Virus record (IMG/VR): IMGVR_UViG_3300036781_000418 | Span: 248,001 to 312,000 of that record | DNA length: 64,000 bases | Reading direction: 5' to 3' (one strand) | Shown: positions 1-64,000 of the stretch, in pieces | Position numbering within the stretch: the stretch's first letter is position 1 | Layout of the letters: the number at the start of each line of letters is the position of its first letter | Notes under the pieces: model-generated | Database searches by the model: none | What the model saw: the letters and a program-made list of their open reading frames with translations, nothing else | What the model was told of the DNA's origin: nothing | Program-made: the position numbers and the translations under genes

Positions 1-618
1 CGTGAGAAGGACTACGAAGCGCGGTGGCGGCCGCTGTCTGAATGGACCGAGTCGCAGTCCTACCCGCTCTACTACAAGCACCCCATCGACGGCCTGTTGA
101 AGATCCAAAAGGGTCCGTCGTACCGTCAAGTTCGGAAGCAGCGCGATCAAGCCCGTGAAGCTGAACATGCCAAGGTCTACCGTCGCATCGCGCCGTTGGT
201 TGAGGCGATCAACCACAACGGCATTTGGTACCGCTGCGAGTGGGAGCCCTACCCAGAACCAACCGTCATCTACGTCTGCCCGCCGCTGAGAACTCCTGAG
301 ATGTACGGCGTCGCCTCTTGGAGCGACCTCTCTGACGAAACCAAGCGCAAGCACGGCCAAGCGGTGAACCGCTACGACTACAAGCCTGGCCACATCCCTG
401 GTTACGAGCTGTGCAAGGTGATCGAGAACATCAGCCGAGTCGAACGTTTCTCAAAGGAAGTGCTTGGTTCAACCGTGCGGCGCGGCGCCGACGGTAACAA
501 GCCCAAGCTGGCAAAGTTCTACCTGCGTGACGTCACCCAGTGTTCACACAACCAGCTGCGTGACTACGGCCTGGTGAACACCCACGTCGCCAAACAGCGC
601 TCGCGCCGCGGTCGCTAA
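1..618 (+). CDS. Hypothetical phage protein, 5'-truncated by window edge
   Basis: Frame is open from base 1 (REKDYEARW...) into ORF 97..618. Confidence 0.75.
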   Translation, partial: REKDYEARWRPLSEWTESQSYPLYYKHPIDGLLKIQKGPSYRQVRKQRDQAREAEHAKVYRRIAPLVEAINHNGIWYRCEWEPYPEPTVIYVCPPLRTPEMYGVASWSDLSDETKRKHGQAVNRYDYKPGHIPGYELCKVIENISRVERFSKEVLGSTVRRGADGNKPKLAKFYLRDVTQCSHNQLRDYGLVNTHVAKQRSRRGR

Positions 619-699
619 ATACACCGTGCCACCCTGGCACGTCTAAACGGAGTCTTAATTTGGGCTCTTACTCCGTGAGCCGTTTCAATAGGAGATACC

Positions 700-1527
700 A
701 TGATGTATCAACAAAAGCTTGTCGTTTCCGTGAAGGCGAATGGCAAGGTCCTGCGGGAGCAGGGCGACAACGTCTTCGTGCCGTTCGGTTCGGAGTACAG
801 CCTCTTCATCAAGAACTTGAACACCGTGCGCGCGTCGGTTAGCATCAGCATCGACGGCGAAGACGCCACCAGCGGCTACTCACTGATCGTCGGTCCCAAC
901 GAGTCGTTGGAGGTTGAGCGCTTCATCAAGGACGGCAACCTTCAGGCTGGCCAGCGCTTCAAGTTCATCGAGCGCACGAACAAGGTTGAGCAGCACCGCG
1001 GTGTCGGCTCCGAGGATGGTCTGATCCGTGTGGAGTACCAGTTCGAAAAGCCGTACGTTCCGCCAGCCTACACGATCACCAGCACCTACTTCAACAACCC
1101 ACCACCAACGTACTACACGTGCGCTCGTGGGCGAATCGGCAGTGTGCAACCTAGTGCACAGGACTATGTAAAGGACTATTCAAAGGGTCTCGACAACGTC
1201 TTCCTGAACAGCACGTTCTGCAGCACTACCGGCGCCGCGACGTTCGACAGCGGTGAGGTCGCTCAAGCGCAGAATGTGGCCTTGAACGACGTGGGTATCA
1301 CGGTCGGCGGCTCGGTCTCGCAGCAGCTGTTTCACCAGGTGCTCGACTTCCAGAAGGAGGCGGCGAAGCACGTGATCGTCATGCACATGCGTGGTCAGGT
1401 TGGTGAGACGGTGATCAAGACTCCAGTCACCGTGAAGCACAAGGTTGAATGCCCAACCTGCGGAACTAAGAACAAGTCGTTCACGAAGTTCTGCGGCGAG
1501 TGCGGCACAGGTTTGTCAATGGTGTGA
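700..1527 (+). CDS. Hypothetical protein with C-terminal double zinc ribbon
   Basis: CPTC...KFCGECG at C-terminus; GGAG RBS; TAAATA at 616. Confidence 0.8.
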   Translation: MMYQQKLVVSVKANGKVLREQGDNVFVPFGSEYSLFIKNLNTVRASVSISIDGEDATSGYSLIVGPNESLEVERFIKDGNLQAGQRFKFIERTNKVEQHRGVGSEDGLIRVEYQFEKPYVPPAYTITSTYFNNPPPTYYTCARGRIGSVQPSAQDYVKDYSKGLDNVFLNSTFCSTTGAATFDSGEVAQAQNVALNDVGITVGGSVSQQLFHQVLDFQKEAAKHVIVMHMRGQVGETVIKTPVTVKHKVECPTCGTKNKSFTKFCGECGTGLSMV

Positions 1528-1575
1528 CCCAACTCTAGTTGATCCCCTCGCTCGTGGTGTCGTTAAAATGGCACC

Positions 1576-1989
1576 ATGAAGATCTACCTCAACCGCAAGT
1601 TCACTGAGAACCTCAACACGTTCGGCAACGGTATCCTCATGGGGATCGTCGAGTCGCCGACGATCCTGTGGGCCATCGTTCGATGGCCCTTTCGGCTTGT
1701 CAAGAACATCTGCCTTACCATCTTCGAGTACGGTGGCGCTGAGGTTGGGTTGACGGTGCTCTTGATTGGAACAATTGTTGGGATTATAACCATCCTCATT
1801 GGTGTCCTCACCATGGCAACAAACGGGGCTGACGCCACGCCATCAGAGATCCGCGAGGCTCGAGCGGTCAGCGCCTGCACCGACCAGGCTATCAAGGACG
1901 CTGGCGTCAAGAACGGTGACGTTCCACTGATCCACCTGCAGGTTAAGAACATCGTCAAGGTCTGCGCGACGAAGGAGGCCCTCAAGTGA
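1576..1989 (+). CDS. Membrane protein, paralog 1 of tandem trio
   Basis: Hydrophobic N-half, two conserved Cys, ends ALK. Confidence 0.75.
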   Translation: MKIYLNRKFTENLNTFGNGILMGIVESPTILWAIVRWPFRLVKNICLTIFEYGGAEVGLTVLLIGTIVGIITILIGVLTMATNGADATPSEIREARAVSACTDQAIKDAGVKNGDVPLIHLQVKNIVKVCATKEALK

Positions 1990-2411
1990 GCTTTAACCCA
2001 ACCTACCACCTGTGGCGGCGACGAGTAACCTCCGTCAAGTCCATCGTCTACGACCTCCTCCTGTTGGTCTGCTGGCCGATCCTGCTGCCGTACCGCGCAA
2101 TGCGCTGGTTCTTTCGCCAAGATGGTGCTGACATCTTCGGTATACTCTTCTTAGGGTTCATTGGTAGCGTGATCACACTGTTCATCGGCGCGCTGGTCAT
2201 GGAGGGAATCAGCGGGCGACCAGCTACACGCGAAGAGATTCAGGAGACGCGTGGAATCAGCTACTGCACGGCCAAGTACGTCAAGGACATGGCCACCTCG
2301 AACAAGGACGTTCCAGTCACACTCAAGCAGCTGCACACGGCCAAGCGTGAATGCGCCGAGATGTACGAGCGGCTGGCCGCTCAAAAGGAACAAGCGGAGG
2401 CCCTCAAATGA
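1986..2411 (+). CDS. Membrane protein, paralog 2 of tandem trio
   Basis: GTGA overlap; same TM plus 2-Cys architecture. Confidence 0.75.
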   Translation: MSFNPTYHLWRRRVTSVKSIVYDLLLLVCWPILLPYRAMRWFFRQDGADIFGILFLGFIGSVITLFIGALVMEGISGRPATREEIQETRGISYCTAKYVKDMATSNKDVPVTLKQLHTAKRECAEMYERLAAQKEQAEALK

Positions 2412-2815
2412 GCGCACTAGCAAGCTTTCGGATGTGGAAGCGTCGGGCCGATGACGTCGCCGGCCTCCTGCTCTTCTTGGGTTTCACGGTCATAAAGTGG
2501 CCGCTCAAGGCGCTTGGCTTCTGCTGGGACTTGGTGTGCTACATGTTCGACAGTGCGTTCATTGTCGTGCTGCTACCGATGTCGGTGATTGGGCTGCTGT
2601 TCCTTGGCAACATGGTAGACAGCCACAACAACCAGCCAGTCTCGCCTGAGGTGCTCGCTGCCGAACGGGCTGGTTCCACCTGCATGGCCACCAACCTGCG
2701 CGAGCAGCTGGCAGCCAACAAGAACAAACCCATTACCAAGCGACAACTCAACACGGTCCGAGAGACCTGCCAGCCCATCATCGACAGCGAGCGCCAGGCC
2801 GCCGCCCTCAAGTAA
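2408..2815 (+). CDS. Membrane protein, paralog 3 of tandem trio
   Basis: ATGA overlap at 2408; same architecture. Confidence 0.75.
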   Translation: MSALASFRMWKRRADDVAGLLLFLGFTVIKWPLKALGFCWDLVCYMFDSAFIVVLLPMSVIGLLFLGNMVDSHNNQPVSPEVLAAERAGSTCMATNLREQLAANKNKPITKRQLNTVRETCQPIIDSERQAAALK

Positions 2816-2836
2816 TTCAACCACCACAGGACCCAC

Positions 2837-3061
2837 ATGTACCTGCACACGATCGACGAACCCCGCTCCAAGGCCTTCTTCCGCGGTCGCCTGACCAAGG
2901 TGGAGGAGATCCAGATTCGTGCCGCCTCGGAGGCCGGGTTGGAGAGCATGATCGACACCCACTTCTCGGCGGACCGCATCACCATCGAGACCCTCAAGGA
3001 GGTCAAGGCCGACCTCCACGCCGAACTCGCCGCCTTCACCCAGACCAACTGGTGGAAGTGA
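2837..3061 (+). CDS. Hypothetical protein
   Basis: AGGA RBS, phage-like codon usage. Confidence 0.65.
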   Translation: MYLHTIDEPRSKAFFRGRLTKVEEIQIRAASEAGLESMIDTHFSADRITIETLKEVKADLHAELAAFTQTNWWK

Positions 3062-3096
3062 TGTCCGAGGACTCAATCCCATTGGAGTTTAGCAAA

Positions 3097-3945
3097 ATGT
3101 CAACTGAACAAAAATCATCCGCCGTCATCGTGATCATCGGCGTCGTGGCGGTCCTTGGGGCCGTCGCCACCTTCCTCGTCTGGCTCTTGCTCATGACCAC
3201 CCTTACGGTGGAACCGGGCCATGAGCAGGTCATCGTGGACAAACCCTACTTCTTCGGCCATGAGGGCGTCCGCACTGAACCGCTGAAGGACGGCCGCATC
3301 ACGGTGTGGCGCACCACCACGTCCTACGACGTGAACATGACGCCACAGTCCACCCACGTCGTCTTCGATGACTTCAGCTCGCACGACAACATCCTGTTGG
3401 ACTTCGAGACGACGATCCAGTTCCGCTACACGAACTCAGTGACGCTCATCTCCAAGTTCGGCGAGGAGTGGTTCGCGAACAACGTGGGTCGTCAGTACGG
3501 CGCCATCGTCCGAGAAGCCGTGAAACGCCGCACGATGTCGGACATGATGTCGGACGTCGACACCGCCACGCAGTTGGACGCTGAGGTCACGCTCGCCTTG
3601 GAGAAGCACGTCAAGGACAACGGCCTGCCCGTTCAAATCCTCGGCGTCTCCCTTGGCCGTGCCAAGCCGAACCCCAACGTCCTGGCGCAGATGAACGAGA
3701 CGGCGGCCCAGCAGCAACGCCAGAAGACCTTGGTCGCCGCGACGGCCGCTGAAGGTCAACGTGAGCTGGAGCAGGTGGCCAAGGCGAAGGCGGACAACGC
3801 GTACCGCAACGCCATGAACTTGACCCCTGAGATGTTCATCCAGCTCGAGAAGATCAAGCGCTACTCGGACGCTTGCCAGAAACCCGGCAACGTGTGCGTG
3901 GTGGACGCGACGGGCAACACCAACGTGAACGTCGGCGTGAAGTAA
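3097..3945 (+). CDS. SPFH/band-7 (prohibitin-like) membrane protein
   Basis: N-terminal TM, VEPGHEQV motif, C-terminal coiled coil. Confidence 0.8.
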   Translation: MSTEQKSSAVIVIIGVVAVLGAVATFLVWLLLMTTLTVEPGHEQVIVDKPYFFGHEGVRTEPLKDGRITVWRTTTSYDVNMTPQSTHVVFDDFSSHDNILLDFETTIQFRYTNSVTLISKFGEEWFANNVGRQYGAIVREAVKRRTMSDMMSDVDTATQLDAEVTLALEKHVKDNGLPVQILGVSLGRAKPNPNVLAQMNETAAQQQRQKTLVAATAAEGQRELEQVAKAKADNAYRNAMNLTPEMFIQLEKIKRYSDACQKPGNVCVVDATGNTNVNVGVK

Positions 3946-4032
3946 ATAGAGCAGCCTAGGTCCCACACGTCAAAAGCACGTCACGACCTAGGTGTTACTA
4001 TTTTGCATTCAACTTTCACTTTTGGAGAACCC

Positions 4033-4863
4033 ATGATCAAATCTATCCACACCCTCAAGAACCTCCTCGTGTCCCGCACGATTGAAGTCCGAACCAAGGC
4101 TCGCGTCGCCAAGATCGCCGCCATTCAAGTCGAGCTCCCTCACCTGCTCATCGACATCTCCTCCGCCAAAGCCTCTCCGTACGACACGTCTAAGGTTGCC
4201 GCCGACATGCTCGAGCTGGCCCTTGACCTGCTGCTGACGAACACGGCCTACGACCTCGATGTGATGGTGTCCAACCTTACGACCAAGCTGTCCGCCACGC
4301 TACCGAACATCGTGCCCAACGCGGCCGCGGCCGCCGTCGACATCAAGGATATCCTGAAATCTAGCGGTGCCGGTGCCACGGCCAAGGCCAAGCTTATCGC
4401 GGACCTTGCGCAGAAGAAGATCGACGCCGCAATGACCGCCTGGCCGTTCGCCAAGCCCACCGTACCAGCTGACACGGTGGACACAACTCGGGCCGCGAAG
4501 AACGCCATGAAGGACGCCATCTTCAACGGCCTTCGGACCAACAGCTCCACCCCGGTTGCACCAACGCTGTCGACGGTGAAGGGCGTACCACCGCGCAAGG
4601 TGAACGGCAAGCCGGCCGTTTGGGCCAACGTCCGCAAAGGCGCTGGTATCACGACTGGCAAGCGTCGCATTACAGGAATGGCAACTGACTACAGTGGCTT
4701 CACGCAGGTGGGCATCGGCAAGGACGCCGCGTGCGGCTGGAAGGTGAAGACCGGCGTGACGGAAGCTCCGTTCCTGACCTTCATCATCGGTAGCGAGAAC
4801 GGCGTCAAGGTCTCCTTCGACGAAGCACTCACCTACTGGAACCTCTCGCTCAACGCGAAGTAA
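4033..4863 (+). CDS. Hypothetical protein
   Basis: GGAG RBS before ATG 4033, long ORF. Confidence 0.75.
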   Translation: MIKSIHTLKNLLVSRTIEVRTKARVAKIAAIQVELPHLLIDISSAKASPYDTSKVAADMLELALDLLLTNTAYDLDVMVSNLTTKLSATLPNIVPNAAAAAVDIKDILKSSGAGATAKAKLIADLAQKKIDAAMTAWPFAKPTVPADTVDTTRAAKNAMKDAIFNGLRTNSSTPVAPTLSTVKGVPPRKVNGKPAVWANVRKGAGITTGKRRITGMATDYSGFTQVGIGKDAACGWKVKTGVTEAPFLTFIIGSENGVKVSFDEALTYWNLSLNAK

Positions 4864-4916
4864 GCGTCTTTCGGCCGGGTTACGTAAATAGGGACTGACT
4901 AAGTCCCTATTTTGGT

Positions 4917-5129
4917 ATGCGCAAGACCACTGAACTCGACGAAGACATTACCTCCGGCATCTCACCTTCGAAGCCAGCTTACCCAACGGGGCGCTTTGAC
5001 CCTGAAGCCTGGCGGAACGGCAAGGGCCCTAAGAAGGACGACGCTGAGGAAGACAAGGGCAAGACCAAGAAGGTCTTGCCGAAGCGCCGCTCCTTTAGGG
5101 CCTACGTTGACGAGCAAAAGCGCTCGTAA
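4917..5129 (+). CDS. Small charged hypothetical protein
   Basis: ORF after TAAATA motif. Confidence 0.55.
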   Translation: MRKTTELDEDITSGISPSKPAYPTGRFDPEAWRNGKGPKKDDAEEDKGKTKKVLPKRRSFRAYVDEQKRS

Positions 5130-5243
5130 ATCTAGATCAACGCTAAATAGACTACGTGCTTCCCAGTCCTGAATAAGGTTAGCACACCTTCGATAGTTGA
5201 GCTACAATACACCTATCGACGCTGCAACAACATTGGCAATCAA

Positions 5244-5375
5244 ATGAACTTCACTCGCTCCATCAACAAACACAATCGATTCTGGCAACGCCAGGATACG
5301 ACCATGTTTGTGCGCGAGCAGAAGCATGAGATTGATAATAGCACCTCCCCAGGACGGAGGATCAGTACCGAGTAA
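5244..5375 (+). CDS. Putative leader peptide (43 aa) of tRNA array
   Basis: ATG 5244 to TAA 5373-5375; MNFTRSINKHNRFWQRQDTTMFVREQKHEIDNSTSPGRRISTE; overlaps antiterminator arm. Confidence 0.7.
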   Translation: MNFTRSINKHNRFWQRQDTTMFVREQKHEIDNSTSPGRRISTE

Positions 5376-5438
5376 GATACTCGAACTGTTCGAATCTAAA
5401 CCTGGGGAGCTATGAAAGTAGCTCCCCAGGTCCGTTTT
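5344..5438 (+). promoter_or_regulatory. Candidate attenuator (antiterminator/terminator)
   Basis: CTCCCCAGG 5345-5353 complements CCTGGGGAG 5401-5409; terminator stem 5401-5412/5419-5430 followed by TCCGTTTT. Confidence 0.65.
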
Positions 5439-5442
5439 AAGA

Positions 5443-5640
5443 CCGCCTTTGCTTCATTTGGCGGGATATAAATCAAAGACTGCTAAGAAACGACCGAGTA
5501 CTCTTCAGGTCGCCGAGCACGGAAAGGGAATGTTGGTAATGAGATCTTGCGTGTGCAAGATCTCATTCTTAGTCACACACGGTGTCGTGCCTAGTAGCAG
5601 GTCCTGCGTAGTAGGTTGTGAGTGTGACTAAGAATGAGAA
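5443..5640 (+). ncRNA. Structured non-coding region preceding first tRNA
   Basis: Perfect 13-bp and 18-bp stems sharing TCTCATT; additional short hairpins. Confidence 0.5.
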
Positions 5641-5641
5641 T

Positions 5642-5716
5642 GGGAGTATGGCGTAGTCGGAAACGTACTTGGCTCTTACCCATGTGTCCACGGTTCGAAT
5701 CCGTGTGCTCCCACCA
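5642..5716 (+). tRNA. tRNA-Lys(CTT)
   Basis: Cloverleaf, loop CTCTTAC, TTCGAAT, CCA end. Confidence 0.85.
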
Positions 5717-5724
5717 TCCAACAT

Positions 5725-5799
5725 GCCTCCGTCGTCTAGTGGCTAGGACATTGCACTTTCACTGCAAGAAAGACGGATCGAAACCGTTCGGAGGCACCA
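5725..5799 (+). tRNA. tRNA-Glu(TTC)
   Basis: TTGCA-CTTTCAC-TGCAA anticodon arm, CCA end. Confidence 0.9.
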
Positions 5800-5843
5800 A
5801 CACTAAGGACGATGAAAGTCGCCCTTCTAAGTAGAATGAGCGT

Positions 5844-6071
5844 ATGAAGCTTCCATCTACACACCAAATCGGCGACAACGTCAACTACACCCTCAAGCAA
5901 GAGGGACCTTGCCGCCTTATCGTACCAGCCATCGTACGACGTGTCATCTTTACTGAAAGCAAGGTGATTTACGACCTTACTACAAAAGATAACGTCGTTC
6001 AAGAAGTTGATTCAGTTTGGATCAGCTCAGCGGAGATGGAGCAAGACAGTTCCCCAGTAGCACAGTGGTAG
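5844..6071 (+). CDS. Small hypothetical protein within tRNA array
   Basis: ORF whose TAG lies in the D-loop of tRNA-Asn. Confidence 0.6.
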   Translation: MKLPSTHQIGDNVNYTLKQEGPCRLIVPAIVRRVIFTESKVIYDLTTKDNVVQEVDSVWISSAEMEQDSSPVAQW

Positions 6072-6126
6072 TTGCGCCTGACTGTTAATCAGGATGTCGG
6101 TGGTTCGAGCCCATCCTGGGGAGCCA
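6051..6126 (+). tRNA. tRNA-Asn(GTT)
   Basis: TCCCCAG/CTGGGGA acceptor, CTGTTAA loop, GCCA. Confidence 0.92.
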
Positions 6127-6137
6127 ACAAGATTTAT

Positions 6138-6213
6138 GGGTCCGTAGCTCAGTGGTAGAGCGTCTGCCTGAAGAGCAGAGCGTCGTCGGTTCGAATCCGA
6201 CCGTGACCCACCA
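6138..6213 (+). tRNA. tRNA-Phe(GAA)
   Basis: Canonical cloverleaf, CTGAAGA loop. Confidence 0.92.
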
Positions 6214-6214
6214 T

Positions 6215-6290
6215 GTGTCTCAAGCCAATCAGGTGATGGCGTCGGTCTGAAGAACCGAACAGTCCGGTTCAATTCCGGAGGGACACACCA
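6215..6290 (+). tRNA. tRNA-Phe(GAA), second copy
   Basis: TCGGT-CTGAAGA-ACCGA, CCA end. Confidence 0.85.
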
Positions 6291-6299
6291 ATCCAACAT

Positions 6300-6373
6300 G
6301 GAGCGTTGATATATGGGTATTATGCTTGACTGTCTATCAGGCCAAACGGGTTCGAGTCCCGTACGCTCCGCCA
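6300..6373 (+). tRNA. tRNA-Asp(GTC)
   Basis: CTTGA-CTGTCTA-TCAGG, GCCA. Confidence 0.88.
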
Positions 6374-6382
6374 ACTTACAAT

Positions 6383-6474
6383 TCCCTTGTACTCTAATGG
6401 TAAGAGACCTGGCTGTTAACCAGACGTAGTCCGTCTAGAACGGTATGGAGGTTCGAGTCCTTCCGAGGGAGCCA
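6383..6474 (+). tRNA. tRNA-Asn(GTT) with long variable arm (92 nt)
   Basis: CTGTTAA loop; extra CCGT-CTAGA-ACGG hairpin in variable region. Confidence 0.75.
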
Positions 6475-6478
6475 ACAT

Positions 6479-6553
6479 GGTGCTGAAGCTGAATGGTTAC
6501 GCAGCGGTCTCATAAGCCGTGTGTCGTGGGTTCGATTCCCACCTGCACCACCA
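6479..6553 (+). tRNA. tRNA-Met/Ile2(CAT), elongator type
   Basis: G1-C72, CTCATAA loop. Confidence 0.85.
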
Positions 6554-6664
6554 GCATTTTAGACGCGCAACATCCTTGAGAATAATGGGTTGCTCCACCA
6601 AGGTAGAGGCAGGGGTTGCATACAAAAGCGTTGAAGGAACGACCGATAGGCCTTCACCAACAGT

Positions 6665-6738
6665 TGGGGTGTAGTGTAATGGAAGCACAACAGGCTTTGA
6701 CCCTGTTAGCGTGGGATCGATACCCGCCGCCCCTGCCA
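6665..6738 (+). tRNA. tRNA-Gln(TTG)
   Basis: ACAGG-CTTTGAC-CCTGT, GCCA. Confidence 0.88.
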
Positions 6739-6767
6739 GATAAATATGAGGATCAACGAAAGCATCA

Positions 6768-7226
6768 ATGAACCTCACAAAACTTACCCAACTCAATGAG
6801 TCGACTGACGCTGACCTACTTTCCAAGCTGGACAATGTGTGTAAGCTCTCCATTCAGATGGAGTTGAAGCCGATTAAGTTCGCCAAGAACACCTCCAATG
6901 AGGACAAAGCCGAGGCCACAAAGCTCGCCATTGATCACTACAAGTCACGACTGGACAACTTTTGGTTTGATTCCAGGGCGCTTACGTCAGGCGTAAACGG
7001 CATCAAGGCCTACATGGAAGAATGCTCAAAGCATGGATTTAAGTACGACGCTGCGGCTTGTGAAAAGTTGATCGGAGAGATGACGCATGCGAAGTTAGTT
7101 GGCGACCTTGCTTCAACCATCACCACGCACATTGCCCTTGCCGCCCAAGGCCGTACGAACCGCACTTGGGATTCAGATCAGCAAACTGCGGCGATCCTTC
7201 TGATGAAGGTCGTCGGTATCAAATAA
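6768..7226 (+). CDS. Late protein with internal-protein-like N-terminus; paralog of 9915..10358
   Basis: TAAATA 6741; MNLTKLTQLNE. Confidence 0.75.
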   Translation: MNLTKLTQLNESTDADLLSKLDNVCKLSIQMELKPIKFAKNTSNEDKAEATKLAIDHYKSRLDNFWFDSRALTSGVNGIKAYMEECSKHGFKYDAAACEKLIGEMTHAKLVGDLASTITTHIALAAQGRTNRTWDSDQQTAAILLMKVVGIK

Positions 7227-7231
7227 ACAAA

Positions 7232-7302
7232 CTCACCGCCAAAGGAATGGTCCGAACGCTACGAACGTTTGGCAGGAGGTTCGAGTCCTCTCGGTGGGTC
7301 CA
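7232..7302 (+). tRNA. Atypical tRNA-Arg(ACG), shortened D region
   Basis: CTCACCG/CGGTGGG acceptor, CTACGAA loop, intact T arm, TCCA end. Confidence 0.7.
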
Positions 7303-7310
7303 CCAACAAT

Positions 7311-7385
7311 GGCGTTCGTAGTGTAATGGTAGCACCAGAGACTGTGAATCTTTTAGTGCGGGTTCGAACCCCGTCGATCGCCCCA
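7311..7385 (+). tRNA. tRNA-His(GTG)
   Basis: Encoded G-1:C73 pair, CTGTGAA loop. Confidence 0.9.
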
Positions 7386-7391
7386 ATTAAC

Positions 7392-7465
7392 GCGTTCGTG
7401 GTGTAATGACTGCATAACCGGCCGAAAGCTGGCAGGGCCTGGGTAGAGACCAGGCGAACGCACCA
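7392..7465 (+). pseudogene. Degenerate tRNA-like gene
   Basis: Perfect acceptor and T stems, ACCA end; T loop GTAGAGA; anticodon loop lacks U33. Confidence 0.6.
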
Positions 7466-7537
7466 AAATTGACAACCGCTTTGGTTGACGGTTATCTCAT
7501 TTCCAGAATCCCCCGTCACCTGTTCTTTGTTGTCTAT

Positions 7538-7612
7538 GGCTGCCTAGCTCAGTGGTAGAGCAATGTCTTGATAAGGCATAGGTCGTTGGTCCGATTCCAA
7601 CGGTAGCCACCA
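7538..7612 (+). tRNA. tRNA-Ile(GAT)
   Basis: ATGTC-TTGATAA-GGCAT, ACCA. Confidence 0.88.
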
Positions 7613-7616
7613 AATT

Positions 7617-7690
7617 GCCTCTGTAATTCAATGGCAGAATACCGTGCTGATAACGCGGCTACGCAGGTTCGATTCCTGACGGAGGCACCA
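7617..7690 (+). tRNA. tRNA-Ile(GAT), second copy
   Basis: CCGTG-CTGATAA-CGCGG, ACCA. Confidence 0.88.
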
Positions 7691-7722
7691 GCTAAATAGT
7701 CATGTACTCAATGGAGATCTAC

Positions 7723-7971
7723 ATGGCTGATACGACCACAACCCCTGCAACTGACCTTTCCACCGCGGTTGACTCCGCCGCCGTTCAGGCGATCGTGGAC
7801 AAGAAGTTCTGGCAGTCGAAGACTTTTTGGGCCAACGTCATTCTCGCTGGAGCGATCCTCTTGCAGATGAAGACAGGCTTCTTGATCAGCCCAGACCTAC
7901 AAGGTCTCGCGATCACTGGTATCAACCTCGTGCTGCGTAAGTTCACGAGCGGAGCCGTCACGCTCTGGTAA
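7723..7971 (+). CDS. Small membrane protein, holin-like
   Basis: KKFWQSKTFWANV motif plus 2 hydrophobic segments; TAAATA 7693. Confidence 0.6.
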   Translation: MADTTTTPATDLSTAVDSAAVQAIVDKKFWQSKTFWANVILAGAILLQMKTGFLISPDLQGLAITGINLVLRKFTSGAVTLW

Positions 7972-7979
7972 CAAACTGA

Positions 7980-8053
7980 TGGGACGTGGTGTAGTGGTAA
8001 CATGTGGGGATCTGACCCCCTCGCCCTAGGTTCGATTCCTAGCGTCCTTGCCA
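7980..8053 (+). tRNA. tRNA-Gln(CTG)
   Basis: ATCTGAC loop, TTCGATT, GCCA. Confidence 0.8.
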
Positions 8054-8059
8054 AACAAT

Positions 8060-8124
8060 GGGACCAATTCGGTCACTTGATTTTCGTTCCTTAAGAACCG
8101 TAAGTCATCGTTATCGTCCCGCCA
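8060..8124 (+). pseudogene. tRNA remnant
   Basis: GGGAC/GTCCC-GCCA ends; no recognisable T loop. Confidence 0.4.
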
Positions 8125-8129
8125 ACAAT

Positions 8130-8202
8130 GGAGCCTAAGCCTGATTGGTGAGGGTGCAGTATGATTGCTGTTAAGATGGAGTTCGAATCTCTATGGGCTC
8201 CC
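8130..8202 (+). pseudogene. tRNA-like gene with contracted anticodon loop
   Basis: Acceptor, D and T arms intact; CAGTA-TGAT-TGCTG 4-nt loop; no CCA. Confidence 0.55.
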
Positions 8203-8213
8203 CTAATCTGAAA

Positions 8214-8669
8214 GTGACTCTTGAGCCGGCTGGTAAGCGTGGCTTGAAGTTTCTGATCTACGCGGTAGTTAACGGACGTAAGCGTGAAGTTGGATACCTC
8301 AACTCCGCCGTCACTCGGAACATCACGAAGCATGAAGTACTCGCGGCTCACGATGACTACAAGCTCGTCAAGCGCATCTTCAAGCAGGTTCCGGACGAGT
8401 ACACGTTCAACTACTACTGGCTGCAGAAGCTCTTCGTCTACGAGGAGTACAGTGGTCTTGGTATTGGTTCAGCGGCCCTGCAAGTTTGGTTTACCAAGCT
8501 GCGATCGATCGCGATGGTGGCCTTGGAAGCCTATCCAATTGGGTACCGAACGAAGGTGGAGCTTGAACGGTTCTACCTCAAGAACAACTTCGTCGTGTTT
8601 CATCGACTGCGTCCAGCAGGAGAGCGACAACGGCGAGCAACGATGGCCATGACGTTCGTCAAGGCCTAA
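8214..8669 (+). CDS. GNAT-family acetyltransferase-like protein (start uncertain)
   Basis: LFVYEEYSGLGIGSAAL motif A; FYLKNNF motif B. Confidence 0.7.
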   Translation: MTLEPAGKRGLKFLIYAVVNGRKREVGYLNSAVTRNITKHEVLAAHDDYKLVKRIFKQVPDEYTFNYYWLQKLFVYEEYSGLGIGSAALQVWFTKLRSIAMVALEAYPIGYRTKVELERFYLKNNFVVFHRLRPAGERQRRATMAMTFVKA

Positions 8670-8676
8670 CGAATAT

Positions 8677-8752
8677 GGGTGATTGGTGTAGTTGGCAGCA
8701 TAGCGGTCTCCAAAACCGTTGGTCATGGGTTCGAGTCCCTGGTCGCCCGCCA
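8677..8752 (+). tRNA. tRNA-Trp(CCA)
   Basis: GCGGT-CTCCAAA-ACCGT, GCCA. Confidence 0.92.
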
Positions 8753-8809
8753 TATAGCTTTGAGTAAGCTTGCTAAATAGGAAGCAACAATTCCATTTAG
8801 GAGTCTCTC

Positions 8810-9046
8810 ATGGCACTTCGCAACGTAACGGGCCCAGCCCTGCACAGCTTCACGACTGACGAGCTTACCGCGATCGTCGGCAACTACGGCCCATCGGGCA
8901 CCATTGACGACGGCGCAATCGCTCCTGGTGCAATGGTTTGGAACACGGATGAGTCCGCAGTTTGGGTCTTTGACGGCACGACGTTCAGCGCCGTAGCCGC
9001 CGCTCCAGCTCCAGCTCCTTCGCCTGCACCGGCTCCATCGCCGTAA
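8810..9046 (+). CDS. Small late protein with (AP)n tail, fibre-module-like
   Basis: TAAATA 8774; GAMVWNTDESAVWVFDGTTF resembles fibre N-terminal repeat. Confidence 0.65.
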   Translation: MALRNVTGPALHSFTTDELTAIVGNYGPSGTIDDGAIAPGAMVWNTDESAVWVFDGTTFSAVAAAPAPAPSPAPAPSP

Positions 9047-9070
9047 TTCAGTCGTAGGCTGAAAACAAAG

Positions 9071-9100
9071 AAGGGGAACCGAGTGATCGGTTCCCCTTAC
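9071..9100 (+). terminator. Hairpin terminator
   Basis: AAGGGGAACCGA-GTGA-TCGGTTCCCCTT. Confidence 0.75.
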
Positions 9101-9104
9101 TTAC

Positions 9105-9378
9105 TTCGCGGTGACCCTTGGTGGTACCCTACTTTCTGGAGCAGCCAGGAAAGCGGAAAGGTCGGCTGAGGTTCCACACAACTGAAAGGAATCGTTTACC
9201 GGTGACCAAAGTTCCGGCAAAACACGACACCTCAGCTGGCCGTGTTCCTATTTGCTTCTCTAAGCAAGTACATTTTACGCAGCGACGTCTTCGGATAACA
9301 CTGCACATTTCAGGTTTAAGAAAGGATGCATCATGATGATCAGCTCGACGCTTGATGCGTCTGGTAAACACACCTCCT
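9105..9378 (+). ncRNA. Unidentified multi-stem RNA (about 270 nt)
   Basis: 13-bp stem 9160-9172/9229-9241 enclosing a junction; 10-bp stem 9324-9333/9353-9362; further hairpins; no convincing gene. Confidence 0.55.
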
Positions 9379-9381
9379 AAT

Positions 9382-9455
9382 GGGGGTGTAGCTCAAGGGT
9401 AGAGCAGGTGGCTTTTAACCACCCGGCGAGGGTTCGATCCCCTCCACCCCTACCA
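9382..9455 (+). tRNA. tRNA-Lys(TTT)
   Basis: GGTGG-CTTTTAA-CCACC, ACCA. Confidence 0.92.
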
Positions 9456-9489
9456 AATCACGTAAATAGCTGACCATATTGGAGTCCCC

Positions 9490-9918
9490 ATGAAGCTCAG
9501 CACCATTTCCGAACTCATCGCCATCAACGAAGCGGCGCTTAAGATCAGCGATACCGGTTGGTACGTAATCGATCCGACCGTGCACGACGGCGATAACCCG
9601 CACTACAAGAAGGCCGCTGGCCCGTACAGGACGCGTGAAGAGGCGAAGGAGTACGCCACTGGCAAGGACCAAGTTAAGTTCGGTCACATGGTCAACAACG
9701 GCTTCATTGAGGTCGATGAACATGGCACCTCGAACGAAGGCTACGTCGCCGTTTCACAGGCGCTGGTCTACGTGAAGAAGGCGATTGGCGCCCTTGCTGA
9801 AAGCGAGAACGAAGTGAAGGAGCACCTTGAGATGCTTGGCTTTGACATCTCCTTCGACAACCTGCTTCAACAGCTGAACGACCTTGAGGAACACCTTAAG
9901 GACGCGTCGACAAAATGA
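9490..9918 (+). CDS. Late protein with internal-protein-like N-terminus
   Basis: TAAATA 9463; MKLSTISELIAINE. Confidence 0.75.
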   Translation: MKLSTISELIAINEAALKISDTGWYVIDPTVHDGDNPHYKKAAGPYRTREEAKEYATGKDQVKFGHMVNNGFIEVDEHGTSNEGYVAVSQALVYVKKAIGALAESENEVKEHLEMLGFDISFDNLLQQLNDLEEHLKDASTK

Positions 9919-10358
9919 AACTGATTCAGCTGAATGAAAACCTTGACGAGGCGAAAATTGACGCCTTCATCAAGGCCTACAACGGCATTGAAGCGCCACT
10001 CGCTAAGAAGCTCAAGCCGAAAGGATCGCCTGAGATGATCAAGGCGGCCTTTGACCTTGCATTTGATCATCATCAACGAGATGAAGTTCTGGACTTTGAT
10101 GACGCGGCGATGACACGTGGCATCAAGGGCATCGAAGCCGCCCTCAACGCGGCCAAGGAGTACAAGACGTCAATTGACGTCGCCGCTTGCACCAAGGCCT
10201 CCATGGAGCTGAGTCAGCTCCGAAACTTTGGCAAGCTGGCCACTGACGTCGGCAACGCCATGTTCGTCGCTTTGCAGGGACTGAACAACGAACATTGGTC
10301 TAAGGATGATCAAGCCCAAGCCCTACTCGCCTGTAAGTCGGTAGGCATCAGTAAATAA
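9915..10358 (+). CDS. Late protein, paralog of 6768..7226
   Basis: MKLIQLNE; colinear similarity. Confidence 0.75.
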   Translation: MKLIQLNENLDEAKIDAFIKAYNGIEAPLAKKLKPKGSPEMIKAAFDLAFDHHQRDEVLDFDDAAMTRGIKGIEAALNAAKEYKTSIDVAACTKASMELSQLRNFGKLATDVGNAMFVALQGLNNEHWSKDDQAQALLACKSVGISK

Positions 10359-10359
10359 T

Positions 10360-10435
10360 GCATCGTTGACCTGAGAGGTTAAGGACCCTCCTTACAAGTG
10401 GGAATATGCTGGTTCGAGTCCAGCACGATGCACCA
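10360..10435 (+). tRNA. tRNA-Val(TAC)
   Basis: CTTACAA loop, ACCA. Confidence 0.88.
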
Positions 10436-10442
10436 TATAATA

Positions 10443-10518
10443 GCTCTGGAAGTGTTACAAGGTGGCATGACAGTTTCGTAATCTGTAGGACGCGGTTCGA
10501 GGCCGCGCCGGAGCACCA
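10443..10518 (+). tRNA. tRNA-Thr(CGT)
   Basis: TTCGTAA loop, ACCA. Confidence 0.85.
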
Positions 10519-10579
10519 AAATTCCCGGGAGGACGCGCAAGCGTCCTCCTATTTTCGCATCAACAACTGGAGAAAATCC

Positions 10580-10966
10580 ATGAACGCCGACTTCCATTCT
10601 CGCTTTATCACCAACACGGACGACACAGGCCGTTTCATCGTGAGCTCACAGCGGACGGGTATTCGGTACTACGTGGAACCGGTCGTGACGGAGCACACCC
10701 CTGAGTGGGGCTCCATCGATCCAGCCACCGGCAACCTTACCCACAAGAAGGGTGACGGCAAGTACCGTGGCGGTGTCTCACCGTCTGAGTCCATCGTGAA
10801 CGAGGATGCGGTCAAGGTTGGTGTCTTCGCGAAGGTGCACGACCTTGGACGAGGCGTGTCACCACACCAGGCGATTGACTACCTCGACGCACAGTACCCA
10901 ACCGTCAACCCAGCGTATGAGCTCACCGCTGAGTTTATCGGCTCCATCGTCAACCCAGCCTACTAA
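10580..10966 (+). CDS. Hypothetical phage protein
   Basis: GGAG RBS; ORF. Confidence 0.75.
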   Translation: MNADFHSRFITNTDDTGRFIVSSQRTGIRYYVEPVVTEHTPEWGSIDPATGNLTHKKGDGKYRGGVSPSESIVNEDAVKVGVFAKVHDLGRGVSPHQAIDYLDAQYPTVNPAYELTAEFIGSIVNPAY

Positions 10967-10974
10967 GGATTATC

Positions 10975-11196
10975 ATGGCTACCCTCAAGGACCTCGTTGG
11001 TCCGGACAAGACCGTCCACTTTCAATTCTATCGTAAGGGTGCGCTCTACTATCGCACGTCAGACAACTTTGAATTCTTGGTGCCGATTGAGGACTGTGGT
11101 GACGCGGAATTTTTGGCAATGGACAAGGCTATGATGTTCATGCGGTACATTCGCAAACAGCTAGCCGTCAACGCTGAAGGCAGGGAGGCTGTATGA
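10975..11196 (+). CDS. Hypothetical phage protein
   Basis: AGGA RBS; ORF. Confidence 0.7.
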   Translation: MATLKDLVGPDKTVHFQFYRKGALYYRTSDNFEFLVPIEDCGDAEFLAMDKAMMFMRYIRKQLAVNAEGREAV

Positions 11197-11372
11197 ACGC
11201 CAAGAAGCTGGAAAAGAAGAAGCTCAAGCTCGCCGAGCGGATCAAGCAGCTGGAGGATGGGCTCGTCCTCTCCCTCCAGAAGAAGTCCTCCTCAGCAACC
11301 GAGATCGACATGCCTGGCACGATGCGCCAGATCCGAGAGCTGAAGGAAGAGCTGGACGAGCTAAATAGCTAA
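11193..11372 (+). CDS. Small coiled-coil protein
   Basis: ATGA overlap, 59 aa. Confidence 0.6.
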   Translation: MNAKKLEKKKLKLAERIKQLEDGLVLSLQKKSSSATEIDMPGTMRQIRELKEELDELNS

Positions 11373-11384
11373 CCAACAATTTAC

Positions 11385-11459
11385 GCTGTCATAGTGCTAG
11401 TGGAAACACACGTCTTTGGTAAGGACGGATCGAAGGTTCGATTCCTTCTGGCAGCACCA
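11385..11459 (+). tRNA. tRNA-Thr(GGT)
   Basis: CGTCT-TTGGTAA-GGACG, ACCA. Confidence 0.9.
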
Positions 11460-11463
11460 CTCT

Positions 11464-11799
11464 ATGTTCGTCACCATCCATGAACTGCTGAACGCAATCC
11501 AAGTGAACGAGTCTCGCTACTCGGACATGGTGGAGCAATGGTGCTCAACGAACCTTGAGTCCTTTAAGACCGCCACGGACGCCTACCTTGCGCTTCGCAA
11601 GTACGTGGACGAGACGAGCGTCTTGAAGAACTACCTCACGGCCACCTTTAAGGGCAGTGAGGTCCGAATTCAGAGGTACCTCATCGACATCCTTTCACAG
11701 ATGGCCAAGGAGAAGAACCTCAGCGGCTACGGTGAGGTTGACCTAACACAGGCCAACTACAACCACAGCGCGTCAGGAAGCGCGTCAGCTTCCATGTAA
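11464..11799 (+). CDS. Hypothetical protein
   Basis: ATG 5 nt after tRNA-Thr; MFVTIHELLNAIQVNE. Confidence 0.6.
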   Translation: MFVTIHELLNAIQVNESRYSDMVEQWCSTNLESFKTATDAYLALRKYVDETSVLKNYLTATFKGSEVRIQRYLIDILSQMAKEKNLSGYGEVDLTQANYNHSASGSASASM

Positions 11800-11806
11800 G
11801 GTCAAT

Positions 11807-11887
11807 TGACAGGTGGTGTAATCCGGATGGCAACACACTTGGGCCCAACTTAAGGAGATGCTGGTTCGACCCCAGCCCTGTCAGCCA
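11807..11887 (+). tRNA. Atypical tRNA-Trp(CCA)-like
   Basis: TGACAGG/CCTGTCA acceptor, 13-nt D loop, GCCCAAC anticodon loop. Confidence 0.6.
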
Positions 11888-11888
11888 A

Positions 11889-11996
11889 ATGCAACTACTC
11901 ATCCTCATTATCCTGGCGCCGCTCTGGTTGCCGATCGCGATCATTGGAGCCCCACTGTGGCTCCTCCTCATGGTAATCCTTTCATGGAAGCGCTGA
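11889..11996 (+). CDS. 35-aa hydrophobic peptide
   Basis: MQLLILIILAPLWLPIAIIGAPLWLLLMVILSWKR. Confidence 0.45.
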   Translation: MQLLILIILAPLWLPIAIIGAPLWLLLMVILSWKR

Positions 11997-12379
11997 ACCA
12001 CAAGCAGGTTATCGTCCTGCGTAAGGACCTCAACATGCGTAAGGGCAAGCTGGTTGCACAGGGCGCGCACGCCTCAATGGCGGCGATCCTTAGCCAGGGC
12101 CAGGCCACCGACGTTGGTGACACCTTCACCATTCAGCTGGACGATCGCATGAAGGACTGGCTCCTAGGCTCCTTCAAGAAGATCACAGTCTCAGTAAACT
12201 CGGAGGAGGAGCTGCTGTCCCTGTACGAGCGAGCTAAAGGTTCAGGTCTGATCTGCTCACTGATCCTTGACTCTGGCCTGACCGAATTTGGTGGTCGCCC
12301 CACCTACACCGCGGTCGCCGTCGGTCCGGACGTAGCTGCGAAGGTCGACGTGCTCACCGGTGACCTTCCGCTGCTGTAG
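11984..12379 (+). CDS. pth2: Peptidyl-tRNA hydrolase, Pth2 type
   Basis: KQVIVLRKDLNMRKGKLVAQGAHAS; DSGLTEF; TAVAVGP. Confidence 0.92.
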   Translation: MEALNHKQVIVLRKDLNMRKGKLVAQGAHASMAAILSQGQATDVGDTFTIQLDDRMKDWLLGSFKKITVSVNSEEELLSLYERAKGSGLICSLILDSGLTEFGGRPTYTAVAVGPDVAAKVDVLTGDLPLL

Positions 12380-12461
12380 GCGTAGCACCTTACACCGTCG
12401 CCGAACGGTGTGCACTCGGTCAACCTCTACTCACGGTCCAACACCAACGTCCCGCTAACTT

Positions 12462-12500
12462 AAAATGGCAGCAACGCTTCGGCTTGCTGCCATTTTTGTT
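12462..12500. terminator. Bidirectional-type intrinsic terminator
   Basis: AAAATGGCAGCAA/TTGCTGCCATTTT. Confidence 0.8.
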
Positions 12501-12514
12501 TTCTTGAGACCATA

Positions 12515-12679
12515 ATGGACCGCTCAAAATCTTACTACCGACTTAAACTGCGTCGAGATGAACTGTGGTGGCGTAACTCCGAGCCTCTGAACCTGCAGTG
12601 CGCCAATGATCGACTCTGGAGAAAGTTGAAGCTCAAGCCATTTTTCTTCGACTACAACGAGAAGACTGGGCCAGCATGA
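12515..12679 (+). CDS. Small hypothetical protein
   Basis: 54-aa ORF with GAG RBS. Confidence 0.45.
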   Translation: MDRSKSYYRLKLRRDELWWRNSEPLNLQCANDRLWRKLKLKPFFFDYNEKTGPA

Positions 12680-12780
12680 GCATCGCATAACATTGAAGCT
12701 TTAAGTCCGTCTCAGGTTCAGCAGGATCCGTGCAGATGCGCGTGTTATGATGTTCTGATCGGACATAACCCGGACCAGAT

Positions 12781-13299
12781 ATGATCACCAACGAACAACA
12801 GGCAATCCGGCAGTGGTTGTCAAAACCCGCTCCGTACAGCGGCGGTTGCGGCTGTGTTGGTCCACAACGGATGAAGTATCCCGGACCTGTGTACGGAGTT
12901 GGAGGCCCCGTCCATGACGAGTACACTCTCAAGGTACTCGTGCCCAAGAGCCTCACCCGTGCCCAAGCCATCCGCGCCACCCTGCGCTGCAAACAAGCTA
13001 TGGCCCTCAGCATGGAGGAAGCTAAGCAGCTGATGTCGCACGAACCGATATCTCGAAAATCCGAGTATCCGTTGTTCAGCCACACCGACCTTAACGCCAT
13101 GAAGGAGCTAGGTGTCGAGGTCGCCGAAGGACGGGCCGTTGATCCAAACTATGGCTACAAGCCCGTGTGTCCGTGTGCCATGGCGTACGTTGAGGAGGTC
13201 AACGGCTTCTTCTACATGATCATTGAACATCGTAGCCCAGATGGCATCACGCACACGGCCAAGAACCTTGGTCCAGTTGGCGGGCCCTACTACAAATGA
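12781..13299 (+). CDS. Hypothetical protein (GCGCVGP...CPCAM)
   Basis: ORF; Cys motif. Confidence 0.7.
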   Translation: MITNEQQAIRQWLSKPAPYSGGCGCVGPQRMKYPGPVYGVGGPVHDEYTLKVLVPKSLTRAQAIRATLRCKQAMALSMEEAKQLMSHEPISRKSEYPLFSHTDLNAMKELGVEVAEGRAVDPNYGYKPVCPCAMAYVEEVNGFFYMIIEHRSPDGITHTAKNLGPVGGPYYK

Positions 13300-13631
13300 A
13301 GTTCGCCGAATTCATCATTCAGCCTCGACCACTGGGGTCAGCTGAGCTGGAGTTGAAGGCGGCGATCGAGGCGGATCCACGACTGGTGGTCACGAAGCTG
13401 CAGGTTCGGCGGCAGTACAAGACGGATCCGTTGTTTGTGCGTCGCCGCCTTCGTTACTACATGACTCGTACCCTACTGCTGGTGTACGAGTTCATCTGTC
13501 CGTGTGGTGAAATTCAACGGGAGGTGAAGTCCCTGCCGTTCAACTGGCGTCACCCTGACACCTTGTCCGTGCTCTGCGCTAAGCTCAGTGCGAACACCTA
13601 CCAACATCTTAAAGATGAAGGACTCGTATGA
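13296..13631 (+). CDS. Hypothetical protein
   Basis: ATGA-coupled ORF. Confidence 0.65.
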   Translation: MKFAEFIIQPRPLGSAELELKAAIEADPRLVVTKLQVRRQYKTDPLFVRRRLRYYMTRTLLLVYEFICPCGEIQREVKSLPFNWRHPDTLSVLCAKLSANTYQHLKDEGLV

Positions 13632-13870
13632 AGCATGATGATGCACCCCATAAACGATGGGAACCGAAGCCGGCCTACTTGTCCGGTCGGTTCCATCGTC
13701 CCCCACGTGGCCTGATCACCAAGGCGCGTCATGGTGAAGACGGCGTGCCGTTCGACGCCCAGTTCTACTATGACAACCAGTGGTACCACGTCGAGGGCAA
13801 AACGAGAATCAAGCTCGTCGACGACCCTCGCGATCTTCAATGGCTCCAAACCCCTAACCAAGGAACCTGA
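13628..13870 (+). CDS. Hypothetical protein
   Basis: ATGA-coupled ORF. Confidence 0.6.
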   Translation: MKHDDAPHKRWEPKPAYLSGRFHRPPRGLITKARHGEDGVPFDAQFYYDNQWYHVEGKTRIKLVDDPRDLQWLQTPNQGT

Positions 13871-13871
13871 C

Positions 13872-14114
13872 ATGAACGTCAACGCCCACTGTGAACTGAC
13901 CAAGGTGCTCTCCGAGATCATCCTTGAAGCCCACACCGCCTGCACCGACGCAGCCTCCACGTACGCCCACTTTGAAAAGGTGCAAGCCAACCCCGCCACC
14001 CGTATCGAAGGTCTCGAGATGTCCGAGGTCAAGACCTTTGCCGCCATCCTTGACTATGACGCGATCCGCGCCGACACCAAGGCGCTGTCCGACCTGATCA
14101 TCACGGCGGGCTGA
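13872..14114 (+). CDS. Hypothetical protein
   Basis: AGGA RBS. Confidence 0.65.
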   Translation: MNVNAHCELTKVLSEIILEAHTACTDAASTYAHFEKVQANPATRIEGLEMSEVKTFAAILDYDAIRADTKALSDLIITAG

Positions 14115-14117
14115 TTG

Positions 14118-14411
14118 ATGCCGCACTTCACCACCTTGATCTTTGGCACGGGCAACGTTGAAGCGAACCGAGAACTTGATCGGCTTCGGGCACTGGATTG
14201 CTGGGTGTCGGGTGAAGTGCAGCCGACCAGCAATCGCCCACATGTGCATGTAGGCGTGTCGGCACAGGTGGAGCTGCCAGCCCATGGCTACTTCGTTGAT
14301 GCCACCTTAACCTACCACGAGTTGGAGCTACGCGCCCAGGTCTTTCCAAATGGACAGATCATGAGCGTGCTGGTTCCAGTTGGTGCGACTGTATGCGGAT
14401 ATGGATCCTAA
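14118..14411 (+). CDS. Hypothetical protein
   Basis: ORF in operon. Confidence 0.6.
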   Translation: MPHFTTLIFGTGNVEANRELDRLRALDCWVSGEVQPTSNRPHVHVGVSAQVELPAHGYFVDATLTYHELELRAQVFPNGQIMSVLVPVGATVCGYGS

Positions 14412-15459
14412 GCTGCTAACGCGTGACGACTTCCGAGAGGGGGTCTTTAAACGCGACAACTACAAGTGCATCTTCTGCGGTAAATCCGCAGCTGAAACGC
14501 CTGAGGGCAAGCTCGACGCCCACCACATCCTTGAGCGTCGGCTTTGGCCGGACGGCGGTTATTATCTGGAGAACGGCGCGACCGTCTGTGAGGAGCACCA
14601 CCTTGAATGCGAACGAACTATCAAGAGCGTGGAGGAAGTTAGAGCTCAATGCGGTGTATCCAAGATCTGGGTGCCACCGCACCTATACCCCGATCATCTC
14701 TATGACAAGTGGGGAAATCCAGTCCTTGATGACGGCCGTCGCGGCCGTGGGGAACTCTATCACGATGAGTCTGTTCAAAAGGCTCTCGGAGCTGGAGGCG
14801 TCCTCGACCTCTTCACGTGGTATGTCAAGTACGAGCGGACGTTCCATCTCCCATGGAGTCCAGGACTCCATGACGACGACAAGGCCTTAAAGGACTGCTC
14901 ACAGTTCGAGGGTCAGCGCGTTATCGTGTCCTACAAAGCGGACGGCGAGAACACGACGGGTTACCATGACGGTCATATTCACGCACGGTCGATCGACTCC
15001 CGTGGTGGTGAGGACCGAGCATGGGTGAAGAAGTTCCTGATTGAACAGGTGTGCTTCAACCTACCTGAAGGCTGGCGGATCTGCGGTGAAAACCTGTGGG
15101 CCGAGCACTCCATCCACTACGACGACCTGAAGTCGTACTTTTACGGGTTTAGTATCTGGAACGAGCGCAACACGTGCTTGTCCTGGGACGAAACGGTGGA
15201 GTGGTTCGAGCTGCTTAGCGTGACTCCGGTCGACGTCCTGTATGACGGTGTATGGGACGAAGCGCTGATCCGGAAAATGGCCTCGCAGGTTGACACGGTA
15301 AAACACGAAGGTCTTGTGATAAGATTGGCTCGGAGCTTCACGTACGGTGACTTCCGGAAAAGTGTCGCGAAGTACGTCCGTGAAGGGCATGTGCAGACCA
15401 CCAAGCACTGGCGTACGGGACGCGCGTTTGTTCCCAACGAACTGGAGCGAAAGCCATGA
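14401..15459 (+). CDS. HNH domain fused to ATP-dependent RNA ligase
   Basis: RDNYKCIFCG...DAHHI...NGATVCEEHH; KADGENTT motif I; HEGLVIR; KYVR. Confidence 0.85.
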   Translation: MDPKLLTRDDFREGVFKRDNYKCIFCGKSAAETPEGKLDAHHILERRLWPDGGYYLENGATVCEEHHLECERTIKSVEEVRAQCGVSKIWVPPHLYPDHLYDKWGNPVLDDGRRGRGELYHDESVQKALGAGGVLDLFTWYVKYERTFHLPWSPGLHDDDKALKDCSQFEGQRVIVSYKADGENTTGYHDGHIHARSIDSRGGEDRAWVKKFLIEQVCFNLPEGWRICGENLWAEHSIHYDDLKSYFYGFSIWNERNTCLSWDETVEWFELLSVTPVDVLYDGVWDEALIRKMASQVDTVKHEGLVIRLARSFTYGDFRKSVAKYVREGHVQTTKHWRTGRAFVPNELERKP

Positions 15460-15803
15460 AGCAGAAGTTTGGACCGTTGTTAGACTGCCTACGACGAGCA
15501 CGGGCGCGTGGCGTGCAGGTGTTCATCCACGAAGACAACAACTTGACCTGCGTCAAGGGCGATAAGTCACGGCACGTTGAGCACCAACGCTTCAACCACG
15601 CCTGGCTGAACACGGAGTTTCCGATTCGACCCGCGCTGTCGACTGAAGAGCTTGCCCATCGTCGCGCCCTCCTGATCGAGTGGGACCACTCCTTCGCCTA
15701 CCGCACGTCGGAGCAGCGCTACGTCCCGACTGAACGGAAACCATTCTTCACACAGGCGTTTCCGTGGGTCGCCGTGATGCCCGAACTGTTCGAGGTCTAC
15801 TGA
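15456..15803 (+). CDS. Hypothetical protein
   Basis: ATGA-coupled ORF. Confidence 0.6.
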   Translation: MKQKFGPLLDCLRRARARGVQVFIHEDNNLTCVKGDKSRHVEHQRFNHAWLNTEFPIRPALSTEELAHRRALLIEWDHSFAYRTSEQRYVPTERKPFFTQAFPWVAVMPELFEVY

Positions 15804-15804
15804 C

Positions 15805-15990
15805 ATGAAGATGCTCATCAACGCAGTCCTGTCAGGACTGGCTGGCTTCGTGATCGGCGCGGTGGGCGGGTGCTACTTTCAAGGTGACGCCTCGCCGTCT
15901 TGCTGGGCGCTCTTGATCGTAGGCTTTGCGCTGCCGTACGCGTCCGACTGGCTGGACCTTGATCACCTCACCGACGGTTTCAACTACTGA
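15805..15990 (+). CDS. Small membrane protein
   Basis: Two hydrophobic segments. Confidence 0.6.
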   Translation: MKMLINAVLSGLAGFVIGAVGGCYFQGDASPSCWALLIVGFALPYASDWLDLDHLTDGFNY

Positions 15991-15992
15991 CC

Positions 15993-16241
15993 ATGCGCAA
16001 GGACGACTCCCTCGCGAAGATTGCGATGACGAATAAGGTCCTGCGGCGCCTGCTTGACATGATGTTCGAGTGTGAGCCGCCTCATGACAAGAAGAAACCC
16101 AAGACCACTGAGCGAATCTGGTGGGAGGCCGAGTACGAGGAGGTCCGGTGGCTGTTCATCGACCTCCACAACCGATCGATTGAGTTCAACGTCCAACAAC
16201 TGAAGAGGAAGCGTGATGCGCAATCAAAAACGAGCGCGTGA
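15993..16241 (+). CDS. Hypothetical protein
   Basis: ORF in operon. Confidence 0.6.
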   Translation: MRKDDSLAKIAMTNKVLRRLLDMMFECEPPHDKKKPKTTERIWWEAEYEEVRWLFIDLHNRSIEFNVQQLKRKRDAQSKTSA

Positions 16242-16764
16242 CTTCGCTAAGATCCACCATGAAGATCCATCTGGCTTCTGGAAGTTGGTGGCCACTGGCA
16301 AGGAACTGCCTGAGGTTGGACAGCAGATCCTTTACGTGGTGGACATCCGTGGTCATAAGGATGAGCTCATGCACAACTTGCTGGCGAAGATAGCGGACGG
16401 TGATCCCTACCACGTCATCAACAAGGCCGTCAAGGATGGTCGCATGCGGCATGACAAGTTCGCCACCATGATGGCCAGCGTCTTTGAGCTTCCAGTTGAT
16501 CCAGCCAAAGCCAACTCTCATGTCGGCATTGTAGACCATGTAGAGTATGACGCCACCCTGCAGGAGTGGTACATCGGCGTCCGACACCGCATCACCGAAT
16601 GCATCATCTACTGGTCGCCAATTCCTCGCCCACCAAACACGTACACCCCGCGCGATGAAGACGTTGAGGACCTGCACATGTTTGAGAGCGCGCGCAGTCG
16701 CGAGGTATACATCCGTGACCGTCTTGAATCACGTCGTCTGAGGAGACTGCCGTGTACCGATTAA
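16213..16764 (+). CDS. Hypothetical protein
   Basis: ORF in operon. Confidence 0.65.
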   Translation: MMRNQKRARDFAKIHHEDPSGFWKLVATGKELPEVGQQILYVVDIRGHKDELMHNLLAKIADGDPYHVINKAVKDGRMRHDKFATMMASVFELPVDPAKANSHVGIVDHVEYDATLQEWYIGVRHRITECIIYWSPIPRPPNTYTPRDEDVEDLHMFESARSREVYIRDRLESRRLRRLPCTD

Positions 16765-17057
16765 GGGGCCGCGTTCGCTGGCGGATGAAGGTTGACACTC
16801 ACCTGCCGCCGTTCATCTACAAAGGTGTCAAGGTTCAACTTACCCGAATCAGGGGCAGCCGCTGGTCAGAGTGGGTACTGACCCCCATCAAGCCGTCTCA
16901 CAAACGAATGTTGGAGAAGTGGTCACGCGGTAGCCGATCAACCGATGTCCGATGTCCAACTTCCTTCAGCAGCCTCAAATGGACCTATAAGATGGCTCTT
17001 GAGGAGGTTGGAATTTTTACCGCACCTTACCTTAACTGGCGATGGAACATCGCGTAA
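16752..17057 (+). CDS. Hypothetical protein
   Basis: ORF in operon. Confidence 0.5.
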   Translation: MYRLRGRVRWRMKVDTHLPPFIYKGVKVQLTRIRGSRWSEWVLTPIKPSHKRMLEKWSRGSRSTDVRCPTSFSSLKWTYKMALEEVGIFTAPYLNWRWNIA

Positions 17058-17070
17058 CTGGAGACCCACG

Positions 17071-18087
17071 ATGAAAGTTGTCCTTAACCCAAACCTCGTT
17101 GAAGTGCCGGCACTTCAACGCAATCCACGCTACAAGTCCTATCGCGATGACATGAACGCCTTCATGCCGTACATGACGGAGCGGCTTCTTGGCTGGAAAG
17201 GTTTTAAGACTACGCTCAAGGACTACGTCAGCATGACGCCGCGCGAGGGTCGTGATCGTTTGACCATGGGTTTCATGGGCACGTTGGCTGACTGCTACTC
17301 GCGCCACCGCAAGTTCCGCCTGTCACCGACTGACATGTGGTTTGTAGCCATGTCCGAAACGGCCAAGCTCGTCAACGCCCAACCTGAAGTGTACCGCCAC
17401 TTGTTCACGGACTCCGACCAAAAGAAGGAGATCACGGTGATGACGGGCGACCCGGCGCAAATTGGCATCAGCGCCCTCATCCAGCAGTTGGTTGGCCTGC
17501 TGCCTAAGCAGGATGGCTACGACACCCTTGAGTTGATGGTGCCTGAGCTGTCCACCTCCAACAGTCGTTCCAGCATCGCCGTGGCGGCCTGCTTCTGCGA
17601 CATGGTTCAGTCGTACTACAGCTACTCCACGATGATGTGCGGTCTGCCGGAGCTTGACGTGGCCGGCGTGGTGGAAGACTGGACCATGCTGACTCGGAAC
17701 ACTGAGGCCCTTGGCGAGATGTTCGGTAGCACGCCAGCTGGGGTGTACATGGTTCAGCTCAACTGGTTGTTCTCAGCCATCGCCGCGCAGTTCATGCTGC
17801 CTGAACCTAACGTTGACTTCTGGAAGGACATCTTCCGCACGAAGAACGTCGGCTCAGGCGGTGAGCTTGAGATCAACGGTTGGATCGCACAGCTTTATCC
17901 ACTTGACAAGCGTGGCAAGAAGCTTGAAAACTTTGAGATCGCGGTGGGCGGCGTTCCGTACAAGAACCTCGAGACCCAGCGTGAATTCACCGCCTACTAC
18001 GGCGCCTTCTCCGAGCTGATCGACGCCGACGGTTTCGTCTACCTCGACTACGACTACTTCGTCATTGAACGCAACCCCAAGGAGTGA
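17071..18087 (+). CDS. DUF4419-like protein
   Basis: YSRHRKFRLSPTDMWF; MMCGLPELDVAG..EDW; INGWI. Confidence 0.75.
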   Translation: MKVVLNPNLVEVPALQRNPRYKSYRDDMNAFMPYMTERLLGWKGFKTTLKDYVSMTPREGRDRLTMGFMGTLADCYSRHRKFRLSPTDMWFVAMSETAKLVNAQPEVYRHLFTDSDQKKEITVMTGDPAQIGISALIQQLVGLLPKQDGYDTLELMVPELSTSNSRSSIAVAACFCDMVQSYYSYSTMMCGLPELDVAGVVEDWTMLTRNTEALGEMFGSTPAGVYMVQLNWLFSAIAAQFMLPEPNVDFWKDIFRTKNVGSGGELEINGWIAQLYPLDKRGKKLENFEIAVGGVPYKNLETQREFTAYYGAFSELIDADGFVYLDYDYFVIERNPKE

Positions 18088-18090
18088 ACC

Positions 18091-18510
18091 ATGTTGATCA
18101 AGGATAGGATGCCTAAGTTGGTCGAGCTCGATAAAGTGTGTCTTGAGTCTCGCGCCGCGATGGTCAAGCCGCTGATTAAGGTCAACAACAAGCTTTGGAC
18201 CATTCAGCCAGTGGATCTCAGAAACGAGGTCTTTACCTGGGATCCAAAGCGACTGCAGCAGGTAGATGACGTAGAGCTGGTCACGTCCATCTCTACCTAT
18301 CACCACTGCGGCCACCCCGCGCTGTTTAAACCGTCCATCAGTGAGGTGCTGTGTCAGCTTCCAGAGGACTTCGCCAAGCAAGGCATCTGTTGGTTTGTAA
18401 CCGAGACTGAAGACGTCCAAATTTGTGCGGACGGCGAAGGTCACAAAACAACCACCCACCTGTACCGATACAAGGCGGACGACGTCGGCAGCGTCGCCAA
18501 CTGGGGCTGA
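18091..18510 (+). CDS. Hypothetical phage protein
   Basis: ORF in operon. Confidence 0.7.
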   Translation: MLIKDRMPKLVELDKVCLESRAAMVKPLIKVNNKLWTIQPVDLRNEVFTWDPKRLQQVDDVELVTSISTYHHCGHPALFKPSISEVLCQLPEDFAKQGICWFVTETEDVQICADGEGHKTTTHLYRYKADDVGSVANWG

Positions 18511-18511
18511 G

Positions 18512-19054
18512 ATGAAACCGTACCATCACCTTCAAGGCTTCATGCACCGCTGGTTGGTGTACAAGCTTGGGCGCTTGATGGTGCGCGTCCATCACTTTCT
18601 CGACGTGGATCGGACACCCTTCCACCACACCCACCCGTTCCACTACATCTCGATCGTCTACTGGGGTGGGTACACCGAGGAGGTAGTAGACGAACGTGGC
18701 ATCGTGTGGACGAAGTCATGGCGGGCGCCGGCCATCATCGTTCGTCGGCAGGAAGTTCCACACCGCATCATCAGCCTGCGTGGAGGTTGCTGCCGTACGC
18801 TGATCTTCACATGGTACACTGGTCGCACATGGCACCTACGCCGCATTCCCAACTTTACGCCTGAAGGTTACTTCAACTGCAAGGATGGAATGTACATGTT
18901 CAGTGACGGATTTCGTAAACGGTTCAACGGTCGCTGGTACAAGCTTTATCCAACGATCAACGAGGCGCGGGACACCCTGGTCTTGTCGATCCACCAGAAC
19001 ATAAACGCTGGTGAACCAACAAATCACTTCAGCGCGCGCCGCGCCTCACTATAA
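18512..19054 (+). CDS. Cupin-like protein
   Basis: HTHPF..ISIV..GGYTE..HRI. Confidence 0.65.
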   Translation: MKPYHHLQGFMHRWLVYKLGRLMVRVHHFLDVDRTPFHHTHPFHYISIVYWGGYTEEVVDERGIVWTKSWRAPAIIVRRQEVPHRIISLRGGCCRTLIFTWYTGRTWHLRRIPNFTPEGYFNCKDGMYMFSDGFRKRFNGRWYKLYPTINEARDTLVLSIHQNINAGEPTNHFSARRASL

Positions 19055-19061
19055 TTGGCGT

Positions 19062-19460
19062 ATGAGACAACCAATCATTCATCCAGGCGACGCTGACGCG
19101 TCGTTTGAGGACCATGAATTCGTGATTCGCTTCGCAGACGGCCGCTGGCACGCTGGCGACGGGCGAGCCGTCGACAAGCTACGCGAGGCCATCGTCTACG
19201 AGACCTCTACTGAGCTCAACGTGGACCTTGCACGCCTAAGACGCGCCAAGCCTTACCAGGGTCCGTGCGACTGTGGCTGCATGGACATGGTGGCTACCAC
19301 CTCCTTCGGCATGCTGAACTTCCTGAAGCGCCGTATGGAGGGTGCCGGTGTGTCGGACACCGTGGGTCAAGGCTACGCCCGTGATATCGGATTCATCCTG
19401 GAGCGTGAACGTCGGATGCTCCTCAACCTGCCAACCAACCGCCTCAAGGACAAATCATGA
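19062..19460 (+). CDS. Hypothetical protein
   Basis: TATAAT just upstream; ORF. Confidence 0.65.
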   Translation: MRQPIIHPGDADASFEDHEFVIRFADGRWHAGDGRAVDKLREAIVYETSTELNVDLARLRRAKPYQGPCDCGCMDMVATTSFGMLNFLKRRMEGAGVSDTVGQGYARDIGFILERERRMLLNLPTNRLKDKS

Positions 19461-19627
19461 CACCGCCCTTCATCATCGTCGCGTTGATCGTCGCCGCCCT
19501 AGCGCTGCTGGTCATTGGCCCAATCGTTGCGATCGGCCTGCTGCTCAAGCTGGTCTTCTCAAAAGCCGGGCTCTTCCTCTTGTTCGTGGGTGTGCTGTCC
19601 TACTACTCCTTCAGAGATCGCAAATGA
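19457..19627 (+). CDS. Small membrane protein
   Basis: ATGA-coupled, hydrophobic. Confidence 0.55.
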   Translation: MTPPFIIVALIVAALALLVIGPIVAIGLLLKLVFSKAGLFLLFVGVLSYYSFRDRK

Positions 19628-19857
19628 ACACCCGTTCGGAAGGTAAGCGCTACATCCTGCATGTCGCTGGCCGTGGGTTCTATCGAGGCGTCACTGGTTC
19701 GAGTCCAGTGTACTCTTACACCAAGAACGTCGGTGAGGCGAAGCGCTACGTCACCCTTACCGAGTTGGGCGCGATCTCAGTGGCCCTCGAAGCCTACGTT
19801 GGTCTAGGCACTGTGACGCCTCGCCAAATCAAGATCACCGTGGAGCTCCTCCCATGA
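19624..19857 (+). CDS. Hypothetical protein
   Basis: ATGA-coupled. Confidence 0.6.
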   Translation: MNTRSEGKRYILHVAGRGFYRGVTGSSPVYSYTKNVGEAKRYVTLTELGAISVALEAYVGLGTVTPRQIKITVELLP

Positions 19858-20228
19858 TTGAGTACCTGTGGTATGTCCTGAGGCTGAACTTCAGATTTGG
19901 AGGTCCAGCTTCCGTCGGTGCAGTCATGCAGATGGAAGGCTACACTGACTGCGATATCCATGAAATTGAGCGGCACGTCGCCCATGAAGAGGCGCTTAAG
20001 CTCTGGAACCTGCTTGGTGAAGCGCCTCGGTCGCATATTGCGTCAGGTTTTGTACGTGACGTCTTTGGTTGGGCGGCCGGCGGAAAGCTGCCGGCGAGAA
20101 CGGCCCTCCTCTACGCACAGCACTCCGTGAACACCAACGAGACCAGCTGCTGGGTGCGGTGGGCTATGGAGGAGATCATGAGCCTGGTTGAAGGCTATGA
20201 CCTGGAGAACTATTCCGGCCGGAATTGA
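19854..20228 (+). CDS. Hypothetical protein
   Basis: ATGA-coupled. Confidence 0.6.
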   Translation: MIEYLWYVLRLNFRFGGPASVGAVMQMEGYTDCDIHEIERHVAHEEALKLWNLLGEAPRSHIASGFVRDVFGWAAGGKLPARTALLYAQHSVNTNETSCWVRWAMEEIMSLVEGYDLENYSGRN

Positions 20229-20246
20229 TCCTGCACCAGGAAATAT

Positions 20247-20310
20247 GTTACACAGTCCTGGGGCCGTTACACCTTCGGATATGTACATTTCGTCAGACAG
20301 GTCTATAATT
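20247..20310 (+). promoter_or_regulatory. GTTACA-box promoter, copy 1
   Basis: GTTACA-N13-GTTACA-N10-TGTACA-N16-TATAAT. Confidence 0.75.
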
Positions 20311-20377
20311 CGCTCAACGCCACAGAACGTGTGCGCCGGAACCGAGCCACCTCTCGGATACTTGCTGAGGAAAACGA

Positions 20378-20974
20378 ATGAACACAGCTCAAAGCGCCGG
20401 CAGCACCGGCGGAACTCCTTCGACGGCCACGAATCCGGCTGACACCTCCACCACGACCTCCACGGAACCCGGCACCACCACGGTGAATCCGGCTACGACG
20501 CCAGCTGGTACGCCGGACAACACCACCCCGCCGGCCCCGAAGGCCACGGTCAAGGTGAAGGCCGCCGCCAAGTCGACCAAGGTCAAGGCTGACGGCAAGA
20601 AGGAAGCTCCGAAGAAGGAGGCCAAGCCGAAGGCTGAGCCCAAGGCCAAACCCGTCAAAGAAGCCAAGCCGCCGAAGGAGCCCAAGGCTCCGCGCGTTCC
20701 GACCGAGCGCAAGCCGGCCAAGGACGCCATGGCCCTCCGCACGCGCTTCTCCTTCGGTGACGCGTTCCTCCGCGTCGCTGAAGAAGGCAAGCACCACGAC
20801 ATGGGCAAGCTGGCCGCGTTCGGCGCTGCCTGCGGCCTGGGTACCTTCGAGGAACTCTCGAAGCGTGAGCACCAAAACCTGAGCGACGCGATCATGGGCC
20901 ACATCAAGCTCGGCGACCGCAAAGACTTCCCGAAGAACTTCAAGCTCGACGAAGGCAAGATCGCCGGTATCTGA
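20378..20974 (+). CDS. Thr- and Lys/Ala/Pro-rich protein with SFG..FL..HHD.GKL domain
   Basis: H1-like linker; C-domain resembles 22673 and 27366 products. Confidence 0.8.
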   Translation: MNTAQSAGSTGGTPSTATNPADTSTTTSTEPGTTTVNPATTPAGTPDNTTPPAPKATVKVKAAAKSTKVKADGKKEAPKKEAKPKAEPKAKPVKEAKPPKEPKAPRVPTERKPAKDAMALRTRFSFGDAFLRVAEEGKHHDMGKLAAFGAACGLGTFEELSKREHQNLSDAIMGHIKLGDRKDFPKNFKLDEGKIAGI

Positions 20975-20991
20975 TCGGCCACGCCATCCAC

Positions 20992-21020
20992 AAGGGGACC
21001 GTAAGGTCCCCTTTCCGTTT
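20992..21020 (+). terminator. Intrinsic terminator
   Basis: AAGGGGACC-GTAA-GGTCCCCTTT. Confidence 0.75.
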
Positions 21021-21032
21021 TCAGGAGAACTC

Positions 21033-21413
21033 ATGAAGCCTCTGTTCCCATTTGACCTGTCCACATACGACTGCGACATGCTGCTCAGCGACAACCCTGA
21101 GCACGCCGAGGCCTTCCGAAAGCTCACGGTATATCGCACCGTTAACCGTCATGAAGTCACCGCCACGGTCACCGAGGACGCAAAGGTCAAGATCAACGCG
21201 TGGGCGTCCAGCGACAGCGGCTTCATGCAGCAGGCCGGTACGTACTGGACGAAGATCATTCAGCTGTCTCAACTCCAGGTCCGGCAATACGTCATGAAGG
21301 AGGTGCAGCGCCGGGCGATTGAGGAGATTATGGAGGAGGATCGCCAGGAACAGCTTCAACGGGTGGCCGCCAGAGCCAAGTCGATCGCTGCTAAGCTTGG
21401 TGTGTCGAAGTAG
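21033..21413 (+). CDS. Hypothetical protein
   Basis: AGGAG RBS. Confidence 0.7.
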   Translation: MKPLFPFDLSTYDCDMLLSDNPEHAEAFRKLTVYRTVNRHEVTATVTEDAKVKINAWASSDSGFMQQAGTYWTKIIQLSQLQVRQYVMKEVQRRAIEEIMEEDRQEQLQRVAARAKSIAAKLGVSK

Positions 21414-21468
21414 TACCGACCCGGCGACACGAGGGAGGCTGAGGGCCTCCCTTCTTCGTTTGTAAATA

Positions 21469-22554
21469 GTGCATTCACTTGAGCTCCTACGAATGCGCCT
21501 GACCACCCTACTAGAGTCCCGAAAGGTCCGTGACTACCGTCATCCTCACGCTAACATGGCACGAGAAAAGTACTTCGGAGATGACAAGGGTCCGGAGTAC
21601 ATCGACCCGAAGGACGGCTTTCACTTTGAGACGAACTCCTACGGCGAGCTTGTCCTGTCAAGCACGAACAACCACAACTACTCCGCCATCGTGTCCATGG
21701 ATCCGGAGGAGGTGGCCAAGCTGCGCAAGCCAGGTCAAGGTCAAGGTCTACCTCGCGCCCTTGCGGATCGAATCAAGCAGGGCGGCAACGAGACGTGGAA
21801 CGAGTTCGGCGGCAAGGTCACCTACGCCGACAAGACGATTCGCTGCACCATCCAGCACATCCACAACAACAGGAAGCGGACCCGCATCGCCGAGGACATT
21901 CACGTAATCAAGACCGCGTTGTCGCAGCTGAAAAAGTACGGCGTCACCGACGACTTCAAGCTGACTGCGATTCAAAGCCCGTTCAAGAATATGACGGTGG
22001 GTGAAGTGCTCGGTATGCCGGACAGCAACTTCGTCTACAACATGGCCAACGCCACCACGGCCGCCATGCGCAAGCACATCAAGAACGTCAACAAGAACGG
22101 CAAATCTCGAGTTGTTAAGGACATGGACTCCTTCACCGAGCTGGCGAACAAGACGGACCTTGATTGGCCTGATCGCTACTGGCACGCGCAGGACATCACC
22201 ACCAACTCCTACTGGTTTGGCGGCAAGATGGAGTCGCTCCACGGAGACGAGGACGGTGAAATTCTGTCGCTGAAGGACCACGCCAAGCTCTTCTCCAAGC
22301 TCCTGCTCCGCCACATCGCGAAGCTGCAGGACGAAGGCATCGACGTGGTGTTCCCACCGGACGGCACGCGTCGCATGCAGCAGGCCATGCACCCAGACTG
22401 GGTATCACTTACGGGTGAGGATCTGAAGGAGCGCAAGACGGAGAAGCTTGAGCAGATGAAGGAGGACATGACGAAGTTCTTCAACGGAATCGAGGACGAT
22501 GCCAAGAAGATCGAGCTGAACCTGCTCTTGACCTACTTGGGGATCACGATCTAG
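21469..22554 (+). CDS. Late hypothetical protein
   Basis: TAAATA 21463; RLTTLLE motif near N-terminus. Confidence 0.75.
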   Translation: MHSLELLRMRLTTLLESRKVRDYRHPHANMAREKYFGDDKGPEYIDPKDGFHFETNSYGELVLSSTNNHNYSAIVSMDPEEVAKLRKPGQGQGLPRALADRIKQGGNETWNEFGGKVTYADKTIRCTIQHIHNNRKRTRIAEDIHVIKTALSQLKKYGVTDDFKLTAIQSPFKNMTVGEVLGMPDSNFVYNMANATTAAMRKHIKNVNKNGKSRVVKDMDSFTELANKTDLDWPDRYWHAQDITTNSYWFGGKMESLHGDEDGEILSLKDHAKLFSKLLLRHIAKLQDEGIDVVFPPDGTRRMQQAMHPDWVSLTGEDLKERKTEKLEQMKEDMTKFFNGIEDDAKKIELNLLLTYLGITI

Positions 22555-22557
22555 AAC

Positions 22558-22620
22558 GTTACAACTTCGGGATAACGTTACACTTTAGCAGTGTACAAAT
22601 CCCCAGGTCATGCTAGAATT
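22558..22620 (+). promoter_or_regulatory. GTTACA-box promoter, copy 2
   Basis: GTTACA-N13-GTTACA-N9-TGTACA-N16-TAGAAT. Confidence 0.75.
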
Positions 22621-22672
22621 CAACTCATGCAAACAAGCAATCCCGCTAGTTGCAGAACCTGGAGAATACATC

Positions 22673-22987
22673 ATGACCTCGACTTCCAAGACCGCACGAA
22701 CCGCCGCTACCCGTGACCTGGCCGCCCATCGCATCGCGATGAACAGCCGCGGTCGCATGTCCTTCGGCCGCACGTTCCTCGACACCCTCAAGGCTGGCAA
22801 CTCCCACCACGACGCCGCCAAGCTGTCCGCCTTCTTGGTCGCCAACGGCGCCGAGACCGCGAAGTCCATCAAGGCGAAAGCCAAGTCCGGCGAGCTGACG
22901 CTGGAATCCTTGAGCAAGGCCGCTACGACCCTGATCAAGAAGACACCGGAAGACCAACTGGTGATGAAGTTCAACCTGAACGACTAA
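22673..22987 (+). CDS. Small basic protein, paralog of 27366..27653
   Basis: AAHRIAMNSRGRMSFGRTFL...HHDAAKLSAF. Confidence 0.8.
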   Translation: MTSTSKTARTAATRDLAAHRIAMNSRGRMSFGRTFLDTLKAGNSHHDAAKLSAFLVANGAETAKSIKAKAKSGELTLESLSKAATTLIKKTPEDQLVMKFNLND

Positions 22988-23040
22988 ACCTCAGCCACCT
23001 ACGCCCACATCGCTGGGCGTAGGACCTTTCTGGAGACATC

Positions 23041-23247
23041 ATGACTGTGACGAATGTCCTCCGCGAGTTGCTTGCCGTTCGCGAGTTACGCGCCGAGTAT
23101 ATGCGCCAAAAGCAGCGACGCGCTGTGAAGTTCCGCCGCGACCTTGCCCAAGTTGCTGAGGCTGATCGTCTGAAAGCCGAGCTGGACGTTCGAGAGCCGG
23201 CCGCCTGGAAGATGGCCGAGGACGTCCTTCGAATCCAAGGAGATTAA
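23041..23247 (+). CDS. Hypothetical protein
   Basis: GGAG RBS. Confidence 0.6.
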   Translation: MTVTNVLRELLAVRELRAEYMRQKQRRAVKFRRDLAQVAEADRLKAELDVREPAAWKMAEDVLRIQGD

Positions 23248-23248
23248 C

Positions 23249-23428
23249 ATGATCAACCATGACTACGACGCAGTCAGCCTTCAAGCTGACGTTTGGAAGG
23301 CCGTGGCTCGCAGTCAGCTGCAACGTCCGGACTTTAACAGCCGTGGCGCAGCCATTGCGTTCGCCAAGGCGGTGTTCGAGGGTAAGCGTAAGGCCGAACC
23401 GGCCGTTGAGGAGATCAAGCATGACTGA
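23249..23428 (+). CDS. Small hypothetical protein
   Basis: GGAG RBS, 59 aa. Confidence 0.55.
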   Translation: MINHDYDAVSLQADVWKAVARSQLQRPDFNSRGAAIAFAKAVFEGKRKAEPAVEEIKHD

Positions 23429-24107
23429 AGACCGCATCATCGACAAGATCAAGAAGTGCCTGGAGCTGGCCAAGGACGATCGTGCTAACCCATCCGAGGC
23501 CGCCAACGCCCTGCGTCAGGCCCAAGCCCTGATGAAGAAGCACAACGTCACCTTGGGTCACATCGACCGGTCGGCCATCGGCACGGTGAACGTCACGGCC
23601 TGCAGTGTCTCGCGCCCGAAGCGCTGGGAGCTGGACCTGATGCACCTGATGGGTCGTGCCTTTGGCTGTAAGGTCACCTGGATCTCGGGTCGGTCTGGTA
23701 CGCGCTTCGGTCGGTTTAACCTGATCGGCGTGAAGTCTCAGCTGGAGATCGCCCACTACACGGCCGAGGTCATGCAGCGGAAGCTCTACAAGGCCCGCGC
23801 CAACTACGTGTCCACGTTGCCGCTCTGGATGACACGCGGTGAGAAGACCCAGGCGGCCGACGGTTTCTGCATCGGTTGGGTCGAGGCAGTCCAGAAGACG
23901 GTCCACGACTTTGAGCAGGACGGCAAGGTTAAACTGTTGCTCGAGACGATCGTCAAGGAAGCAACTGGTGATCGTCAGGCGAACATCCATGATCGTGAAG
24001 TGGCGGACGAGGACATGATGGCGGGCTACCGTGTCGGCAAGACCGAGTCGATCCACCGCCCCATGAAGGACCGTGACCCCCAACTTCAGATTGGACACGA
24101 CTCATGA
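23421..24107 (+). CDS. DUF2786-domain protein
   Basis: IDKIKKCLELA..ANPSEAANALRQAQALMKKHNV. Confidence 0.8.
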   Translation: MTEDRIIDKIKKCLELAKDDRANPSEAANALRQAQALMKKHNVTLGHIDRSAIGTVNVTACSVSRPKRWELDLMHLMGRAFGCKVTWISGRSGTRFGRFNLIGVKSQLEIAHYTAEVMQRKLYKARANYVSTLPLWMTRGEKTQAADGFCIGWVEAVQKTVHDFEQDGKVKLLLETIVKEATGDRQANIHDREVADEDMMAGYRVGKTESIHRPMKDRDPQLQIGHDS

Positions 24108-24286
24108 AGAACATTCCCAACATCACGTACCTGATGCGCTGCATCCGGTGTGATCACGAGCAGAAGGTAACCTCAGCCGCGGCCCATGAGGACGACAAGG
24201 GCGAGCAGAGCTTCTACTTTGGTTCTCGATACGACTTCTGTGACCTGTGCGACGGTCACATGGTCGTCATCAAGCAGCTCGATTAA
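24104..24286 (+). CDS. Small zinc-ribbon protein
   Basis: CIRC...CDLC. Confidence 0.6.
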   Translation: MKNIPNITYLMRCIRCDHEQKVTSAAAHEDDKGEQSFYFGSRYDFCDLCDGHMVVIKQLD

Positions 24287-24363
24287 CCACCTCGAAACCA
24301 CCGACAGGGCCTTAGGGCCCTTTGTTCGTTTCTTAAATAGAGGATCACAATGTGGATCCTCGA

Positions 24364-24843
24364 ATGAAGCTTGCCACCCTCCATGAAAGCGGCACCCTAG
24401 ATACCAAGGACGTCTCGACGCTCGTCCAGTTCCTGACTGATGTATGCGAAAATCATAAGTTCAGTCACTGGCAGCCGTTTCTCGGTTTGGTAAAGGACTA
24501 TGGGCACTACGACGCCGCGTCAGTTGAGGCCATGTACATGGGAATGTACATGGACGGCACTATTGGAATAGGAAGCCTAGATCAGGTTGTCAAGAATCTA
24601 AATCAGCTGAACAATGAGTTTACTCGGAACCTTGACCACGTGATGGGCAAGGAAGCCAAGGAGCTTATCAGCCGAGGCATGATCAACCGCTTCGATCAAC
24701 TAGGTGAGACAATAAAGCTTGCCAACGCCTTTCACACCCTGATTCAGTGGGCTGACGACGACAAAGATGAATTTGATTCAGACGAACGGGCAATCTACGA
24801 CAAGCTAATCACGCACCTTGAAAACAAGGCCCAGACGGTCTAA
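24364..24843 (+). CDS. Late protein with internal-protein-like N-terminus
   Basis: TAAATA 24334; MKLATLHE. Confidence 0.75.
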   Translation: MKLATLHESGTLDTKDVSTLVQFLTDVCENHKFSHWQPFLGLVKDYGHYDAASVEAMYMGMYMDGTIGIGSLDQVVKNLNQLNNEFTRNLDHVMGKEAKELISRGMINRFDQLGETIKLANAFHTLIQWADDDKDEFDSDERAIYDKLITHLENKAQTV

Positions 24844-24867
24844 ATACCAGATCACACGGATTCCCAA

Positions 24868-25347
24868 ATGAAGCTAGCAACCCTACGAGAAAGCCTAACT
24901 GGCAAGGCCCTCATCGATCACATCGAGCTCGCCGCGACCGAGGTCTTCGGCGAGGAGAACTCCCAGTGGGCGCCAGGCATCAACACCAAAGTAGAGGTCC
25001 TTGAACAAGGTCTCAAGTGGGCCGTTCACGAATGGAACGATTCAGGTGGTCACCATGATTTTGGATTTAGCCTTAACAGTCGAGCTGTCAAGCTTGGCCA
25101 GGCCGCCTCTTCTCTGCAGCTAAGCCCTGCACCGAATCCGGCTAAGCTTGAGGTGCTTGAGGAATTTGACCGAAAGGTCAATGAACTTGTCGATGTTTAC
25201 TCTCAGCTGGATGCAGTTTCCACCGCCGCCGAGATGTTCTTCGACATCGTTCATGACATGAACCAGGTCATCGAAGATGACGAGGATAAGTACAAAACAA
25301 AGGTCGCGATGAACACCATGAAGCTCATGGGCGCGGAGGTCTTCTAA
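24868..25347 (+). CDS. Late protein with internal-protein-like N-terminus
   Basis: TAAATA 24841; MKLATLRE. Confidence 0.75.
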   Translation: MKLATLRESLTGKALIDHIELAATEVFGEENSQWAPGINTKVEVLEQGLKWAVHEWNDSGGHHDFGFSLNSRAVKLGQAASSLQLSPAPNPAKLEVLEEFDRKVNELVDVYSQLDAVSTAAEMFFDIVHDMNQVIEDDEDKYKTKVAMNTMKLMGAEVF

Positions 25348-26126
25348 TGAACCTAGAACAACTACTCGAAGGCGACGACGCAACCGAGAGCACACCAGTC
25401 GCGCTCTTCAAAGAACTACGTGCGCTCGTTGCGAAGTTTGAGGCGCCACTTACCGTCGCTGCGCGAAAAACTAGAACCGGAACGGTCATCGTGTTTAAGC
25501 CGTCGAATAAGTCAGACGCCAACAATATCCTGTCGAACGAAGACCTGATCATGCTGTTCAGCAAACAGCTCAAGAAGGTCTTGGCTGAGAAGATCCACGC
25601 TGGTCAGAAGTTCGTGCTCTTTCAGCTCCAACTCTCCGACGCGCAGGCAGCCCATTGGTTCAAGCAGTTCAACAAGGAAGACACACTTGACGAGCTGGAC
25701 GCCTTCACAAAGGACGGCCGACTACCAAAGATCTACGTTCAGCGTGGGGCGGACGACCTTGGTGAAATGACGATCGACTTGACGATTGGGTATAAGACGC
25801 CTAGCGCGAAACGAGCCAAGAGCTTTCAAACCAGTTTTAGCTTTTCAGCGCCCACCGACACGATCAACGCCATCGTCAAGATCGCCAACCGCGATGGACG
25901 CTATCTCCAACTACATTATCCATCCGTGGTGTTCAACGAGCTGGTCAAGTTGCTGGTGTCACTTGGCGCGCCAATCGACAAGGTCATCACCGACCTTGAT
26001 CAACAGTTTCCTAGCGCGAGCATGCACGTGATCGCGTACCAGTCGCTTAAGCGAGCTCGCAACGTCCCTGGACCAAGGATTGGAGAGCTGATGTTGAAGC
26101 TCGCCAACGAATCGACTAAGGCCTAA
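25347..26126 (+). CDS. Late protein with internal-protein-like N-terminus
   Basis: MNLEQLLE. Confidence 0.75.
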   Translation: MNLEQLLEGDDATESTPVALFKELRALVAKFEAPLTVAARKTRTGTVIVFKPSNKSDANNILSNEDLIMLFSKQLKKVLAEKIHAGQKFVLFQLQLSDAQAAHWFKQFNKEDTLDELDAFTKDGRLPKIYVQRGADDLGEMTIDLTIGYKTPSAKRAKSFQTSFSFSAPTDTINAIVKIANRDGRYLQLHYPSVVFNELVKLLVSLGAPIDKVITDLDQQFPSASMHVIAYQSLKRARNVPGPRIGELMLKLANESTKA

Positions 26127-26127
26127 C

Positions 26128-26652
26128 GTGAAACTTTCAAACCTTACCGAGTCAAGTGGTGGCAAGCCAATGGTTGATTCGCTAGTAAAGCTTGCCAATG
26201 AGGTGCACAGCACGACCAACGCGCAACGAGTGAGAAGCGCAATGGACGGCTTGTCAGACGAAAGCGTACAGCACGCCCTTGAACAAGCCGTCAAGCTGTC
26301 GCAGAAGTACGGCTCAGACGGTGCCTACAACTTGTTCTCAAATCCACTTGACAACTACGACAAAATTAGGTTGGACATCGACAAGCTTCATGTGGGAAGT
26401 GAGGATTCTCACGGTGACAGGGTGCAGGTGCTTGATCCAAAGCTGCTGGTTAAGTTGAAGGCCGTCTCAGAGAGCTTCATCTCCGTAATTGAGGAGCTGC
26501 ACGATGGGGCGAACCTCATCAAACAGCTCCTTAAGCTGTTTGACTTCTTTGAGCACTATCATCGAAACATCGAAACGCGTGATCATGAAGATGCGGACGT
26601 TCACAAGGCGTTGATCAAGGCCATTTTTAAAAAGCTAGGATTGGATCTATGA
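26128..26652 (+). CDS. Late protein with internal-protein-like N-terminus
   Basis: MKLSNLTE (GTG start). Confidence 0.7.
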   Translation: MKLSNLTESSGGKPMVDSLVKLANEVHSTTNAQRVRSAMDGLSDESVQHALEQAVKLSQKYGSDGAYNLFSNPLDNYDKIRLDIDKLHVGSEDSHGDRVQVLDPKLLVKLKAVSESFISVIEELHDGANLIKQLLKLFDFFEHYHRNIETRDHEDADVHKALIKAIFKKLGLDL

Positions 26653-26716
26653 AGAAGGGTTTCCTATTTGAAGCTGGTCCGGTGTCGGCGAAGAAGTTTG
26701 GATTGGAGTTTACGGA

Positions 26717-27223
26717 ATGAAGATCGCGCAGATCAACGAAACGGTTACCCCTGAACGTGCACTTGAAGTGCTGATCAAGGTTCTCAACGAGATCATCAAT
26801 GATAAATCCACGCCACAACCTATGTCCAGTAACCGCTTGGACAAGATGAGCAAGCTATCGCATTCAGCGCAGGAGTGGGGGGCGGCCGCGGCGGTGGAAA
26901 GTTGGAACAAAAACGGCGGCGTCATGCCGTCCATCAACCTTGTCGACGTTAAGCAATTTCACCGGCCGCTAGGCCAGTTGGAAGACGCAAAGTTTCACGG
27001 TTGGCTTGGGCCCAAGCACGGTGAAGAGGCGATAAAGCAGATGCAGGCAATTATAGCAGAATACAGTGAACTGTCTGAAAGACTACAGGCGTTTGAACTC
27101 GCCACAAGCATACTGGCGATCCTTCAAGGTGAAGCTGATGATTCCCGCTCCAACAAGTACACAATCAGTCTAGCCAAAGGCGCCTTCCGTGCGCTAAATC
27201 TAAAGGTGAACGGCACAAGCTAA
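26717..27223 (+). CDS. Late protein with internal-protein-like N-terminus
   Basis: MKIAQINE. Confidence 0.7.
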   Translation: MKIAQINETVTPERALEVLIKVLNEIINDKSTPQPMSSNRLDKMSKLSHSAQEWGAAAAVESWNKNGGVMPSINLVDVKQFHRPLGQLEDAKFHGWLGPKHGEEAIKQMQAIIAEYSELSERLQAFELATSILAILQGEADDSRSNKYTISLAKGAFRALNLKVNGTS

Positions 27224-27226
27224 TCC

Positions 27227-27290
27227 GTTACAGTTCCCTGGACTTGTTACACTCTAATGATGTACAAGTCCTGGATTGGGTATAGAATTC
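27227..27290 (+). promoter_or_regulatory. GTTACA-box promoter, copy 3
   Basis: GTTACA-N13-GTTACA-N9-TGTACA-N16-TAGAAT. Confidence 0.75.
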
Positions 27291-27365
27291 AACTCATGCA
27301 ATCAAGCAATAAATCAAAAGCTTGAAAGCAAGTTGAACCCTTACCAAACTTTCTAGGAGCCTACC

Positions 27366-27653
27366 ATGTCGAAGCAAGCCAACCAAATCGCCGCCCACCG
27401 TGTTGCCATGAACGGCCGTGGTCGTATGTCCTTCGGTCGTACCTTCCTCGCCACGCTGCGTGAAGGTAAGAACCACCACGACGCCGGCAAGCTGTCCGCC
27501 TTCATCGTCGCCGCTGGTGTCGCCACGGCCAAGCAGCTGAAGTCGCTCGCTGCCAAGGGCCAGGTTACCCTGGAAACGCTGAACGACGTCGCTCATGGCA
27601 TCGTTACCCTGCTGCCCGCCGATCAACTGCCGGTCCGCACGAACCTGCAATGA
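27366..27653 (+). CDS. Small basic protein, paralog of 22673..22987
   Basis: AAHRVAMNGRGRMSFGRTFL...HHDAGKLSAF. Confidence 0.8.
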   Translation: MSKQANQIAAHRVAMNGRGRMSFGRTFLATLREGKNHHDAGKLSAFIVAAGVATAKQLKSLAAKGQVTLETLNDVAHGIVTLLPADQLPVRTNLQ

Positions 27654-27808
27654 GACAACTCGTCAAAAAGCTTCTGATCGCGTTCATCACCTTTACCATG
27701 GAAATGGTCCATGGTGATGAACGCTACAGATGCAAACAGGCCCTTGGTCAGAAGCTCTACCTCAAGAAGAGGATGATCCGACGGAGACGCGGCAAACACT
27801 ACGTCTAG
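27650..27808 (+). CDS. Small basic protein
   Basis: ATGA-coupled, 52 aa. Confidence 0.5.
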   Translation: MRQLVKKLLIAFITFTMEMVHGDERYRCKQALGQKLYLKKRMIRRRRGKHYV

Positions 27809-27818
27809 GAGAGCAGTT

Positions 27819-28730
27819 TTGAGCTTTTTCAAAAATAAACCCAAAAAGGTAACCGCTGGCCAGCACCAGTCAGTCATGCGCCGCGTGATGCCAAAGGTTC
27901 CACGGCTGACATCTACTGACTACGATCGGCCACAAGAACAAAGTTTGGTGTATACCACTGAACTTGTCAGCGCCGCTTTCGCAAGGCGCTATTGGTCTAA
28001 CGACTCATATTCCAAGATCGCCGATGATCTTGGAATATCAATTGAGGAAGCCAAAAAAGCGGTGTCAAAGAAACACAAAGACGCCAAGGTGTATAAAAGC
28101 TGGTGTGATGTTATTCCACCACTTGAGTATAAGACAACAGTGGTTCGTGTTCGACCTGTGAAGGTTGAAGATAAGGCCACAGTGCAGCTGCGGCGAGAGG
28201 CTGACGAAGATGCAGAGGCCGCCTTAGTAGATGGTGAAATTTTGAGGATAATCAAGCGCGATTTAGTTCGCCTTGAAAAGAATCCGCACATGGCTGAAAA
28301 ATTTCCACTTGAGTTGATTGCCACAACCTATGAGGTAAGCTTGGCTGTGGTGCAATCAATCGATCGATCTCGTGCCATTTTTCCAATCTTTGGGGATGCG
28401 CCATCAAAGCTGTCAGCTGAAATTTTAGTGGCGCTTAAGATGCACCATCCAGTCAGTGCGCAGAGAGCCATCGACGAAGCACGGGCAAAGCTGCTGCCCC
28501 ATCAGCGAGCAATAATCTCTGAACTGGATAGATGGTATCACGGGGTCAGATACCTTGTCATGACCAACCTTACCTACAACGATACATGGCATGATTACGA
28601 GCACACAAAGATCACTCATGGTGGTCATACGGTGCTGTTGTTTAAGACTGGCGCCGCTCGACTGCATGCCGCCGCTTTTCTACAAGCGCAAGATCTGACA
28701 GTTAATACCTTAACTGGTTTTGTAGAGTAG
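27819..28730 (+). CDS. Hypothetical protein, possible HTH segments; AT-richer DNA
   Basis: YSKIADDLGISIEEAKKAV. Confidence 0.65.
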   Translation: MSFFKNKPKKVTAGQHQSVMRRVMPKVPRLTSTDYDRPQEQSLVYTTELVSAAFARRYWSNDSYSKIADDLGISIEEAKKAVSKKHKDAKVYKSWCDVIPPLEYKTTVVRVRPVKVEDKATVQLRREADEDAEAALVDGEILRIIKRDLVRLEKNPHMAEKFPLELIATTYEVSLAVVQSIDRSRAIFPIFGDAPSKLSAEILVALKMHHPVSAQRAIDEARAKLLPHQRAIISELDRWYHGVRYLVMTNLTYNDTWHDYEHTKITHGGHTVLLFKTGAARLHAAAFLQAQDLTVNTLTGFVE

Positions 28731-28736
28731 ATAGAG

Positions 28737-28997
28737 TCATTTCGAGGAGCAGCCTTGGATGTACATCGTGGCTCCAGGCTGCCCCAGTTTGGCCGTCATG
28801 CCGCCGTTTGAGTTGATCAGGTACACGGTGCCGTCGTAGCAGAACTCCTTGATCCTCAGCTCGGTACCAGCTGAGTTAGCGGCTTGTGGAATCGACACGG
28901 TGACGGTCGGCGCGCTTGCAGTAGAGGACTCTCCACAGCCGCACACCAGGAGGAGCGCGGCCAGCACGGCGTATTTTCTAGCTGTCATGATGTTCAT
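28737..28997 (-). CDS. Putative lipoprotein
   Basis: RKYAVLAALLLVCGC lipobox-like signal. Confidence 0.7.
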   Translation of the reverse strand: MNIMTARKYAVLAALLLVCGCGESSTASAPTVTVSIPQAANSAGTELRIKEFCYDGTVYLINSNGGMTAKLGQPGATMYIQGCSSK

Positions 28998-29134
28998 CCT
29001 GTTCTCGTTTCCATTTGAGGTACGGCTCGTACGGCTCCGACCCCCACTCAACCCCATCGCTCCACATGGCGTAGATCACGTTGACCAGCAGGCCAACGAG
29101 GACTGCCAGACCTAGAGCGATGCAGTACCACATG

Positions 29135-29743
29135 TCAGCGCTTCAGGATTGACCTGAGGACCGTTGAGATGTTCAGGGCGTCGTCCGCGCCGTTGTGGTG
29201 GCGGCCTTGGAACGGCGTGTTCAGGTACTTCAGCGCACCGTCCAACCCCATCTCGCGCCGTAGGTTGTTCTTCAGGGCGAAGAGTGTTTTGACGTTGAAG
29301 TGCGTGCGAGCTCGAGTGAAGGGGCTCTCCTCATACTCGTAGTAGTACGTGAGGTTGTGGTCACGTTCTCCGGTACCAAGAACCCAACGGTCGTACTCGC
29401 CGTACGAGGCCCAGACGGTCTGGTTGTCCATCTTGAACTCCTTCTGCACAAAGTGCAGGGCCTCTTCGATGTCTTGTCCAGAGTCCACGTCGGCCTGCGT
29501 CCAACCCGTTAGCTGGGTGCAGAACGCCGACACTTTACCGAAGCGCGGCTTCACAAGGACTGAGAGGTTCTGCACCACGCCACCCGACTTTACGTCGTAC
29601 AGGGCGCAACCAAGTTCAATGATCTCCTTCTGGAGACCTGGTGGGCCAGTTGGATCAAGCTCACCCGGCTTGACTGGGTCGTTCTTGTCCCAGCAAAGGG
29701 CTTCAACGTCAACTATGAGTATTGTTTTGGCGGCGTCAGGCAT
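29135..29743 (-). CDS. DEDDh 3'-5' exonuclease (ERI1/KapD-like)
   Basis: IVDVEALCW; EIIELGC; GRHHNGADDA. Confidence 0.88.
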   Translation of the reverse strand: MPDAAKTILIVDVEALCWDKNDPVKPGELDPTGPPGLQKEIIELGCALYDVKSGGVVQNLSVLVKPRFGKVSAFCTQLTGWTQADVDSGQDIEEALHFVQKEFKMDNQTVWASYGEYDRWVLGTGERDHNLTYYYEYEESPFTRARTHFNVKTLFALKNNLRREMGLDGALKYLNTPFQGRHHNGADDALNISTVLRSILKR

Positions 29744-29861
29744 AGTGCTCCTTGAATAGGTTTGACCCAATTATACAGGGCGGAGCACGCTTAGTGAACC
29801 CAAGAATCTTGGTTGAACTTGGGTCTCCGTGATACGATAATCGTGTACTTTTGGAGACCAC

Positions 29862-30080
29862 ATGCGCTCTTTCGCCGCCTTCCTTCCCTGCTGGTTCCTC
29901 TTCCTCCTTGGCACGATTCCCGGCCTACTTGCGGATCACTGTAGATCCGACTACTGGAGTGACTTTTGGTTCAACATCTTCAACGACTGCATGCTCGGGT
30001 CTGTGAGCTGGCAGGCCTGGACGGAGATCACCGACAGCCAGTTCTGGCCATGGGAGCTCTTTGAAGATAAGGACGGCTAG
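29862..30080 (+). CDS. Small hypothetical membrane/secreted protein
   Basis: GGAG RBS; hydrophobic N-terminus. Confidence 0.55.
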   Translation: MRSFAAFLPCWFLFLLGTIPGLLADHCRSDYWSDFWFNIFNDCMLGSVSWQAWTEITDSQFWPWELFEDKDG

Positions 30081-30215
30081 GCGACACGAGGCGACGCCGG
30101 CTGCATTCAACCGATTCAGGCACAGAGCACAACACCCGAGGGACCAGCTGGTCCCTCGGGTCGTTTCGTGTCGCCGTCAACTGAACCCGCACTATCTGCC
30201 AGCTAATGCCTCTAC
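30080..30215 (-). repeat. 136-bp palindromic intergenic element, copy A
   Basis: Reverse complement aligns gap-free to 57975..58110 (106/136 identical by hand count). Confidence 0.85.
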
Positions 30216-30229
30216 GAGCGAGCGCTGTG

Positions 30230-33076
30230 TCACTTCGCCTCAAGGACCGCGACGCGAGCGCGCAGCTCCTGAACTTCCTTGACGAGCAACGGAACGAGCT
30301 TTGAGAAGTCAACACCCCATGCGTCCGTCTGTGCATCGTCGCCACCGACCTTGACGGCGTCTGGAACAACCTCGAACAGCTCTTGTGCGATGAAGCCAAG
30401 TTGAACATGTGTCGGGTCCGTCTTGAAGTTGAACGACCGAACTTGGATGGCGTCGATGGCGGTGGACTGGCTTACGGCAGGAACGATGTTCTCCTTCAAC
30501 CGCTGGTCCGAGGATACGTTGTACAGCACGCCCGTGGTGCCGTTCTGGGTGACACCGCCGATCAAGCCGCCGTTGTAGTAGTACGACGTGTAGCTTGAAC
30601 CAGTGGAGGTGCCAGACGTGTGGCCAGTGTAGATGTTCGCAGCACCGGCTCCGGTGATCACGTTCCCGCCGACGTTAGTTGCGATCTGCGATGTGTCAGT
30701 GTACCCAACCAACAGATTACCTGAACCGTCAAGAGTCATCGACTGCGTGAAGGTAATCGCGGTTCCTGCAGTTGGAGTACCGACCGATGAGTACCATTGA
30801 TGGTTCCCTGTGCTTGGTGAGAACTCGTTCAGCCCAGCTTTTGCGGTGAAGCGTGCAATCCAGTTCGCGCCGTTGAAATAGCTGTTGTAGGCGGTGCCAA
30901 CGTTCGTAGTACCTGAGTCATAGTGTGCCAAGTACGAGCCGAACTGCATGGCTTTCATGGTGCCCCATGCATCTGGAATGACGTTCAAGCCAAGAATACC
31001 GTTCGCATCCAACGCCATGGAGGATGTCAAGGTCGCCGCATTCCCGGCGGTGCCTGCTGGGGCCGACTGCCATTGGAACGAACCATTTGACACCGTGAAG
31101 GCAGCGCCACCGGTGGAACCAGCATACGTGTACTGTGATCCAGTGTAGAATAGGTTCTCAATCAAGCGAATTGAATCTCCACGGGCCCAGAGTGAACCAG
31201 TAGTTCCACTCGTACCGCCAGCACCCGCCGAAGAAAGTTGGATGACCTTTGCCCCTGACTCCCAAGCGCTCGGCGTAACGCCCTGTCCTACGTTGCCGTT
31301 GTTATCAAGGCGAACGCGCTCGGTACCAGTTGGTCCACCAGTGTATAGAGAAAGGAATGCACCTGCACCGATAGACACGCGAGATTCGGTGGTTGAGCGC
31401 AGGTACAAACCAGTCAGGTTTGCTGGGGTGCTGGTGTCACCGATCACCACCGGCGCGGACGCAGCTCCGGCATGAGACACCAACAGGCCGCTAGCACCGG
31501 TGATGAAGCCAGTTGCCGAAGCACCGATACCAAGTGCCCCACTTAGCAGGCTCTGGTTTGTACCTGACTGGTTGATGAAGTAGTTGCCAGTGAACGCAAG
31601 GTTGTCGGCGATGGTGGCGTTGTTCGTGCCAACCGTCTGATCAAGCGCATACAGCCCGATCGCACGGGTGATCGTCGAGCCCGCGCCCTTGATGATCGCC
31701 TGTGATGCGTATCCAGCAACGTACGGCACCGTGAACGCGGAGGCCGCGGTAGCTGGAACTGAGTTTACGCCGATGGCGGCGACCGTCGCCGTGGCGGTGA
31801 TCGCCAACGCTGAGTTCACGCCAGTCTGTGACGTACTAGCCAACGGACCAGAGGTGCCAACCGTCAGGGCCGCGGACGAAACGTACGAGCTGGCGCCGAG
31901 CCCGGTTGGCTTGCTGGTGTTCAAGCCGTTTCCATCGTACGTGAACGAGCCAGACGATGTCAGCGCCTTTGAACCACCAGTGTACATCACGCAGTTCGCC
32001 GATAGGTTCGACATCGTAAGGTTGCCGGCCAAGGTGATGCTGCCGCCGATGAACGACGCCACGTTACTCTGTTGGTTGATGAACCATGAGCCAGTAAAGT
32101 TGGTCGTGTCCGCGAGCGTGGCGTTGTTCGTGCCCGCCGTTTGGGTTGGTGCAAGGATACCAACGGTGTTCGTAATCGTCGAGCCTGCACCCTTGATGAT
32201 CGGCGCGCTGTTGAAGTTCGAGACATACGGTGCCGTAAACGTCGCGGCTGAAGTTGACGTTGCTGAGGAGACACCAACCACGGCGACCGTCGCGGCGGAC
32301 GTAGCCGTCAACGAAGTCAGCTGGCCAATTTGGGTCGTCGTCGACAGTGGGTTGGTGTTGGCGATGGAGACGGCTGAGTTGGCGGCCGTTGAACCGGCCA
32401 GACCCAACAAGCTGCCACTGGTGATCAGCTGACTGGTGCCCACCTGCAGTCCGTTGACTGGAAGGTTGAGCGTACCCGTCATGGTGTCACCGGTCTTCTG
32501 TACGAAGCCAGTACCCAGCGCACCCGTGATGTCGGAGCTTGTCACCGCGGTGGTACCGGTGACAAGGCCCTTGCCGTTGACCGTCACCTTCAAGAAGGAA
32601 CCGGTGCCGCTGTCCGTTTGGTTAGCAAGCGACGAGATGATGTTGACGTTCTGGGAACCGTCGAAGGTGGTCGAGCCGGTGACAGCGCCTGAGATGACGA
32701 TGTTCCGACCAGTCTCAAGCAAGGTCGCCTTGGAGGCGGTGCCGATGAAGTTGGAAGCCGTCACCGTGCCGGTTGAGCTGACGTTGCCGCCTGCGACGAC
32801 GAGCTGACCAACGCCGACGTTCAGACCGTTGGATGGCAGGTTCAAGGTGCCAGTCATGGTATCACCGGACTTCAACACGAACAAGCCGTCGGCGTCGGTG
32901 CTCAGTCGAGCCCAGTCACCGTTCAGGTAGCAGTACATGCCCTTGATTGACAGGTCCGAATCTGAACGGTAGAACAGCTCGCCTTCATCTGGATCCGATG
33001 GAAAGCTAGCACCGGACGCAATGGACGCGTTGGCGATCACCGATCCTTCTTGGATCTGTACACCGTGAAACTTCAT
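30230..33076 (-). CDS. Tail fibre with C-terminal S74 intramolecular chaperone
   Basis: SSDQRLKENI...LGFIAQEL; G/S/T-rich repeats; late promoter 33101-33106. Confidence 0.88.
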   Translation of the reverse strand: MKFHGVQIQEGSVIANASIASGASFPSDPDEGELFYRSDSDLSIKGMYCYLNGDWARLSTDADGLFVLKSGDTMTGTLNLPSNGLNVGVGQLVVAGGNVSSTGTVTASNFIGTASKATLLETGRNIVISGAVTGSTTFDGSQNVNIISSLANQTDSGTGSFLKVTVNGKGLVTGTTAVTSSDITGALGTGFVQKTGDTMTGTLNLPVNGLQVGTSQLITSGSLLGLAGSTAANSAVSIANTNPLSTTTQIGQLTSLTATSAATVAVVGVSSATSTSAATFTAPYVSNFNSAPIIKGAGSTITNTVGILAPTQTAGTNNATLADTTNFTGSWFINQQSNVASFIGGSITLAGNLTMSNLSANCVMYTGGSKALTSSGSFTYDGNGLNTSKPTGLGASSYVSSAALTVGTSGPLASTSQTGVNSALAITATATVAAIGVNSVPATAASAFTVPYVAGYASQAIIKGAGSTITRAIGLYALDQTVGTNNATIADNLAFTGNYFINQSGTNQSLLSGALGIGASATGFITGASGLLVSHAGAASAPVVIGDTSTPANLTGLYLRSTTESRVSIGAGAFLSLYTGGPTGTERVRLDNNGNVGQGVTPSAWESGAKVIQLSSAGAGGTSGTTGSLWARGDSIRLIENLFYTGSQYTYAGSTGGAAFTVSNGSFQWQSAPAGTAGNAATLTSSMALDANGILGLNVIPDAWGTMKAMQFGSYLAHYDSGTTNVGTAYNSYFNGANWIARFTAKAGLNEFSPSTGNHQWYSSVGTPTAGTAITFTQSMTLDGSGNLLVGYTDTSQIATNVGGNVITGAGAANIYTGHTSGTSTGSSYTSYYYNGGLIGGVTQNGTTGVLYNVSSDQRLKENIVPAVSQSTAIDAIQVRSFNFKTDPTHVQLGFIAQELFEVVPDAVKVGGDDAQTDAWGVDFSKLVPLLVKEVQELRARVAVLEAK

Positions 33077-33123
33077 CCCATATCTCCTTGTAGATATGGG
33101 TATTTAGGTCCTGGTGTCCCGGT

Positions 33124-33936
33124 TTACCGAACCATGAGCATGACCTGGTTCGTGCCGCCCATGTTCGAGTCAAGGCTGGAACCACCCTGCACGTAGACGT
33201 TTCCAGAGAGCGAGGCACCGTTGCAGAACGCACCTGGGTACCATGCTGGACTAGACACGTTACAGTACGTTGTGGTCATGCCAGTCGCGTTGATTCCGTA
33301 ACCACCGACGCTTGGGGTGCAGCAGTCGCGCATGAAGTAGTTGTCGTCAGCCGTCGCGGTAATTGGGAAGCCAAGGTTCGTCTGCATACCAGGAAAGATT
33401 GAACCACCACCGTAGACGCTGGTGTCCTGCTTAAGCACCGCCACGCCCGTGTACGTCTGGGTCGTGTCGCTGTTGAACAGCTGCCCGGCTCCACCAACGA
33501 AGCTGACCATGTAGATGTACGGACCCCAAGAGAAGTCGTCGTTCCGAGCTTGGTTGCCGTACATGTACTGGTAGAAGTTCAAGCCGTTCTGCCAGAGGCC
33601 GTAGATTCCAAGTTGGTAGCAGTTGTTCATGACCGCCAGGGAGCCGATCGCCGGCCCACGCCAGCCCCATGTTCCAGCGGTGGCTAGGGTCGCGCCTGGG
33701 TTGGTGCGAGCGACCAACATCCAACCACCGCCGTCCGTCGTCATGTCGCAGTAGACCTGCACCGCCGAGCCAGCGGGCGGCTTGATCCAGTAGGCACCAC
33801 TTCCAGATGTTGGAAACTGTCGCTTAATCTGCAGGGCTGACGCCCCGGCGTTTACGGCCGTTGAGCCGTCACGCGTTCCAGCTCCACCAACGGTGATGTA
33901 CCCCGCACCAAGGTGCATCGTCTGCTGCATCGTCAT
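33124..33936 (-). CDS. Fibrinogen C-terminal-like domain protein
   Basis: SGAYWIKP...VYCDMTTDGGGWMLV. Confidence 0.8.
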   Translation of the reverse strand: MTMQQTMHLGAGYITVGGAGTRDGSTAVNAGASALQIKRQFPTSGSGAYWIKPPAGSAVQVYCDMTTDGGGWMLVARTNPGATLATAGTWGWRGPAIGSLAVMNNCYQLGIYGLWQNGLNFYQYMYGNQARNDDFSWGPYIYMVSFVGGAGQLFNSDTTQTYTGVAVLKQDTSVYGGGSIFPGMQTNLGFPITATADDNYFMRDCCTPSVGGYGINATGMTTTYCNVSSPAWYPGAFCNGASLSGNVYVQGGSSLDSNMGGTNQVMLMVR

Positions 33937-36791
33937 GTCACGTTCCCGTTGATGACACAGGTAGCCGTGTCAATAAACCAAATGGTGGCAAACCCAAACG
34001 GTAGCAGCGTGCGGTTGCCCGTGGCGGTCGTCCCACCAAGGCGTAGTGTCACTCCAGCGTCTTGAATAAGGGTGACCGCCGAGTTGGAGTTGTTGAAGAC
34101 GGAGAACGTGGCCCCCGCGGTGCTTGTGCCTACTGTCTGACTGGTTGTAATCACCCAGCACGCACCACGTACAAACCCAGAGGCAACTGGTGGAATGTTA
34201 CGCCAACCAAGCTCTTGGGTGTTGGTCTGGTCGAAGATGCCGTTTTGATTGATCAACATCCGCTCAGTGTAGACCGCCGTCTGGGAGTTGTAGCTACCAA
34301 ACGAGATCGACGTAGGTGACGCACCAGCCGACCCAGCGAAGAGGTTCAACTGAAAGGAGGAGCCTGTACCCATGTCAACTCCGAAGCCGTGCTGCGCGTT
34401 GCCTGGGTTGTCGTACATAAGGGCGCGGACGCCAGTCGTAGTGCCAAGTGAAAGGGCCGCGCTTGGTGACTGCGTGCTGATGCCCAGCTTCGAGTTGACC
34501 GCCACGACTCCAGTGTTCAAAATCGTGATGGCACCGTTTGCCGGCTCCGTATTACCGTTGCCGCCAAGTTCAAGCGTGTTTCCAGGCTTGCCAGTGAACC
34601 AGTACGCCACACCTGAACCGGCGTTCGCCTGCAGAACCATGTTGGCGCTGACTGACGCGGCCCCACGCAGCTGCAGTGGAACGTTGTCAGTCGCCTGAAT
34701 CAACAGGTCGCCCGTCATCGTGTCACCAGTCTTCAACACGTTCAGTGAGGCTGCACCGACCACCGAGCCGACGAAGCCTGGGGCCGTGACGTTACCGGAG
34801 AAGGTGGCTGCCCCAGATGCTCGGTTGACGGCCAGCGCCGTGCTAAGCACGACACCGGTATCGGAGTAGCGAATCAGGCTGAAGTCTGAGCCAACGTTCA
34901 ACCCAGACTCAGCGGTGTTCGTCTTCTGAATCGTCCAACGGTTTGAGTTGGACGTCTGCAAGTTGACGCCGCCCGTCTGTGTCGCAGCCGAGGAGTTGAT
35001 GTTGATGACGGGGTTCGCCTTCGTCATCGTCATGTCGCCGCCCAGACCGATCAAGCCGGTGGCGCGTCCAATGGCGAACGGCGTATCAATCAAGACGCCG
35101 TTGTCGGCGTAGCGTGAGATCAAGAAGGTTGAACCAGCGTTGCCACCCGTCTCGGTGTCGTTGTTCTTACCCACCTGCCAACGCAGCAGACCAGTTGAAA
35201 AGTACTGGGTCAGCGACTGCTTGCCCGAAGCGGCGCTTAGCCGTAGGAACGCGTCCGTAGATGAGCCAATCAACATGTAGCTGCCTGACGACGTGATGTT
35301 CGCGCCAGCACGGTCAATTGACAGCGCGGTGTCAATGGCGACACCGTTGTCGGCGTACCGAGTGATGGTGAAGTTGGAGCCAGAGTTGGTGCCAGATTCG
35401 GTAAGGTTGTTCTTACCTACACCCCAACGCAGCGAACCGTTCGTCGACATCGACAGCATCGCGGGCTGTGCAACCGCGGCCGTGTTAAGGCTGATGGACG
35501 GAGTGGCCTTTGAGATCACCAGGTCACCCACCATGGTGTCGCCAATCTTCTTAACGTAGGCACTATCGGTGAAGGTGGTAATGTCACTTGATACCACAGG
35601 TGTCGTCCCTGAAACTCGACCGAACCCATCACGCGCAAACTTAAGGAACGTTCCACCTCCACCGTCCAACAGCGACGCTAGGCTGAAAACGTTGGAAATC
35701 AGGGTAAGGCCGGTGCCGGCTTGATAGGCGTTCTGCGCTGAGAACTGGACGAAGACCATAGGGTCCGTGCCGATCGTCGTGACCGTCGCCGTTTGGGTCC
35801 AGCCAGTATCGCCGTTCACGGTACCTTGCTGCACAAACACGGCGGCCGAGTTCACCTCATCGATTGGTGAGATGGAATCCATGTCGGTCGAACGAGTCCA
35901 CGCGCCTGAAGCCACGACGTAGATGCCGTTGTCAGGCTGGTTCGTTTGGTTCTTGACCAGCACTCGATCGCCGACGTTCGCCACAACGGAGTCAATGGAC
36001 TGCGAAGCCGACAGGGTGACGTTGCCGGTCGTCGCCAACTTTACTGGGTTCTTCCATGAGAAACCGGCGACGATGTTGTCGGCGTAGTCCTTCGTCACCA
36101 GGTGCAGGCCAGACGTCGGAGTCGCTCCAGTCACGGGGTTGTTGAACGTCCAGTTGCCGGTGATCGTCTCGTTGCCGGCGTTACGTGACAGCAGGGTGCC
36201 GTCCGTAACCTGTGACTCAAGGATCGTCAGCGCAGCCTGGTGCTGGGTAACTGAGCTCTGCGCGATACGACCATCGGCCAAGGTACCGGAAGTCACCTGG
36301 TTGCCGTCGATAGCGATTGCGGTGGTCGTCACCGACGTTGTCCGACCCTTCGCGTCGATCGTCATGACTGGAACGGCTGAGGCTGTACCGTAGGTTCCAG
36401 CCGTCGCGACCGTTACCAGGTTCAAGGTAGACGATGAGGAGCTCAACGTACCGGCCACGTCACCCGTCACATTGAAGGTTGACGACGTCGAGGTCCAAGC
36501 CGTGCCGGTGTAGAAGTACAAGACATCGGTCGAGGTATTGTAAAATAGGTCGCCACGCAACGCCGCCGTTGGAAAGCTGGCTCCAGATGGGGCGGTGATT
36601 GCGTCCGACGACGCGACTCGTTCCCATGCGGCCGAGATGTAGCAGTACAGTCCGCGCAGTGTGACGTCCGAGTCGGTACGGAAGAACATCTCACCTTCGT
36701 TTGGACTGGCTGGGAAGGATCCCGTTGCCGAGGCAACCACCAAGTTAACGATGGTGCCGCCCTCACGCAGGGTGATGGTGTGGTAAAGCAT
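33933..36791 (-). CDS. Fibre-like virion protein with three internal repeats
   Basis: GDRVLVKNQT..DNGIYV module; 3x RW.(V/I).K.N..E.G.N.GS.F...RY.D.G; late promoter 36814-36819. Confidence 0.85.
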   Translation of the reverse strand: MLYHTITLREGGTIVNLVVASATGSFPASPNEGEMFFRTDSDVTLRGLYCYISAAWERVASSDAITAPSGASFPTAALRGDLFYNTSTDVLYFYTGTAWTSTSSTFNVTGDVAGTLSSSSSTLNLVTVATAGTYGTASAVPVMTIDAKGRTTSVTTTAIAIDGNQVTSGTLADGRIAQSSVTQHQAALTILESQVTDGTLLSRNAGNETITGNWTFNNPVTGATPTSGLHLVTKDYADNIVAGFSWKNPVKLATTGNVTLSASQSIDSVVANVGDRVLVKNQTNQPDNGIYVVASGAWTRSTDMDSISPIDEVNSAAVFVQQGTVNGDTGWTQTATVTTIGTDPMVFVQFSAQNAYQAGTGLTLISNVFSLASLLDGGGGTFLKFARDGFGRVSGTTPVVSSDITTFTDSAYVKKIGDTMVGDLVISKATPSISLNTAAVAQPAMLSMSTNGSLRWGVGKNNLTESGTNSGSNFTITRYADNGVAIDTALSIDRAGANITSSGSYMLIGSSTDAFLRLSAASGKQSLTQYFSTGLLRWQVGKNNDTETGGNAGSTFLISRYADNGVLIDTPFAIGRATGLIGLGGDMTMTKANPVININSSAATQTGGVNLQTSNSNRWTIQKTNTAESGLNVGSDFSLIRYSDTGVVLSTALAVNRASGAATFSGNVTAPGFVGSVVGAASLNVLKTGDTMTGDLLIQATDNVPLQLRGAASVSANMVLQANAGSGVAYWFTGKPGNTLELGGNGNTEPANGAITILNTGVVAVNSKLGISTQSPSAALSLGTTTGVRALMYDNPGNAQHGFGVDMGTGSSFQLNLFAGSAGASPTSISFGSYNSQTAVYTERMLINQNGIFDQTNTQELGWRNIPPVASGFVRGACWVITTSQTVGTSTAGATFSVFNNSNSAVTLIQDAGVTLRLGGTTATGNRTLLPFGFATIWFIDTATCVINGNVT

Positions 36792-36878
36792 TAAGCGCTC
36801 CTTGTAGATCCCCTATTTAGGAAAAGCACACCGTTCGGCCGTCTCGTGTAAATATCAAATCACATCTTTTGGCTAACC

Positions 36879-37877
36879 ATGCATAAGTTCACCACAATTA
36901 ACCAGCTCCTGAACGAGGCCGCCGGCGGTCGCAAGAAGGACGTTGACTATGAAGATGTCATGGTCAACAAGAAGCAGCCTAAGGGCACTCCAAAGCCGCC
37001 GAAGGGCACGCCCGTCGAGAAGGTGCTGGACCGCGTGGTGGCCAACCTTAAGTCCCACCAGGCCGGCGCGTTCAGCCGCCTGACCGCACGCTACGAGCGC
37101 TTGGACAAGGTCATGAAGAACATGATCAAGGCCCGTGACGACGTCAACGACAAGGTGCGTGGTGAACTTGAGGAGCTGTTCGACGCCGAAGACGAAGTGC
37201 TGACGCGCGTCGTGCAGACCGCCTCTTGGACGATCACGCTGTCTAAGTTCGTGGCTGGCGCCGACAAGCCACCGAAGATTACCAAGGAGTACGAGGACAT
37301 CATCAAGGGGCTCATGGAGCTGATCGATGAGGAACTCGTGCCGAAGGCTGAAGAGATCATCAAGGCGTTCACGAAGGCGCTACCAGCCGATGACACCCCA
37401 ACCAAGCTGACCGTCAAGCCGGTTGGCGATAAGGCCGAGGACCTGTCCGAAGGGCTGCTGAAGCAGGCGAAGATCTGGCTGTCCAACTTCGTCTCCAAGA
37501 TGAAGTCATGGTGCAAGTCCTACGACCGCAAGCTGGCGGACCTGAAAGCTGACTTCGCGGCGATCGAAGAAAAGCCGATCGCCGAAGCGGCTGATTCCGC
37601 TCAAGCCAAGGTGGATGAGTACAACACCAAGAAGCTGGCTGATCAAGACAACTGGAAGGTCACCGACCGCGTCGGTGAAGAAGGTACTTGGAAGCTTGAC
37701 GATCAGATGCTTACTGGAACTATCCTCGCAGTGAGCGAAGATTATCCATATCTCTTCCTTGTTGAAGTTGAGCAGGCAATGAACAAGGTCGGCCGCCGGT
37801 GGGTAGATGAGCCAGTCAAGGGAGATGAAAAGTACTTTGAGCTGGACGAATCACAGTGGGAACATTCCTATCATTAA
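36879..37877 (+). CDS. Late protein with internal-protein-like N-terminus
   Basis: TAAATA 36849; MHKFTTINQLLNE. Confidence 0.75.
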   Translation: MHKFTTINQLLNEAAGGRKKDVDYEDVMVNKKQPKGTPKPPKGTPVEKVLDRVVANLKSHQAGAFSRLTARYERLDKVMKNMIKARDDVNDKVRGELEELFDAEDEVLTRVVQTASWTITLSKFVAGADKPPKITKEYEDIIKGLMELIDEELVPKAEEIIKAFTKALPADDTPTKLTVKPVGDKAEDLSEGLLKQAKIWLSNFVSKMKSWCKSYDRKLADLKADFAAIEEKPIAEAADSAQAKVDEYNTKKLADQDNWKVTDRVGEEGTWKLDDQMLTGTILAVSEDYPYLFLVEVEQAMNKVGRRWVDEPVKGDEKYFELDESQWEHSYH

Positions 37878-37925
37878 CCTGAGAGCAAAAGCACTCATAG
37901 GTTTCTAACAACTTACAATCAACAT

Positions 37926-37996
37926 CTCACCGCCAATGGATTGGTCCGATCCCTCCGAAGGATTGGTGTCGGGTTCGAATCCCGACGGTGGGTCCA
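37926..37996 (+). tRNA. Atypical tRNA-Arg(CCG), shortened D region
   Basis: Same scaffold as 7232..7302; GATCC-CTCCGAA-GGATT; TTCGAAT. Confidence 0.75.
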
Positions 37997-38010
37997 ACTG
38001 GAGATAGAAA

Positions 38011-38289
38011 ATGGCATTCATTCTTGAACAACTGCAGGCCCTGGCCGAAAAGAAGCGCGGTAAGAAGTGGAGCGCGGACGTTGAGACGAAGTGGGAACCT
38101 GAAGAGGGTTTCTTCGACGGCTCGGCTGGTAAGATCGCCAAGGGTCTCAAGGCCGCGAGCAAGGACCTGAAGCAGGCCATGTCGCGCCTGAACTTCTACG
38201 TCAACCGTGCTGGCAAGAAGCTGGACGACAAAGCCAAGGCCCGTCTGGACATGGCTAAGGAAAAGCTGAGCGCCTTGTATGAAGATTGA
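38011..38289 (+). CDS. DUF3175-like protein
   Basis: KKWSA...QAMSRLNFYVNRAGKKL. Confidence 0.7.
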   Translation: MAFILEQLQALAEKKRGKKWSADVETKWEPEEGFFDGSAGKIAKGLKAASKDLKQAMSRLNFYVNRAGKKLDDKAKARLDMAKEKLSALYED

Positions 38290-38590
38290 TCAACTGCTTG
38301 AGGCCGAAGACAAGCCAAAATGGAAAACTAGATCAGTTGAGGCCGCGCTGAAAAACGGCTACAACGAAATCTCGGACTTCATGTCTGGAAAGCTTAACAT
38401 CAAAGGCTTTGCCGACTTCATCTCCAACATGGCCATGAGCCAGACTGAAAATTCGCGTGAAGCACGCGTGAAGTCAAATCTAGAAACTGCCGCAAGGCAC
38501 ATCTACAAGCACCTCAAGAAGGAAGGCAAGTACTCGGAAGAGGAGCTTGACGACTTGATGGACGCCATTGAAGAATTGGAAGAATCATGA
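38279..38590 (+). CDS. Hypothetical protein
   Basis: MKIDQLLE (GTG/ATG coupled). Confidence 0.65.
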   Translation: MKIDQLLEAEDKPKWKTRSVEAALKNGYNEISDFMSGKLNIKGFADFISNMAMSQTENSREARVKSNLETAARHIYKHLKKEGKYSEEELDDLMDAIEELEES

Positions 38591-39261
38591 AACGCATCAT
38601 TGAACTACGCGCCGCTGAAGGCGGCGAAGACAGCAAGCTGTTCGTCAAGGACCTTGCTTCAGCCTACATCAAGCTCGCGCAACGCGAAGGCTGAACTACC
38701 CGCCTGGTGGACGATCGCCTGGGAGAGCTTCACCTTGAAGTCTCCGGCGACGATCTATCAGAGCTCAACAACGAGCCAGGCGGACACCGTATCCAGCGCA
38801 TCCCACCGACCGAGCGTCGTGGCCGTGTGCACTCCTCCACCGTCACGGTGGCGGTCATTGATCCCAAGGAACGACGTACCATCGAGTACAACGACCGAGA
38901 CTTCAAACTCGAGTGGTACTCTGGAACGGGGGCGGGCGGTCAACACCGCAACAAGCACCAGAACTCCTGTCGCCTTACGCACCTCCAAACCAAGGAGGTC
39001 GCCACTGCCCAGTGCCGTTCACGTGAGAACTCCTTCGCCCAAGCGCAGTCCGAGCTGTTGGCAAGGCTGAACGGCTCGGCCCTCAGCTCCGACCTAAAGG
39101 AAGTTGCCCAGTTCCGTAAGGAGCAGGTCGGTTCAGGCGAACGTGGTGACAAGATCCGCACGTACCGCTTCCAAGACGACCAGGTGAAGGACCACCGTAC
39201 GGGGCAGACCGCCGTGTTGTCCAAGGTCATGCAAGGTAACTTCAGGTTGCTTTGGTCCTAA
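38587..39261 (+). CDS. prfA: Class-1 peptide chain release factor (RF1-type, N-domain-less) with in-frame TGA at codon 36
   Basis: IIELRAAEGGEDS; HRIQRIPPTE (PxT); GAGGQH; IRTYRF; TGA 38692-38694 in frame. Confidence 0.85.
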
Positions 39262-39303
39262 GCTGGGGACGCTGACGATGTGGCGACGACCTATGATCAT
39301 AGT

Positions 39304-40170
39304 ATGAACGCCCTCATCATCGGCTCCACCGCCATGTACCACTGGTTCCCAGACGCTCGGAAGCCGAAGGACCTTGACCTCCTAACGCCCGCCAAGATCG
39401 TCGGGAACCATGGTGACGTGTGCGTAGTCGATGCCCAGTGGCACGAGGCCGCTGAGGCAATCATGATGGCGTCGACCGACAAAGTCTTCGCCACGCCTAA
39501 CGTCCTGCTGACCCTGAAGGTAGCCCACGCCCACTGGAACGTTGAGCACCAGAAGACGCTGTTCGACATCAAGTTCCTGCAGGACAAGGGTGCTGAGGTC
39601 ATCGAGCACCTGTACCTTGCCCTGATTCCAGTGTTCACTGCGCGGTACGGCAAGAACAAGGTTACCGTGAACAAGCCCATGAGGGAGTTCTTTACGGACG
39701 CGGTGCCACGTGCGTACGACCATGAGTGGCTGCACGAGAAGTTGGCCTTTCACGGTCGCCCAATCCACGAACGACTGCGTCCAGACATGGGCAACGTCTG
39801 GTGCTCACGTGAACTGTTCGAGCGACTGTCCTACGATGACCAGTGCGCGTGCGCCCTTGAAGAGATCTTGGTGACCGCCGTTGAACGGCGAAACCTAACC
39901 ACACACAGCAAACGAAGTGAACTGCTCTCCGCTGTGTACCTCGCTCACCACAAGCTCTGCACCACCATGGCGTCAGGCTGGTTCGCGCGGTTCAACATCG
40001 AGCACCACCACGAACTTTTGATTAACCGGAGAATCCAATGGATGACACATCTAACCCAAGCCTTGTCGAGCTTGCCACCACCGACGCCCGGGGCTTTCTA
40101 TCAGCCTTCCTTGAACGACAAAGTGAAGGTCGATGCAACACCCATGACGTCTACCAGTTCCAGCACCTGA
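39304..40170 (+). CDS. Nucleotidyltransferase-like phage protein
   Basis: IIGSTA..KPKDLDLL motif; YDHEWLH; C-terminal 133 nt overlap next gene. Confidence 0.7.
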   Translation: MNALIIGSTAMYHWFPDARKPKDLDLLTPAKIVGNHGDVCVVDAQWHEAAEAIMMASTDKVFATPNVLLTLKVAHAHWNVEHQKTLFDIKFLQDKGAEVIEHLYLALIPVFTARYGKNKVTVNKPMREFFTDAVPRAYDHEWLHEKLAFHGRPIHERLRPDMGNVWCSRELFERLSYDDQCACALEEILVTAVERRNLTTHSKRSELLSAVYLAHHKLCTTMASGWFARFNIEHHHELLINRRIQWMTHLTQALSSLPPPTPGAFYQPSLNDKVKVDATPMTSTSSST

Positions 40171-40403
40171 AGCATTGGGACGGGGTCGACGGCGTCTCCA
40201 TCGAGCTTGTTCACTCCGAAGGTGGCGGTGAAGGCGAAGGTGAACACGTCGAACGCATCTTTGAGGTTGCCGCCAACGGCGCGGTAGTGTCGCACATCCG
40301 CGTGACTGGCTTCTACGCCTCGTACAACGGCACTGACTACAACGACGACTGGCACTTCGTCAAGCCACAAGAGGTGGTCGTAACGCAGTACGTCAAGTCG
40401 TAA
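40038..40403 (+). CDS. Hypothetical phage protein
   Basis: GGGEGEGE...GFYASYNG motif. Confidence 0.7.
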   Translation: MDDTSNPSLVELATTDARGFLSAFLERQSEGRCNTHDVYQFQHLKHWDGVDGVSIELVHSEGGGEGEGEHVERIFEVAANGAVVSHIRVTGFYASYNGTDYNDDWHFVKPQEVVVTQYVKS

Positions 40404-40524
40404 GCGGCTGAATCTGTAATAAATAGGGGCGCTTTGCCCCTATTCCGTTTTCCAGGACTAAATAGAGGATTGATAGACCGCAAGAGATGCAGTACGAGTC
40501 TAGCCGGCATATTGGGAGACATAG

Positions 40525-41412
40525 ATGAAGTTCATCATCGGGCTAGTGTTGGCCCTGGCGCCGCTGCTCATGGCCAACAGCCAGCAGGTCGTCACAGTTT
40601 CGGGCATCGCAGTCCCGCCACACAGCAACGCGCCGCTGTTCACGCTCTACAGCGGCTCACCCAAAGGGGCCTACACCCGCCTCGCCGAAGACCTGCAACG
40701 GGTCTGTACGAACCTCAACATTCAAATCCAACCAACTGACGGTGCCGTTGCCAACATGAAGGCCCTCTCCGACGAGCAGGTCATTCGTACCGGGGTCCGC
40801 ATCGCCTTCGCGCAGCAGGACGTCGTCGTGGCCTTGTCTGGTCAGGGTTACCCAGCGCCGAAGGTCGTCATGCCGCTCTACAACGAGGACGTAAACGTGC
40901 TCGTCAACGTCGGCTCCCACATCGGTTCGTTGAGGGACCTCAACGGCAAGCGAGTCGCGGTCGGTAAGCCTGGTTCCGGCAACTGGCAGACCGCCAAGAC
41001 GATCCGTGAAGAGCTGAAGATCAACTGGATTCCAGTTGAACAGTCCCCAGACGAGTCCATCCTTGGGCTCCTAACCGGTGAGGTGGACGCCATGATCCTA
41101 ACCTCCGGTCACCCAATCAAGCTCTTCTCCGAGCTGAGCGGCAACATGCGTAGCCTCATTACCATGCTGCCAACCACCGAACTCAAGAGCTACTCCACCG
41201 TCGAGAAGCTCCCAGCGAACACGTATCTTTGGCAACCTACCGAAGTTGAGATGAAGTCGACCAGATCGCTGCTGATCGCCGCTTCAGGCACAACTCAAGC
41301 CGAGATGAACGAGGTGCTGATGTGCGTCTCGTCCAACAAGGAGGTGCTGAAGAAGCTCGGCCATCCTGCATGGAACCAGGTGACCTTTCCAACCACTAAG
41401 AGATCCAAGTAA
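40525..41412 (+). CDS. TAXI-family TRAP solute-binding protein
   Basis: Signal peptide; SGSPKGAY; TDGAVANM; DLNGKRVAVGKPGSG. Confidence 0.85.
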   Translation: MKFIIGLVLALAPLLMANSQQVVTVSGIAVPPHSNAPLFTLYSGSPKGAYTRLAEDLQRVCTNLNIQIQPTDGAVANMKALSDEQVIRTGVRIAFAQQDVVVALSGQGYPAPKVVMPLYNEDVNVLVNVGSHIGSLRDLNGKRVAVGKPGSGNWQTAKTIREELKINWIPVEQSPDESILGLLTGEVDAMILTSGHPIKLFSELSGNMRSLITMLPTTELKSYSTVEKLPANTYLWQPTEVEMKSTRSLLIAASGTTQAEMNEVLMCVSSNKEVLKKLGHPAWNQVTFPTTKRSK

Positions 41413-42114
41413 ATGAGCGACAAGTCCCCACTCGACACCGTCAGCGAGGTGTTCCAGGTTCTTCAGGATATTTCAGACAAGCTGACCATCGTACGGATCA
41501 TCACCGTGCTCGTGGTCGGGCTGATGGCGACTGGACTGTCCATGCTGTACGAGAACCGTGCTACCCTGTTTCAGACGGCCTTCGTGCGGGTGACTGGAGA
41601 TCCTGAACCAAAGGCGGGCTGGGCCATCTCGGACGAGACTCAGAAGCAGCTCAACAACTTCGTGACGTCCGTCGACCTAGTGAACTTCGTCACGGTGGTT
41701 GAGGTCGACCTAAAGAAGAACGTCCGTTGGCCGCGCTACGTCTTCTTCGACGACACGGAAGGCCAGCAGACGAAGGACCAGATCCTTGGCGTCCTGCCGC
41801 AGTCCATGTTTGACTACGACCAGAAGAACACGACCCAGATGGTCTCAGTGCTCCAGAACGAGTTCACCTGCGTTCGACTGCAGGACACTAACTACCAACG
41901 CACCGTGCCAAACCTGGCCAAGAAGGTGCCGATCATCTGCCGCATCGCCATTCCACCGTTCTACAACAAGTTTGCCGGCTACATCGACATTGGCCTAAAC
42001 CAAGCCCCAACGAAGTACGAGCTGGATTCTCTACGGATTGAGGCAACTCGACTCGCCGTGGAAATCTACCTCCGTGACGTCGTGAAGAAACCGGTCGGTT
42101 ACCCGCTTAACTGA
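41413..42114 (+). CDS. Single-TM protein, T4 holin-T/GAF-like, paralog 1
   Basis: N-terminal TM; CRIAIPPFYNKFAGYI; RLAVEIY. Confidence 0.6.
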   Translation: MSDKSPLDTVSEVFQVLQDISDKLTIVRIITVLVVGLMATGLSMLYENRATLFQTAFVRVTGDPEPKAGWAISDETQKQLNNFVTSVDLVNFVTVVEVDLKKNVRWPRYVFFDDTEGQQTKDQILGVLPQSMFDYDQKNTTQMVSVLQNEFTCVRLQDTNYQRTVPNLAKKVPIICRIAIPPFYNKFAGYIDIGLNQAPTKYELDSLRIEATRLAVEIYLRDVVKKPVGYPLN

Positions 42115-42172
42115 GCAAATCCAGTCATCCCGGCCCATAGCTCCATAAATATCCTTGTAACTCGGAGCTAAC

Positions 42173-42844
42173 ATGGACTACAAGAAGGCACTGCCGCTAA
42201 TCGACAAGTTTCTTGGATGGGTGTCCATCAAGCGCGTGGTCATGCTCGCGCTGATCATCGTGGTGTGCATCACCACCCAGACGATCTTTGAGAACCGGGC
42301 GCAGCTCAGCGAGGGTATCGCGGACCGTGGCAAGGAGCACAACGTGTTCGACGCCCCGATCAAGCTATCGAAGAACTCGGAAGAGGCGATCAAGAACCTC
42401 GTGAACAACCACTCAGAGATCCTGCTGGCGACCGTCATGTCTGTGAACATGCGCGCCCTGCAGCGGACCCCAGTCTTCTTCTACTCTGGCGACGCACAGG
42501 TCACGAAGATGATTGACGGTCAGCTCTCCCAGCGCACTGGAACCCTCCCAATCTTTACGCACGATGAGAAGGCCGACGGCGAGATCGTCGGCCTTATGAA
42601 CGGGGACTTCTCCTGCGTTAAATACTCGGACACCGTGAACGCCTCCATCTTCCCATCGCTGGTCGGGAAGGTAAAGCTGCTCTGCCGTGTTGGTCTTCCA
42701 CCGTACAAGGGTAACTTCTCTGGGTACATCTCCTTGCTGGTGATGGACTTGAGCGGTCCGTACAAGGAAGACGAGATCCGCCTTGAGCTTACCAAGGTCG
42801 CTACCGACATCTACCTGTCCGATGTCGTCGGCAAGCAACGTTAA
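42173..42844 (+). CDS. Single-TM protein, T4 holin-T/GAF-like, paralog 2
   Basis: TAAATA 42146; CRVGLPPYKGNFSGYI; KVATDIY. Confidence 0.6.
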   Translation: MDYKKALPLIDKFLGWVSIKRVVMLALIIVVCITTQTIFENRAQLSEGIADRGKEHNVFDAPIKLSKNSEEAIKNLVNNHSEILLATVMSVNMRALQRTPVFFYSGDAQVTKMIDGQLSQRTGTLPIFTHDEKADGEIVGLMNGDFSCVKYSDTVNASIFPSLVGKVKLLCRVGLPPYKGNFSGYISLLVMDLSGPYKEDEIRLELTKVATDIYLSDVVGKQR

Positions 42845-42864
42845 GGACAGATAAGGTCCACACC

Positions 42865-43077
42865 ATGCACATGGGAATGATTCCACTTCTACTGCTGTTC
42901 ATTACCGTCATTGGGGTGGTCGGCATCGTGCTGTATCGTACCATCTGGTGCCGCCTGTTTCGCCATCCGACTAACGACCGTCGTGAAGCGGAGCTTGACT
43001 TTGAAGGTCGAGACCGCCGTCGCGGCAACCGCACTGGAACGGCCGCAGACCGCAAGGACACAGTTCCCACGCCCTAA
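42865..43077 (+). CDS. Small single-TM protein with basic tail
   Basis: Hydrophobic N-terminus, DRRRG tail. Confidence 0.55.
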   Translation: MHMGMIPLLLLFITVIGVVGIVLYRTIWCRLFRHPTNDRREAELDFEGRDRRRGNRTGTAADRKDTVPTP

Positions 43078-43174
43078 ATAGGACTCACGTTGAATCTAAG
43101 GTTCGGGCCAATGTGCAAACATTCGGCCCGAGTTTGATTTGCGCGACTGTATAACACATAGTAGGATAGAACAA

Positions 43175-43630
43175 ATGGAACAACTAGACGAACTCCAATA
43201 TGAAAAGAAGCCACGAGCTGGCCTAATCCCGTACATCATGGGTCAGGATGGGCGGTACCGTTACCTGATGATGATCGCCTCTAACTCGAAGTTCGGTGGC
43301 CCAAGACCAATGATCTCCAAGGGCAAGATTGAGGAGGGTGAGACCCCCTACATCGCCGCGGTTCGCGAGGCCGAGGAGGAACTTGGGTTGATCGCGTACA
43401 ACATGAAGGGAACCCCCGCCCTCCTCACCGAGGAACAGGTCACCCTTCGATCCGGAACTTACTTCTTTACGGTGTACGCCGTGGAGATCTACGATCGCTC
43501 CCTCTTCAACATGTGGTGTAGCGAGACGGAGTATACGGAGTGGTACACGCTCGACGAATTCCAACAACATGGACGACGCGATCACATCAAGTTCATCCAA
43601 CAACTCGAACAACAGCTTAGACAAACCTAA
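43175..43630 (+). CDS. NUDIX hydrolase
   Basis: KGKIEEGETPYIAAVREAEEELG. Confidence 0.9.
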   Translation: MEQLDELQYEKKPRAGLIPYIMGQDGRYRYLMMIASNSKFGGPRPMISKGKIEEGETPYIAAVREAEEELGLIAYNMKGTPALLTEEQVTLRSGTYFFTVYAVEIYDRSLFNMWCSETEYTEWYTLDEFQQHGRRDHIKFIQQLEQQLRQT

Positions 43631-43643
43631 ATGAGATAGCATA

Positions 43644-44309
43644 ATGGCAAAGGTACTCTTCCTTGACAAATCAGGTCAACCACTTGACTGGGGCACGTGG
43701 CGTGACGCCGTGGAGCACTACGCTAAGGACCACGTGCTGTGGGAACTTGGCGACAAGAACCGTGAGTCGATCACGTTCCGTGGCGGGTTCAACTGCAACG
43801 GCGATCAGTCAAAGATCTCGGTCGCACCGATCATCGCCTTGAACGGTGAGGCCACGGGTCGTAAGCGCTACAAGATCCCAACCCTGAACAACCGGTACCT
43901 GTTTGCCCGTGACCGTTGGACCTGCGCGTACTGCGGCTCGACCAACCCCAACGAGTCAAAGCTGTCGTGCGACCACGTCGTGCCGCGTTCCCGTGGTGGC
44001 AAGGACATCTGGGAAAACGTCGTCACCTCCTGCGGTCCATGCAACAACTTCAAGGACAACTGGCTGTTGAGTGAAATTGGGATGGAGCTCAGGTACGTGC
44101 CGTACGTCCCGACACAGGCCGACATCCTGTTCATGGAGTCTCAGGGCATTCTCCCGAGTCAGGCCGAGTACCTGCTGCCGTTCTGCTCCGAGCGTGCTCG
44201 GCTCTCGTTCCAGGGCGTCGCGAACCAAGGTGGTCCCGCGTTGAACCACCTTGAAGAGGCGGCTCGGGCGGCTGGACCTCGTCGTTCGAAGGCACCGACC
44301 CGTAAGTAA
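43644..44309 (+). CDS. HNH endonuclease (McrA-like)
   Basis: RDRWTCAYCG..DHVVPRSRGG..WENVVTSCGPCN. Confidence 0.9.
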   Translation: MAKVLFLDKSGQPLDWGTWRDAVEHYAKDHVLWELGDKNRESITFRGGFNCNGDQSKISVAPIIALNGEATGRKRYKIPTLNNRYLFARDRWTCAYCGSTNPNESKLSCDHVVPRSRGGKDIWENVVTSCGPCNNFKDNWLLSEIGMELRYVPYVPTQADILFMESQGILPSQAEYLLPFCSERARLSFQGVANQGGPALNHLEEAARAAGPRRSKAPTRK

Positions 44310-44393
44310 CCTGGATGGTTCCTCCGTAATGGGACCATCTAGACAACTACGGGTCGTCCAACAACGTACAATGGTCGTAACAACTGGTGCAGC

Positions 44394-44834
44394 ATGATCG
44401 ATTCAAACAAGGTTCTCGGTGCGGCGATGCTTATCTCGCTCGCCCTTCTCACGCTCGTTGACATTACGGGAACGGGTGGTGTGGTGCGGTTGGCGGTCAG
44501 CTTAGTGGTGTTCCCACTGCTCTCGCTGTTCATCACCTGGCTGTTTGGAATTGTGATGGAGGCGGTCGGGCTTGGACACAAGCTAATGCAGCCTCCGGTC
44601 ATGCACGACCTTGAGCCTGAGGTCATCATCGGCGAGTTGGTCGGTCAGTCGACGACGGTGGCTGGTTCGCTCAACGGCGATCCGTTTCCGGAGTGGGTCG
44701 ACATTCTCCAAGCGAAGACGGGTGATACCCTTCGGTACTACTACCACTCCGTGGAGATTCCAAACTACATGTACCCAGTTGGGTACATCGTCATGACCTT
44801 CGGCAAGGCGCACCTCGTCTACGCTGGCACCTGA
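44394..44834 (+). CDS. Membrane protein
   Basis: Two N-terminal TM segments. Confidence 0.65.
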   Translation: MIDSNKVLGAAMLISLALLTLVDITGTGGVVRLAVSLVVFPLLSLFITWLFGIVMEAVGLGHKLMQPPVMHDLEPEVIIGELVGQSTTVAGSLNGDPFPEWVDILQAKTGDTLRYYYHSVEIPNYMYPVGYIVMTFGKAHLVYAGT

Positions 44835-44955
44835 TCCTGGGTATCGTGTGCATGGCTACGCCGCCTGCATACAATAGGCAGACCGGTTAAGCACCGGTTG
44901 ACTACCCAAACCGCGCCCTCACGGGTCCCTTCTTCGTTTGATTCCAAAGTAGTTT

Positions 44956-45396
44956 ATGTCCACACTCATCACGACCATCAAAGTTGACCAACTGGCCGCC
45001 CGCAAGGCCCGCGAGCAAGGTAAGACCGCGCTCCTCACCACGTTGATCGGCGAAGCTGACACGAAGGCGAAGAATGAAGGGACCACCCTGCTGTCTGATG
45101 AGAAGACGCTCAAGCTCGTGACGACGTTCATCTCCAACCTACGTGACAACCTGAAGCTCATCGAGCCAAACTCGATCGCTGGCATTCAGGCGACGCAGGA
45201 GATCGAGATCCTTGAAAAGTACGTGCCCACGCAGCTCACTGAAGATGAGCTTGTGGCGAAGGTCAAGGCCATCCTTGTGGATTCGCCCGAGGTCCCTAAG
45301 ATCGGCGTCCTGATGGGCGCCCTCAAACAACAACTTACCCCAGGCACCTACGACGGAAAGCTCTTGGCCGACGTCGTAAAGCGCCTGATCAGTTAA
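44956..45396 (+). CDS. GatB/YqeY-domain protein
   Basis: QEIEILEKYVPTQLTEDEL; IGVLMGALK; YDGKLL. Confidence 0.85.
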   Translation: MSTLITTIKVDQLAARKAREQGKTALLTTLIGEADTKAKNEGTTLLSDEKTLKLVTTFISNLRDNLKLIEPNSIAGIQATQEIEILEKYVPTQLTEDELVAKVKAILVDSPEVPKIGVLMGALKQQLTPGTYDGKLLADVVKRLIS

Positions 45397-45446
45397 CCCT
45401 TTTTGGTTCGTGGTTGAACCGTTGATATTGCTTATCATCTAAAGCA

Positions 45447-45640
45447 CTGTGAACCCCTGTTCGTCGGATCCAGCCTCAAAGCCGACTATCTGCAAGTAAG
45501 AAGACTTGAACGTGTCTCAGGTAGCTGGGATGTGATTTAGCTGCATATCACTAAAAAGTAGCAGGCCTAACGGGATGCCTATTACTCCGTTGTTCGGTCG
45601 TACCATCGTGTGACCGTCCCTTGCGATGTCGTTTTTCGCT
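45447..45640 (+). ncRNA. Candidate Y RNA(s) upstream of Ro60
   Basis: Multi-hairpin non-coding region directly 5' of TROVE gene. Confidence 0.5.
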
Positions 45641-45690
45641 CAACCACGTTTCCTTTTCTCTCGTTGAAACCCTTTGTTTTGGAGAACCAG

Positions 45691-47322
45691 ATGTCTGCAT
45701 CAACTTACACCGACTTTGCCCAGTCACAGAACCCAGCCAACGCCGTGACCCACCAGACGCAGCCGATCCCAGGCCGCGAAGGTGAGATGGCCAAGAACAA
45801 CGCGGGTGGCTTCACCTTCGCGCTTGACCAGTGGGGCGTGTTCGACCGCTTCCTGTTGATCGGTTCGGAAACCCCAGGCTACTACGTCGGTACCAAGGAG
45901 CAGACCGCTGAAAGCTTCAAGAGCACCATCGCGTGCGTCAAGGCCGACGGCCTCCGTGCGATCAACCGCCTGAAGGAAATCTCGCTCGCTGGTCGCGCAC
46001 CGAAGAACGACCCAGCCGTCGTGGCGCTCGCCTTGGCGGCCATCTACGGTGACGCCACGGTCAAGGCCGCCGCGTACGAAGCCCTGCCACAGGTCGCACG
46101 TACCGGCACCTGGCTGTTCCAGTTCGTCTCCATCGTCGACTCGCTCGGCAAGTGGAACGCGGCGACCAAGCGTGGTGTGGCCAACTGGTACACCAGCAAG
46201 AACCTCGACAAGCTGGCCATCCAGCTCCTGAAGTACCAGTCCCGCAACAACTGGTCGCACCGCGACGTGCTGCGTCTGGCCCACATCAAGCCGACGGAAC
46301 AGAACACCACGTTGTTCAAGTACGTGGTCAAGGGTGCCGACGGTATGGTGCAAGGCGACTTGCTGCCGAACCTCGTCATCGACTTCGAACGCCTGAAGCG
46401 CGCCACCACCAAGGCTGAGGTCTTGGCCGTCGTCAACGGCAACAAGGACGTCACGTGGGAAATGGTGCCGACGGTGTGGCACAAGGACAAGGACGTCATG
46501 CTGGCGTTGCTGCCGAACATGGGCCTGACCGCGATCATCCGCAAGCTTGGTATCCTCACCATGCACGGCGTCATCACGCAAGGCGACGGTCTGAAGCACG
46601 TCACCGACGTGCTGACCAATCCTGAGCAACTGACGCGCTCGCGCATTCACCCGCTCTCGGTGCTCCAGGCCTTCAAGCAGTACAGCCAAGGTCGCGGTGA
46701 AAAGGGCTCCAATACCTGGTCACCGGTCAACGACGTGAAGAACGCCCTTGACATGGCCTTCTACAGCGCGTTCCAGAACGTGCCAGGTACTGGTGGCTCC
46801 GTGTTCCTCGGTGTCGACTGCTCGGGCTCGATGTTCGGTGCTCCTGTCAACGGCTCGCCAAACTTGGTGGCCGCTGAAGTCGCCGCGGTGACCGCCCTGG
46901 CGATCGCCAAGCAGCAGAAGAACTACTTCATCGGTGGCTTCAACACCACGATGGCGCCGATCGGCATCGACCCGGATATGCGCCTTGACAAGGCGTTGGA
47001 GGTGATTCGTCGCTTCCCATGGGGCGGCACGAACTGCGCCCTGCCGATGATCTACGCCGCGCAGAAGAAGATGGAGGTCGACACGTTCGTGACCATCACG
47101 GACAATGAGACCTACGCTGGTTCGATCCAACCGTCTCAGGCCCTGCGCGACTACCGCAAGCAGTTCAAGAAGCCGAAGGCCTCGAACATCGTCATCGGTA
47201 CGTCCGTCAGCAAGTTCACGATCGCGGATCCGAAGGACCCGTACCAACTGGACATCGCCGGTTTCGACTCGGCCGCTCCGGTTCTGATCGCTGAGTTCAT
47301 GAAGGCTTCAGCCGCGACCTGA
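45691..47322 (+). CDS. rsr: Ro60/TROVE-domain RNA-binding protein
   Basis: NNAGGFTF..RFLLIGSE; KYQSRNNWSHRDVLRLAH; VDCSGSM; GGTNCALPM; ITDNET. Confidence 0.93.
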   Translation: MSASTYTDFAQSQNPANAVTHQTQPIPGREGEMAKNNAGGFTFALDQWGVFDRFLLIGSETPGYYVGTKEQTAESFKSTIACVKADGLRAINRLKEISLAGRAPKNDPAVVALALAAIYGDATVKAAAYEALPQVARTGTWLFQFVSIVDSLGKWNAATKRGVANWYTSKNLDKLAIQLLKYQSRNNWSHRDVLRLAHIKPTEQNTTLFKYVVKGADGMVQGDLLPNLVIDFERLKRATTKAEVLAVVNGNKDVTWEMVPTVWHKDKDVMLALLPNMGLTAIIRKLGILTMHGVITQGDGLKHVTDVLTNPEQLTRSRIHPLSVLQAFKQYSQGRGEKGSNTWSPVNDVKNALDMAFYSAFQNVPGTGGSVFLGVDCSGSMFGAPVNGSPNLVAAEVAAVTALAIAKQQKNYFIGGFNTTMAPIGIDPDMRLDKALEVIRRFPWGGTNCALPMIYAAQKKMEVDTFVTITDNETYAGSIQPSQALRDYRKQFKKPKASNIVIGTSVSKFTIADPKDPYQLDIAGFDSAAPVLIAEFMKASAAT

Positions 47323-47395
47323 TCGTCGTACATCCCCAACGCGCACGAGCGCGTATAATGAAAGGACGCTAACCAAGCGTCCTTTTTCGCATCCT

Positions 47396-47527
47396 ATGAC
47401 CATCACCCGACTTCCTCTTGACTCGGCGAACCGCATGATTCGCGTCGGCTTCGGCCTCAACGACGGCCGCTGGTTTGCACGTGTCGACCTGTGGTGGGTC
47501 GGGTTCCGACTGACCGGCAACCGGTGA
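47396..47527 (+). CDS. Small hypothetical protein
   Basis: 43-aa ORF after CGTACA/TATAAT promoter-like motif. Confidence 0.45.
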   Translation: MTITRLPLDSANRMIRVGFGLNDGRWFARVDLWWVGFRLTGNR

Positions 47528-47543
47528 GGCCGAGGGCACACGA

Positions 47544-47774
47544 ATGACGACGACCTTAGAGCTCCACAAGATCAAACGATCGATGCACCACGACGTCGTT
47601 CGGTCCTTCCAGGCAATGCTCAGCGAGTGCGACGTCAAGGCCGTTGACAAGCTTGACCCCGTACTGATGAAGTCCGTCGAAGGTTGGTACAAGCAGTGGA
47701 ACCGTATGACGGGCGACGACGCGCAACCTTCATGGATCCGACCATGTTCTCGAACCTCATCAACGACTCTATGA
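47544..47774 (+). CDS. Hypothetical protein
   Basis: ORF, ATGA-coupled to next gene. Confidence 0.6.
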   Translation: MTTTLELHKIKRSMHHDVVRSFQAMLSECDVKAVDKLDPVLMKSVEGWYKQWNRMTGDDAQPSWIRPCSRTSSTTL

Positions 47775-48490
47775 TCAAAGACCACCTCACCCACACTGAG
47801 AAGCTGAAGCTCTCGGCCAGGTACTGGCTGCTCGGGGCCGCTACGTTCGACAAGCGGTACTACAAGTGCCTTGACGCGTTGGAGATCGCCATCGGCCACC
47901 ATGACGGCGTCCGCAACGACGGCACCGACGAGATCGCCCACATGATCGGCGTCTTCCAACTGCTGCGGACGATGCACAACCACCTGCTTGATCCGGTGAG
48001 CGCGTACATCGAGGCGCTCCTCCATGACTGCATCGAGGATCCGAACCAGCTGACGAAGAAGTTCATCGCCCCGTCCGAGATTCAAGCGCAGTTTGGCAGC
48101 CAGATCCACGACGAGCTGCTGATCATGTCGAAGGAGATCCTCGGCCAGAAGAACCCTCAGTTTCTGCTGAGCAACGTCTTCCTCAACGTGAACACGAGCG
48201 TGGTGAAACCAGGTGACCGTGACAACAACGTCGCGTCGATGTACGGCACGTTCAAGCCCGCTCGCCTGGCACGGTACATCAAGGAGACCAAGGAGGAGTA
48301 CTTCGCCGGTCTCAAGGTTGCGCGTCGCAAGTTCCCTGAGCAGGAGCCCATCTATGAAAACATCAAGCTCTCCCTCACCCACAAGCTCCAGCTTATCGAG
48401 CACCTCGCCAAGAAAGACGAAGAGTCAAGTGCAGCTGGACGGGGAGAGGTTCCTGAAGCTAGCGGCACTAATTCACGCGGGCCTGGGTGA
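47771..48490 (+). CDS. HD-domain hydrolase, RelA/SpoT-hydrolase (Mesh1)-like
   Basis: HDGVRNDG..EIAH; ALLHDCIED; VKPGDRDNN. Confidence 0.8.
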   Translation: MIKDHLTHTEKLKLSARYWLLGAATFDKRYYKCLDALEIAIGHHDGVRNDGTDEIAHMIGVFQLLRTMHNHLLDPVSAYIEALLHDCIEDPNQLTKKFIAPSEIQAQFGSQIHDELLIMSKEILGQKNPQFLLSNVFLNVNTSVVKPGDRDNNVASMYGTFKPARLARYIKETKEEYFAGLKVARRKFPEQEPIYENIKLSLTHKLQLIEHLAKKDEESSAAGRGEVPEASGTNSRGPG

Positions 48491-48601
48491 ACTGGCGGTC
48501 GTAAAGTACTCGATTTCCAAACGTGGTATCGAGCGTAAGAAGATCCTGTCGATCCGTGAACTACGTCGCGTGATCGACGATGAAGCAAGAAAGGCTGAAC
48601 T

Positions 48602-49147
48602 ATGAAGGCGTTGGTTAAGCTCATCGCGGGCGTACGCGACGACGGTGTCATCGGCAACGCGGACCATTCGCTGCCGTTCAAGAGCTCACGTGACATGAAG
48701 CGCTTCAAGGAGCTGACTTCAGGGCACCATGTCATCATGGGTCGCGTGACGTTCGACACGCTCAAGCGGCCAGGTGGACTGCCTAACCGCTACAACTACG
48801 TGGTGTCACGCACGAACTCGTGGTCGGCGATGGCCAGGCTGTGCGGTTCGTTGGATCAAGCGATTCAAGACTGCCACGACAGCAATGAGGTCATCGGCTA
48901 TCCCAAGGACATCTGGATCATCGGTGGTGCGTCGATCTACAAGGAGGCGATTGAGCGCACCTTGGTGGATGAGTACTACCTGACCATCGTCCACCAACCA
49001 GGCGAAGTGCATCCAGCACAGGTGCACTTTCCGGTGTCGTTGGACGTCTTCATGCTGAGTGAAGGCGCTGAGATCGTGCATGAGCCAGCCACGGAGACTG
49101 ACCCTGCACTGACCTTCCTGACCGTCAAGCAACCACGGTCTGCTTGA
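48602..49147 (+). CDS. folA: Dihydrofolate reductase
   Basis: GVIG..LPF..DMKRFKELT..VIMGRVTF..LPNR; IIGGASIY. Confidence 0.92.
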   Translation: MKALVKLIAGVRDDGVIGNADHSLPFKSSRDMKRFKELTSGHHVIMGRVTFDTLKRPGGLPNRYNYVVSRTNSWSAMARLCGSLDQAIQDCHDSNEVIGYPKDIWIIGGASIYKEAIERTLVDEYYLTIVHQPGEVHPAQVHFPVSLDVFMLSEGAEIVHEPATETDPALTFLTVKQPRSA

Positions 49148-49568
49148 CGACGGTTGCTGGTGGAACGCCCGTTGGGAACGGGCTGTCAGACACGACCATC
49201 GTCACGGTCGGCGTGATCATGGAGATGGTCGGCGTGCCAAGCGTGACGGCGTCCGTCGTCCACGTGAAGCTGGACGTAGCGTCCAGCACGCTGATCGGCG
49301 AGAGCAGGACAGTTGACATCGTCACCGTCGAGCTGGCCATCGCGCCCTTAGTCGACACTTCAACCTGCTGCAACAGCCCGCCAGACGCGTTGGCGTTCGG
49401 TCCAAGCGACTCCAAACTGAGCGTGTACAGTTCAGAGGTCTTGTTGGCGCGTGTGTCCTTCACCGTGATGTTGTAGGTCGCCGTCGCCGTCGTCAACGCG
49501 ATGCGCGTCATAAACTTGGCCGCACCCACGGTGTCGGTTGAGAAAACGTAGTTTACGTCGTTAGCCAT
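49125..49568 (-). CDS. Thr/Ser-rich virion-like protein
   Basis: Coupled to upstream fibre gene. Confidence 0.65.
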   Translation of the reverse strand: MANDVNYVFSTDTVGAAKFMTRIALTTATATYNITVKDTRANKTSELYTLSLESLGPNANASGGLLQQVEVSTKGAMASSTVTMSTVLLSPISVLDATSSFTWTTDAVTLGTPTISMITPTVTMVVSDSPFPTGVPPATVVKQTVVA

Positions 49569-49570
49569 GA

Positions 49571-51352
49571 TCAGTCCTTGGATTGGTCATCGTTGTGGGT
49601 CCAGATGTACTTACCTGGAGCGTCGCCTGCGGCGTAGCATTGGTTTTCACAGAAGATCGTCGCAACGTAACCCATGCCAGCGTACGTGACACTGACGATT
49701 TCCTCCCAACGGAAGCCGTTGTCGTCTTGGACTGGCAGCTTCTTGTTGAGCACGTTGCTGGCGAAGGTCGATGAACCGTCTTCAAGCGTGACCGGAGTTG
49801 AGTCTGAGCAGGTCAACGTGATGCCTGAGCGCGAGATCAGCTTAACCAACGGCTGCAGTGAGGTACGGTTCGAGATGACGGTACCTGGCACCGTCGTCGT
49901 GCGGTCAGTTGAGAGCAGGGAAAGCTCATCACCAACATCAACCTCACCAGCCACCTTACCAGACGGTAGGTAGGCTTGAACTGAGACTGAACCACCGCCT
50001 CCTCCACCACCACTGCTCACAAAGGCCGCGGTGTTGATGCCGAAGTAGGAGTTACCAGCCGTCGTAGTTTCAAGACCGGTGACGTTCACCTGTCCACCAG
50101 CTGCGCCGAAGGCGCCGTTCACGAGGGAGTGCTTGACCCATGAGAGCGTTGGTGTCGTGTTCGCGCTAGCGAGCTTCGCGCCCACCACGTAGTAGGAGGC
50201 CGTCGTAAGGTCCGCGCTACCGACGACGTAGCTGCAGTAGATGTACAGGTTGTTCGCGTTGTCGGTGGAGATGTGTGGGACTCGGAAGCCATCGCCAGAG
50301 GTGCCTGAACCGACCACCCCAAGTGATGGAACTGCAAGTGACCGTGACCAGGTAATGCCACCCGTCGTGATCTTGGCGATGTAGAGCTGGTCGTTGGCGT
50401 GTGGCGTGGTACCAGTAGTTGCACCAGACGAATAAGCCGTGACGTAGTAGTAGTTGCCCGCTGAGTCCACCGCGTGTTGAACACCGCGGAAGTGGTTGCC
50501 ACTGTAGCTGAACGTTTGGTTAGCGACGTTCTGCGAGGTGTTGACGTCGATCGAGGCGGTGTTGACCAGCGCGCCGTTGGCGGGGTTCAGCTTCTGGAAG
50601 CTGCCAGTTTGGCTGACAATTGAACCGCCATGTGAGGACCCGTACAACGTGAACGAGTAGAGGTTGTCACTAGCGTCGACGGACAGGTGACCTGAAGCCA
50701 ACAGAATTGCTGACACTCCAGAGATCGTCGAGACGTAGCGCTTGTTCCAAGTGATGTTGCCAAACGAGTCCAGCTTCATGATGCAGAACGAACCTTCAAC
50801 TACACGACCCGCGTAGTAGGACACGTAGATGTTGTTGGCCGAGTCAGTGACGATACTCGTCACGACTGGAAACTGAAATTCATTGTTCGGGCTGCTTGGG
50901 TAGACCCAGTGCGTGATGCCGTTGCGCCAAGCCAACGTGCTGCCGTCGGCCGAGTACTTCCAGACGCCAAGGCCAGACTTTGACGTTGATCCGGCACCAG
51001 CCGTGTAGGTCACGTCGGTCTGGTAGAAAGTAGCAACGATGATGTTACCCGCCGAGTCGGTCGTCGTAAAGCTGGAGGCATCCAAGTAGTTCGGGTTGGC
51101 TTGCGTGCCGACCGTGTAGGTGGCCGGGTTGTTCATGCTCGACGAGAGCCAACGAGTCGTGGCCTGAGGCGCGCCGTAGAAGTTGAACAGTGAGAGCGGA
51201 CCGCTGGTCGGAATCGCACCGCTTACGCCCGTCGTACCTGACGGGACGAACGTGCCACCGGCGTAGTAGTCCTCAAGCGAGGGCGAGGTGTTCCCGCCGA
51301 ACTGCGTCTTCAGGTCGTTGATTGAGATGGGACCGGAGGTCTGGAGGGTCAT
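49571..51352 (-). CDS. Fibre/beta-propeller-like virion protein with C-terminal Hint domain
   Basis: MTLQTSGPISINDL N-terminus; Gly6 linker then Hint ending THN; late promoter 51382-51387. Confidence 0.8.
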   Translation of the reverse strand: MTLQTSGPISINDLKTQFGGNTSPSLEDYYAGGTFVPSGTTGVSGAIPTSGPLSLFNFYGAPQATTRWLSSSMNNPATYTVGTQANPNYLDASSFTTTDSAGNIIVATFYQTDVTYTAGAGSTSKSGLGVWKYSADGSTLAWRNGITHWVYPSSPNNEFQFPVVTSIVTDSANNIYVSYYAGRVVEGSFCIMKLDSFGNITWNKRYVSTISGVSAILLASGHLSVDASDNLYSFTLYGSSHGGSIVSQTGSFQKLNPANGALVNTASIDVNTSQNVANQTFSYSGNHFRGVQHAVDSAGNYYYVTAYSSGATTGTTPHANDQLYIAKITTGGITWSRSLAVPSLGVVGSGTSGDGFRVPHISTDNANNLYIYCSYVVGSADLTTASYYVVGAKLASANTTPTLSWVKHSLVNGAFGAAGGQVNVTGLETTTAGNSYFGINTAAFVSSGGGGGGGSVSVQAYLPSGKVAGEVDVGDELSLLSTDRTTTVPGTVISNRTSLQPLVKLISRSGITLTCSDSTPVTLEDGSSTFASNVLNKKLPVQDDNGFRWEEIVSVTYAGMGYVATIFCENQCYAAGDAPGKYIWTHNDDQSKD

Positions 51353-51513
51353 GGCTGTAGGGTTAACAAGCTTACGTCCCCTATTTAGCCTCGAGCCAGA
51401 TCAAAGCTGAACCTGTTTCATGGTTAAGTGGATCCTAGATCTACAACGAACGATGGGTTCATGGCAACTTCGGCAAGTTAAGATGGGCCTACCACCACAA
51501 GTAGCGACGCACC

Positions 51514-51894
51514 ATGCGATCCATCTTCAAAAACCGCGGCTTCGACACGATCATCAGCGACGGCAACGACTACACCTGTCTCGCCTTCGTCACGAACGGT
51601 ACCGTCCTGCTCTACGGTATGGTCTCAACGTCCAGCGTCTCGGCGTACAACGACGCGAAGACGCAGGTGCTGAAGATCTTCGGTCGGCTCTACGCCACCG
51701 AAGAGCTGGTTCACCCCCACTTGGTAGTCTCCGGTATCGTGGTCGCCGGCAAAATCTCCGTAGGTCGTCTCGTAGTACGTAAGACGGCCTCACTCCAAGC
51801 AACGTCCATCGAATATGATGAACTTGTCATTGAGCCTGGTGCTTACCTCGACGTAGGAAAGCTCAGCAAGAAGGTCCCTCAACCCGTGGCTTAA
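51514..51894 (+). CDS. Bactofilin-like (polymer-forming) protein
   Basis: DTIIS..; LVVRKTA..YDELVIEPGA. Confidence 0.65.
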   Translation: MRSIFKNRGFDTIISDGNDYTCLAFVTNGTVLLYGMVSTSSVSAYNDAKTQVLKIFGRLYATEELVHPHLVVSGIVVAGKISVGRLVVRKTASLQATSIEYDELVIEPGAYLDVGKLSKKVPQPVA

Positions 51895-51918
51895 CCGCCT
51901 TTTCCACCACTAGGAGCT

Positions 51919-53889
51919 ATGATGTCTCTGAAAAAACTGGCTGAACAACGCAAGAACCAACTTGGGCAATCCGAGCCGATGACGCTCGAAGCCTACCTCG
52001 AACTGTGCAAGAGCGACCGCATGGCGTTCGCCACGGCGGCCGAGCGGTTCATGGACGCCGTTGGCGAGCCACGCATCGTTGATACTTCCGAAGACCAGCG
52101 CCTCTCGCGCATTCACTCCAACCAGAAGATCCGCGTCTACGACGCCTTCTCCGACTTCTACGGCATGGAAGCCGCGGTCGAACGCGTCGTCGCTTACTTC
52201 CGCCACGCGGCTCAAGGCCTCGAGGAATCGAAGCAGATCCTGTACTTGCTGGGTCCCGTCGGCGGCGGCAAGTCGAGCCTCTCCGAGCGCATCAAGGCGC
52301 TGATGGAGAAGCACGCTATGTACGTGCTGTACGACGAGAACGAGACCAACCCCGAGCTGAAGCTCTCGCCGGTCTTCGAATCGCCGCTGGCCCTCTTCAA
52401 CCCCAACAACCCCGACGACGCCGCCGTCCTGAACGAGTACGGCATTCCGCTGTCCTACGCAGGCCGCTCGCCGCTCTCCGGCTGGGCCCAACAGAAGCTC
52501 GACGAGTTCAAGGCCAACGACCTCGACTTCAGCGCCTTCAAGGTGGTCAAGCTGTACCCCAACAAGGACCGTCAGATCGGCATCATGAAGGTCGAGCCGG
52601 GCGACGAGAACAACCAAGACGTCTCGGTGCTGATCGGCAAGACTGACCTGCGCAAGCTCGAGAAGTTCCCGCAGAACCACCCGTACGCCTACTCCTACAG
52701 CGGCGGCCTGAACCGCACGACGCAAGGCCTGATGGAGTTCGCCGAAATGTTCAAGGCGAACATCAAGACCCTCAACCCCTTGCTGATGGCCACGCAGGAC
52801 CGCTCCTACAAGGGCACTGAAGCGATTCCCGCCCTCCCGTATGGTGGCGTGATCATGGCCCACTCCAACGAGTCCGAGTGGGAAACCTTCCGCAACAACA
52901 AGTCGAACGAGGCTTTCCTCGATCGCGTGTTCATCGTCAACGTGCCGTACTGCCTGCGCTACGACGAAGAGGAACGCATCTACCAGAAGATGCTGAACTC
53001 CTCGGTGCTGCGTGATGTGCGCGTCGCGCCTGGCACGCTGAAGATGCTGTCGCAGTGGTCGGTGCTGACGCGCCTGAAGAGCCCTGAAAACTCGACCATC
53101 GCGGCCAAGCTGGCGGTCTACAACGGCGAGAACGTCAAGGACAAGATGCCCAACGTCAAGTCCCACGAGGAGTACGTCGAGGCCGCTGGTCCGCGCGAAG
53201 GCATGGCCGGCATGTCCACCCGCTTCGCCTTCAAGGTGTTGAGCTCGGTGATCAACTTCCGCCCTGAAGAACTCCAGGCCAACCCCGTTGACCTGATGTT
53301 CGTGCTGACGGAAGCCTTGAAGAAGGAAGGTCTGCCGCCTGAAACCCAACAGGCCTACGAGAACTTCATCAAGGAGATCCTGCAACCGAAGTACTTCGAG
53401 ACCCTCGAGAAGGAACTCCGTGCGGCCTACCTCGACTCGTTCAGCGCCTTCGGCCAGAACCTCTTCGAGCGCTACATCCGCTTCGCCGAAGCGTGGATCG
53501 CCGACGAGCAGTGCAAGGACCCCGAGACCCACCAACTGCTGGACCGTCGGAAGCTCAACGACGAACTGGAAGCGATCGAGAAGGCCAGCGGCATCACGAA
53601 CGCGAAGGACTTCCGCCAGGACATCGTGAACTACGTCCTGCGCTACAAGTCGCGCAGCGAAGGCAAGTCGCCGGCGTGGACCGAGTACGAGAAGATCCGC
53701 CAAGTCCTCGAGAAGCGCATGTTCAGCGCCACTGAGAACATCATGCCCGTGATCTCGTTCGGCCCCAAGCACGACCGCGACCTCGAGGACAAGCACAACG
53801 CGTTCATCCAGCGCATGCTGGACAAGGGCTACTCCGAGCTGCAGATCAAGCAGCTGGTGGCCTGGTGGTCGAACAACAAGCGCACCTAA
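51919..53889 (+). CDS. prkA: PrkA/YeaG AAA+ ATPase/serine kinase
   Basis: KQILYLLGPVGGGKSS; EFAEMFKA; AFLDR. Confidence 0.93.
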   Translation: MMSLKKLAEQRKNQLGQSEPMTLEAYLELCKSDRMAFATAAERFMDAVGEPRIVDTSEDQRLSRIHSNQKIRVYDAFSDFYGMEAAVERVVAYFRHAAQGLEESKQILYLLGPVGGGKSSLSERIKALMEKHAMYVLYDENETNPELKLSPVFESPLALFNPNNPDDAAVLNEYGIPLSYAGRSPLSGWAQQKLDEFKANDLDFSAFKVVKLYPNKDRQIGIMKVEPGDENNQDVSVLIGKTDLRKLEKFPQNHPYAYSYSGGLNRTTQGLMEFAEMFKANIKTLNPLLMATQDRSYKGTEAIPALPYGGVIMAHSNESEWETFRNNKSNEAFLDRVFIVNVPYCLRYDEEERIYQKMLNSSVLRDVRVAPGTLKMLSQWSVLTRLKSPENSTIAAKLAVYNGENVKDKMPNVKSHEEYVEAAGPREGMAGMSTRFAFKVLSSVINFRPEELQANPVDLMFVLTEALKKEGLPPETQQAYENFIKEILQPKYFETLEKELRAAYLDSFSAFGQNLFERYIRFAEAWIADEQCKDPETHQLLDRRKLNDELEAIEKASGITNAKDFRQDIVNYVLRYKSRSEGKSPAWTEYEKIRQVLEKRMFSATENIMPVISFGPKHDRDLEDKHNAFIQRMLDKGYSELQIKQLVAWWSNNKRT

Positions 53890-53973
53890 CCGTGCGTCGG
53901 TTGTAAGTAAGGTAAGGAGGGTGGCCGTGGTGGGCTACCCTCCATTACCCCTCCCCTTGAAAGGCGACCCATC

Positions 53974-55335
53974 ATGACAACGGACATTATGCACAAGTCA
54001 GACATGATCATCGTCGACCGCCGCCGCACGGCGCGCGGAAAGTCGCTCCCCAACCGAGAGCGACTGCTCGACCGGATCCGCGATGCAATTCGCTCGGCGG
54101 ATCCAGAAAACATCGGCACCGGCGGTGTCAAGGCTTCCGGTGCGCCGACTGGCGGCGCTGGTGGTGCCAACAACCCCGTCACCGTGGCCCGTGAGGCCTT
54201 GGCCGAACCAACCTTCCACTACGCCCGCCAATCAGGCAAGCACACCATCGTGCTGATTGGCAACAAGGAGTGGAACCGTGGTGACGACTTCCCGCTTGAA
54301 GGTGAAAGCGACGAAGAAGGTGGTGGCGGTGAAGGCGGCTTCGGTGAAGACGAAGAAGACGACTTCATCGTGAACATCTCGGCCGAGGAGTTCTACAAGG
54401 TCTTCTTCGACGACTGTGAGCTCCCCAACATCCAAGAGTCCACGATGCGCGTGGTGCCGGATGAAGCACCCTCGCACGCTGGCTTCCAGCGCAGCGGCAA
54501 CCCCGCCCAGCTGTCGGTCATCCGCTCCTACAAGAACTCCATGGGTCGCCGCAACGCGCTGACCAAGCCCGCTCGTGAGGAGCTGGCGGAACTGGAAGCC
54601 GAGTTCGAACTTCGTTCGCAGGGCAAGCACCCACAAGGTGAGTACCTCGACGAGGCGGAGAACATCTCGATCATGGCGACCTTGGCCGAACGGATCGAGG
54701 AACTGCGCCGCAAGATCGGCGCCACGCCGTTCTTCGAGGAGCTGGACCTTCGCTTCGTTCACCGTGAACGCCAGCAAGTCAAGAAGGCCGAGGCCGCGTT
54801 CTTCATGCTGATGGACGTGTCCGGTTCGATGGACGAGGAGCGCAAGCGGATCGCCCGCAAGATGTTCACGTTGCAGTACGTGTTCATCAAGCGCACGTAC
54901 CCCGACACGGACATCGTGTTCATCTCCCACACGAACACGCCGCTTGAGGTGACCGAGACGGACTTCTTCACGTCCACCCGCTCCGGTGGTACGTCCATCT
55001 CGCCAGCCTACACGATGGCGCATGACCTCATCAACAAGCGGTACGATCCGAACCTCACCAACATCTACCTGTCGCACGCCAGCGACAGCGACAACTGGGA
55101 CACGGACAACCTGCTGGTGGAGAAGGAGTTGGTGGGTAGTGGCCTGCTGCCGAAGCTGCGCCACATGGTCTACTTTCACTGCGGCTTTGGCTCCAACCAG
55201 TACGGTGCACGGGCCTTCATGGTGCTGCTCAAGGGCATCGCCAACAAGTCCAACAACAAGCTCACCGTGGCTTCGATCGAAGATGAAGGTGCCGTGTTCA
55301 CGGTGTTCAAGGCGGTCTACCGCAAGAAGGGTTAA
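53974..55335 (+). CDS. yeaH: YeaH/YhbH (DUF444) vWA-like protein
   Basis: IVDRR..GKSLPNRER; MDVSGSM; SGGTSIS; SDSDNW. Confidence 0.92.
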   Translation: MTTDIMHKSDMIIVDRRRTARGKSLPNRERLLDRIRDAIRSADPENIGTGGVKASGAPTGGAGGANNPVTVAREALAEPTFHYARQSGKHTIVLIGNKEWNRGDDFPLEGESDEEGGGGEGGFGEDEEDDFIVNISAEEFYKVFFDDCELPNIQESTMRVVPDEAPSHAGFQRSGNPAQLSVIRSYKNSMGRRNALTKPAREELAELEAEFELRSQGKHPQGEYLDEAENISIMATLAERIEELRRKIGATPFFEELDLRFVHRERQQVKKAEAAFFMLMDVSGSMDEERKRIARKMFTLQYVFIKRTYPDTDIVFISHTNTPLEVTETDFFTSTRSGGTSISPAYTMAHDLINKRYDPNLTNIYLSHASDSDNWDTDNLLVEKELVGSGLLPKLRHMVYFHCGFGSNQYGARAFMVLLKGIANKSNNKLTVASIEDEGAVFTVFKAVYRKKG

Positions 55336-55337
55336 CC

Positions 55338-56813
55338 ATGAAACCAATCGACTCCAAAGAGGACTTCTCCGCTCCTCGCATCGTCGAGATCTGGAATGAA
55401 GTGGCGATCATCGCGAAGGATGAGCTGGGCATGGAGGTTGGCAAGAACCTCTACATCAACCAGTTTGAGATCGTGACGGCCGAACAGCTGCTGGACGCGT
55501 ACGCTTCGATTGGACTGCCCGTCAACTACCACCACTGGTCGTTCGGCAAGAAGTTCATCGAAAACGAGCGCTCGTACGCTCAAGGCAAGATGGGGCTGGC
55601 GCTGGAGATGGTGATCAACTCCAACCCCTGCATCAACTACCTGTCCGAGCAGAACACCATGGTCGAGCAGGCCATGGTGATCGCCCACGCCGCGATCGGT
55701 CACAACTTCTGCTTCACCAACAACGTCTACTTCAAGGAGTGGACGTCGGCCTCGAACATCGTGGACTACATGGTCTTTGCTCGTGACTTCATCGGTCGCT
55801 GTGAGGACCAGTACGGGCGCGACGAGGTGGAGAAGGTGATCGACGCGTGCCACTCCATCGGCACCCACTCGATCGACAAGTACCACCGTCGCAACACGAC
55901 CAAGGAGAACGAGGAAGCGCGCCTCGAGAAGATCCTCAAGGAAGACGACCGTCGCCAGCGTGAGCTGGACATCGTGATGCGCAAGACGTCGCTGAACTAC
56001 ATGAAGGACGATCCGGTCGCTGACACCGCCGAGGTGGACCAAGAGGAGAACATCCTCTACTTCATCATGAAGAAGGCGCCCAACACGCCGCAGTGGAAGC
56101 GCGAGATCATGCGCATCTGCTACAAGGTGGAGTCCTACTTCCAGCATCAAGGCCTGACCAAGGTATTGAACGAGGGCATCGCCACCTTCGTCCACTACTA
56201 CATCATGGAGCGGCTCGAGGCCAAGGGCTGCATCACGTCGGACGCGTACATCAAGTTCCTTGATCTGCACGCCTCGGTGATTCGTCAGCCACACTACAAG
56301 CAACGTGGCGGCACACGTTTCAACCCCTACAAGCTCGGCTTCGAGATCCTCATGGACCTCAAGCGCATCTGCACCGAGCCGACGGAGGAAGACAAGCGCT
56401 GGTTCCCCAACATCATCGGCCGCCCATGGTGCGAGGTGGTCAAGGAGGCCGTGACGGAGTACCGTGACGACTCCTTCATCCAGCAGTTCATGTCACCGAA
56501 GCTGATGCGCGACTTCGGGCTGTTCTCCATCGAGATCGACTACGAAGAGTCGGACGACTACGCCAAGGTGCTGGAGATCCAAGACGATCAAGGGTACTCC
56601 AACCTTCGCACGCAGCTCGCCCAAAGCTACGAGCGCATCAACTACGTGCCGGAAATTGCGGTGGTCAAGGCCGACCTCGGCGGCGACCGCACCCTGCACC
56701 TGCGCTACAAGCAGTTCAACGAGCGCACAGTGGACGTGGACGACGCACGTGACGTGATTCGCCACCTGAAGTTCCTCTGGGGCTACCCAGTCTCGTTTGA
56801 AATCCCTGATTGA
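55338..56813 (+). CDS. spoVR: SpoVR/YcgB family protein
   Basis: GLPVNYHHWSFGK; MVINSNPC; NEGIATF; FNPYKLG. Confidence 0.92.
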   Translation: MKPIDSKEDFSAPRIVEIWNEVAIIAKDELGMEVGKNLYINQFEIVTAEQLLDAYASIGLPVNYHHWSFGKKFIENERSYAQGKMGLALEMVINSNPCINYLSEQNTMVEQAMVIAHAAIGHNFCFTNNVYFKEWTSASNIVDYMVFARDFIGRCEDQYGRDEVEKVIDACHSIGTHSIDKYHRRNTTKENEEARLEKILKEDDRRQRELDIVMRKTSLNYMKDDPVADTAEVDQEENILYFIMKKAPNTPQWKREIMRICYKVESYFQHQGLTKVLNEGIATFVHYYIMERLEAKGCITSDAYIKFLDLHASVIRQPHYKQRGGTRFNPYKLGFEILMDLKRICTEPTEEDKRWFPNIIGRPWCEVVKEAVTEYRDDSFIQQFMSPKLMRDFGLFSIEIDYEESDDYAKVLEIQDDQGYSNLRTQLAQSYERINYVPEIAVVKADLGGDRTLHLRYKQFNERTVDVDDARDVIRHLKFLWGYPVSFEIPD

Positions 56814-56823
56814 AAGGACCACC

Positions 56824-57006
56824 ATGATCACCGCTGAACAAGAAACCAAGTTGCGCGCCTTGCTGAAGCGCAACCTCCTCGACGAGGAGCAGCTGGCCGA
56901 TGAGGAACCATGGGGGCAGGACGGCTCGATGAACTGCTTCGACAACGGGAAACCGTTTGGCGCCCACGACCTGGCTGAAGAGATCTTCGAGATCATCGGC
57001 CAGTAG
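56824..57006 (+). CDS. Small acidic protein
   Basis: AGGA RBS. Confidence 0.6.
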   Translation: MITAEQETKLRALLKRNLLDEEQLADEEPWGQDGSMNCFDNGKPFGAHDLAEEIFEIIGQ

Positions 57007-57090
57007 TTTTCAGCATTGTCGCACAAGGGACCTTTGGGTCCCTTTCCGGTCTCCGGCTGTAAATACCAACACAGCTAGCTACAACCTGAC

Positions 57091-57978
57091 ATGCGGTCAT
57101 TCAAACAGTTTCTCCTCCAAGAAGGCGGTAAGGCCATGGAGGAACACGGCGTAGACCGTGCTACCAAGGCGGACATCGAGTCCGTACTTGATCAACTCGC
57201 CTCCGCGCTCTCCATGTCGAAGGACGACCTAGCCAAGCAGCTGCTTGGCTCGACGACCTTGACGCTGAAGGGCAAGAAGGAAGACTCAGGTGACGTCGAC
57301 GTCGGCCTGTTGAAGGACACCCGTGACGAGGCGGTCGCTGCCGTCGAGCAGCACGTTGGAGTTCAAGGCAAGAAGATCGGCGCCAACATCGTCTCGTTCC
57401 CATTTACGGTCGGTGACAAGAAAGTCCAAGTCGACCTGGTGTTCGTGCCTGACCTACGCTGGGCACGCTTCTCGCACTTCGCCTCGGCCAACTCACAACA
57501 CAAGTCCGGTGTTCGCAACGAACTGATCCACTCCGCCCTCAAGTTCTCCCACGTACCTGGTGAGGACGTCGTGCACGTGGACAAGGACGGCAACCTGGTG
57601 GTGCGTGCGTCACGTTCCTACAACCTTGAGGACGGTGTCAAGCGAATCTTCAAGGTCGCCCCGAAGCGCAAGGACGGCCAAGGTCGGGTGAAGTCCACGG
57701 TCCACACCACGCCCGAAGAAGTTCGTCGCACCCTTGACGACATCGGCGTCTCCACGAAGTTCTCCGACAAGGAGGACCTGATCCTTGACCCTAACCAGCT
57801 CGGTGAGCTTCTGTTCGGTCAAGGCGTCGGTGGGAACGACATGCTCTCCACTGAGCAGCTCATCAAGCTGATCAAGGACAAGAAGGGCGACCGTGCCGAG
57901 GCTATCCTCAAGGACGCGGTGCAGGGGATCAAGGCCCGTAAGTTCGACGTCCCCGACGAGCTCAAGCAGTACGAGTAG
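57091..57978 (+). CDS. Pol-beta-type nucleotidyltransferase-like late protein
   Basis: LLGST..SGDVDV..VQVDLVF; MRSFKQFLLQE N-terminus; TAAATA 57060. Confidence 0.7.
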   Translation: MRSFKQFLLQEGGKAMEEHGVDRATKADIESVLDQLASALSMSKDDLAKQLLGSTTLTLKGKKEDSGDVDVGLLKDTRDEAVAAVEQHVGVQGKKIGANIVSFPFTVGDKKVQVDLVFVPDLRWARFSHFASANSQHKSGVRNELIHSALKFSHVPGEDVVHVDKDGNLVVRASRSYNLEDGVKRIFKVAPKRKDGQGRVKSTVHTTPEEVRRTLDDIGVSTKFSDKEDLILDPNQLGELLFGQGVGGNDMLSTEQLIKLIKDKKGDRAEAILKDAVQGIKARKFDVPDELKQYE

Positions 57979-58110
57979 AGGCATTAGCTGACAGATAGTG
58001 CGGGTTCACCGTACGGCGACACGAAATGAACAGAGGGACCCTAGGGTCCCTCTTCTGTTGTGCTCTATGTCGAAGTTAGCCGGGATGAACCGGCGTCGCC
58101 TCGTGTCGCC
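57975..58110 (+). repeat. 136-bp palindromic intergenic element, copy B
   Basis: Gap-free alignment with reverse complement of 30080..30215. Confidence 0.85.
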
Positions 58111-58112
58111 GA

Positions 58113-60314
58113 TCAACGATCCTTCAGCGCCTCAACGTCAGCCTTCAGCTGTTCGATCATGGCCTGCTGTTCGTTCATTCCGGCAACCAACAGTGAAACC
58201 AGCTTCTCGTAACGGACCGTCAGGTAGTCGTTGTTGAACGGCGCTGGCGCCACGGCGTCCGGCATAACTTGCATAACGTCCTGCGCGATGAGACCGTGTT
58301 CGTGCTCGTTCGCTGGCATGTAGCCAAGCTCGTTGCAGAGGTCCATCTTCCAGTCGTAGGTCACACCACGAATTGCCTTCACCTTGTCCACGGCGTTCGT
58401 GATCACCTGCACGTTGTCCTTCAAACGGATGTCGGAGGCGGAGGCGGTGATGTTGCCCGTGGCGGTGATGTTGCCCGTGAAGGCGTGCGTCGTGCCGCCA
58501 TTCAAGGCCACGTAGTTCATGGCCGTCGTGCCGGAACCGAGACCGATGTAACCCAGCTGCGTACCGCCTGAAGTCAGGAACTGCACCACACCCGTGTTGG
58601 AGCCGTTGTTCGTGATGAAAACGGAGCCAATGCCAGCGTAACCAACCATCACCGAGCCGTCGACGTTGATCTGCGATTGGTTGTGCAGGATACCCGTCAT
58701 CGTGTCGCCAGCCTTGGCGACATAGGTGCCGCTGATCGAGGCGTTCGTCACGTACCCAGCGTCGTTCGACAGCTGTGAGACGCTGGTAAGGTTCTGGTTG
58801 TTCCAGATGGTGGACCAAGCGGACCAGCTAGTTTGATCACTGGTATCGTCGTTCACTCGGAAGTAAAGGCCTGACGGCGCGCCTTCCTCCGCGTTCCAGT
58901 TGGCCGTGAGCTGCATGGAACGCACGCCACCTGGACCAATGGCTTGAATACCAACGTGGTACGGTGTTGGAAAGTCAGTAGCCGCCAACGCATCGAAGCC
59001 GGCAATTGACAGTGATGGGAAAGTCAGTGGGCCTGGGGAAACGCCTGAGCCGAAGCTGTAGTACAGGACTGGAGCACCCGTCACGTTGGCGTAGGCGACC
59101 GACGAGGCCGTCGCGGCGTTGCCAGTAATGTTGATACCCCACGTGCCTGAAGCGCCACCACCCGTCAACGATGGCGAGTAAGACGTGTAGTTGCCGTCGG
59201 TGAGGAGGGTGCGCCAGCCGTTCCATGCATGTGCGTCGCCGTCACGTGTACGAATCTTGATGTCGTTACCACCAAGACCATAGGCTGCCACGAGCTGAGC
59301 CGTGTACTCGAAGGTCGTGCCGCTGAGACCGCCGAAGGTGATGAACGGTCCAGTTGGTTCACCAGTGCCACCGTACGTAAAGCCAGTTTCCAGCTTCGTG
59401 ATGGACGTGTTCATGGACGTGCCGTCAGCTGAACTGATACGAGCACGACGTTGCAAGATGGCCTTGTCTTCCGTGACACCACCCAACTGCGCCGAGTTCG
59501 TGGCGTTTGTGGCCGAGTTCGCGGTGTTGGCGTTCGTGGCGAAGCCGACCGACAGTGCGGACTGCAGTGCCCAGTACGGTGCCGCGTTGTTGCCAGACAG
59601 GAAGACCATGTCCGCGCTAGACGCGGCGGCTGCGAAGCCAAACGAGGAACCGGTGTCGGCGTACAAGACCCCACCTGAGACCACCGTCGAACGACCAGTG
59701 CCGCCGTGTGAGACTGGCAGGACGCCGGCCGTGATGTTGCCGGCGTTTAGGTAGTACGTGCTGTCCTGGCCGTCGAGCAAGTCAGCGTCAAGACCAGAGC
59801 CAGCGCCGTCGTTGTTCGCGTGCCAGACTTGTACGCCGTTGTACTTCAGACCGGCGTTTCCAAGCGTGCCGTCGATAGTCAAGGCGACGGCGTTGAGGGT
59901 GCCGCCGTTGCCGCCCCACGAATCACCAAAGCCGATTTGAACTGCACCACCACCCGCCTGAATGATGGACGGACGGTTGGTGCCGGTCGAATCCTGGTTA
60001 CCGATGACGATGCGCTGCGGTCCAGACGTTTGGGTGATGCGCAGGTAGCCTGGCAACTCCAGCTGACCGGTCATCACGTCGCCGATCTTCTTCACGAACT
60101 GGCTAGGGTCGCCACCGACTTGCAGCCAGCCTTGGGTCAGCTGCGGTGAACCCGCACCGAAACCACCCGTGTAGCCGTAAAGGTAGACACCGGTGGTACC
60201 CAGCCCGTCGGCGTTGTTGGTCTTGTAGAAGGCCAGGCCGTCCGGGATATCGTTTGTGGATGGCAGCGTCGGACCGTATGGGAGCTGCGCGCCGCCGTTA
60301 AGCGTCTTTGACAT
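58113..60314 (-). CDS. Tail fibre with C-terminal S74 chaperone
   Basis: ASDIRLKDNV..GLIAQDV..RYEKLV; late promoter 60347-60352. Confidence 0.88.
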   Translation of the reverse strand: MSKTLNGGAQLPYGPTLPSTNDIPDGLAFYKTNNADGLGTTGVYLYGYTGGFGAGSPQLTQGWLQVGGDPSQFVKKIGDVMTGQLELPGYLRITQTSGPQRIVIGNQDSTGTNRPSIIQAGGGAVQIGFGDSWGGNGGTLNAVALTIDGTLGNAGLKYNGVQVWHANNDGAGSGLDADLLDGQDSTYYLNAGNITAGVLPVSHGGTGRSTVVSGGVLYADTGSSFGFAAAASSADMVFLSGNNAAPYWALQSALSVGFATNANTANSATNATNSAQLGGVTEDKAILQRRARISSADGTSMNTSITKLETGFTYGGTGEPTGPFITFGGLSGTTFEYTAQLVAAYGLGGNDIKIRTRDGDAHAWNGWRTLLTDGNYTSYSPSLTGGGASGTWGINITGNAATASSVAYANVTGAPVLYYSFGSGVSPGPLTFPSLSIAGFDALAATDFPTPYHVGIQAIGPGGVRSMQLTANWNAEEGAPSGLYFRVNDDTSDQTSWSAWSTIWNNQNLTSVSQLSNDAGYVTNASISGTYVAKAGDTMTGILHNQSQINVDGSVMVGYAGIGSVFITNNGSNTGVVQFLTSGGTQLGYIGLGSGTTAMNYVALNGGTTHAFTGNITATGNITASASDIRLKDNVQVITNAVDKVKAIRGVTYDWKMDLCNELGYMPANEHEHGLIAQDVMQVMPDAVAPAPFNNDYLTVRYEKLVSLLVAGMNEQQAMIEQLKADVEALKDR

Positions 60315-60451
60315 GCGTTTTCCTACTTGTAGGTAGATAGATCGGCTATTTAGCTTCCGGCGTCCCAAGTTCATGATCTTGCAGTCCAATCGATGGGTTG
60401 AGGTCGTCGCCCAAAAATCTACAATCATCTGTACACGTTTATGGAGACCTA

Positions 60452-61453
60452 ATGTCAACCGGCTACCTCAATCAAGACTTCAAGCAGTGTCTCATCGACC
60501 TCAACACGCATGGCATCGTCAGCGCCCCACGTGGATCCGAGACGAAGGAGCTGCTGAACTACAACATCACCCTGCGCGATCCACGCAACCGCCTGATCAC
60601 GATGCGCGATCGCAACACCAAGCTGCCCTACCTGCTGGGCGAGTTCATCTGGTACCTCGGTGGCTCGAATGAACCGACCGACATCCTGGCGTACTCGAAG
60701 TTCTGGGGACAGCTCACCAACGTCGGTGGACCTGAAGGTTACGCGGACGGCACGATCAACTCCAACTATGGCTACCGCTTCTTCGGCCACGACAAGAACG
60801 CGGCGGTCGACCGCGGCTACGACGAGAAGACGTCGCAGTGGTACACGGTGGTCGACATCCTGTCCAAGGACAAGGACTCCCGTCAGGCCATCATGAACGT
60901 GCACTTGCCCGCTGACCGCTGGGCTGGCAACAAGGACGTGCCGTGCACCCTGTCCCTGCAGTTCTTCATTCGTGACAACGCCCTGCACATGATCGTGAAC
61001 ATGCGGTCGAACGACGTCATCTTGGGCTTCACCAACGACGTCTTCCAGTTCACCATGCTGCAGGAAGCGATGCTGCTCCAGCTCCAGCGCTTCTACCCGG
61101 ACATTGAACTCGGCTTCTACTACCACAACGCCGGCTCGATGCACATCTACGACCGTCACTACGCCATGATGGACAAGATCATGGCCGACGAGACCGTGAT
61201 CGACGTGTCCATGGTTCCGATGGACAAGTTCAACGACCAGATCATTCTGGGTCTGTACACGGTTGAGCAGGTCTGGCGTCAAGCTGGCATGAATCCCGAC
61301 TTCGATCCGGCTACCGTCGGTGCTTGGGCCCTCCTGACGCCGTACTGGCAGAACCTCTTCCGCATGTGTTTCCTTGAAGACGCCGAGGCCTTCAGCTACA
61401 TCTTCGGTGACACCCATGACGATCACGTTCACGGTGAGCACTGTGAGCACTGA
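60452..61453 (+). CDS. thyA: Thymidylate synthase (ThyA type)
   Basis: DSRQAI; DVPCTLSLQF; MRSNDVILGFTND; HNAGSMHIY. Confidence 0.9.
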   Translation: MSTGYLNQDFKQCLIDLNTHGIVSAPRGSETKELLNYNITLRDPRNRLITMRDRNTKLPYLLGEFIWYLGGSNEPTDILAYSKFWGQLTNVGGPEGYADGTINSNYGYRFFGHDKNAAVDRGYDEKTSQWYTVVDILSKDKDSRQAIMNVHLPADRWAGNKDVPCTLSLQFFIRDNALHMIVNMRSNDVILGFTNDVFQFTMLQEAMLLQLQRFYPDIELGFYYHNAGSMHIYDRHYAMMDKIMADETVIDVSMVPMDKFNDQIILGLYTVEQVWRQAGMNPDFDPATVGAWALLTPYWQNLFRMCFLEDAEAFSYIFGDTHDDHVHGEHCEH

Positions 61454-61649
61454 ACGCTACCCAGTCGGCACGCTGCTGCGATTTTTAGAGAACAGCAGCG
61501 TGCCTGAAGATCCAATCTACGGGTACGTCGTGGAGAACTACAAGTTGCCAGGCGACGTCTGCGTCTGTTGGGAGACCAACATGATGTCGTCCTACGACGA
61601 AGAGTGGCTCGACGGACACACGGTCATCAACACAACTGGTAAACGCTAA
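61443..61649 (+). CDS. Small hypothetical protein
   Basis: GTG start overlapping thyA end. Confidence 0.55.
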   Translation: MSTERYPVGTLLRFLENSSVPEDPIYGYVVENYKLPGDVCVCWETNMMSSYDEEWLDGHTVINTTGKR

Positions 61650-61651
61650 CC

Positions 61652-61894
61652 ATGTTCGCATACGCAATCCTCGCAATCCTCGTGCTGATGGGCACGACCT
61701 TCGGTACTCGGTACCTCAACTTCTCGTCTGACCACACCATCGGCGCGATGGTGCTGTCAGCCGGTTTGGCGGTTGGCCTGCTCATCATGGGTGGTGTCGC
61801 CCATGTAGATGAAATTGCCCATGACAGGGTCATCGCCGCCGCACAGTGCGCGACTGGTCCGGTTCCGACACCCGCACCACCAGCGTCCAAGTGA
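61652..61894 (+). CDS. Small membrane protein
   Basis: Two TM segments. Confidence 0.6.
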   Translation: MFAYAILAILVLMGTTFGTRYLNFSSDHTIGAMVLSAGLAVGLLIMGGVAHVDEIAHDRVIAAAQCATGPVPTPAPPASK

Positions 61895-62085
61895 AGCACA
61901 ACCTCGGCGCGCAACCAAGGTCAGTGACCGTCAAGGCGCTGCTGACCTCGTTGATTGAACGACGTGAACCCCAAGAGGTGATCGTCGTTCACCACTACAT
62001 CGATAAGATGGACGTTCTTCAGCTGGAGGTCGAGCGTCGATCAACGACGTTGGGCGTTCACTTTGAAAGGGTTTTCATCAGATGA
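61891..62085 (+). CDS. Small hypothetical protein
   Basis: GTGA-coupled. Confidence 0.5.
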   Translation: MKHNLGAQPRSVTVKALLTSLIERREPQEVIVVHHYIDKMDVLQLEVERRSTTLGVHFERVFIR

Positions 62086-62663
62086 AATATGGAATCCAAA
62101 TTCGGTTTCACGATGGACAAATCGAATACCTGTACAGCAGCCGCTATTTGGGGTTGACGAAGGACATCACCGAGACCGCGCTCTACAACCAAGAGCAGAG
62201 CGCGATCGACGCGGTCAAGCTACTGCGCAAGGACGGGCATGAGCCAGATGATGGGGAGTTTGAAGTCATCGGCGTAGAGTACGCCGTGCAGAAGACCGTC
62301 ACGGTTAAGCAGCCTCCACGGAAGACGGGCTACGCAATCATCACCTCATCGGTTGAAAAGCCCGACATTGACGTCTTCTTCAACGGTACCAAGCGACCTG
62401 GCATTCACGACAACCGACTCCACCAGTTCTTCGGAACCATTCATCGCGCCACCACGTTCGAGACTGAGGCCTTGGCTGAGGCGCGTGTTCAGGTGATCAT
62501 CGCCGCCGCCGACTTCGCGTTGAACGAGGCTGGTAAACCAGCTTACGACTACGGCGGTTTCCGAAACACCGCGGAAGAACGTGAGCGCTCACGACAAGCG
62601 TGCATCGCCTACGCCCAACGACTTCGAGACGACTTGAACGCAATCCACGTAGAAAAGCTCTAA
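62082..62663 (+). CDS. Hypothetical protein
   Basis: ATGA-coupled ORF. Confidence 0.7.
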   Translation: MKYGIQIRFHDGQIEYLYSSRYLGLTKDITETALYNQEQSAIDAVKLLRKDGHEPDDGEFEVIGVEYAVQKTVTVKQPPRKTGYAIITSSVEKPDIDVFFNGTKRPGIHDNRLHQFFGTIHRATTFETEALAEARVQVIIAAADFALNEAGKPAYDYGGFRNTAEERERSRQACIAYAQRLRDDLNAIHVEKL

Positions 62664-64000
62664 TGAAATACGAATCGCAGATCCTCGAGGCCTATACGTA
62701 CCTCGGCTTCGCACCACGGCCAGGTCAGGTTGAGAACATCAACCTGATCCTCACGACCTTCCTTGACGACGGTATCAAGACGATCACACTGTCCGCGCCA
62801 ACCGGCACGGGCAAGTCACTGATCGGGGCGGTGACCGCCGAGGTACTTCACCGCATCAAGCACCCAGACGTTGAAGCGGGCGCGAGCTTTCTGCTGTCGC
62901 CGACGAACCTGCTGTCCGAGCAGTACCACACCACCTTCCAACAGGGGCGTGATCCAATGGACACTCGGTTCAGGATGTTAAAGGGCGCGAACAACTACGA
63001 GTGTTCAGCCCTGTCCACGGATGAGGAACAGCAGAACGCCGAGGTCTGCGCCAACATCATGTTCAAGAAGCAGGGCATGGAGCCGATCATCCAAGAGCAC
63101 TGCAACAAGTGCCTCTTCATGTTCCACAAGAGCATGCGTGACCGCGCCCGCCACCTGATCACGAACTACTCCATGTTCTTCGTTGATCGGATGTACACGA
63201 AGCGGATGGCCCCGCGCACCTTGACCGTCTTTGACGAGGCCCACCTCATCAACGACCTGTTCACCGAGCACAACGCCATCTACTTCTCAGACTCACGCCT
63301 CGTGAAGATGCAGAAGGAAGTGTCGGAAGGCCTGACTCTTGGCCACACCTCGATCTTCAAGGACCTGAAGCAGATTCGACTGGACATGCTGGATGGCAAG
63401 ATCAACGAAGGCACGTACATCCAGTACCTGACTCAGCTTGCGGAAATCTACGCCGACGTGTCGGAGCAGGCGGCCGCCGAGATGGAGCGTACCATCCGCT
63501 CACCGAAGCGCTACATGCAGCTGTCCGACCTGCAGCGGAAGTACTTCGGCCTGGGCTGTAAGATCGGCGACCTGCTGCTCTACCAGTACCCACACGCTTT
63601 CGAGCACAAGGTCCGTGATCCGAAGTTCAAGGGCAGTGAGGACGAGGTCTCCGTGAAGCCGATCTTCGTCGGCGACATGTTCAAGATCCTTGACTACTCG
63701 GAGCACAACCTCTTGATGTCGGCGACGTTCTCCAAGACGTACGCCACCCGCACCCTGACGTTGGGCGACTCGCACCGCCACATTCGCCTTGAACCCACGT
63801 TCCCACGTGAGAACAAGAAGGTCCTGTTCTTCAAGACGCAGACCTTGAACTACAACACGATGCAGCAGCCTGAGACCTTGAAGAAGCTCCAAGCTTCGGC
63901 CTACGAGATCGTCAAGCACCACACCGACCTTGGTGAACGCGGCATCCTGCTGGCACCGTCGTTCATCGTGGCCAACGGGGTGGCTGAAGCGCTCCGTGGC
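62663..64000 (+). CDS. DinG/Rad3-like helicase, 3'-truncated by window edge
   Basis: PRPGQ Q-motif; SAPTGTGKS; VFDEAH; MSAT; Cys spacing compatible with FeS cluster. Confidence 0.85.
   Translation, partial: MKYESQILEAYTYLGFAPRPGQVENINLILTTFLDDGIKTITLSAPTGTGKSLIGAVTAEVLHRIKHPDVEAGASFLLSPTNLLSEQYHTTFQQGRDPMDTRFRMLKGANNYECSALSTDEEQQNAEVCANIMFKKQGMEPIIQEHCNKCLFMFHKSMRDRARHLITNYSMFFVDRMYTKRMAPRTLTVFDEAHLINDLFTEHNAIYFSDSRLVKMQKEVSEGLTLGHTSIFKDLKQIRLDMLDGKINEGTYIQYLTQLAEIYADVSEQAAAEMERTIRSPKRYMQLSDLQRKYFGLGCKIGDLLLYQYPHAFEHKVRDPKFKGSEDEVSVKPIFVGDMFKILDYSEHNLLMSATFSKTYATRTLTLGDSHRHIRLEPTFPRENKKVLFFKTQTLNYNTMQQPETLKKLQASAYEIVKHHTDLGERGILLAPSFIVANGVAEALRG

What the first reader, a model, noticed from the sequence alone, without database searches (positions are those of the whole stretch)
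20247..27653. Three copies of a GTTACA-box promoter, each driving a member of one small protein family
Seen: GTTACA-N13-GTTACA-N9/10-TGTACA-N16-TA(T/G)AAT at 20247, 22558 and 27227. Downstream ORFs 20378, 22673 and 27366 share R(F/M)SFG..FL....G..HHD.(G/A)KL.AF. The first carries this domain after Thr-rich and H1-like K/A/P segments. Inference: a dedicated regulon with fixed-phase activator or repressor boxes, possibly autoregulated by these basic proteins.
Basis: partly seen in the sequence, partly recalled or inferred. Interest (0 to 1): 0.6.

Follow-up and report, generated by a model that had tools for sequence, protein, structure and literature searches.

The report
Conserved jumbo-phage promoter class
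The three repeats are real, strongly conserved promoters of a type shared by a whole group of giant soil phages. In this region they switch on a new family of small, very basic proteins, but they are not a private circuit of those proteins.

Summary
GTTACA-N13-GTTACA-N9/10-TGTACA-N16-TA(T/G)AAT occurs at window 20247, 22558 and 27227 (0.02 two-box matches expected), and each copy precedes a paralogue of one protein family.

The window lies in a complete 342.6-kb uncultivated soil jumbo phage; its nearest cultured relative is Ralstonia phage RsoM2USA. GTTACA-N30-32-TAKAAT occurs 10 times, all on the + strand (0.03 expected). Seven of these sites precede unrelated genes, including an AAA ATPase, a helicase-like protein, a lipoprotein and a membrane protein. 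A fourth family paralogue has a variant promoter.

The same composite promoter recurs in related phage contigs and in RsoM2USA, which has no detectable family member. It is at chance level in 185,579 cellular genomes. Boxes are conserved while spacers are not.

Best reading: a clade-specific, sigma-70-type phage promoter class. TGTACA is the -35 and TAKAAT the -10, with an upstream GTTACA(CTTT) recruitment element at about -49..-44 plus optional extra copies. The family genes are its most consistently retained targets.

The proteins form a new, rare family (33 relatives among 1.84 billion representatives). They are very basic, some carry H1-like tails, and they match no known fold. Autoregulation by them is unsupported.

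The parts
20247..20252 (+). P1 distal GTTACA box (box 1), about -69..-64
20266..20271 (+). P1 proximal GTTACA box (box 2), about -50..-45; followed by CCTT
20282..20287 (+). P1 -35-like hexamer TGTACA
20304..20309 (+). P1 -10 hexamer TATAAT; TSS inferred at about 20316
   Evidence: the TSS offset is calibrated on leaderless genes
20378..20974 (+). Gene A: 198 aa. Thr/Pro-rich N-terminus, K/A/P-rich H1-like segment, then the conserved basic domain.
   Evidence: an orthologue with the same layout is P0016
20992..21013 (+). Intrinsic-terminator-like hairpin with T-tract after gene A
22558..22563 (+). P2 distal GTTACA box
22577..22582 (+). P2 proximal GTTACA box, followed by CTTTAG (extended element conserved across the clade)
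22592..22597 (+). P2 -35-like TGTACA
22614..22619 (+). P2 -10 TAGAAT; TSS inferred at about 22626. A conserved C/A-rich leader follows at 22620-22641.
22673..22987 (+). Gene B: 104 aa, pI 10.2, family member. The longer ORF from ATG 22610 starts inside the promoter and is an artefact.
27227..27232 (+). P3 distal GTTACA box
27246..27251 (+). P3 proximal GTTACA box
27261..27266 (+). P3 -35-like TGTACA
27283..27288 (+). P3 -10 TAGAAT; TSS inferred at about 27295. The 77-nt leader is conserved in relatives L066 and L067.
27366..27653 (+). Gene C: 95 aa, pI 11.0, family member. The AF2 model has pLDDT 84.

Best explanation
The three repeats are the fullest copies of a promoter class that is specific to a clade of RsoM2USA-like jumbo phages.

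Proposed mechanism:
- Host RNA polymerase with its primary sigma factor uses TA(T/G)AAT as the -10 and TGTACA, 16 nt upstream, as the -35. It starts about 7 nt after the -10. No phage RNA polymerase or sigma factor is detectable.
- The invariant GTTACA, usually extended to GTTACAC(T/C)TT, lies at about -49..-44. It is a separate upstream recruitment element: it also occurs on promoters that lack TGTACA, and TGTACA promoters in relatives occur without it.
- It most likely binds a trans-acting factor or the polymerase alpha C-terminal domains on one face of the helix. Additional upstream GTTACA copies (box 1, at variable distance) add binding sites and strength.

In this genome the class heads about 10-11 transcription units. 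All four paralogues of a new family of small, very basic proteins are among them, and their promoter link is retained across the clade. I infer that these proteins are made early or in the middle of infection, in quantity, and that they bind nucleic acid. The K/A/P tail of protein A and of several relatives acts as an H1-like DNA-coating arm.

Shown: the motif, its statistics, its conservation, its separability into modules, its wider gene set, and its phage specificity.
Inferred: the TSS, sigma-70 use, activation rather than repression, the identity of the box-binding factor, and the proteins' function.
For: Motif statistics in the whole 342,591-bp genome:
- Two-box motif: 4 sites against 0.0 in shuffles.
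- GTTACA-N30-32-TAKAAT: 10 sites, all on the + strand, against 0.03.
- TGTAC(A/T)-N16-TAKAAT: 6 sites against 0.02.
- GTTACA itself is depleted (54 against 99), and allowing one mismatch adds no further site.

TSS calibration: 10 genes have a -10-like hexamer exactly 6 nt before the ATG (neighbouring distances have 1 or fewer). One of them, at genome 320788, belongs to the class.

Wider gene set: AAA ATPase, helicase-like protein, lipoprotein, membrane protein and others.

Conservation:
- 11 of 13 family genes from independent metagenome contigs carry GTTACA..TGTAC..N16..-10. Boxes are about 100% identical, while the 16-nt spacer is 35% identical.
- In L075 the box 2 to -35 distance is 19 instead of 9, which is one helical turn.
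- The exact composite occurs in 9 IMG/VR contigs, most of them fragments of relatives. Class sites number 1-5 per record with 0 in reversed-pattern controls.
- Orthologous non-family genes keep the promoter.
- RsoM2USA has 3 class sites in front of non-family genes and no family member.

Phage specificity: 0 exact composites in 185,579 cellular genomes. The relaxed pattern gives 36 scattered single hits, mostly in AT-rich genomes.

No phage transcription machinery: no Sigma70_r2, T7-type RNAP, Rpb2, MotA or AsiA in the genome.

Proteins:
- pI 10-11 in 30 of 34 members.
- 33 relatives among 1.84 billion representative proteins.
- No Pfam or PHROG family.
Against: - There are no transcript data. 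The only sequencing run holding this DNA is a soil DNA metagenome, so the TSS, timing and strength are inferred.
- GTTACACTTT does not resemble the A/T-rich E. coli UP-element consensus, and no box-binding protein is identified.
- TGTACA matches TTGACA at only 4 of 6 positions, and five class members have no recognisable -35.
- Within the limited DNA held for relatives L066/L071/L072 (32 kb) and L075, GTTACA boxes are seen only at family genes. A specific box-family link is therefore not excluded.
- The proteins' nucleic-acid binding rests on charge and composition only. Fold searches gave nothing significant: best Z 5.7, SAP/Rho-N-like rows at Z 3-4, and Foldseek E > 1.
Confidence: 0.62

Rival explanations
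1. One reading: the small basic proteins themselves bind the GTTACA/TGTACA boxes and autoregulate a dedicated regulon.
For: - All four paralogues carry the promoter or a variant of it.
- The gene-promoter link survives to about 22-30% protein identity.
- In the DNA held for L066/L071/L072 and L075, GTTACA boxes occur only before family genes, although L075 has two other TGTACA-N16-TATAAT promoters without the box.
- The proteins are very basic.
- Language-model neighbours are Cro/CI-type HTH clusters at score 0.90, which the tool rates as a weak lead.
Against: - Seven of ten sites in this genome, and most sites in relatives, drive other genes.
- RsoM2USA, a complete genome, has class promoters but no family member with either profile. 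The same search does find members in G006.
- Three to four paralogues with variable low-complexity tails look like abundant DNA-coating proteins rather than a sequence-specific regulator.
- There is no HTH, RHH or other DNA-reading fold by Pfam, PDB profile or fold search.
Confidence: 0.1
2. The boxes are operators for a repressor, phage- or host-encoded. The repressor occludes the -35 (TGTACA) and upstream DNA, shutting this gene set off at a set time rather than activating it.
For: - TGTACA is a palindrome that overlaps the -35.
- TACA-N9/10-TGTA between box 2 and the -35 can be read as an inverted repeat.
- Spacer 1 and spacer 3 tend to be complementary or share CCNGG-like palindromes: mean z is -2.1 over 11 promoters, and L067 reaches z -6.5.
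Against: - Five class promoters lack TGTACA and have no good -35 at all. That is the signature of activator-dependent promoters.
- The box 2 to -35 distance changes by one full turn in L075, and the distal boxes have variable number and spacing. This fits recruitment sites better than a fixed operator.
Confidence: 0.15
3. The similarity is only a relic of recent tandem duplication of promoter-plus-gene cassettes, with no selection on the boxes.
For: - B and C are fairly close paralogues (53% identity).
- They share the leader sequence after the -10.
Against: - Boxes are invariant while the intervening spacers are near random: 35% identity in the 16-nt spacer.
- Gene A is only 36% identical to C yet keeps all four elements.
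- The same elements occur before unrelated genes and in other phages.
Confidence: 0.02
4. The elements act at the level of nucleic-acid structure. A stem formed by the two spacers would enclose box 2 and TGTACA, serving for example as a processing or termination signal for read-through transcripts.
For: - Spacer 1 / spacer 3 complementarity has negative z in 11 of 11 promoters.
- At genome 320727 a perfect terminator-like hairpin uses the GTTACA box as its 3' arm.
Against: - The effect is modest apart from L067, and a shared palindromic CCNGG-type motif can explain it.
- The loop would be about 31 nt.
- The conserved letters are the would-be loop (the boxes), not the stem.
- No Rfam family matches the region.
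Confidence: 0.05

Closest known systems
Phage T4 middle promoters (MotA box plus sigma-70 -10, with AsiA-mediated sigma appropriation)
   Same: - A phage-specific promoter class that keeps a sigma-70-type -10.
- It depends on a phage-specific upstream element.
- It sits in a T4-like programme: this phage also has a T4-like late motif, CTAAATA(G), as its most enriched upstream word.
   Different: - There is no MotA box (TGCTTtA at -30). The conserved element lies at about -47, with a -35-like hexamer retained in half of the sites.
- No MotA or AsiA homologue was found (those searches had no positive control).
Class I activator-dependent or UP-element promoters of bacteria (CRP at -61.5; rrnB P1 UP element)
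   Same: - An element upstream of the -35, on promoters that often have a weak -35.
- It tolerates a shift of one helical turn (L075).
- Extra upstream copies occur.
   Different: - The sequence is not A/T-rich and does not match the E. coli UP consensus (recalled from the literature, not tested here).
- The sites are short direct repeats, not a palindromic dimer site.
- The binding factor is unknown.
Lambda CII-dependent promoters (direct repeats TTGC-N6-TTGC around the -35)
   Same: A phage activator site made of short direct repeats at a promoter with a poor -35.
   Different: The repeats here lie upstream of the -35 rather than straddling it. They are 6 nt long with 13-15 nt (or 3-4 nt) between them, and the sequence is different.
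Ralstonia phage RsoM2USA / Xanthomonas phage XacN1 group of jumbo phages
   Same: - Nearest cultured relative: PolB 44% identity, similar genome size, many tRNAs, no phage RNAP.
- RsoM2USA carries the same promoter type at three places.
   Different: - The RsoM2USA paper has no promoter analysis: the word 'promoter' occurs 0 times.
- RsoM2USA lacks the small basic protein family.
Lys/Ala/Pro-rich histone-H1-like bacterial proteins (AlgP of Pseudomonas, Hc1/Hc2 of Chlamydia, the C-terminal tail of mycobacterial Hlp)
   Same: Protein A, P0016, P0031, P0022 and P0028 carry K/A/P-rich, highly basic low-complexity segments.
   Different: - The resemblance is compositional only.
- The tail is N-terminal to a conserved ~85-aa helical domain that has no Pfam, PDB or fold match.
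- B, C and D lack the tail.

Membership tests
Sigma-70 (primary sigma) promoter | -10 hexamer close to TATAAT | tested here: met
   TATAAT or TAGAAT at all 10 class sites; 5-6 of 6 consensus positions.
Sigma-70 (primary sigma) promoter | -35 hexamer close to TTGACA, 16-18 nt upstream of the -10 | tested here: inconclusive
   TGTAC(A/T) at N16 matches TTGACA at 4 of 6 positions in 6 sites, and the consensus scan accepts P1-P3. Five class sites have no recognisable -35.
Sigma-70 (primary sigma) promoter | Transcription start 6-8 nt downstream of the -10, made by host holoenzyme | not testable with these tools
   No RNA data exist. Indirect support only: 10 genes have a -10 exactly 6 nt before the ATG, which implies leaderless starts.
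T4 MotA-dependent middle promoter | MotA box (a/t)(a/t)(a/t)TGCTT(t/c)A centred at -30, replacing the -35 | tested here: not met
   The sequence at -34..-29 is TGTACA or not conserved; there is no TGCTT.
T4 MotA-dependent middle promoter | MotA and AsiA encoded by the phage | tested here: inconclusive
   PF09158 and PF09010 give no hit in the genome, but the control genomes gave none either.
T4-type late promoter | TATAAATA-like element at -10 without a -35 | tested here: not met
   The CTAAATA(G) motif is abundant elsewhere (74 against 4.5 expected) but absent from P1-P3.
UP element (alpha-CTD site) | A/T-rich tract between -60 and -38 | tested here: not met
   Box 2 plus its flank, cGTTACAC(T/C)TT, is mixed in composition. 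The position fits (-52..-39) but the sequence does not. The consensus is recalled from the literature.
OmpR/PhoB-type response-regulator site | Tandem direct repeats with a 10-11 bp period next to the -35 | tested here: not met
   Box periods are 19-21 bp (or 9-10 in L073, L076 and L084) and 15-16 bp to TGTACA. No composite sites occur in cellular genomes.
Known DNA-binding protein folds (HTH_XRE, RHH, SAP) | Significant sequence-profile or structural match | tested here: not met
   - Pfam on 34 members: no recurrent family.
- PDB profile: E >= 0.06.
- Foldseek on PDB and BFVD: E > 1.
- VIA-align: best Z 5.7, SAP/Rho-N rows Z 3.3-3.8, below the tool's noise guide.
- Atlas: HTH neighbours at 0.90 with 138 of 256 shared features, a lead only.
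H1-like K/A/P-rich nucleoid proteins | Lys/Ala/Pro-rich repetitive basic segment | tested here: met
   Protein A residues 54-112 have 21 K+R in 59 residues, pI 10.3. Tails are similar in P0016, P0031, P0022 and P0028. This shows composition only, not homology.

The most novel reading that the evidence does not exclude
The GTTACA element is the recognition site of a still unidentified phage-encoded transcription activator. That activator would define a 'middle' gene class in RsoM2USA-like jumbo phages and would work like T4 MotA without being related to it. Its best-conserved targets would be a new family of phage histone-like proteins that coat or remodel DNA during infection. A more radical variant, that the family proteins themselves are this activator, is not excluded but is unlikely.
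Probability: 0.3. Interest if true: 0.7.

Novelty: new variant of a known kind. Interest (0 to 1): 0.48.

Why it matters
Nothing is known about how RsoM2USA/XacN1-like jumbo phages, which lack their own RNA polymerase, time their roughly 450-490 genes. This analysis gives three promoter types for one such phage:
- sigma-70-like promoters with a GTTCAC-type -35;
- the GTTACA/TGTACA class;
- a T4-like late motif.

The second type is conserved across the clade, is phage-specific, and is present in a cultured phage of Ralstonia solanacearum, so it can be tested directly.

The analysis also defines a new, rare family of small basic phage proteins. Some have H1-like tails, and they are candidates for phage-encoded nucleoid or chromatin proteins. 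Finally, it supplies compact strong-promoter parts for GC-rich soil hosts.

Tried and rejected
- Megablast of window 20000-28000 against the phage and plasmid collections: no match.
- tblastn of protein C against phages: no match.
- Word-based protein search: only the protein itself and one 81% relative, whose contig starts 20 nt before the gene and so holds no promoter.
- The search for related loci with the family alignment in viral and metagenome contigs, and with the 332-aa neighbouring protein in viral contigs: nothing confirmed.
- Five PolB-related IMG/VR fragments: no family member and no class site, but they are fragments and therefore uninformative.
- Fold searches on two AF2 models (pLDDT 80.7 and 84.3) gave no significant neighbour. 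The ESM Atlas structure library was unavailable.
- Reading box 1 or box 2 as the -35 of additional tandem promoters: rejected, because no -10-like hexamer lies 16-18 nt downstream of either box (by eye).
- A conserved leader hairpin (AGCTTG-AAAG-CAAGTT in P3 and L066): rejected, because L067 does not keep the pairing.
- RNA evidence: none available. The single run that holds the DNA is a soil DNA metagenome.
- Complex prediction (homodimer) was not run, because no claim here rests on it.
- Literature search for GTTACA phage promoters found nothing relevant.


Full report
**1. The observation**

The pattern GTTACA-N12-14-GTTACA has exactly three matches in the 64-kb window, at 20247, 22558 and 27227, all on the + strand. 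Dinucleotide shuffles give 0.02 on average. Reading the DNA confirms the full layout:
- box 1, N13, box 2;
- N10 (P1) or N9 (P2, P3);
- TGTACA, N16, then TATAAT (P1) or TAGAAT (P2, P3).

A generic sigma-70 scan accepts all three at 9-10 of 12 consensus positions. It also finds a terminator-like hairpin after the first gene, at 20992-21013.

The downstream ORFs at 20378, 22673 and 27366 are homologous: phmmer gives 1e-29 for B/C, 4e-8 for A/C and 6e-5 for A/B (alignment). Protein A has a Thr/Pro-rich acidic N-terminus, a K/A/P-rich segment (21 K+R in 59 residues) and then the shared domain.

**2. Context**

The window is bases 248001-312000 of a single 342,591-bp virus record. That record has a 127-bp terminal repeat and is rated complete. 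The only sequencing run that holds it is a soil DNA metagenome, so no RNA evidence exists.

The genome encodes:
- tail-fibre proteins, Ro60/TROVE, a PrkA-DUF444-SpoVR set and an RNA ligase;
- a family-B DNA polymerase and a ribonucleotide reductase;
- 17-18 tRNAs in the window alone.

The nearest cultured relative is Ralstonia phage RsoM2USA (343.8 kb; PolB 44% identity). Next come XacN1-like Xanthomonas and Stenotrophomonas jumbo phages.

No sigma-70 region 2, T7-type RNAP, Rpb2 domain, MotA or AsiA is detectable. The RsoM2USA paper likewise reports no phage RNAP, and it contains no promoter analysis. Transcription by the host polymerase is thus the default assumption.

**3. The promoter is a genome-wide class, not a private one**

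In the whole genome:
- The two-box motif occurs four times. The fourth copy, at genome 19774, precedes an AAA-ATPase-like gene.
- GTTACA-N30-32-TA(T/G)AAT occurs ten times, all on the + strand.
- TGTAC(A/T)-N16-TAKAAT occurs six times.

Shuffles give 0.0, 0.03 and 0.02 respectively. GTTACA as a word is depleted (54 against 99 expected). Allowing one mismatch in it adds no further upstream site, so the hexamer is essentially invariant in the class.

The genes behind the seven non-family sites are an AAA ATPase, a 77-aa protein, a 141-aa protein, a 251-aa protein, a lipoprotein, a small membrane protein and a helicase-like protein.

A fourth paralogue of the protein family lies at genome 50711-51040. 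It has TGTACA-N16-TAGAAT, but its upstream boxes are inverted (TGTAAC).

An unbiased word count in 207 upstream regions puts the class in perspective:
- The top word is CTAAATA(G), a T4-like late motif (TAAATA 74 against 4.5 expected).
- Next come -10-like words (TACAAT, TAGAAT, TATGAT).
- GTTACA follows at 18 against 2.2.

By eye, most other -10 elements are paired with GTTCAC-like -35 hexamers at N17-18. The phage therefore appears to have three promoter types.

**4. Where the boxes lie relative to the start**

Ten predicted genes have a -10-like hexamer exactly 6 nt before their ATG, while neighbouring distances have one gene or none. The simplest reading is leaderless mRNAs that start at the A of the ATG, 7 nt after the -10. 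One of these genes (genome 320788) belongs to the GTTACA class.

With that calibration:
- TGTACA is at -34..-29;
- box 2 is at about -49..-44;
- box 1 is at about -68..-63.

This is inference; no 5' ends are available.

**5. Conservation**

A profile search of 1.84 billion representative proteins found only 33 relatives of the family. I read the upstream DNA of those that could be fetched. Including the window's own genes, 11 of 13 family genes carry GTTACA..TGTAC..N16..-10. These are A, B and C, plus L065, two genes in L066, L063/L064, L067, L069, L073 and L075. The exceptions are paralogue D and P0009 (L068), which keep only the TGTACA and -10 part.

Protein identity to C in this set falls to roughly 22-30%. 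Between promoters the 16-nt spacer is 35% identical, while the -35 is 97% and the -10 is 84% identical. Box 2 was part of the search pattern, so its 100% identity is by construction.

In L075 the distance from box 2 to TGTACA is 19 rather than 9. That is one helical turn, as expected for an element that must face the polymerase. The distal box is much freer:
- N13 in this genome;
- N14-15 in several relatives;
- N3 in L073 and L076;
- three boxes at N4 in L084.

A direct DNA search settled the scope. The exact composite GTTACACTTT-N5-TGTACA-N16-TAKAAT occurs in nine IMG/VR contigs, at eleven sites. Most of these contigs are fragments of relatives of this phage, sharing proteins at 40-70% identity. 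One is a 349,660-bp, 97%-complete genome. Class sites number 1-5 per record, with none in reversed-pattern controls. Most of these sites precede non-family genes. Homologues of the AAA ATPase and of the gene at genome 143039 keep a class promoter.

RsoM2USA has three class sites, two of them with TGTACA. They lie before a 210-aa protein, a 362-aa protein and a lipoprotein-like protein. It has no family member with either profile, although the same search does find members in G006.

In 185,579 bacterial and archaeal genomes the exact composite is absent. The relaxed composite gives 36 scattered single hits, mostly in AT-rich genomes, which is about the chance level. The architecture is therefore phage-specific and clade-wide.

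**6. The proteins**

- No Pfam or PHROG family matches, either for the window proteins or for 34 family members.
- No PDB relative is found by profile search.
- AlphaFold models are confident (pLDDT 84 with the 34-sequence alignment). They show a short strand, four to five helices and a C-terminal strand.
- Structural searches give nothing above noise. Foldseek E-values exceed 1. The best VIA Z-score is 5.7, to an unrelated trypanosomal protein. SAP, Rho-N and BTHB-type rows score Z 3-4.
- Language-model neighbours are Cro/CI-type HTH clusters at 0.90, with few shared features. The tool itself rates this as a lead only.

What is solid:
- 30 of 34 members have pI of about 10-11.
- Several members carry K/A/P- or A/T-rich N-terminal tails of variable length.
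- The invariant residues are R18, G24, D39 and K42 in C numbering.
- The phages carry two to four paralogues, sometimes in tandem behind one promoter.

I infer abundant nucleic-acid-binding proteins made from strong early or middle promoters. This is an inference from composition and context.

**7. Mechanism and rivals**

The best-supported model is a sigma-70-type core (TGTACA / N16 / TAKAAT) with a modular upstream GTTACA(CTTT) element. That element recruits the polymerase, either through a phage-encoded factor or directly through the alpha C-terminal domains. Extra upstream copies add strength.

Evidence for modularity:
- Five sites in this genome have the box but no -35.
- L075 and RsoM2USA have TGTACA promoters without the box.

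By analogy with T4, the class could be the 'middle' class, but timing is unknown.

The rivals fare as follows:
It is not excluded, because in the limited DNA of two relatives the box is seen only at family genes.
- A repressor-operator reading is possible. TGTACA is a palindrome, and the spacers share CCNGG-like complementarity with a mean z of -2.1. It fits the -35-less members poorly.
- A pure duplication relic is contradicted by the footprint pattern.

**8. Verdict**

This is a new variant of a known kind of system, a phage-specific promoter class with an upstream recruitment element, coupled to a new protein family. Interest is moderate. It is undescribed for this jumbo-phage clade and is testable in the cultured relative, but it is not conceptually unprecedented.

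Noticed in passing
whole genome; in the window e.g. 1564-1578, 5832-5846, 19050-19064, 39292-39306: Ten predicted genes have a -10-like hexamer (TANRAT) exactly 6 nt before their ATG, while neighbouring distances have one gene or none. This suggests a set of leaderless mRNAs in this jumbo phage.
   Followed up: partly
whole genome upstream regions: The most enriched upstream word is CTAAATA(G): TAAATA occurs 74 times against 4.5 expected. This looks like a T4-type late promoter, although no gp55-like factor was searched for.
   Followed up: partly
window 24352-24843, 24868-25347, 26128-26652, 26717-27223: Four adjacent ORFs of 159-174 aa all begin MK(L/I)A.L.E and align at 19-23% identity. They form a second, weak paralogue family lying between genes B and C.
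   Followed up: partly
window 22620-22641 and 27289-27365; L066, L067, L063: The transcribed leader right after the -10 is conserved and C/A-rich: ACTCATGCAA(A/T)CAAGCAA. Related CCAACCAAAC stretches occur at other class promoters and in RsoM2USA. It may be a translation or stability element.
   Followed up: partly
window 20253-20265 vs 20288-20303, and the same spacers in P2, P3 and relatives: The spacer between the two GTTACA boxes tends to be complementary to the spacer between TGTACA and the -10. z is negative in 11 of 11 promoters (mean -2.1), and L067 has a perfect 10-bp match. This may reflect a shared CCNGG-like palindrome.
   Followed up: partly
window 22610-22672; protein P0005: Gene callers can start gene B at the ATG inside the promoter (catgcTAGAAT...). 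The database relative P0005 carries such a spurious N-terminal extension (MLEYNSCK...), translated from its own -10 and leader.
   Followed up: yes
window 45610-47322 and 51919-56813: The phage encodes a Ro60/TROVE-vWA protein and a complete PrkA / DUF444 (YeaH-like) / SpoVR-like trio. The related 42-kb contig also has Ro60. No Y-RNA-like Rfam match was found in the window.
   Followed up: no
window 5642-11459: A cluster of 17-18 tRNA genes lies here, including duplicated Phe, Asn, Ile, Gln, Lys and Thr species.
   Followed up: no
genome 320727-320760 (outside the window; locus L019): A perfect 11-bp-stem hairpin followed by a T-rich run uses the class GTTACA box as its 3' arm. A terminator and the next promoter therefore overlap, and that promoter appears to make a leaderless helicase-like mRNA.
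   Followed up: partly
L079/L082 (IMG/VR relatives), syntenic with genome 170346-171785: In these relatives a family member sits behind the class promoter at the position where this genome has a small membrane-protein gene behind a class promoter. The promoter slot appears to be conserved while the cargo gene differs.
   Followed up: no

What the first reader, a model, noticed from the sequence alone, without database searches (positions are those of the whole stretch)
30080..58110. 136-bp palindromic element duplicated in inverted orientation 27.8 kb apart
Seen: 30080..30215 (minus) and 57975..58110 (plus) align without gaps at 106/136 by hand count. Homology starts exactly at GTAG. Internal 10-bp inverted repeats GGCGACACGA/TCGTGTCGCC flank a central fully palindromic core, GAGGGACC-CTAG-GGTCCCTC versus GAGGGACC-AGCT-GGTCCCTC; the loop changed but stayed self-complementary. 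Both copies lie between convergent genes, each next to the 3' end of an S74-chaperone fibre gene. Established: REP elements begin with GTAG. Inference: a REP/MITE-like mobile element, a recombination or cruciform site that could invert the intervening segment, or an elaborate bidirectional terminator RNA.
Basis: partly seen in the sequence, partly recalled or inferred. Interest (0 to 1): 0.75.

Follow-up and report, generated by a model that had tools for sequence, protein, structure and literature searches.

The report
Modular intergenic cassettes in jumbo phage
The two 136-bp "palindromic elements" are real, but they are just two of many intergenic cassettes in a 343-kb soil jumbo phage, each built from a shared two-way transcription terminator, a short box that follows stop codons, and an ultra-conserved ~27-base signal of unknown function that occurs about every 30 kb in this whole phage clade.

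Summary
In detail: window 30080-30215(-) and 57975-58110(+) align without gaps at 106/136. It is not a two-copy element. The window belongs to a circularly assembled 342.6-kb jumbo phage. That genome holds a third full 136-bp copy and a fourth copy lacking the first module.

The element is a composite of three parts:
- M1, a 34-48-nt motif with 11 copies in the genome.
- M2, a GGCGACACGA(GGCGACGCCGG) box with 23 intergenic copies. It mostly starts within 10 nt after a stop codon.
- A GC hairpin that scores as an intrinsic terminator on both strands.

At the orthologous junction a related phage has the identical hairpin but neither M1 nor M2.

The M1 core (TA[C/G]AGGCATTAG-N-TG-R-CA-R-ATAG-CG) is near-invariant in at least 8 related jumbo phages and two unrelated 34-kb phages. 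It is always intergenic, occurs in either orientation, and is spaced unusually regularly at about 30-40 kb.

I found no RAYT, TnpB, tyrosine or serine recombinase in the phage, and no inversion relative to its relatives. Termination is well supported. M1's function is unresolved; I favour a DNA-level recognition site.

The parts
30182..30229 (-). M1, copy A. It comprises a lineage-specific extension (CACAGCGCTCGCTC) plus the 34-nt GTAGAGGCATTAGCTGGCAGATAGTGCGGGTTCA. The universal core AGGCATTAGCTGGCAGATAG is at 30192-30211.
   Evidence: One of 11 genome copies with 0-1 mismatch in 34 nt (one further copy has 4).
30166..30175 (-).
30134..30161 (.). GC hairpin ACCCGAGGGACC-AGCT-GGTCCCTCGGGT, a terminator-like stem-loop, followed on the M1 strand by the TGTTGTGCTCTGTG box (30121-30134).
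   Evidence: 12 pairs, 9 GC, T-rich tail on the + strand.
30080..30100 (+). Full M2 box GGCGACACGAGGCGACGCCGG. Its first G is the last base of the TAG stop of the 72-aa ORF 29862-30080. This is the 3' arm of the inverted repeat.
   Evidence: distance -1 to the stop.
29862..30080 (+). 72-aa ORF with a weak coding score and no family hit. It ends exactly at the element.
30230..33076 (-). Tail fibre gene A (948 aa) with a C-terminal Peptidase_S74 chaperone domain. Its stop lies 14 nt upstream of the GTAG of copy A.
57975..58008 (+). M1, copy B (34 nt; universal core 57979-57998). The TAG within GTAG is the stop codon of the 295-aa gene.
58015..58024 (+). M2 head (GGCGACACGA) following M1 in copy B.
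58032..58053 (.). Bidirectional terminator hairpin AGAGGGACC-CTAG-GGTCCCTCT, followed by the TCTGTTGTGCTCTATG box (58054-58069).
   Evidence: (terminator-like on both strands). The identical hairpin is at the orthologous junction in G003, and 7 copies of its core occur in G002.
58090..58110 (-). Full M2 box belonging to fibre gene B. It starts 2 nt after that gene's stop codon.
57091..57978 (+). 295-aa gene with no family hit. It is the last gene after the PrkA-DUF444-SpoVR cluster and has orthologues in G002 and G003.
58113..60458 (-). Tail fibre gene B (781 aa) with a Peptidase_S74 chaperone domain.
21423..21460 (+). A further M2 head in the window (GGCGACACGA), running straight into a terminator hairpin (GGGAGGC-TGAG-GGCCTCCC plus a T-run). 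It lies 9 nt after a stop codon.
   Evidence: genome 269423.

Best explanation
Each 136-bp unit is a composite intergenic cassette at the meeting point of two gene ends, not a single palindromic mobile element. It has three separately recurring modules.

(1) A GC-rich hairpin with T-rich tails on both strands stops transcription from both sides. It is the ancestral part.

(2) M2, the box GGCGACACGA(GGCGACGCCGG), normally begins 0-10 nt after a stop codon on the gene's sense strand. Where two gene ends face each other, two M2 boxes face each other across the terminator. That arrangement creates the 10-bp inverted repeat and the long outer stem.

(3) M1 is an asymmetric signal with a universal core of about 27 nt, TA[C/G]AGGCATTAG-N-TG-R-CA-R-ATAG-CG. 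In this lineage it extends to 34-48 nt.

The two window copies are neighbours number 9 and 10 of 11 M1 sites. They look inverted only because the fibre gene lies on the M1 side in one copy and on the M2 side in the other.

Shown: the modular make-up, the copy numbers, the strictly intergenic position hugging stop codons, terminator-like folding, conservation across a clade of uncultivated jumbo phages, regular spacing of about 30-40 kb, mixed orientation, and gain or loss of M1 and M2 at a conserved terminator.

Inferred: the hairpin terminates transcription in vivo. I also infer that M1 is read on double-stranded DNA by a sequence-specific factor that co-evolves with it, and that it punctuates the genome at intervals. 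Candidate roles are a nicking, loading, origin or roadblock site. It does not appear to act as a promoter for, or an RNA part of, the flanking genes.
For: Modularity:
- The M1 core occurs 11 times, and M2 heads occur 23 times in intergenic DNA. Seven M2 heads follow M1, and 11 of the other 16 start within 10 nt of a co-oriented stop codon.
- M1 and M2 give the most repeated 11-mers of the genome apart from tRNA arms.
- There are three full 136-bp copies and one M1-less copy, all at convergent junctions. The three full copies align without gaps.

Terminator:
- Searches support the hairpin as a terminator.
- G003 has the identical AGAGGGACCCTAGGGTCCCTC at the orthologous 295-aa/fibre junction without M1 or M2. 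G002 has a similar hairpin with A and T runs.

M1 across the clade:
- G002 has 8-9 sites, G003 10-11, the G005 fragment 29 sites in 6 clusters, and G021 8.
- 64 viral and 71 metagenome stretches match the core pattern; in the metagenome set true M1 sites can be told from chance matches.
- The logo from 70 unique instances varies only at position 9, at positions 12 and 15 (A or G only), and at position 20.

Spacing: the coefficient of variation (CV) of the gaps is 0.28 in G000 and 0.25 in G003, against about 0.95-0.99 for random intergenic placement. None of 5000 simulations was as regular. G021 gives 0.27 (p=0.002).

Not a promoter of neighbouring genes:
- Orientation is mixed (5 co-oriented, 3 convergent and 3 antisense in G000) and is flipped at orthologous loci.
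- M1 contains no sigma-70-like hexamer pair.
- About a third of instances run straight into a terminator.
- The clade's real promoter-like motif, CTAAATA, is orientation-consistent. In G000, 36 of its 57 copies lie a median 26.5 nt upstream of a co-oriented start.

Co-evolving reader: position 9 and the flanks are lineage-specific in all copies of a genome.

Assembly: contigs of the source run break at M1, with lengths equal to the inter-M1 gaps and an even depth of about 30x.
Against: - There are no transcript, nick or protein-binding data. The phage is known only from one soil DNA run.
- No candidate M1-binding protein was found. ParB, sigma-70 region 2 and recombinase families are absent.
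- Two unrelated 34-kb phages that share almost no proteins with the jumbo phages also carry M1. This fits a host-encoded reader or an RNA role as well as it fits a phage-encoded protein.
- The variable positions change only by transitions (R, R, Y), which RNA pairing with wobble would also allow.
- M1 next to a terminator also resembles a 3'-UTR-derived small RNA.
- Regular spacing is shown in related genomes that share some sites by descent, so the genomes are not independent replicates. G002 alone is not significant (p=0.08).
- Gene calls come from my own crude caller.
Confidence: 0.55

Rival explanations
1. RNA-level element. M1 (and M2) act in transcripts. Co-oriented copies plus the terminator would form 3'-UTR-derived or independently transcribed small RNAs carrying a common 20-nt seed. 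Antisense-oriented copies in 5' UTRs or intercistronic spacers would be their perfectly complementary targets. Alternatively the boxes are processing or stability signals at mRNA 3' ends.
For: - M1 and M2 abut stop codons. 25 of 62 M1 instances have a co-oriented long ORF ending between -21 and +17 of the core start, and 11 of 16 free M2 boxes lie within 10 nt of a stop.
- About a third of M1 copies are followed at once by a strong hairpin, which is the layout of a seed plus terminator.
- Antisense copies lie 8-100 nt upstream of start codons, for example before the 2918-aa virion gene and the 607/615-aa structural gene.
- The variable core positions show transitions only.
- High within-genome identity is what mutual complementarity would select for.
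Against: - There is no Rfam match, even at E<5.
- The core has no conserved secondary structure.
- No promoter is evident for free-standing copies.
- An RNA role gives no reason for spacing of about 30 kb.
- No RNA data exist.
Confidence: 0.2
2. REP/REPIN- or MITE-like mobile DNA. The palindromic unit, or its M1 and M2 modules, spread by transposition. This could use a host-encoded RAYT or other enzyme, or recombination in the manner of the PeSL cassettes of T4-type phages.
For: - Many copies lie in intergenic DNA at gene 3' ends.
- The 96-bp part (two inverted M2 boxes about 75 nt apart) has a REPIN-like geometry.
- Orthologous junctions in G003 and G002 lack M1 and M2, so they are empty sites.
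- A 133-aa gene moves together with an M1 between genomes.
- Near-identical M1 occurs in unrelated small phages, one of which is present in the same sample.
- G005 has tandem amplifications.
Against: - PF01797 and PF07282 are absent from G000, and PF00589 is absent from G000, G001, G002, G003 and G005; controls were positive.
- The 136-bp unit has no terminal inverted repeats or target duplications.
- Several M1 loci are syntenic across genomes with only about 50% protein identity. Those copies are therefore old and under purifying selection, not recent insertions.
- Regular spacing is not expected of a transposon.
- The M1 patterns searched (the G000-type form and a G000/G005 generalisation, not the general core) are absent from 185,579 prokaryote species genomes.
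Confidence: 0.13
3. Promoter cassette (PeSL-like). M1 is a promoter for host RNA polymerase with a phage factor, and the downstream parts are leaders or attenuators.
For: - In G000 three to four copies, and the G001 copy, sit just after a terminator and upstream of co-oriented genes.
- The core contains a TTGACA-like hexamer (exact in G002: TTGACA).
- Intergenic repeats of other viruses have proved to be promoters, for example halovirus HF2 (PMC8707807, abstract listed) and PeSLs (PMC4122927).
Against: - No -10 element lies at the right distance; that region is unconserved.
- About 30% of copies point away from or against the neighbouring genes, and orientation flips at orthologous loci.
- Many copies are followed within 0-8 nt by a terminator.
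- In convergent copies the transcript would be about 50 nt long.
- The clade already has an orientation-consistent promoter-like motif, CTAAATA.
- No sigma-70 region 2 protein and no T7-type polymerase hit were found, although the control for the latter was silent.
Confidence: 0.08
4. Site-specific or homologous recombination site. It would invert the 27.8-kb segment between the two copies, for instance to switch fibre expression.
For: - The copies are in inverted orientation and flank a segment next to two fibre genes.
- In the small phage G007, M1 lies about 240 nt from a 223-aa tyrosine recombinase gene.
Against: - The jumbo phages have no tyrosine or serine recombinase.
- The repeats lie outside the fibre reading frames, so inversion would not change the proteins.
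- The longest identical runs are only 34 and 21 nt within 78% identity.
- Gene order between the copies is collinear with G003.
- The pair is just two of 11 sites in both orientations.
- The contig-level read test was uninformative because contigs break at M1.
Confidence: 0.03

Closest known systems
PeSL composite promoter-terminator cassettes of T4-type phages (Arbiol 2010, PMC2839356; Comeau 2014, PMC4122927)
   Same: Both are short, conserved, composite intergenic modules that include a terminator stem-loop. Both are repeated many times in large T4-related myovirus genomes, are shared between otherwise unrelated neighbouring sequences, and are proposed as points of modular exchange.
   Different: PeSLs are an early promoter plus a stem-loop. 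They cluster around small ORFs in hyperplastic regions and are co-oriented with genes. M1 has no recognisable promoter hexamers, lies in either orientation, is evenly spaced about every 30 kb, and keeps an invariant core of about 27 nt across genomes with only about 50% protein identity.
REP / BIME / REPIN elements with RAYT transposases
   Same: Both are intergenic, often lie between convergent genes just after stop codons, are imperfectly palindromic, exist in many copies, and form inverted doublets of about 100 bp that fold into long hairpins. The G000 version starts with GTAG.
   Different: No RAYT or Y1 transposase gene is present in the phage. The GTAG belongs to the non-palindromic M1, not to the palindrome arms, and is TAC or TAG in relatives. 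The searched M1 forms were not found in any of 185,579 prokaryote species genomes (the general core was not searched there). Many sites are old and syntenic.
Bidirectional intrinsic (Rho-independent) terminators at convergent gene pairs
   Same: The central GC hairpin has T-rich tails on both strands between two gene ends. It is conserved at the orthologous junction in a relative.
   Different: The terminator accounts for only about 25-40 of the 136 nt. It does not explain M1, M2 or their genome-wide pattern.
Conserved sequences at localized single-strand interruptions of phage genomes (T5; phiKMV-like and tf phages) - recalled from my own knowledge, not tested
   Same: Both are a handful of strongly conserved, asymmetric sites of about 10-20 nt scattered at intervals of tens of kb along a phage genome. 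Both are strand-specific, and their function is poorly understood.
   Different: No nick data exist here. T5 nicks lie on one strand only, whereas M1 occurs on both. The sequence resemblance is slight.
Integron attC sites
   Same: Both are imperfect palindromes of 60-140 bp that begin at or just after the stop codon of a gene.
   Different: No integron integrase is present (PF00589 absent), and there are no RYYYAAC/GTTRRRY core sites.

Membership tests
REP/REPIN (RAYT-associated) | A RAYT (Y1 HUH transposase, PF01797) encoded in the same genome. | tested here: not met
   no match in G000, while the control rang in 6 of 14 genomes. The host genome is unknown and could not be searched.
REP/REPIN (RAYT-associated) | A 20-40-nt imperfect palindrome headed by GT[AG]G, occurring as inverted doublets. 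| tested here: inconclusive
   Inverted M2 doublets of about 96 bp exist. However, the GTAG heads the non-palindromic M1 and is lineage-specific. M2 itself is preceded by TAC, not GTAG.
MITE | Terminal inverted repeats at both ends of the unit, plus target-site duplication. | tested here: not met
   The ends of the 136-bp unit (GTAGAGGCATT... and ...CGTGTCGCC) are not inverted repeats of each other. The flanks of copies A and B share no duplication.
MITE / mobile element in general | Presence/absence polymorphism (empty sites) at orthologous loci. | tested here: met
   the junctions in G003 and G002 orthologous to copy B carry the terminator hairpin only. Against this, other M1 loci are syntenic in three genomes.
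IS200/IS605-TnpB (omega-RNA) ends | A TnpB/Cas12f-like or TnpA gene in the genome. | tested here: not met
   none found, with positive controls.
Invertible DNA segment (Gin/Cin/Hin, Rci shufflon, Fim-type) | A serine or tyrosine site-specific recombinase encoded nearby or in the genome. | tested here: not met
   PF00589 is absent from G000, G001, G002, G003 and G005. PF00239 is absent from G000.
Invertible DNA segment | Both orientations of the segment observed. | tested here: inconclusive
   Only assembler contigs are available and they break at M1. The segment is collinear between G000 and G003.
Intrinsic bidirectional terminator | A GC-rich stem-loop followed by a T-rich tract on both strands, located between gene 3' ends. 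| tested here: met
   Searches (copy B, both strands; copy A, + strand), and fold z-scores of -3.0 to -3.7. Actual 3' ends could not be tested.
PeSL (promoter-early stem-loop) | A sigma-70-type early promoter joined to the stem-loop and co-oriented with downstream ORFs. | tested here: not met
   No promoter-like hexamer pair in M1. Orientation is mixed.
Known RNA families (Rfam 15) | A match to a covariance model. | tested here: not met
   (gathering threshold: tRNAs only). (E<5: two chance-level hits unrelated to the element).

The most novel reading that the evidence does not exclude
M1 is a genome-punctuation signal of a clade of uncultivated soil jumbo phages. It would be an asymmetric DNA site of about 27 bp, kept at one per about 30-40 kb despite turnover of individual sites. 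A co-evolving factor would read it to nick, load a machine on, initiate at, or insulate successive domains of a 340-kb genome. Small unrelated phages of the same community would have borrowed the site, each carrying one copy in a genome of about 34 kb. Nothing I could find in the literature library describes such a regularly spaced, sequence-defined site system in a phage.
Probability: 0.35. Interest if true: 0.85.

Novelty: new variant of a known kind. Interest (0 to 1): 0.62.

Why it matters
How genomes of 300 kb and more are organised in jumbo phages is largely unknown. This case shows a sequence-defined signal under extreme purifying selection: only 3-4 variable positions in about 27 nt, across phages whose proteins are only about 50% identical and whose GC content ranges from 45 to 57%. 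The signal is laid out far more evenly than chance would give.

If it marks nicks, origins, loading sites or insulators, it would give a handle on replication, transcription or packaging logic in a whole uncultivated clade. Its presence in small co-occurring phages hints at cross-talk between phages.

Practically, M1 is a compact marker for finding fragments of this clade in metagenomes. It also explains why short-k-mer assemblies of these phages break into pieces of 20-45 kb.

For the original finding the message is more modest. The 'palindromic element' is mostly an ordinary shared terminator dressed with two repeat modules. It is not an inversion switch for fibre genes.

Tried and rejected
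- **Known RNA:** Rfam at gathering and at E<5 gave nothing.
- **tRNA-like reading of M1 (GCGGGTTCA):** ARAGORN found no tRNA at any M1 locus or in the G005 arrays.
- **Small peptide genes in the G005 array:** an in-frame reading exists, but the array holds expansions of a 13-nt unit, which rules out coding.
- **Promoters:** sigma-70, sigma-54, extended -10 and MotA-type readings of M1 on either strand all fail on spacing or conservation (inspection; scans).
- **T7-type polymerase:** no PF00940 hit, but the control was silent, so this is weak. The paper on the nearest named relative, RsoM2USA, reports no phage RNA polymerase (PMC8504454).
- **Host origin:** the G000-type M1 and a G000/G005 generalisation of it were absent from 185,579 species genomes.
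- **Named phages:** there was no DNA match of the element in 50,697 phage records, and no M1 in RsoM2USA at up to 2 mismatches.
- **Replication origin with an AT-rich unwinding region:** the flanks of M1 are not AT-rich.
- **Rearrangement breakpoints:** synteny breaks between G000, G003 and G002 do not systematically fall at M1.
- **Association with a gene type:** M1 neighbours are diverse (RNA ligase, Acb1-like, adaptor, baseplate hub), with no nuclease association.
- **dif/Xer, ops/RfaH, boxA and T7 class II terminator resemblances:** these came from memory and were too weak to pursue.
- **Inversion test by reads:** only contigs were available and they break at M1.

Full report
**1. The observation**

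The two stretches exist as described. Window 30080-30215 read on the minus strand and 57975-58110 on the plus strand align without a gap at 106 of 136 positions. Both start with GTAG. Both have GGCGACACGA and TCGTGTCGCC around a perfect hairpin, GAGGGACC-AGCT-GGTCCCTC or GAGGGACC-CTAG-GGTCCCTC. A 34-nt pattern from the 5' end hits exactly these two places in the window and none in 100 shuffles. Both flanking 'fibre' genes (30230-33076 - and 58113-60458 -) carry a Peptidase_S74 chaperone domain and match tail-fibre PHROGs.

**2. The setting**

The window is bases 248001-312000 of a 342,591-bp virus record. Its 'direct terminal repeat' is exactly 127 bp, which is an assembler overlap, so the record is a circular assembly. 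GC content is 57%, and the window holds a cluster of 17-18 tRNA genes. The only sequencing run that holds the window is a soil metagenome, DNA only. The closest named phage by a PrkA-like protein is Ralstonia phage RsoM2USA (343.8 kb, 49.7% identity). Its authors place it with XacN1, distant from Rak2-like phages, and report no phage RNA polymerase (PMC8504454).

**3. It is not a two-copy element**

A search of the whole genome with copy B gave 21 matches. Pattern searches resolve two independent modules.

- **M1** is GTAGAGGCATTAGCTGRCAGATAGTGCGGGTTCA, usually preceded by ...CACAGCGCTCGCTC. It occurs 11 times, at genome positions 9014+, 50500+, 75499+, 101950-, 123725-, 158807+, 202553+, 234623-, 278215-, 305975+ and 323711-. 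Ten copies have 0-1 mismatch in the 34 nt; one has 4.
- **M2** is (T)ACGGCGACACGAGGCGACGCCGG. Its head GGCGACACG[A/G] occurs 23 times in intergenic DNA. Seven of these follow M1 after a 6-nt spacer. Of the other 16, 13 have a co-oriented ORF stop within 80 nt and 11 within 10 nt. In three the stop codon's G is the first G of the box.

M1 and M2 supply the most repeated 11-mers of the genome apart from tRNA T-arms. There is a third complete 136-bp copy at genome 123590-123725, which is 106/136 and 105/136 identical to copies A and B, again without gaps. A fourth copy at 10675-10770 lacks M1. All four sit where two gene ends meet.

**4. Anatomy of the 136 bp**

Read on the M1 strand, the unit consists of:

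- M1 (positions 1-34);
- a 6-nt variable spacer;
- the M2 head (41-50);
- a hairpin (about 56-81);
- a TGTTGTGCTCTRTG box (82-95);
- a poorly conserved spacer of about 20 nt with conserved length;
- the reverse complement of a full M2 (116-136), which belongs to the gene arriving from the other side.

The hairpin passes the terminator scan on both strands in copy B and on the plus strand in copy A, and no sigma-70-like site lies in either element. Folding gives the outer M2 stem enclosing the hairpin, with z-scores of -3.0 to -3.7 on either strand.

**5. Relatives**

Exact-pattern scans of IMG/VR found homologous motifs in other large contigs. I fetched three whole records: G002 (336 kb, GC 45%), G003 (332 kb, GC 54%) and G005 (a 161-kb fragment, GC 48%). 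They share 108-201 proteins with the window's genome at 48-59% identity.

In each of them an M1 variant is among the most repeated words:

- G002: AGGCATTAGTTGACA...
- G003: AGGCATTAGGTG...
- G005: AGAGCGCATTAGCCGAC...

Seventy unique instances give the core WWTA[C/G]-AGGCATTAG-N-TG-R-CA-R-ATAG-[C/T]G, with a weak GC-rich stretch upstream. Position 9 is lineage-specific (C here, T in G002, G in G003). Positions 12 and 15 are only ever A or G.

A scan of metagenome contigs found 71 more stretches. True M1 sites have the flanks and R at positions 12 and 15. They can be told apart from chance hits, which lack the flanks and have pyrimidines at those positions. Most short contigs that carry M1 are fragments (6-16% complete) of jumbo phages. 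RsoM2USA has none. No paper in the library contains the 12-mers of the motif.

**6. Where M1 sits**

M1 is always intergenic. Of 62 unique instances, 25 have a co-oriented long open frame ending between -21 and +17 of the core start. M1 itself supplies stop codons: TAG at -3, TGA at +10 when position 12 is A, and TAG at +17. Another 38 have a convergent long frame ending 23-157 nt from the core start, on M1's 3' side, six of them exactly at +23. About a third are followed at once by a strong GC hairpin. Nine of 67 have the motif CTAAATA 54-68 nt downstream.

CTAAATA behaves like the clade's true promoter, resembling the T4 late type. In G000 it has 57 copies, 44 of them intergenic, and 36 have a co-oriented start codon a median of 26.5 nt downstream.

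M1 does not behave like that. In G000, five copies are co-oriented with both neighbours, three lie at convergent junctions and three are antisense between same-strand genes. G003 and G002 show the same mix. At orthologous intergenic regions the orientation can be the same (G000 158811, G002 111515, G003 62403) or flipped (G000 202557 versus G003 112337; G000 123702 versus G002 174789).

**7. Spacing**

Gaps between successive M1 sites are 17.7-43.7 kb in G000 and 16.6-38.3 kb in G003. The coefficient of variation (CV) is 0.28 and 0.25 respectively, against about 0.95-0.99 for random placement in intergenic DNA. None of 5000 simulations was as regular. G021 (311 kb) has gaps of 29-65 kb, with CV 0.27 and p=0.002. 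G002 has CV 0.60 and p=0.08 because of one 98-kb gap. In the G005 fragment the 29 copies form six clusters 14-42 kb apart. One cluster is a 2-kb non-coding array upstream of the giant virion gene, at the place where G000 has a single M1. These genomes are related and share some sites, so they are not independent tests. Sites do turn over, however (paragraph 8), while the spacing stays.

**8. Gain and loss**

At the junction orthologous to copy B, between the 295-aa gene and the fibre gene, G003 has ...AAAAGAGGGACCCTAGGGTCCCTCGGCTGTTTC... This is the same hairpin with neither M1 nor M2. G002 has GAGGACC-AGT-GGTCCTC with A and T runs. The terminator is therefore ancestral, and M1 plus M2 were added in the G000 lineage or lost in the others. 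Conversely, where G002 and G003 have an M1 after the orthologue of G000 244867-245784, G000 has an M2. A 133-aa gene of unknown function stays next to an M1 in three genomes although its genomic neighbourhood differs.

**9. Small phages**

A complete 33,965-bp phage (G001, circular assembly) carries one M1 of the G000 type, including the lineage-specific flanks. It lies after a terminator at a convergent junction next to spanin-like genes. Apart from those 60 nt it shares with the jumbo phages only fibre-domain and lysis-gene similarity. A 34-kb 'provirus' (G007) carries one M1 of the G003 type, about 240 nt from a 223-aa tyrosine recombinase gene. Only 1 of its 39 ORFs matches the jumbo set. 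A contig continuing from M1 into G001-like sequence is present in the same soil run as the window's phage.

**10.

- **REP/MITE.** There is no Y1/RAYT transposase and no TnpB in the phage. The unit has no terminal inverted repeats and no target duplication. GTAG is lineage-specific.
- **Inversion.** There is no tyrosine or serine recombinase. Gene order between the two copies is collinear with G003: blocks 284879-292309 and 293610-319180 have the same orientation, and fibre A has moved but is not inverted.
- **Read evidence.** The read test could use only assembler contigs. These break at M1, and their lengths (27,804, 17,728, 41,016 and 21,800 bp) equal the inter-M1 gaps, at an even depth of about 30x. 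This confirms the repeat family but says nothing on inversion.

**11. What it most likely is**

The part I consider well supported is this. The 136-bp unit is a cassette at convergent gene ends, made of a shared bidirectional intrinsic terminator, two facing post-stop-codon boxes (M2) and one M1.

M1's role is open. Three points argue against a promoter for, or an RNA part of, the neighbouring genes: mixed and flipped orientation, immediate terminators, and the contrast with CTAAATA. Three points favour a DNA site read by a sequence-specific factor:

- near base-by-base invariance of an asymmetric 27 nt;
- lineage-specific changes shared by all copies of a genome, as with polymerase-promoter or protein-site co-evolution;
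- tandem amplification in G005, together with the even spacing.

ParB and sigma-70 region 2 proteins are absent, and M1's neighbours are functionally diverse.

An RNA role remains a serious rival. This could be a 3'-UTR-derived small RNA with a common seed whose targets are the antisense copies in 5' leaders. M1 hugs stop codons and terminators, and its variable positions change only by transitions.

**12. Comparison with known systems**

The nearest described things are the PeSL promoter-terminator cassettes of T4-type phages (PMC2839356, PMC4122927) and the REP/REPIN elements of bacteria. The cassette shares with PeSLs its modular, repeated, terminator-containing character in T4-related phages. 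It shares with REPINs its geometry and its position after genes. It fails the defining features of both: a promoter for PeSLs, and a RAYT plus a GTAG-headed palindrome for REPINs. I know of no precedent for the even spacing and clade-wide invariance of M1. Site-specific nick consensus sequences of T5 and phiKMV-like phages are a loose functional analogy recalled from memory, not tested here.

**13. Verdict**

The terminator reading is supported. The mobile-element and inversion readings are not, apart from real gain and loss of modules.

Noticed in passing
window 51919-56813 (+): A complete PrkA (AAA_PrkA plus PrkA C-terminal), DUF444 (YeaH-like) and SpoVR gene trio is encoded by the phage. 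These are normally a bacterial stress or sporulation-linked operon. PrkA homologues also occur in RsoM2USA, in several 600-kb uncultured phages and in Thermus phages.
   Followed up: partly
window 5642-11459 (+): A cluster of 17 (ARAGORN) to 18 (Rfam) tRNA genes, including duplicates (Phe x2, Ile x2, Asn x2, Gln x2, Lys x2, Thr x2). One 92-nt tRNA-Asn call is unusually long.
   Followed up: no
G000 genome-wide; e.g. L007 about 1630 (genome 158936) and genome 101790: CTAAATA is a strongly intergenic, orientation-consistent motif a median of about 26 nt upstream of start codons (36 of 57 copies in G000, with similar figures in G002 and G003). It is probably the clade's T4-late-like promoter. TATAAATA itself is absent.
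   Followed up: partly
L007:1021-1449 (+) (genome 158327-158755): A 142-aa protein matches Pfam Acb1 (anti-CBASS phosphodiesterase) at E=5e-20. It lies directly upstream of an M1 site that is syntenic in three genomes.
   Followed up: no
L042 1000-3200 (-) (G005 about 22.8-24.5 kb): A 2-kb non-coding array in a related jumbo phage fragment. It holds 10 M1-like copies 100-230 nt apart, long M2-armed palindromes, and a 13-nt unit (AATGGATTCTTCC) expanded six-fold. It lies just upstream of the giant (about 2900-aa) virion protein gene.
   Followed up: partly
L155:16324-16343 (+) (G001) and loose end at window 58010: A complete 34-kb phage, unrelated in gene content, carries one M1 with the G000-specific flanks. 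G001-like sequence is present in the same soil run as the jumbo phage. Its 893-aa fibre shares domains of about 100 aa with many fibres of the jumbo phages.
   Followed up: partly
L158:9940-9959 (-) and L158:10203-10874 (+) (G007): In a 34-kb 'provirus' the single M1 lies between a weak GIY-YIG-like ORF and a short (223-aa) Phage_integrase-family recombinase gene.
   Followed up: partly
window 30230-33076 and 58113-60458, versus G003 205934-210695: In relative G003 the orthologues of the two S74 fibre genes directly flank the 295-aa gene. In the window's phage, fibre A has been moved about 24 kb away without inversion and now sits next to an M1 cassette.
   Followed up: partly
G000 85.4-133 kb versus G002 and G003: A block of about 20 kb (genome 85386-105697, virion genes) is inverted and transposed relative to both relatives. 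One junction (82.7-85.4 kb) contains an M2 box at 83894.
   Followed up: no
window 29135-29770 (-): A 211-aa RNase_T/DnaQ-like 3'-5' exonuclease gene lies just beyond copy A.
   Followed up: no
L162:1111-2268 (+) (genome 9111-10268): A T4 RnlA-type RNA ligase (the PHROG annotation is 'RNA ligase and tail fiber attachment catalyst') lies immediately downstream of the first M1 site. The arrangement is approximately syntenic in G002 and G003.
   Followed up: no
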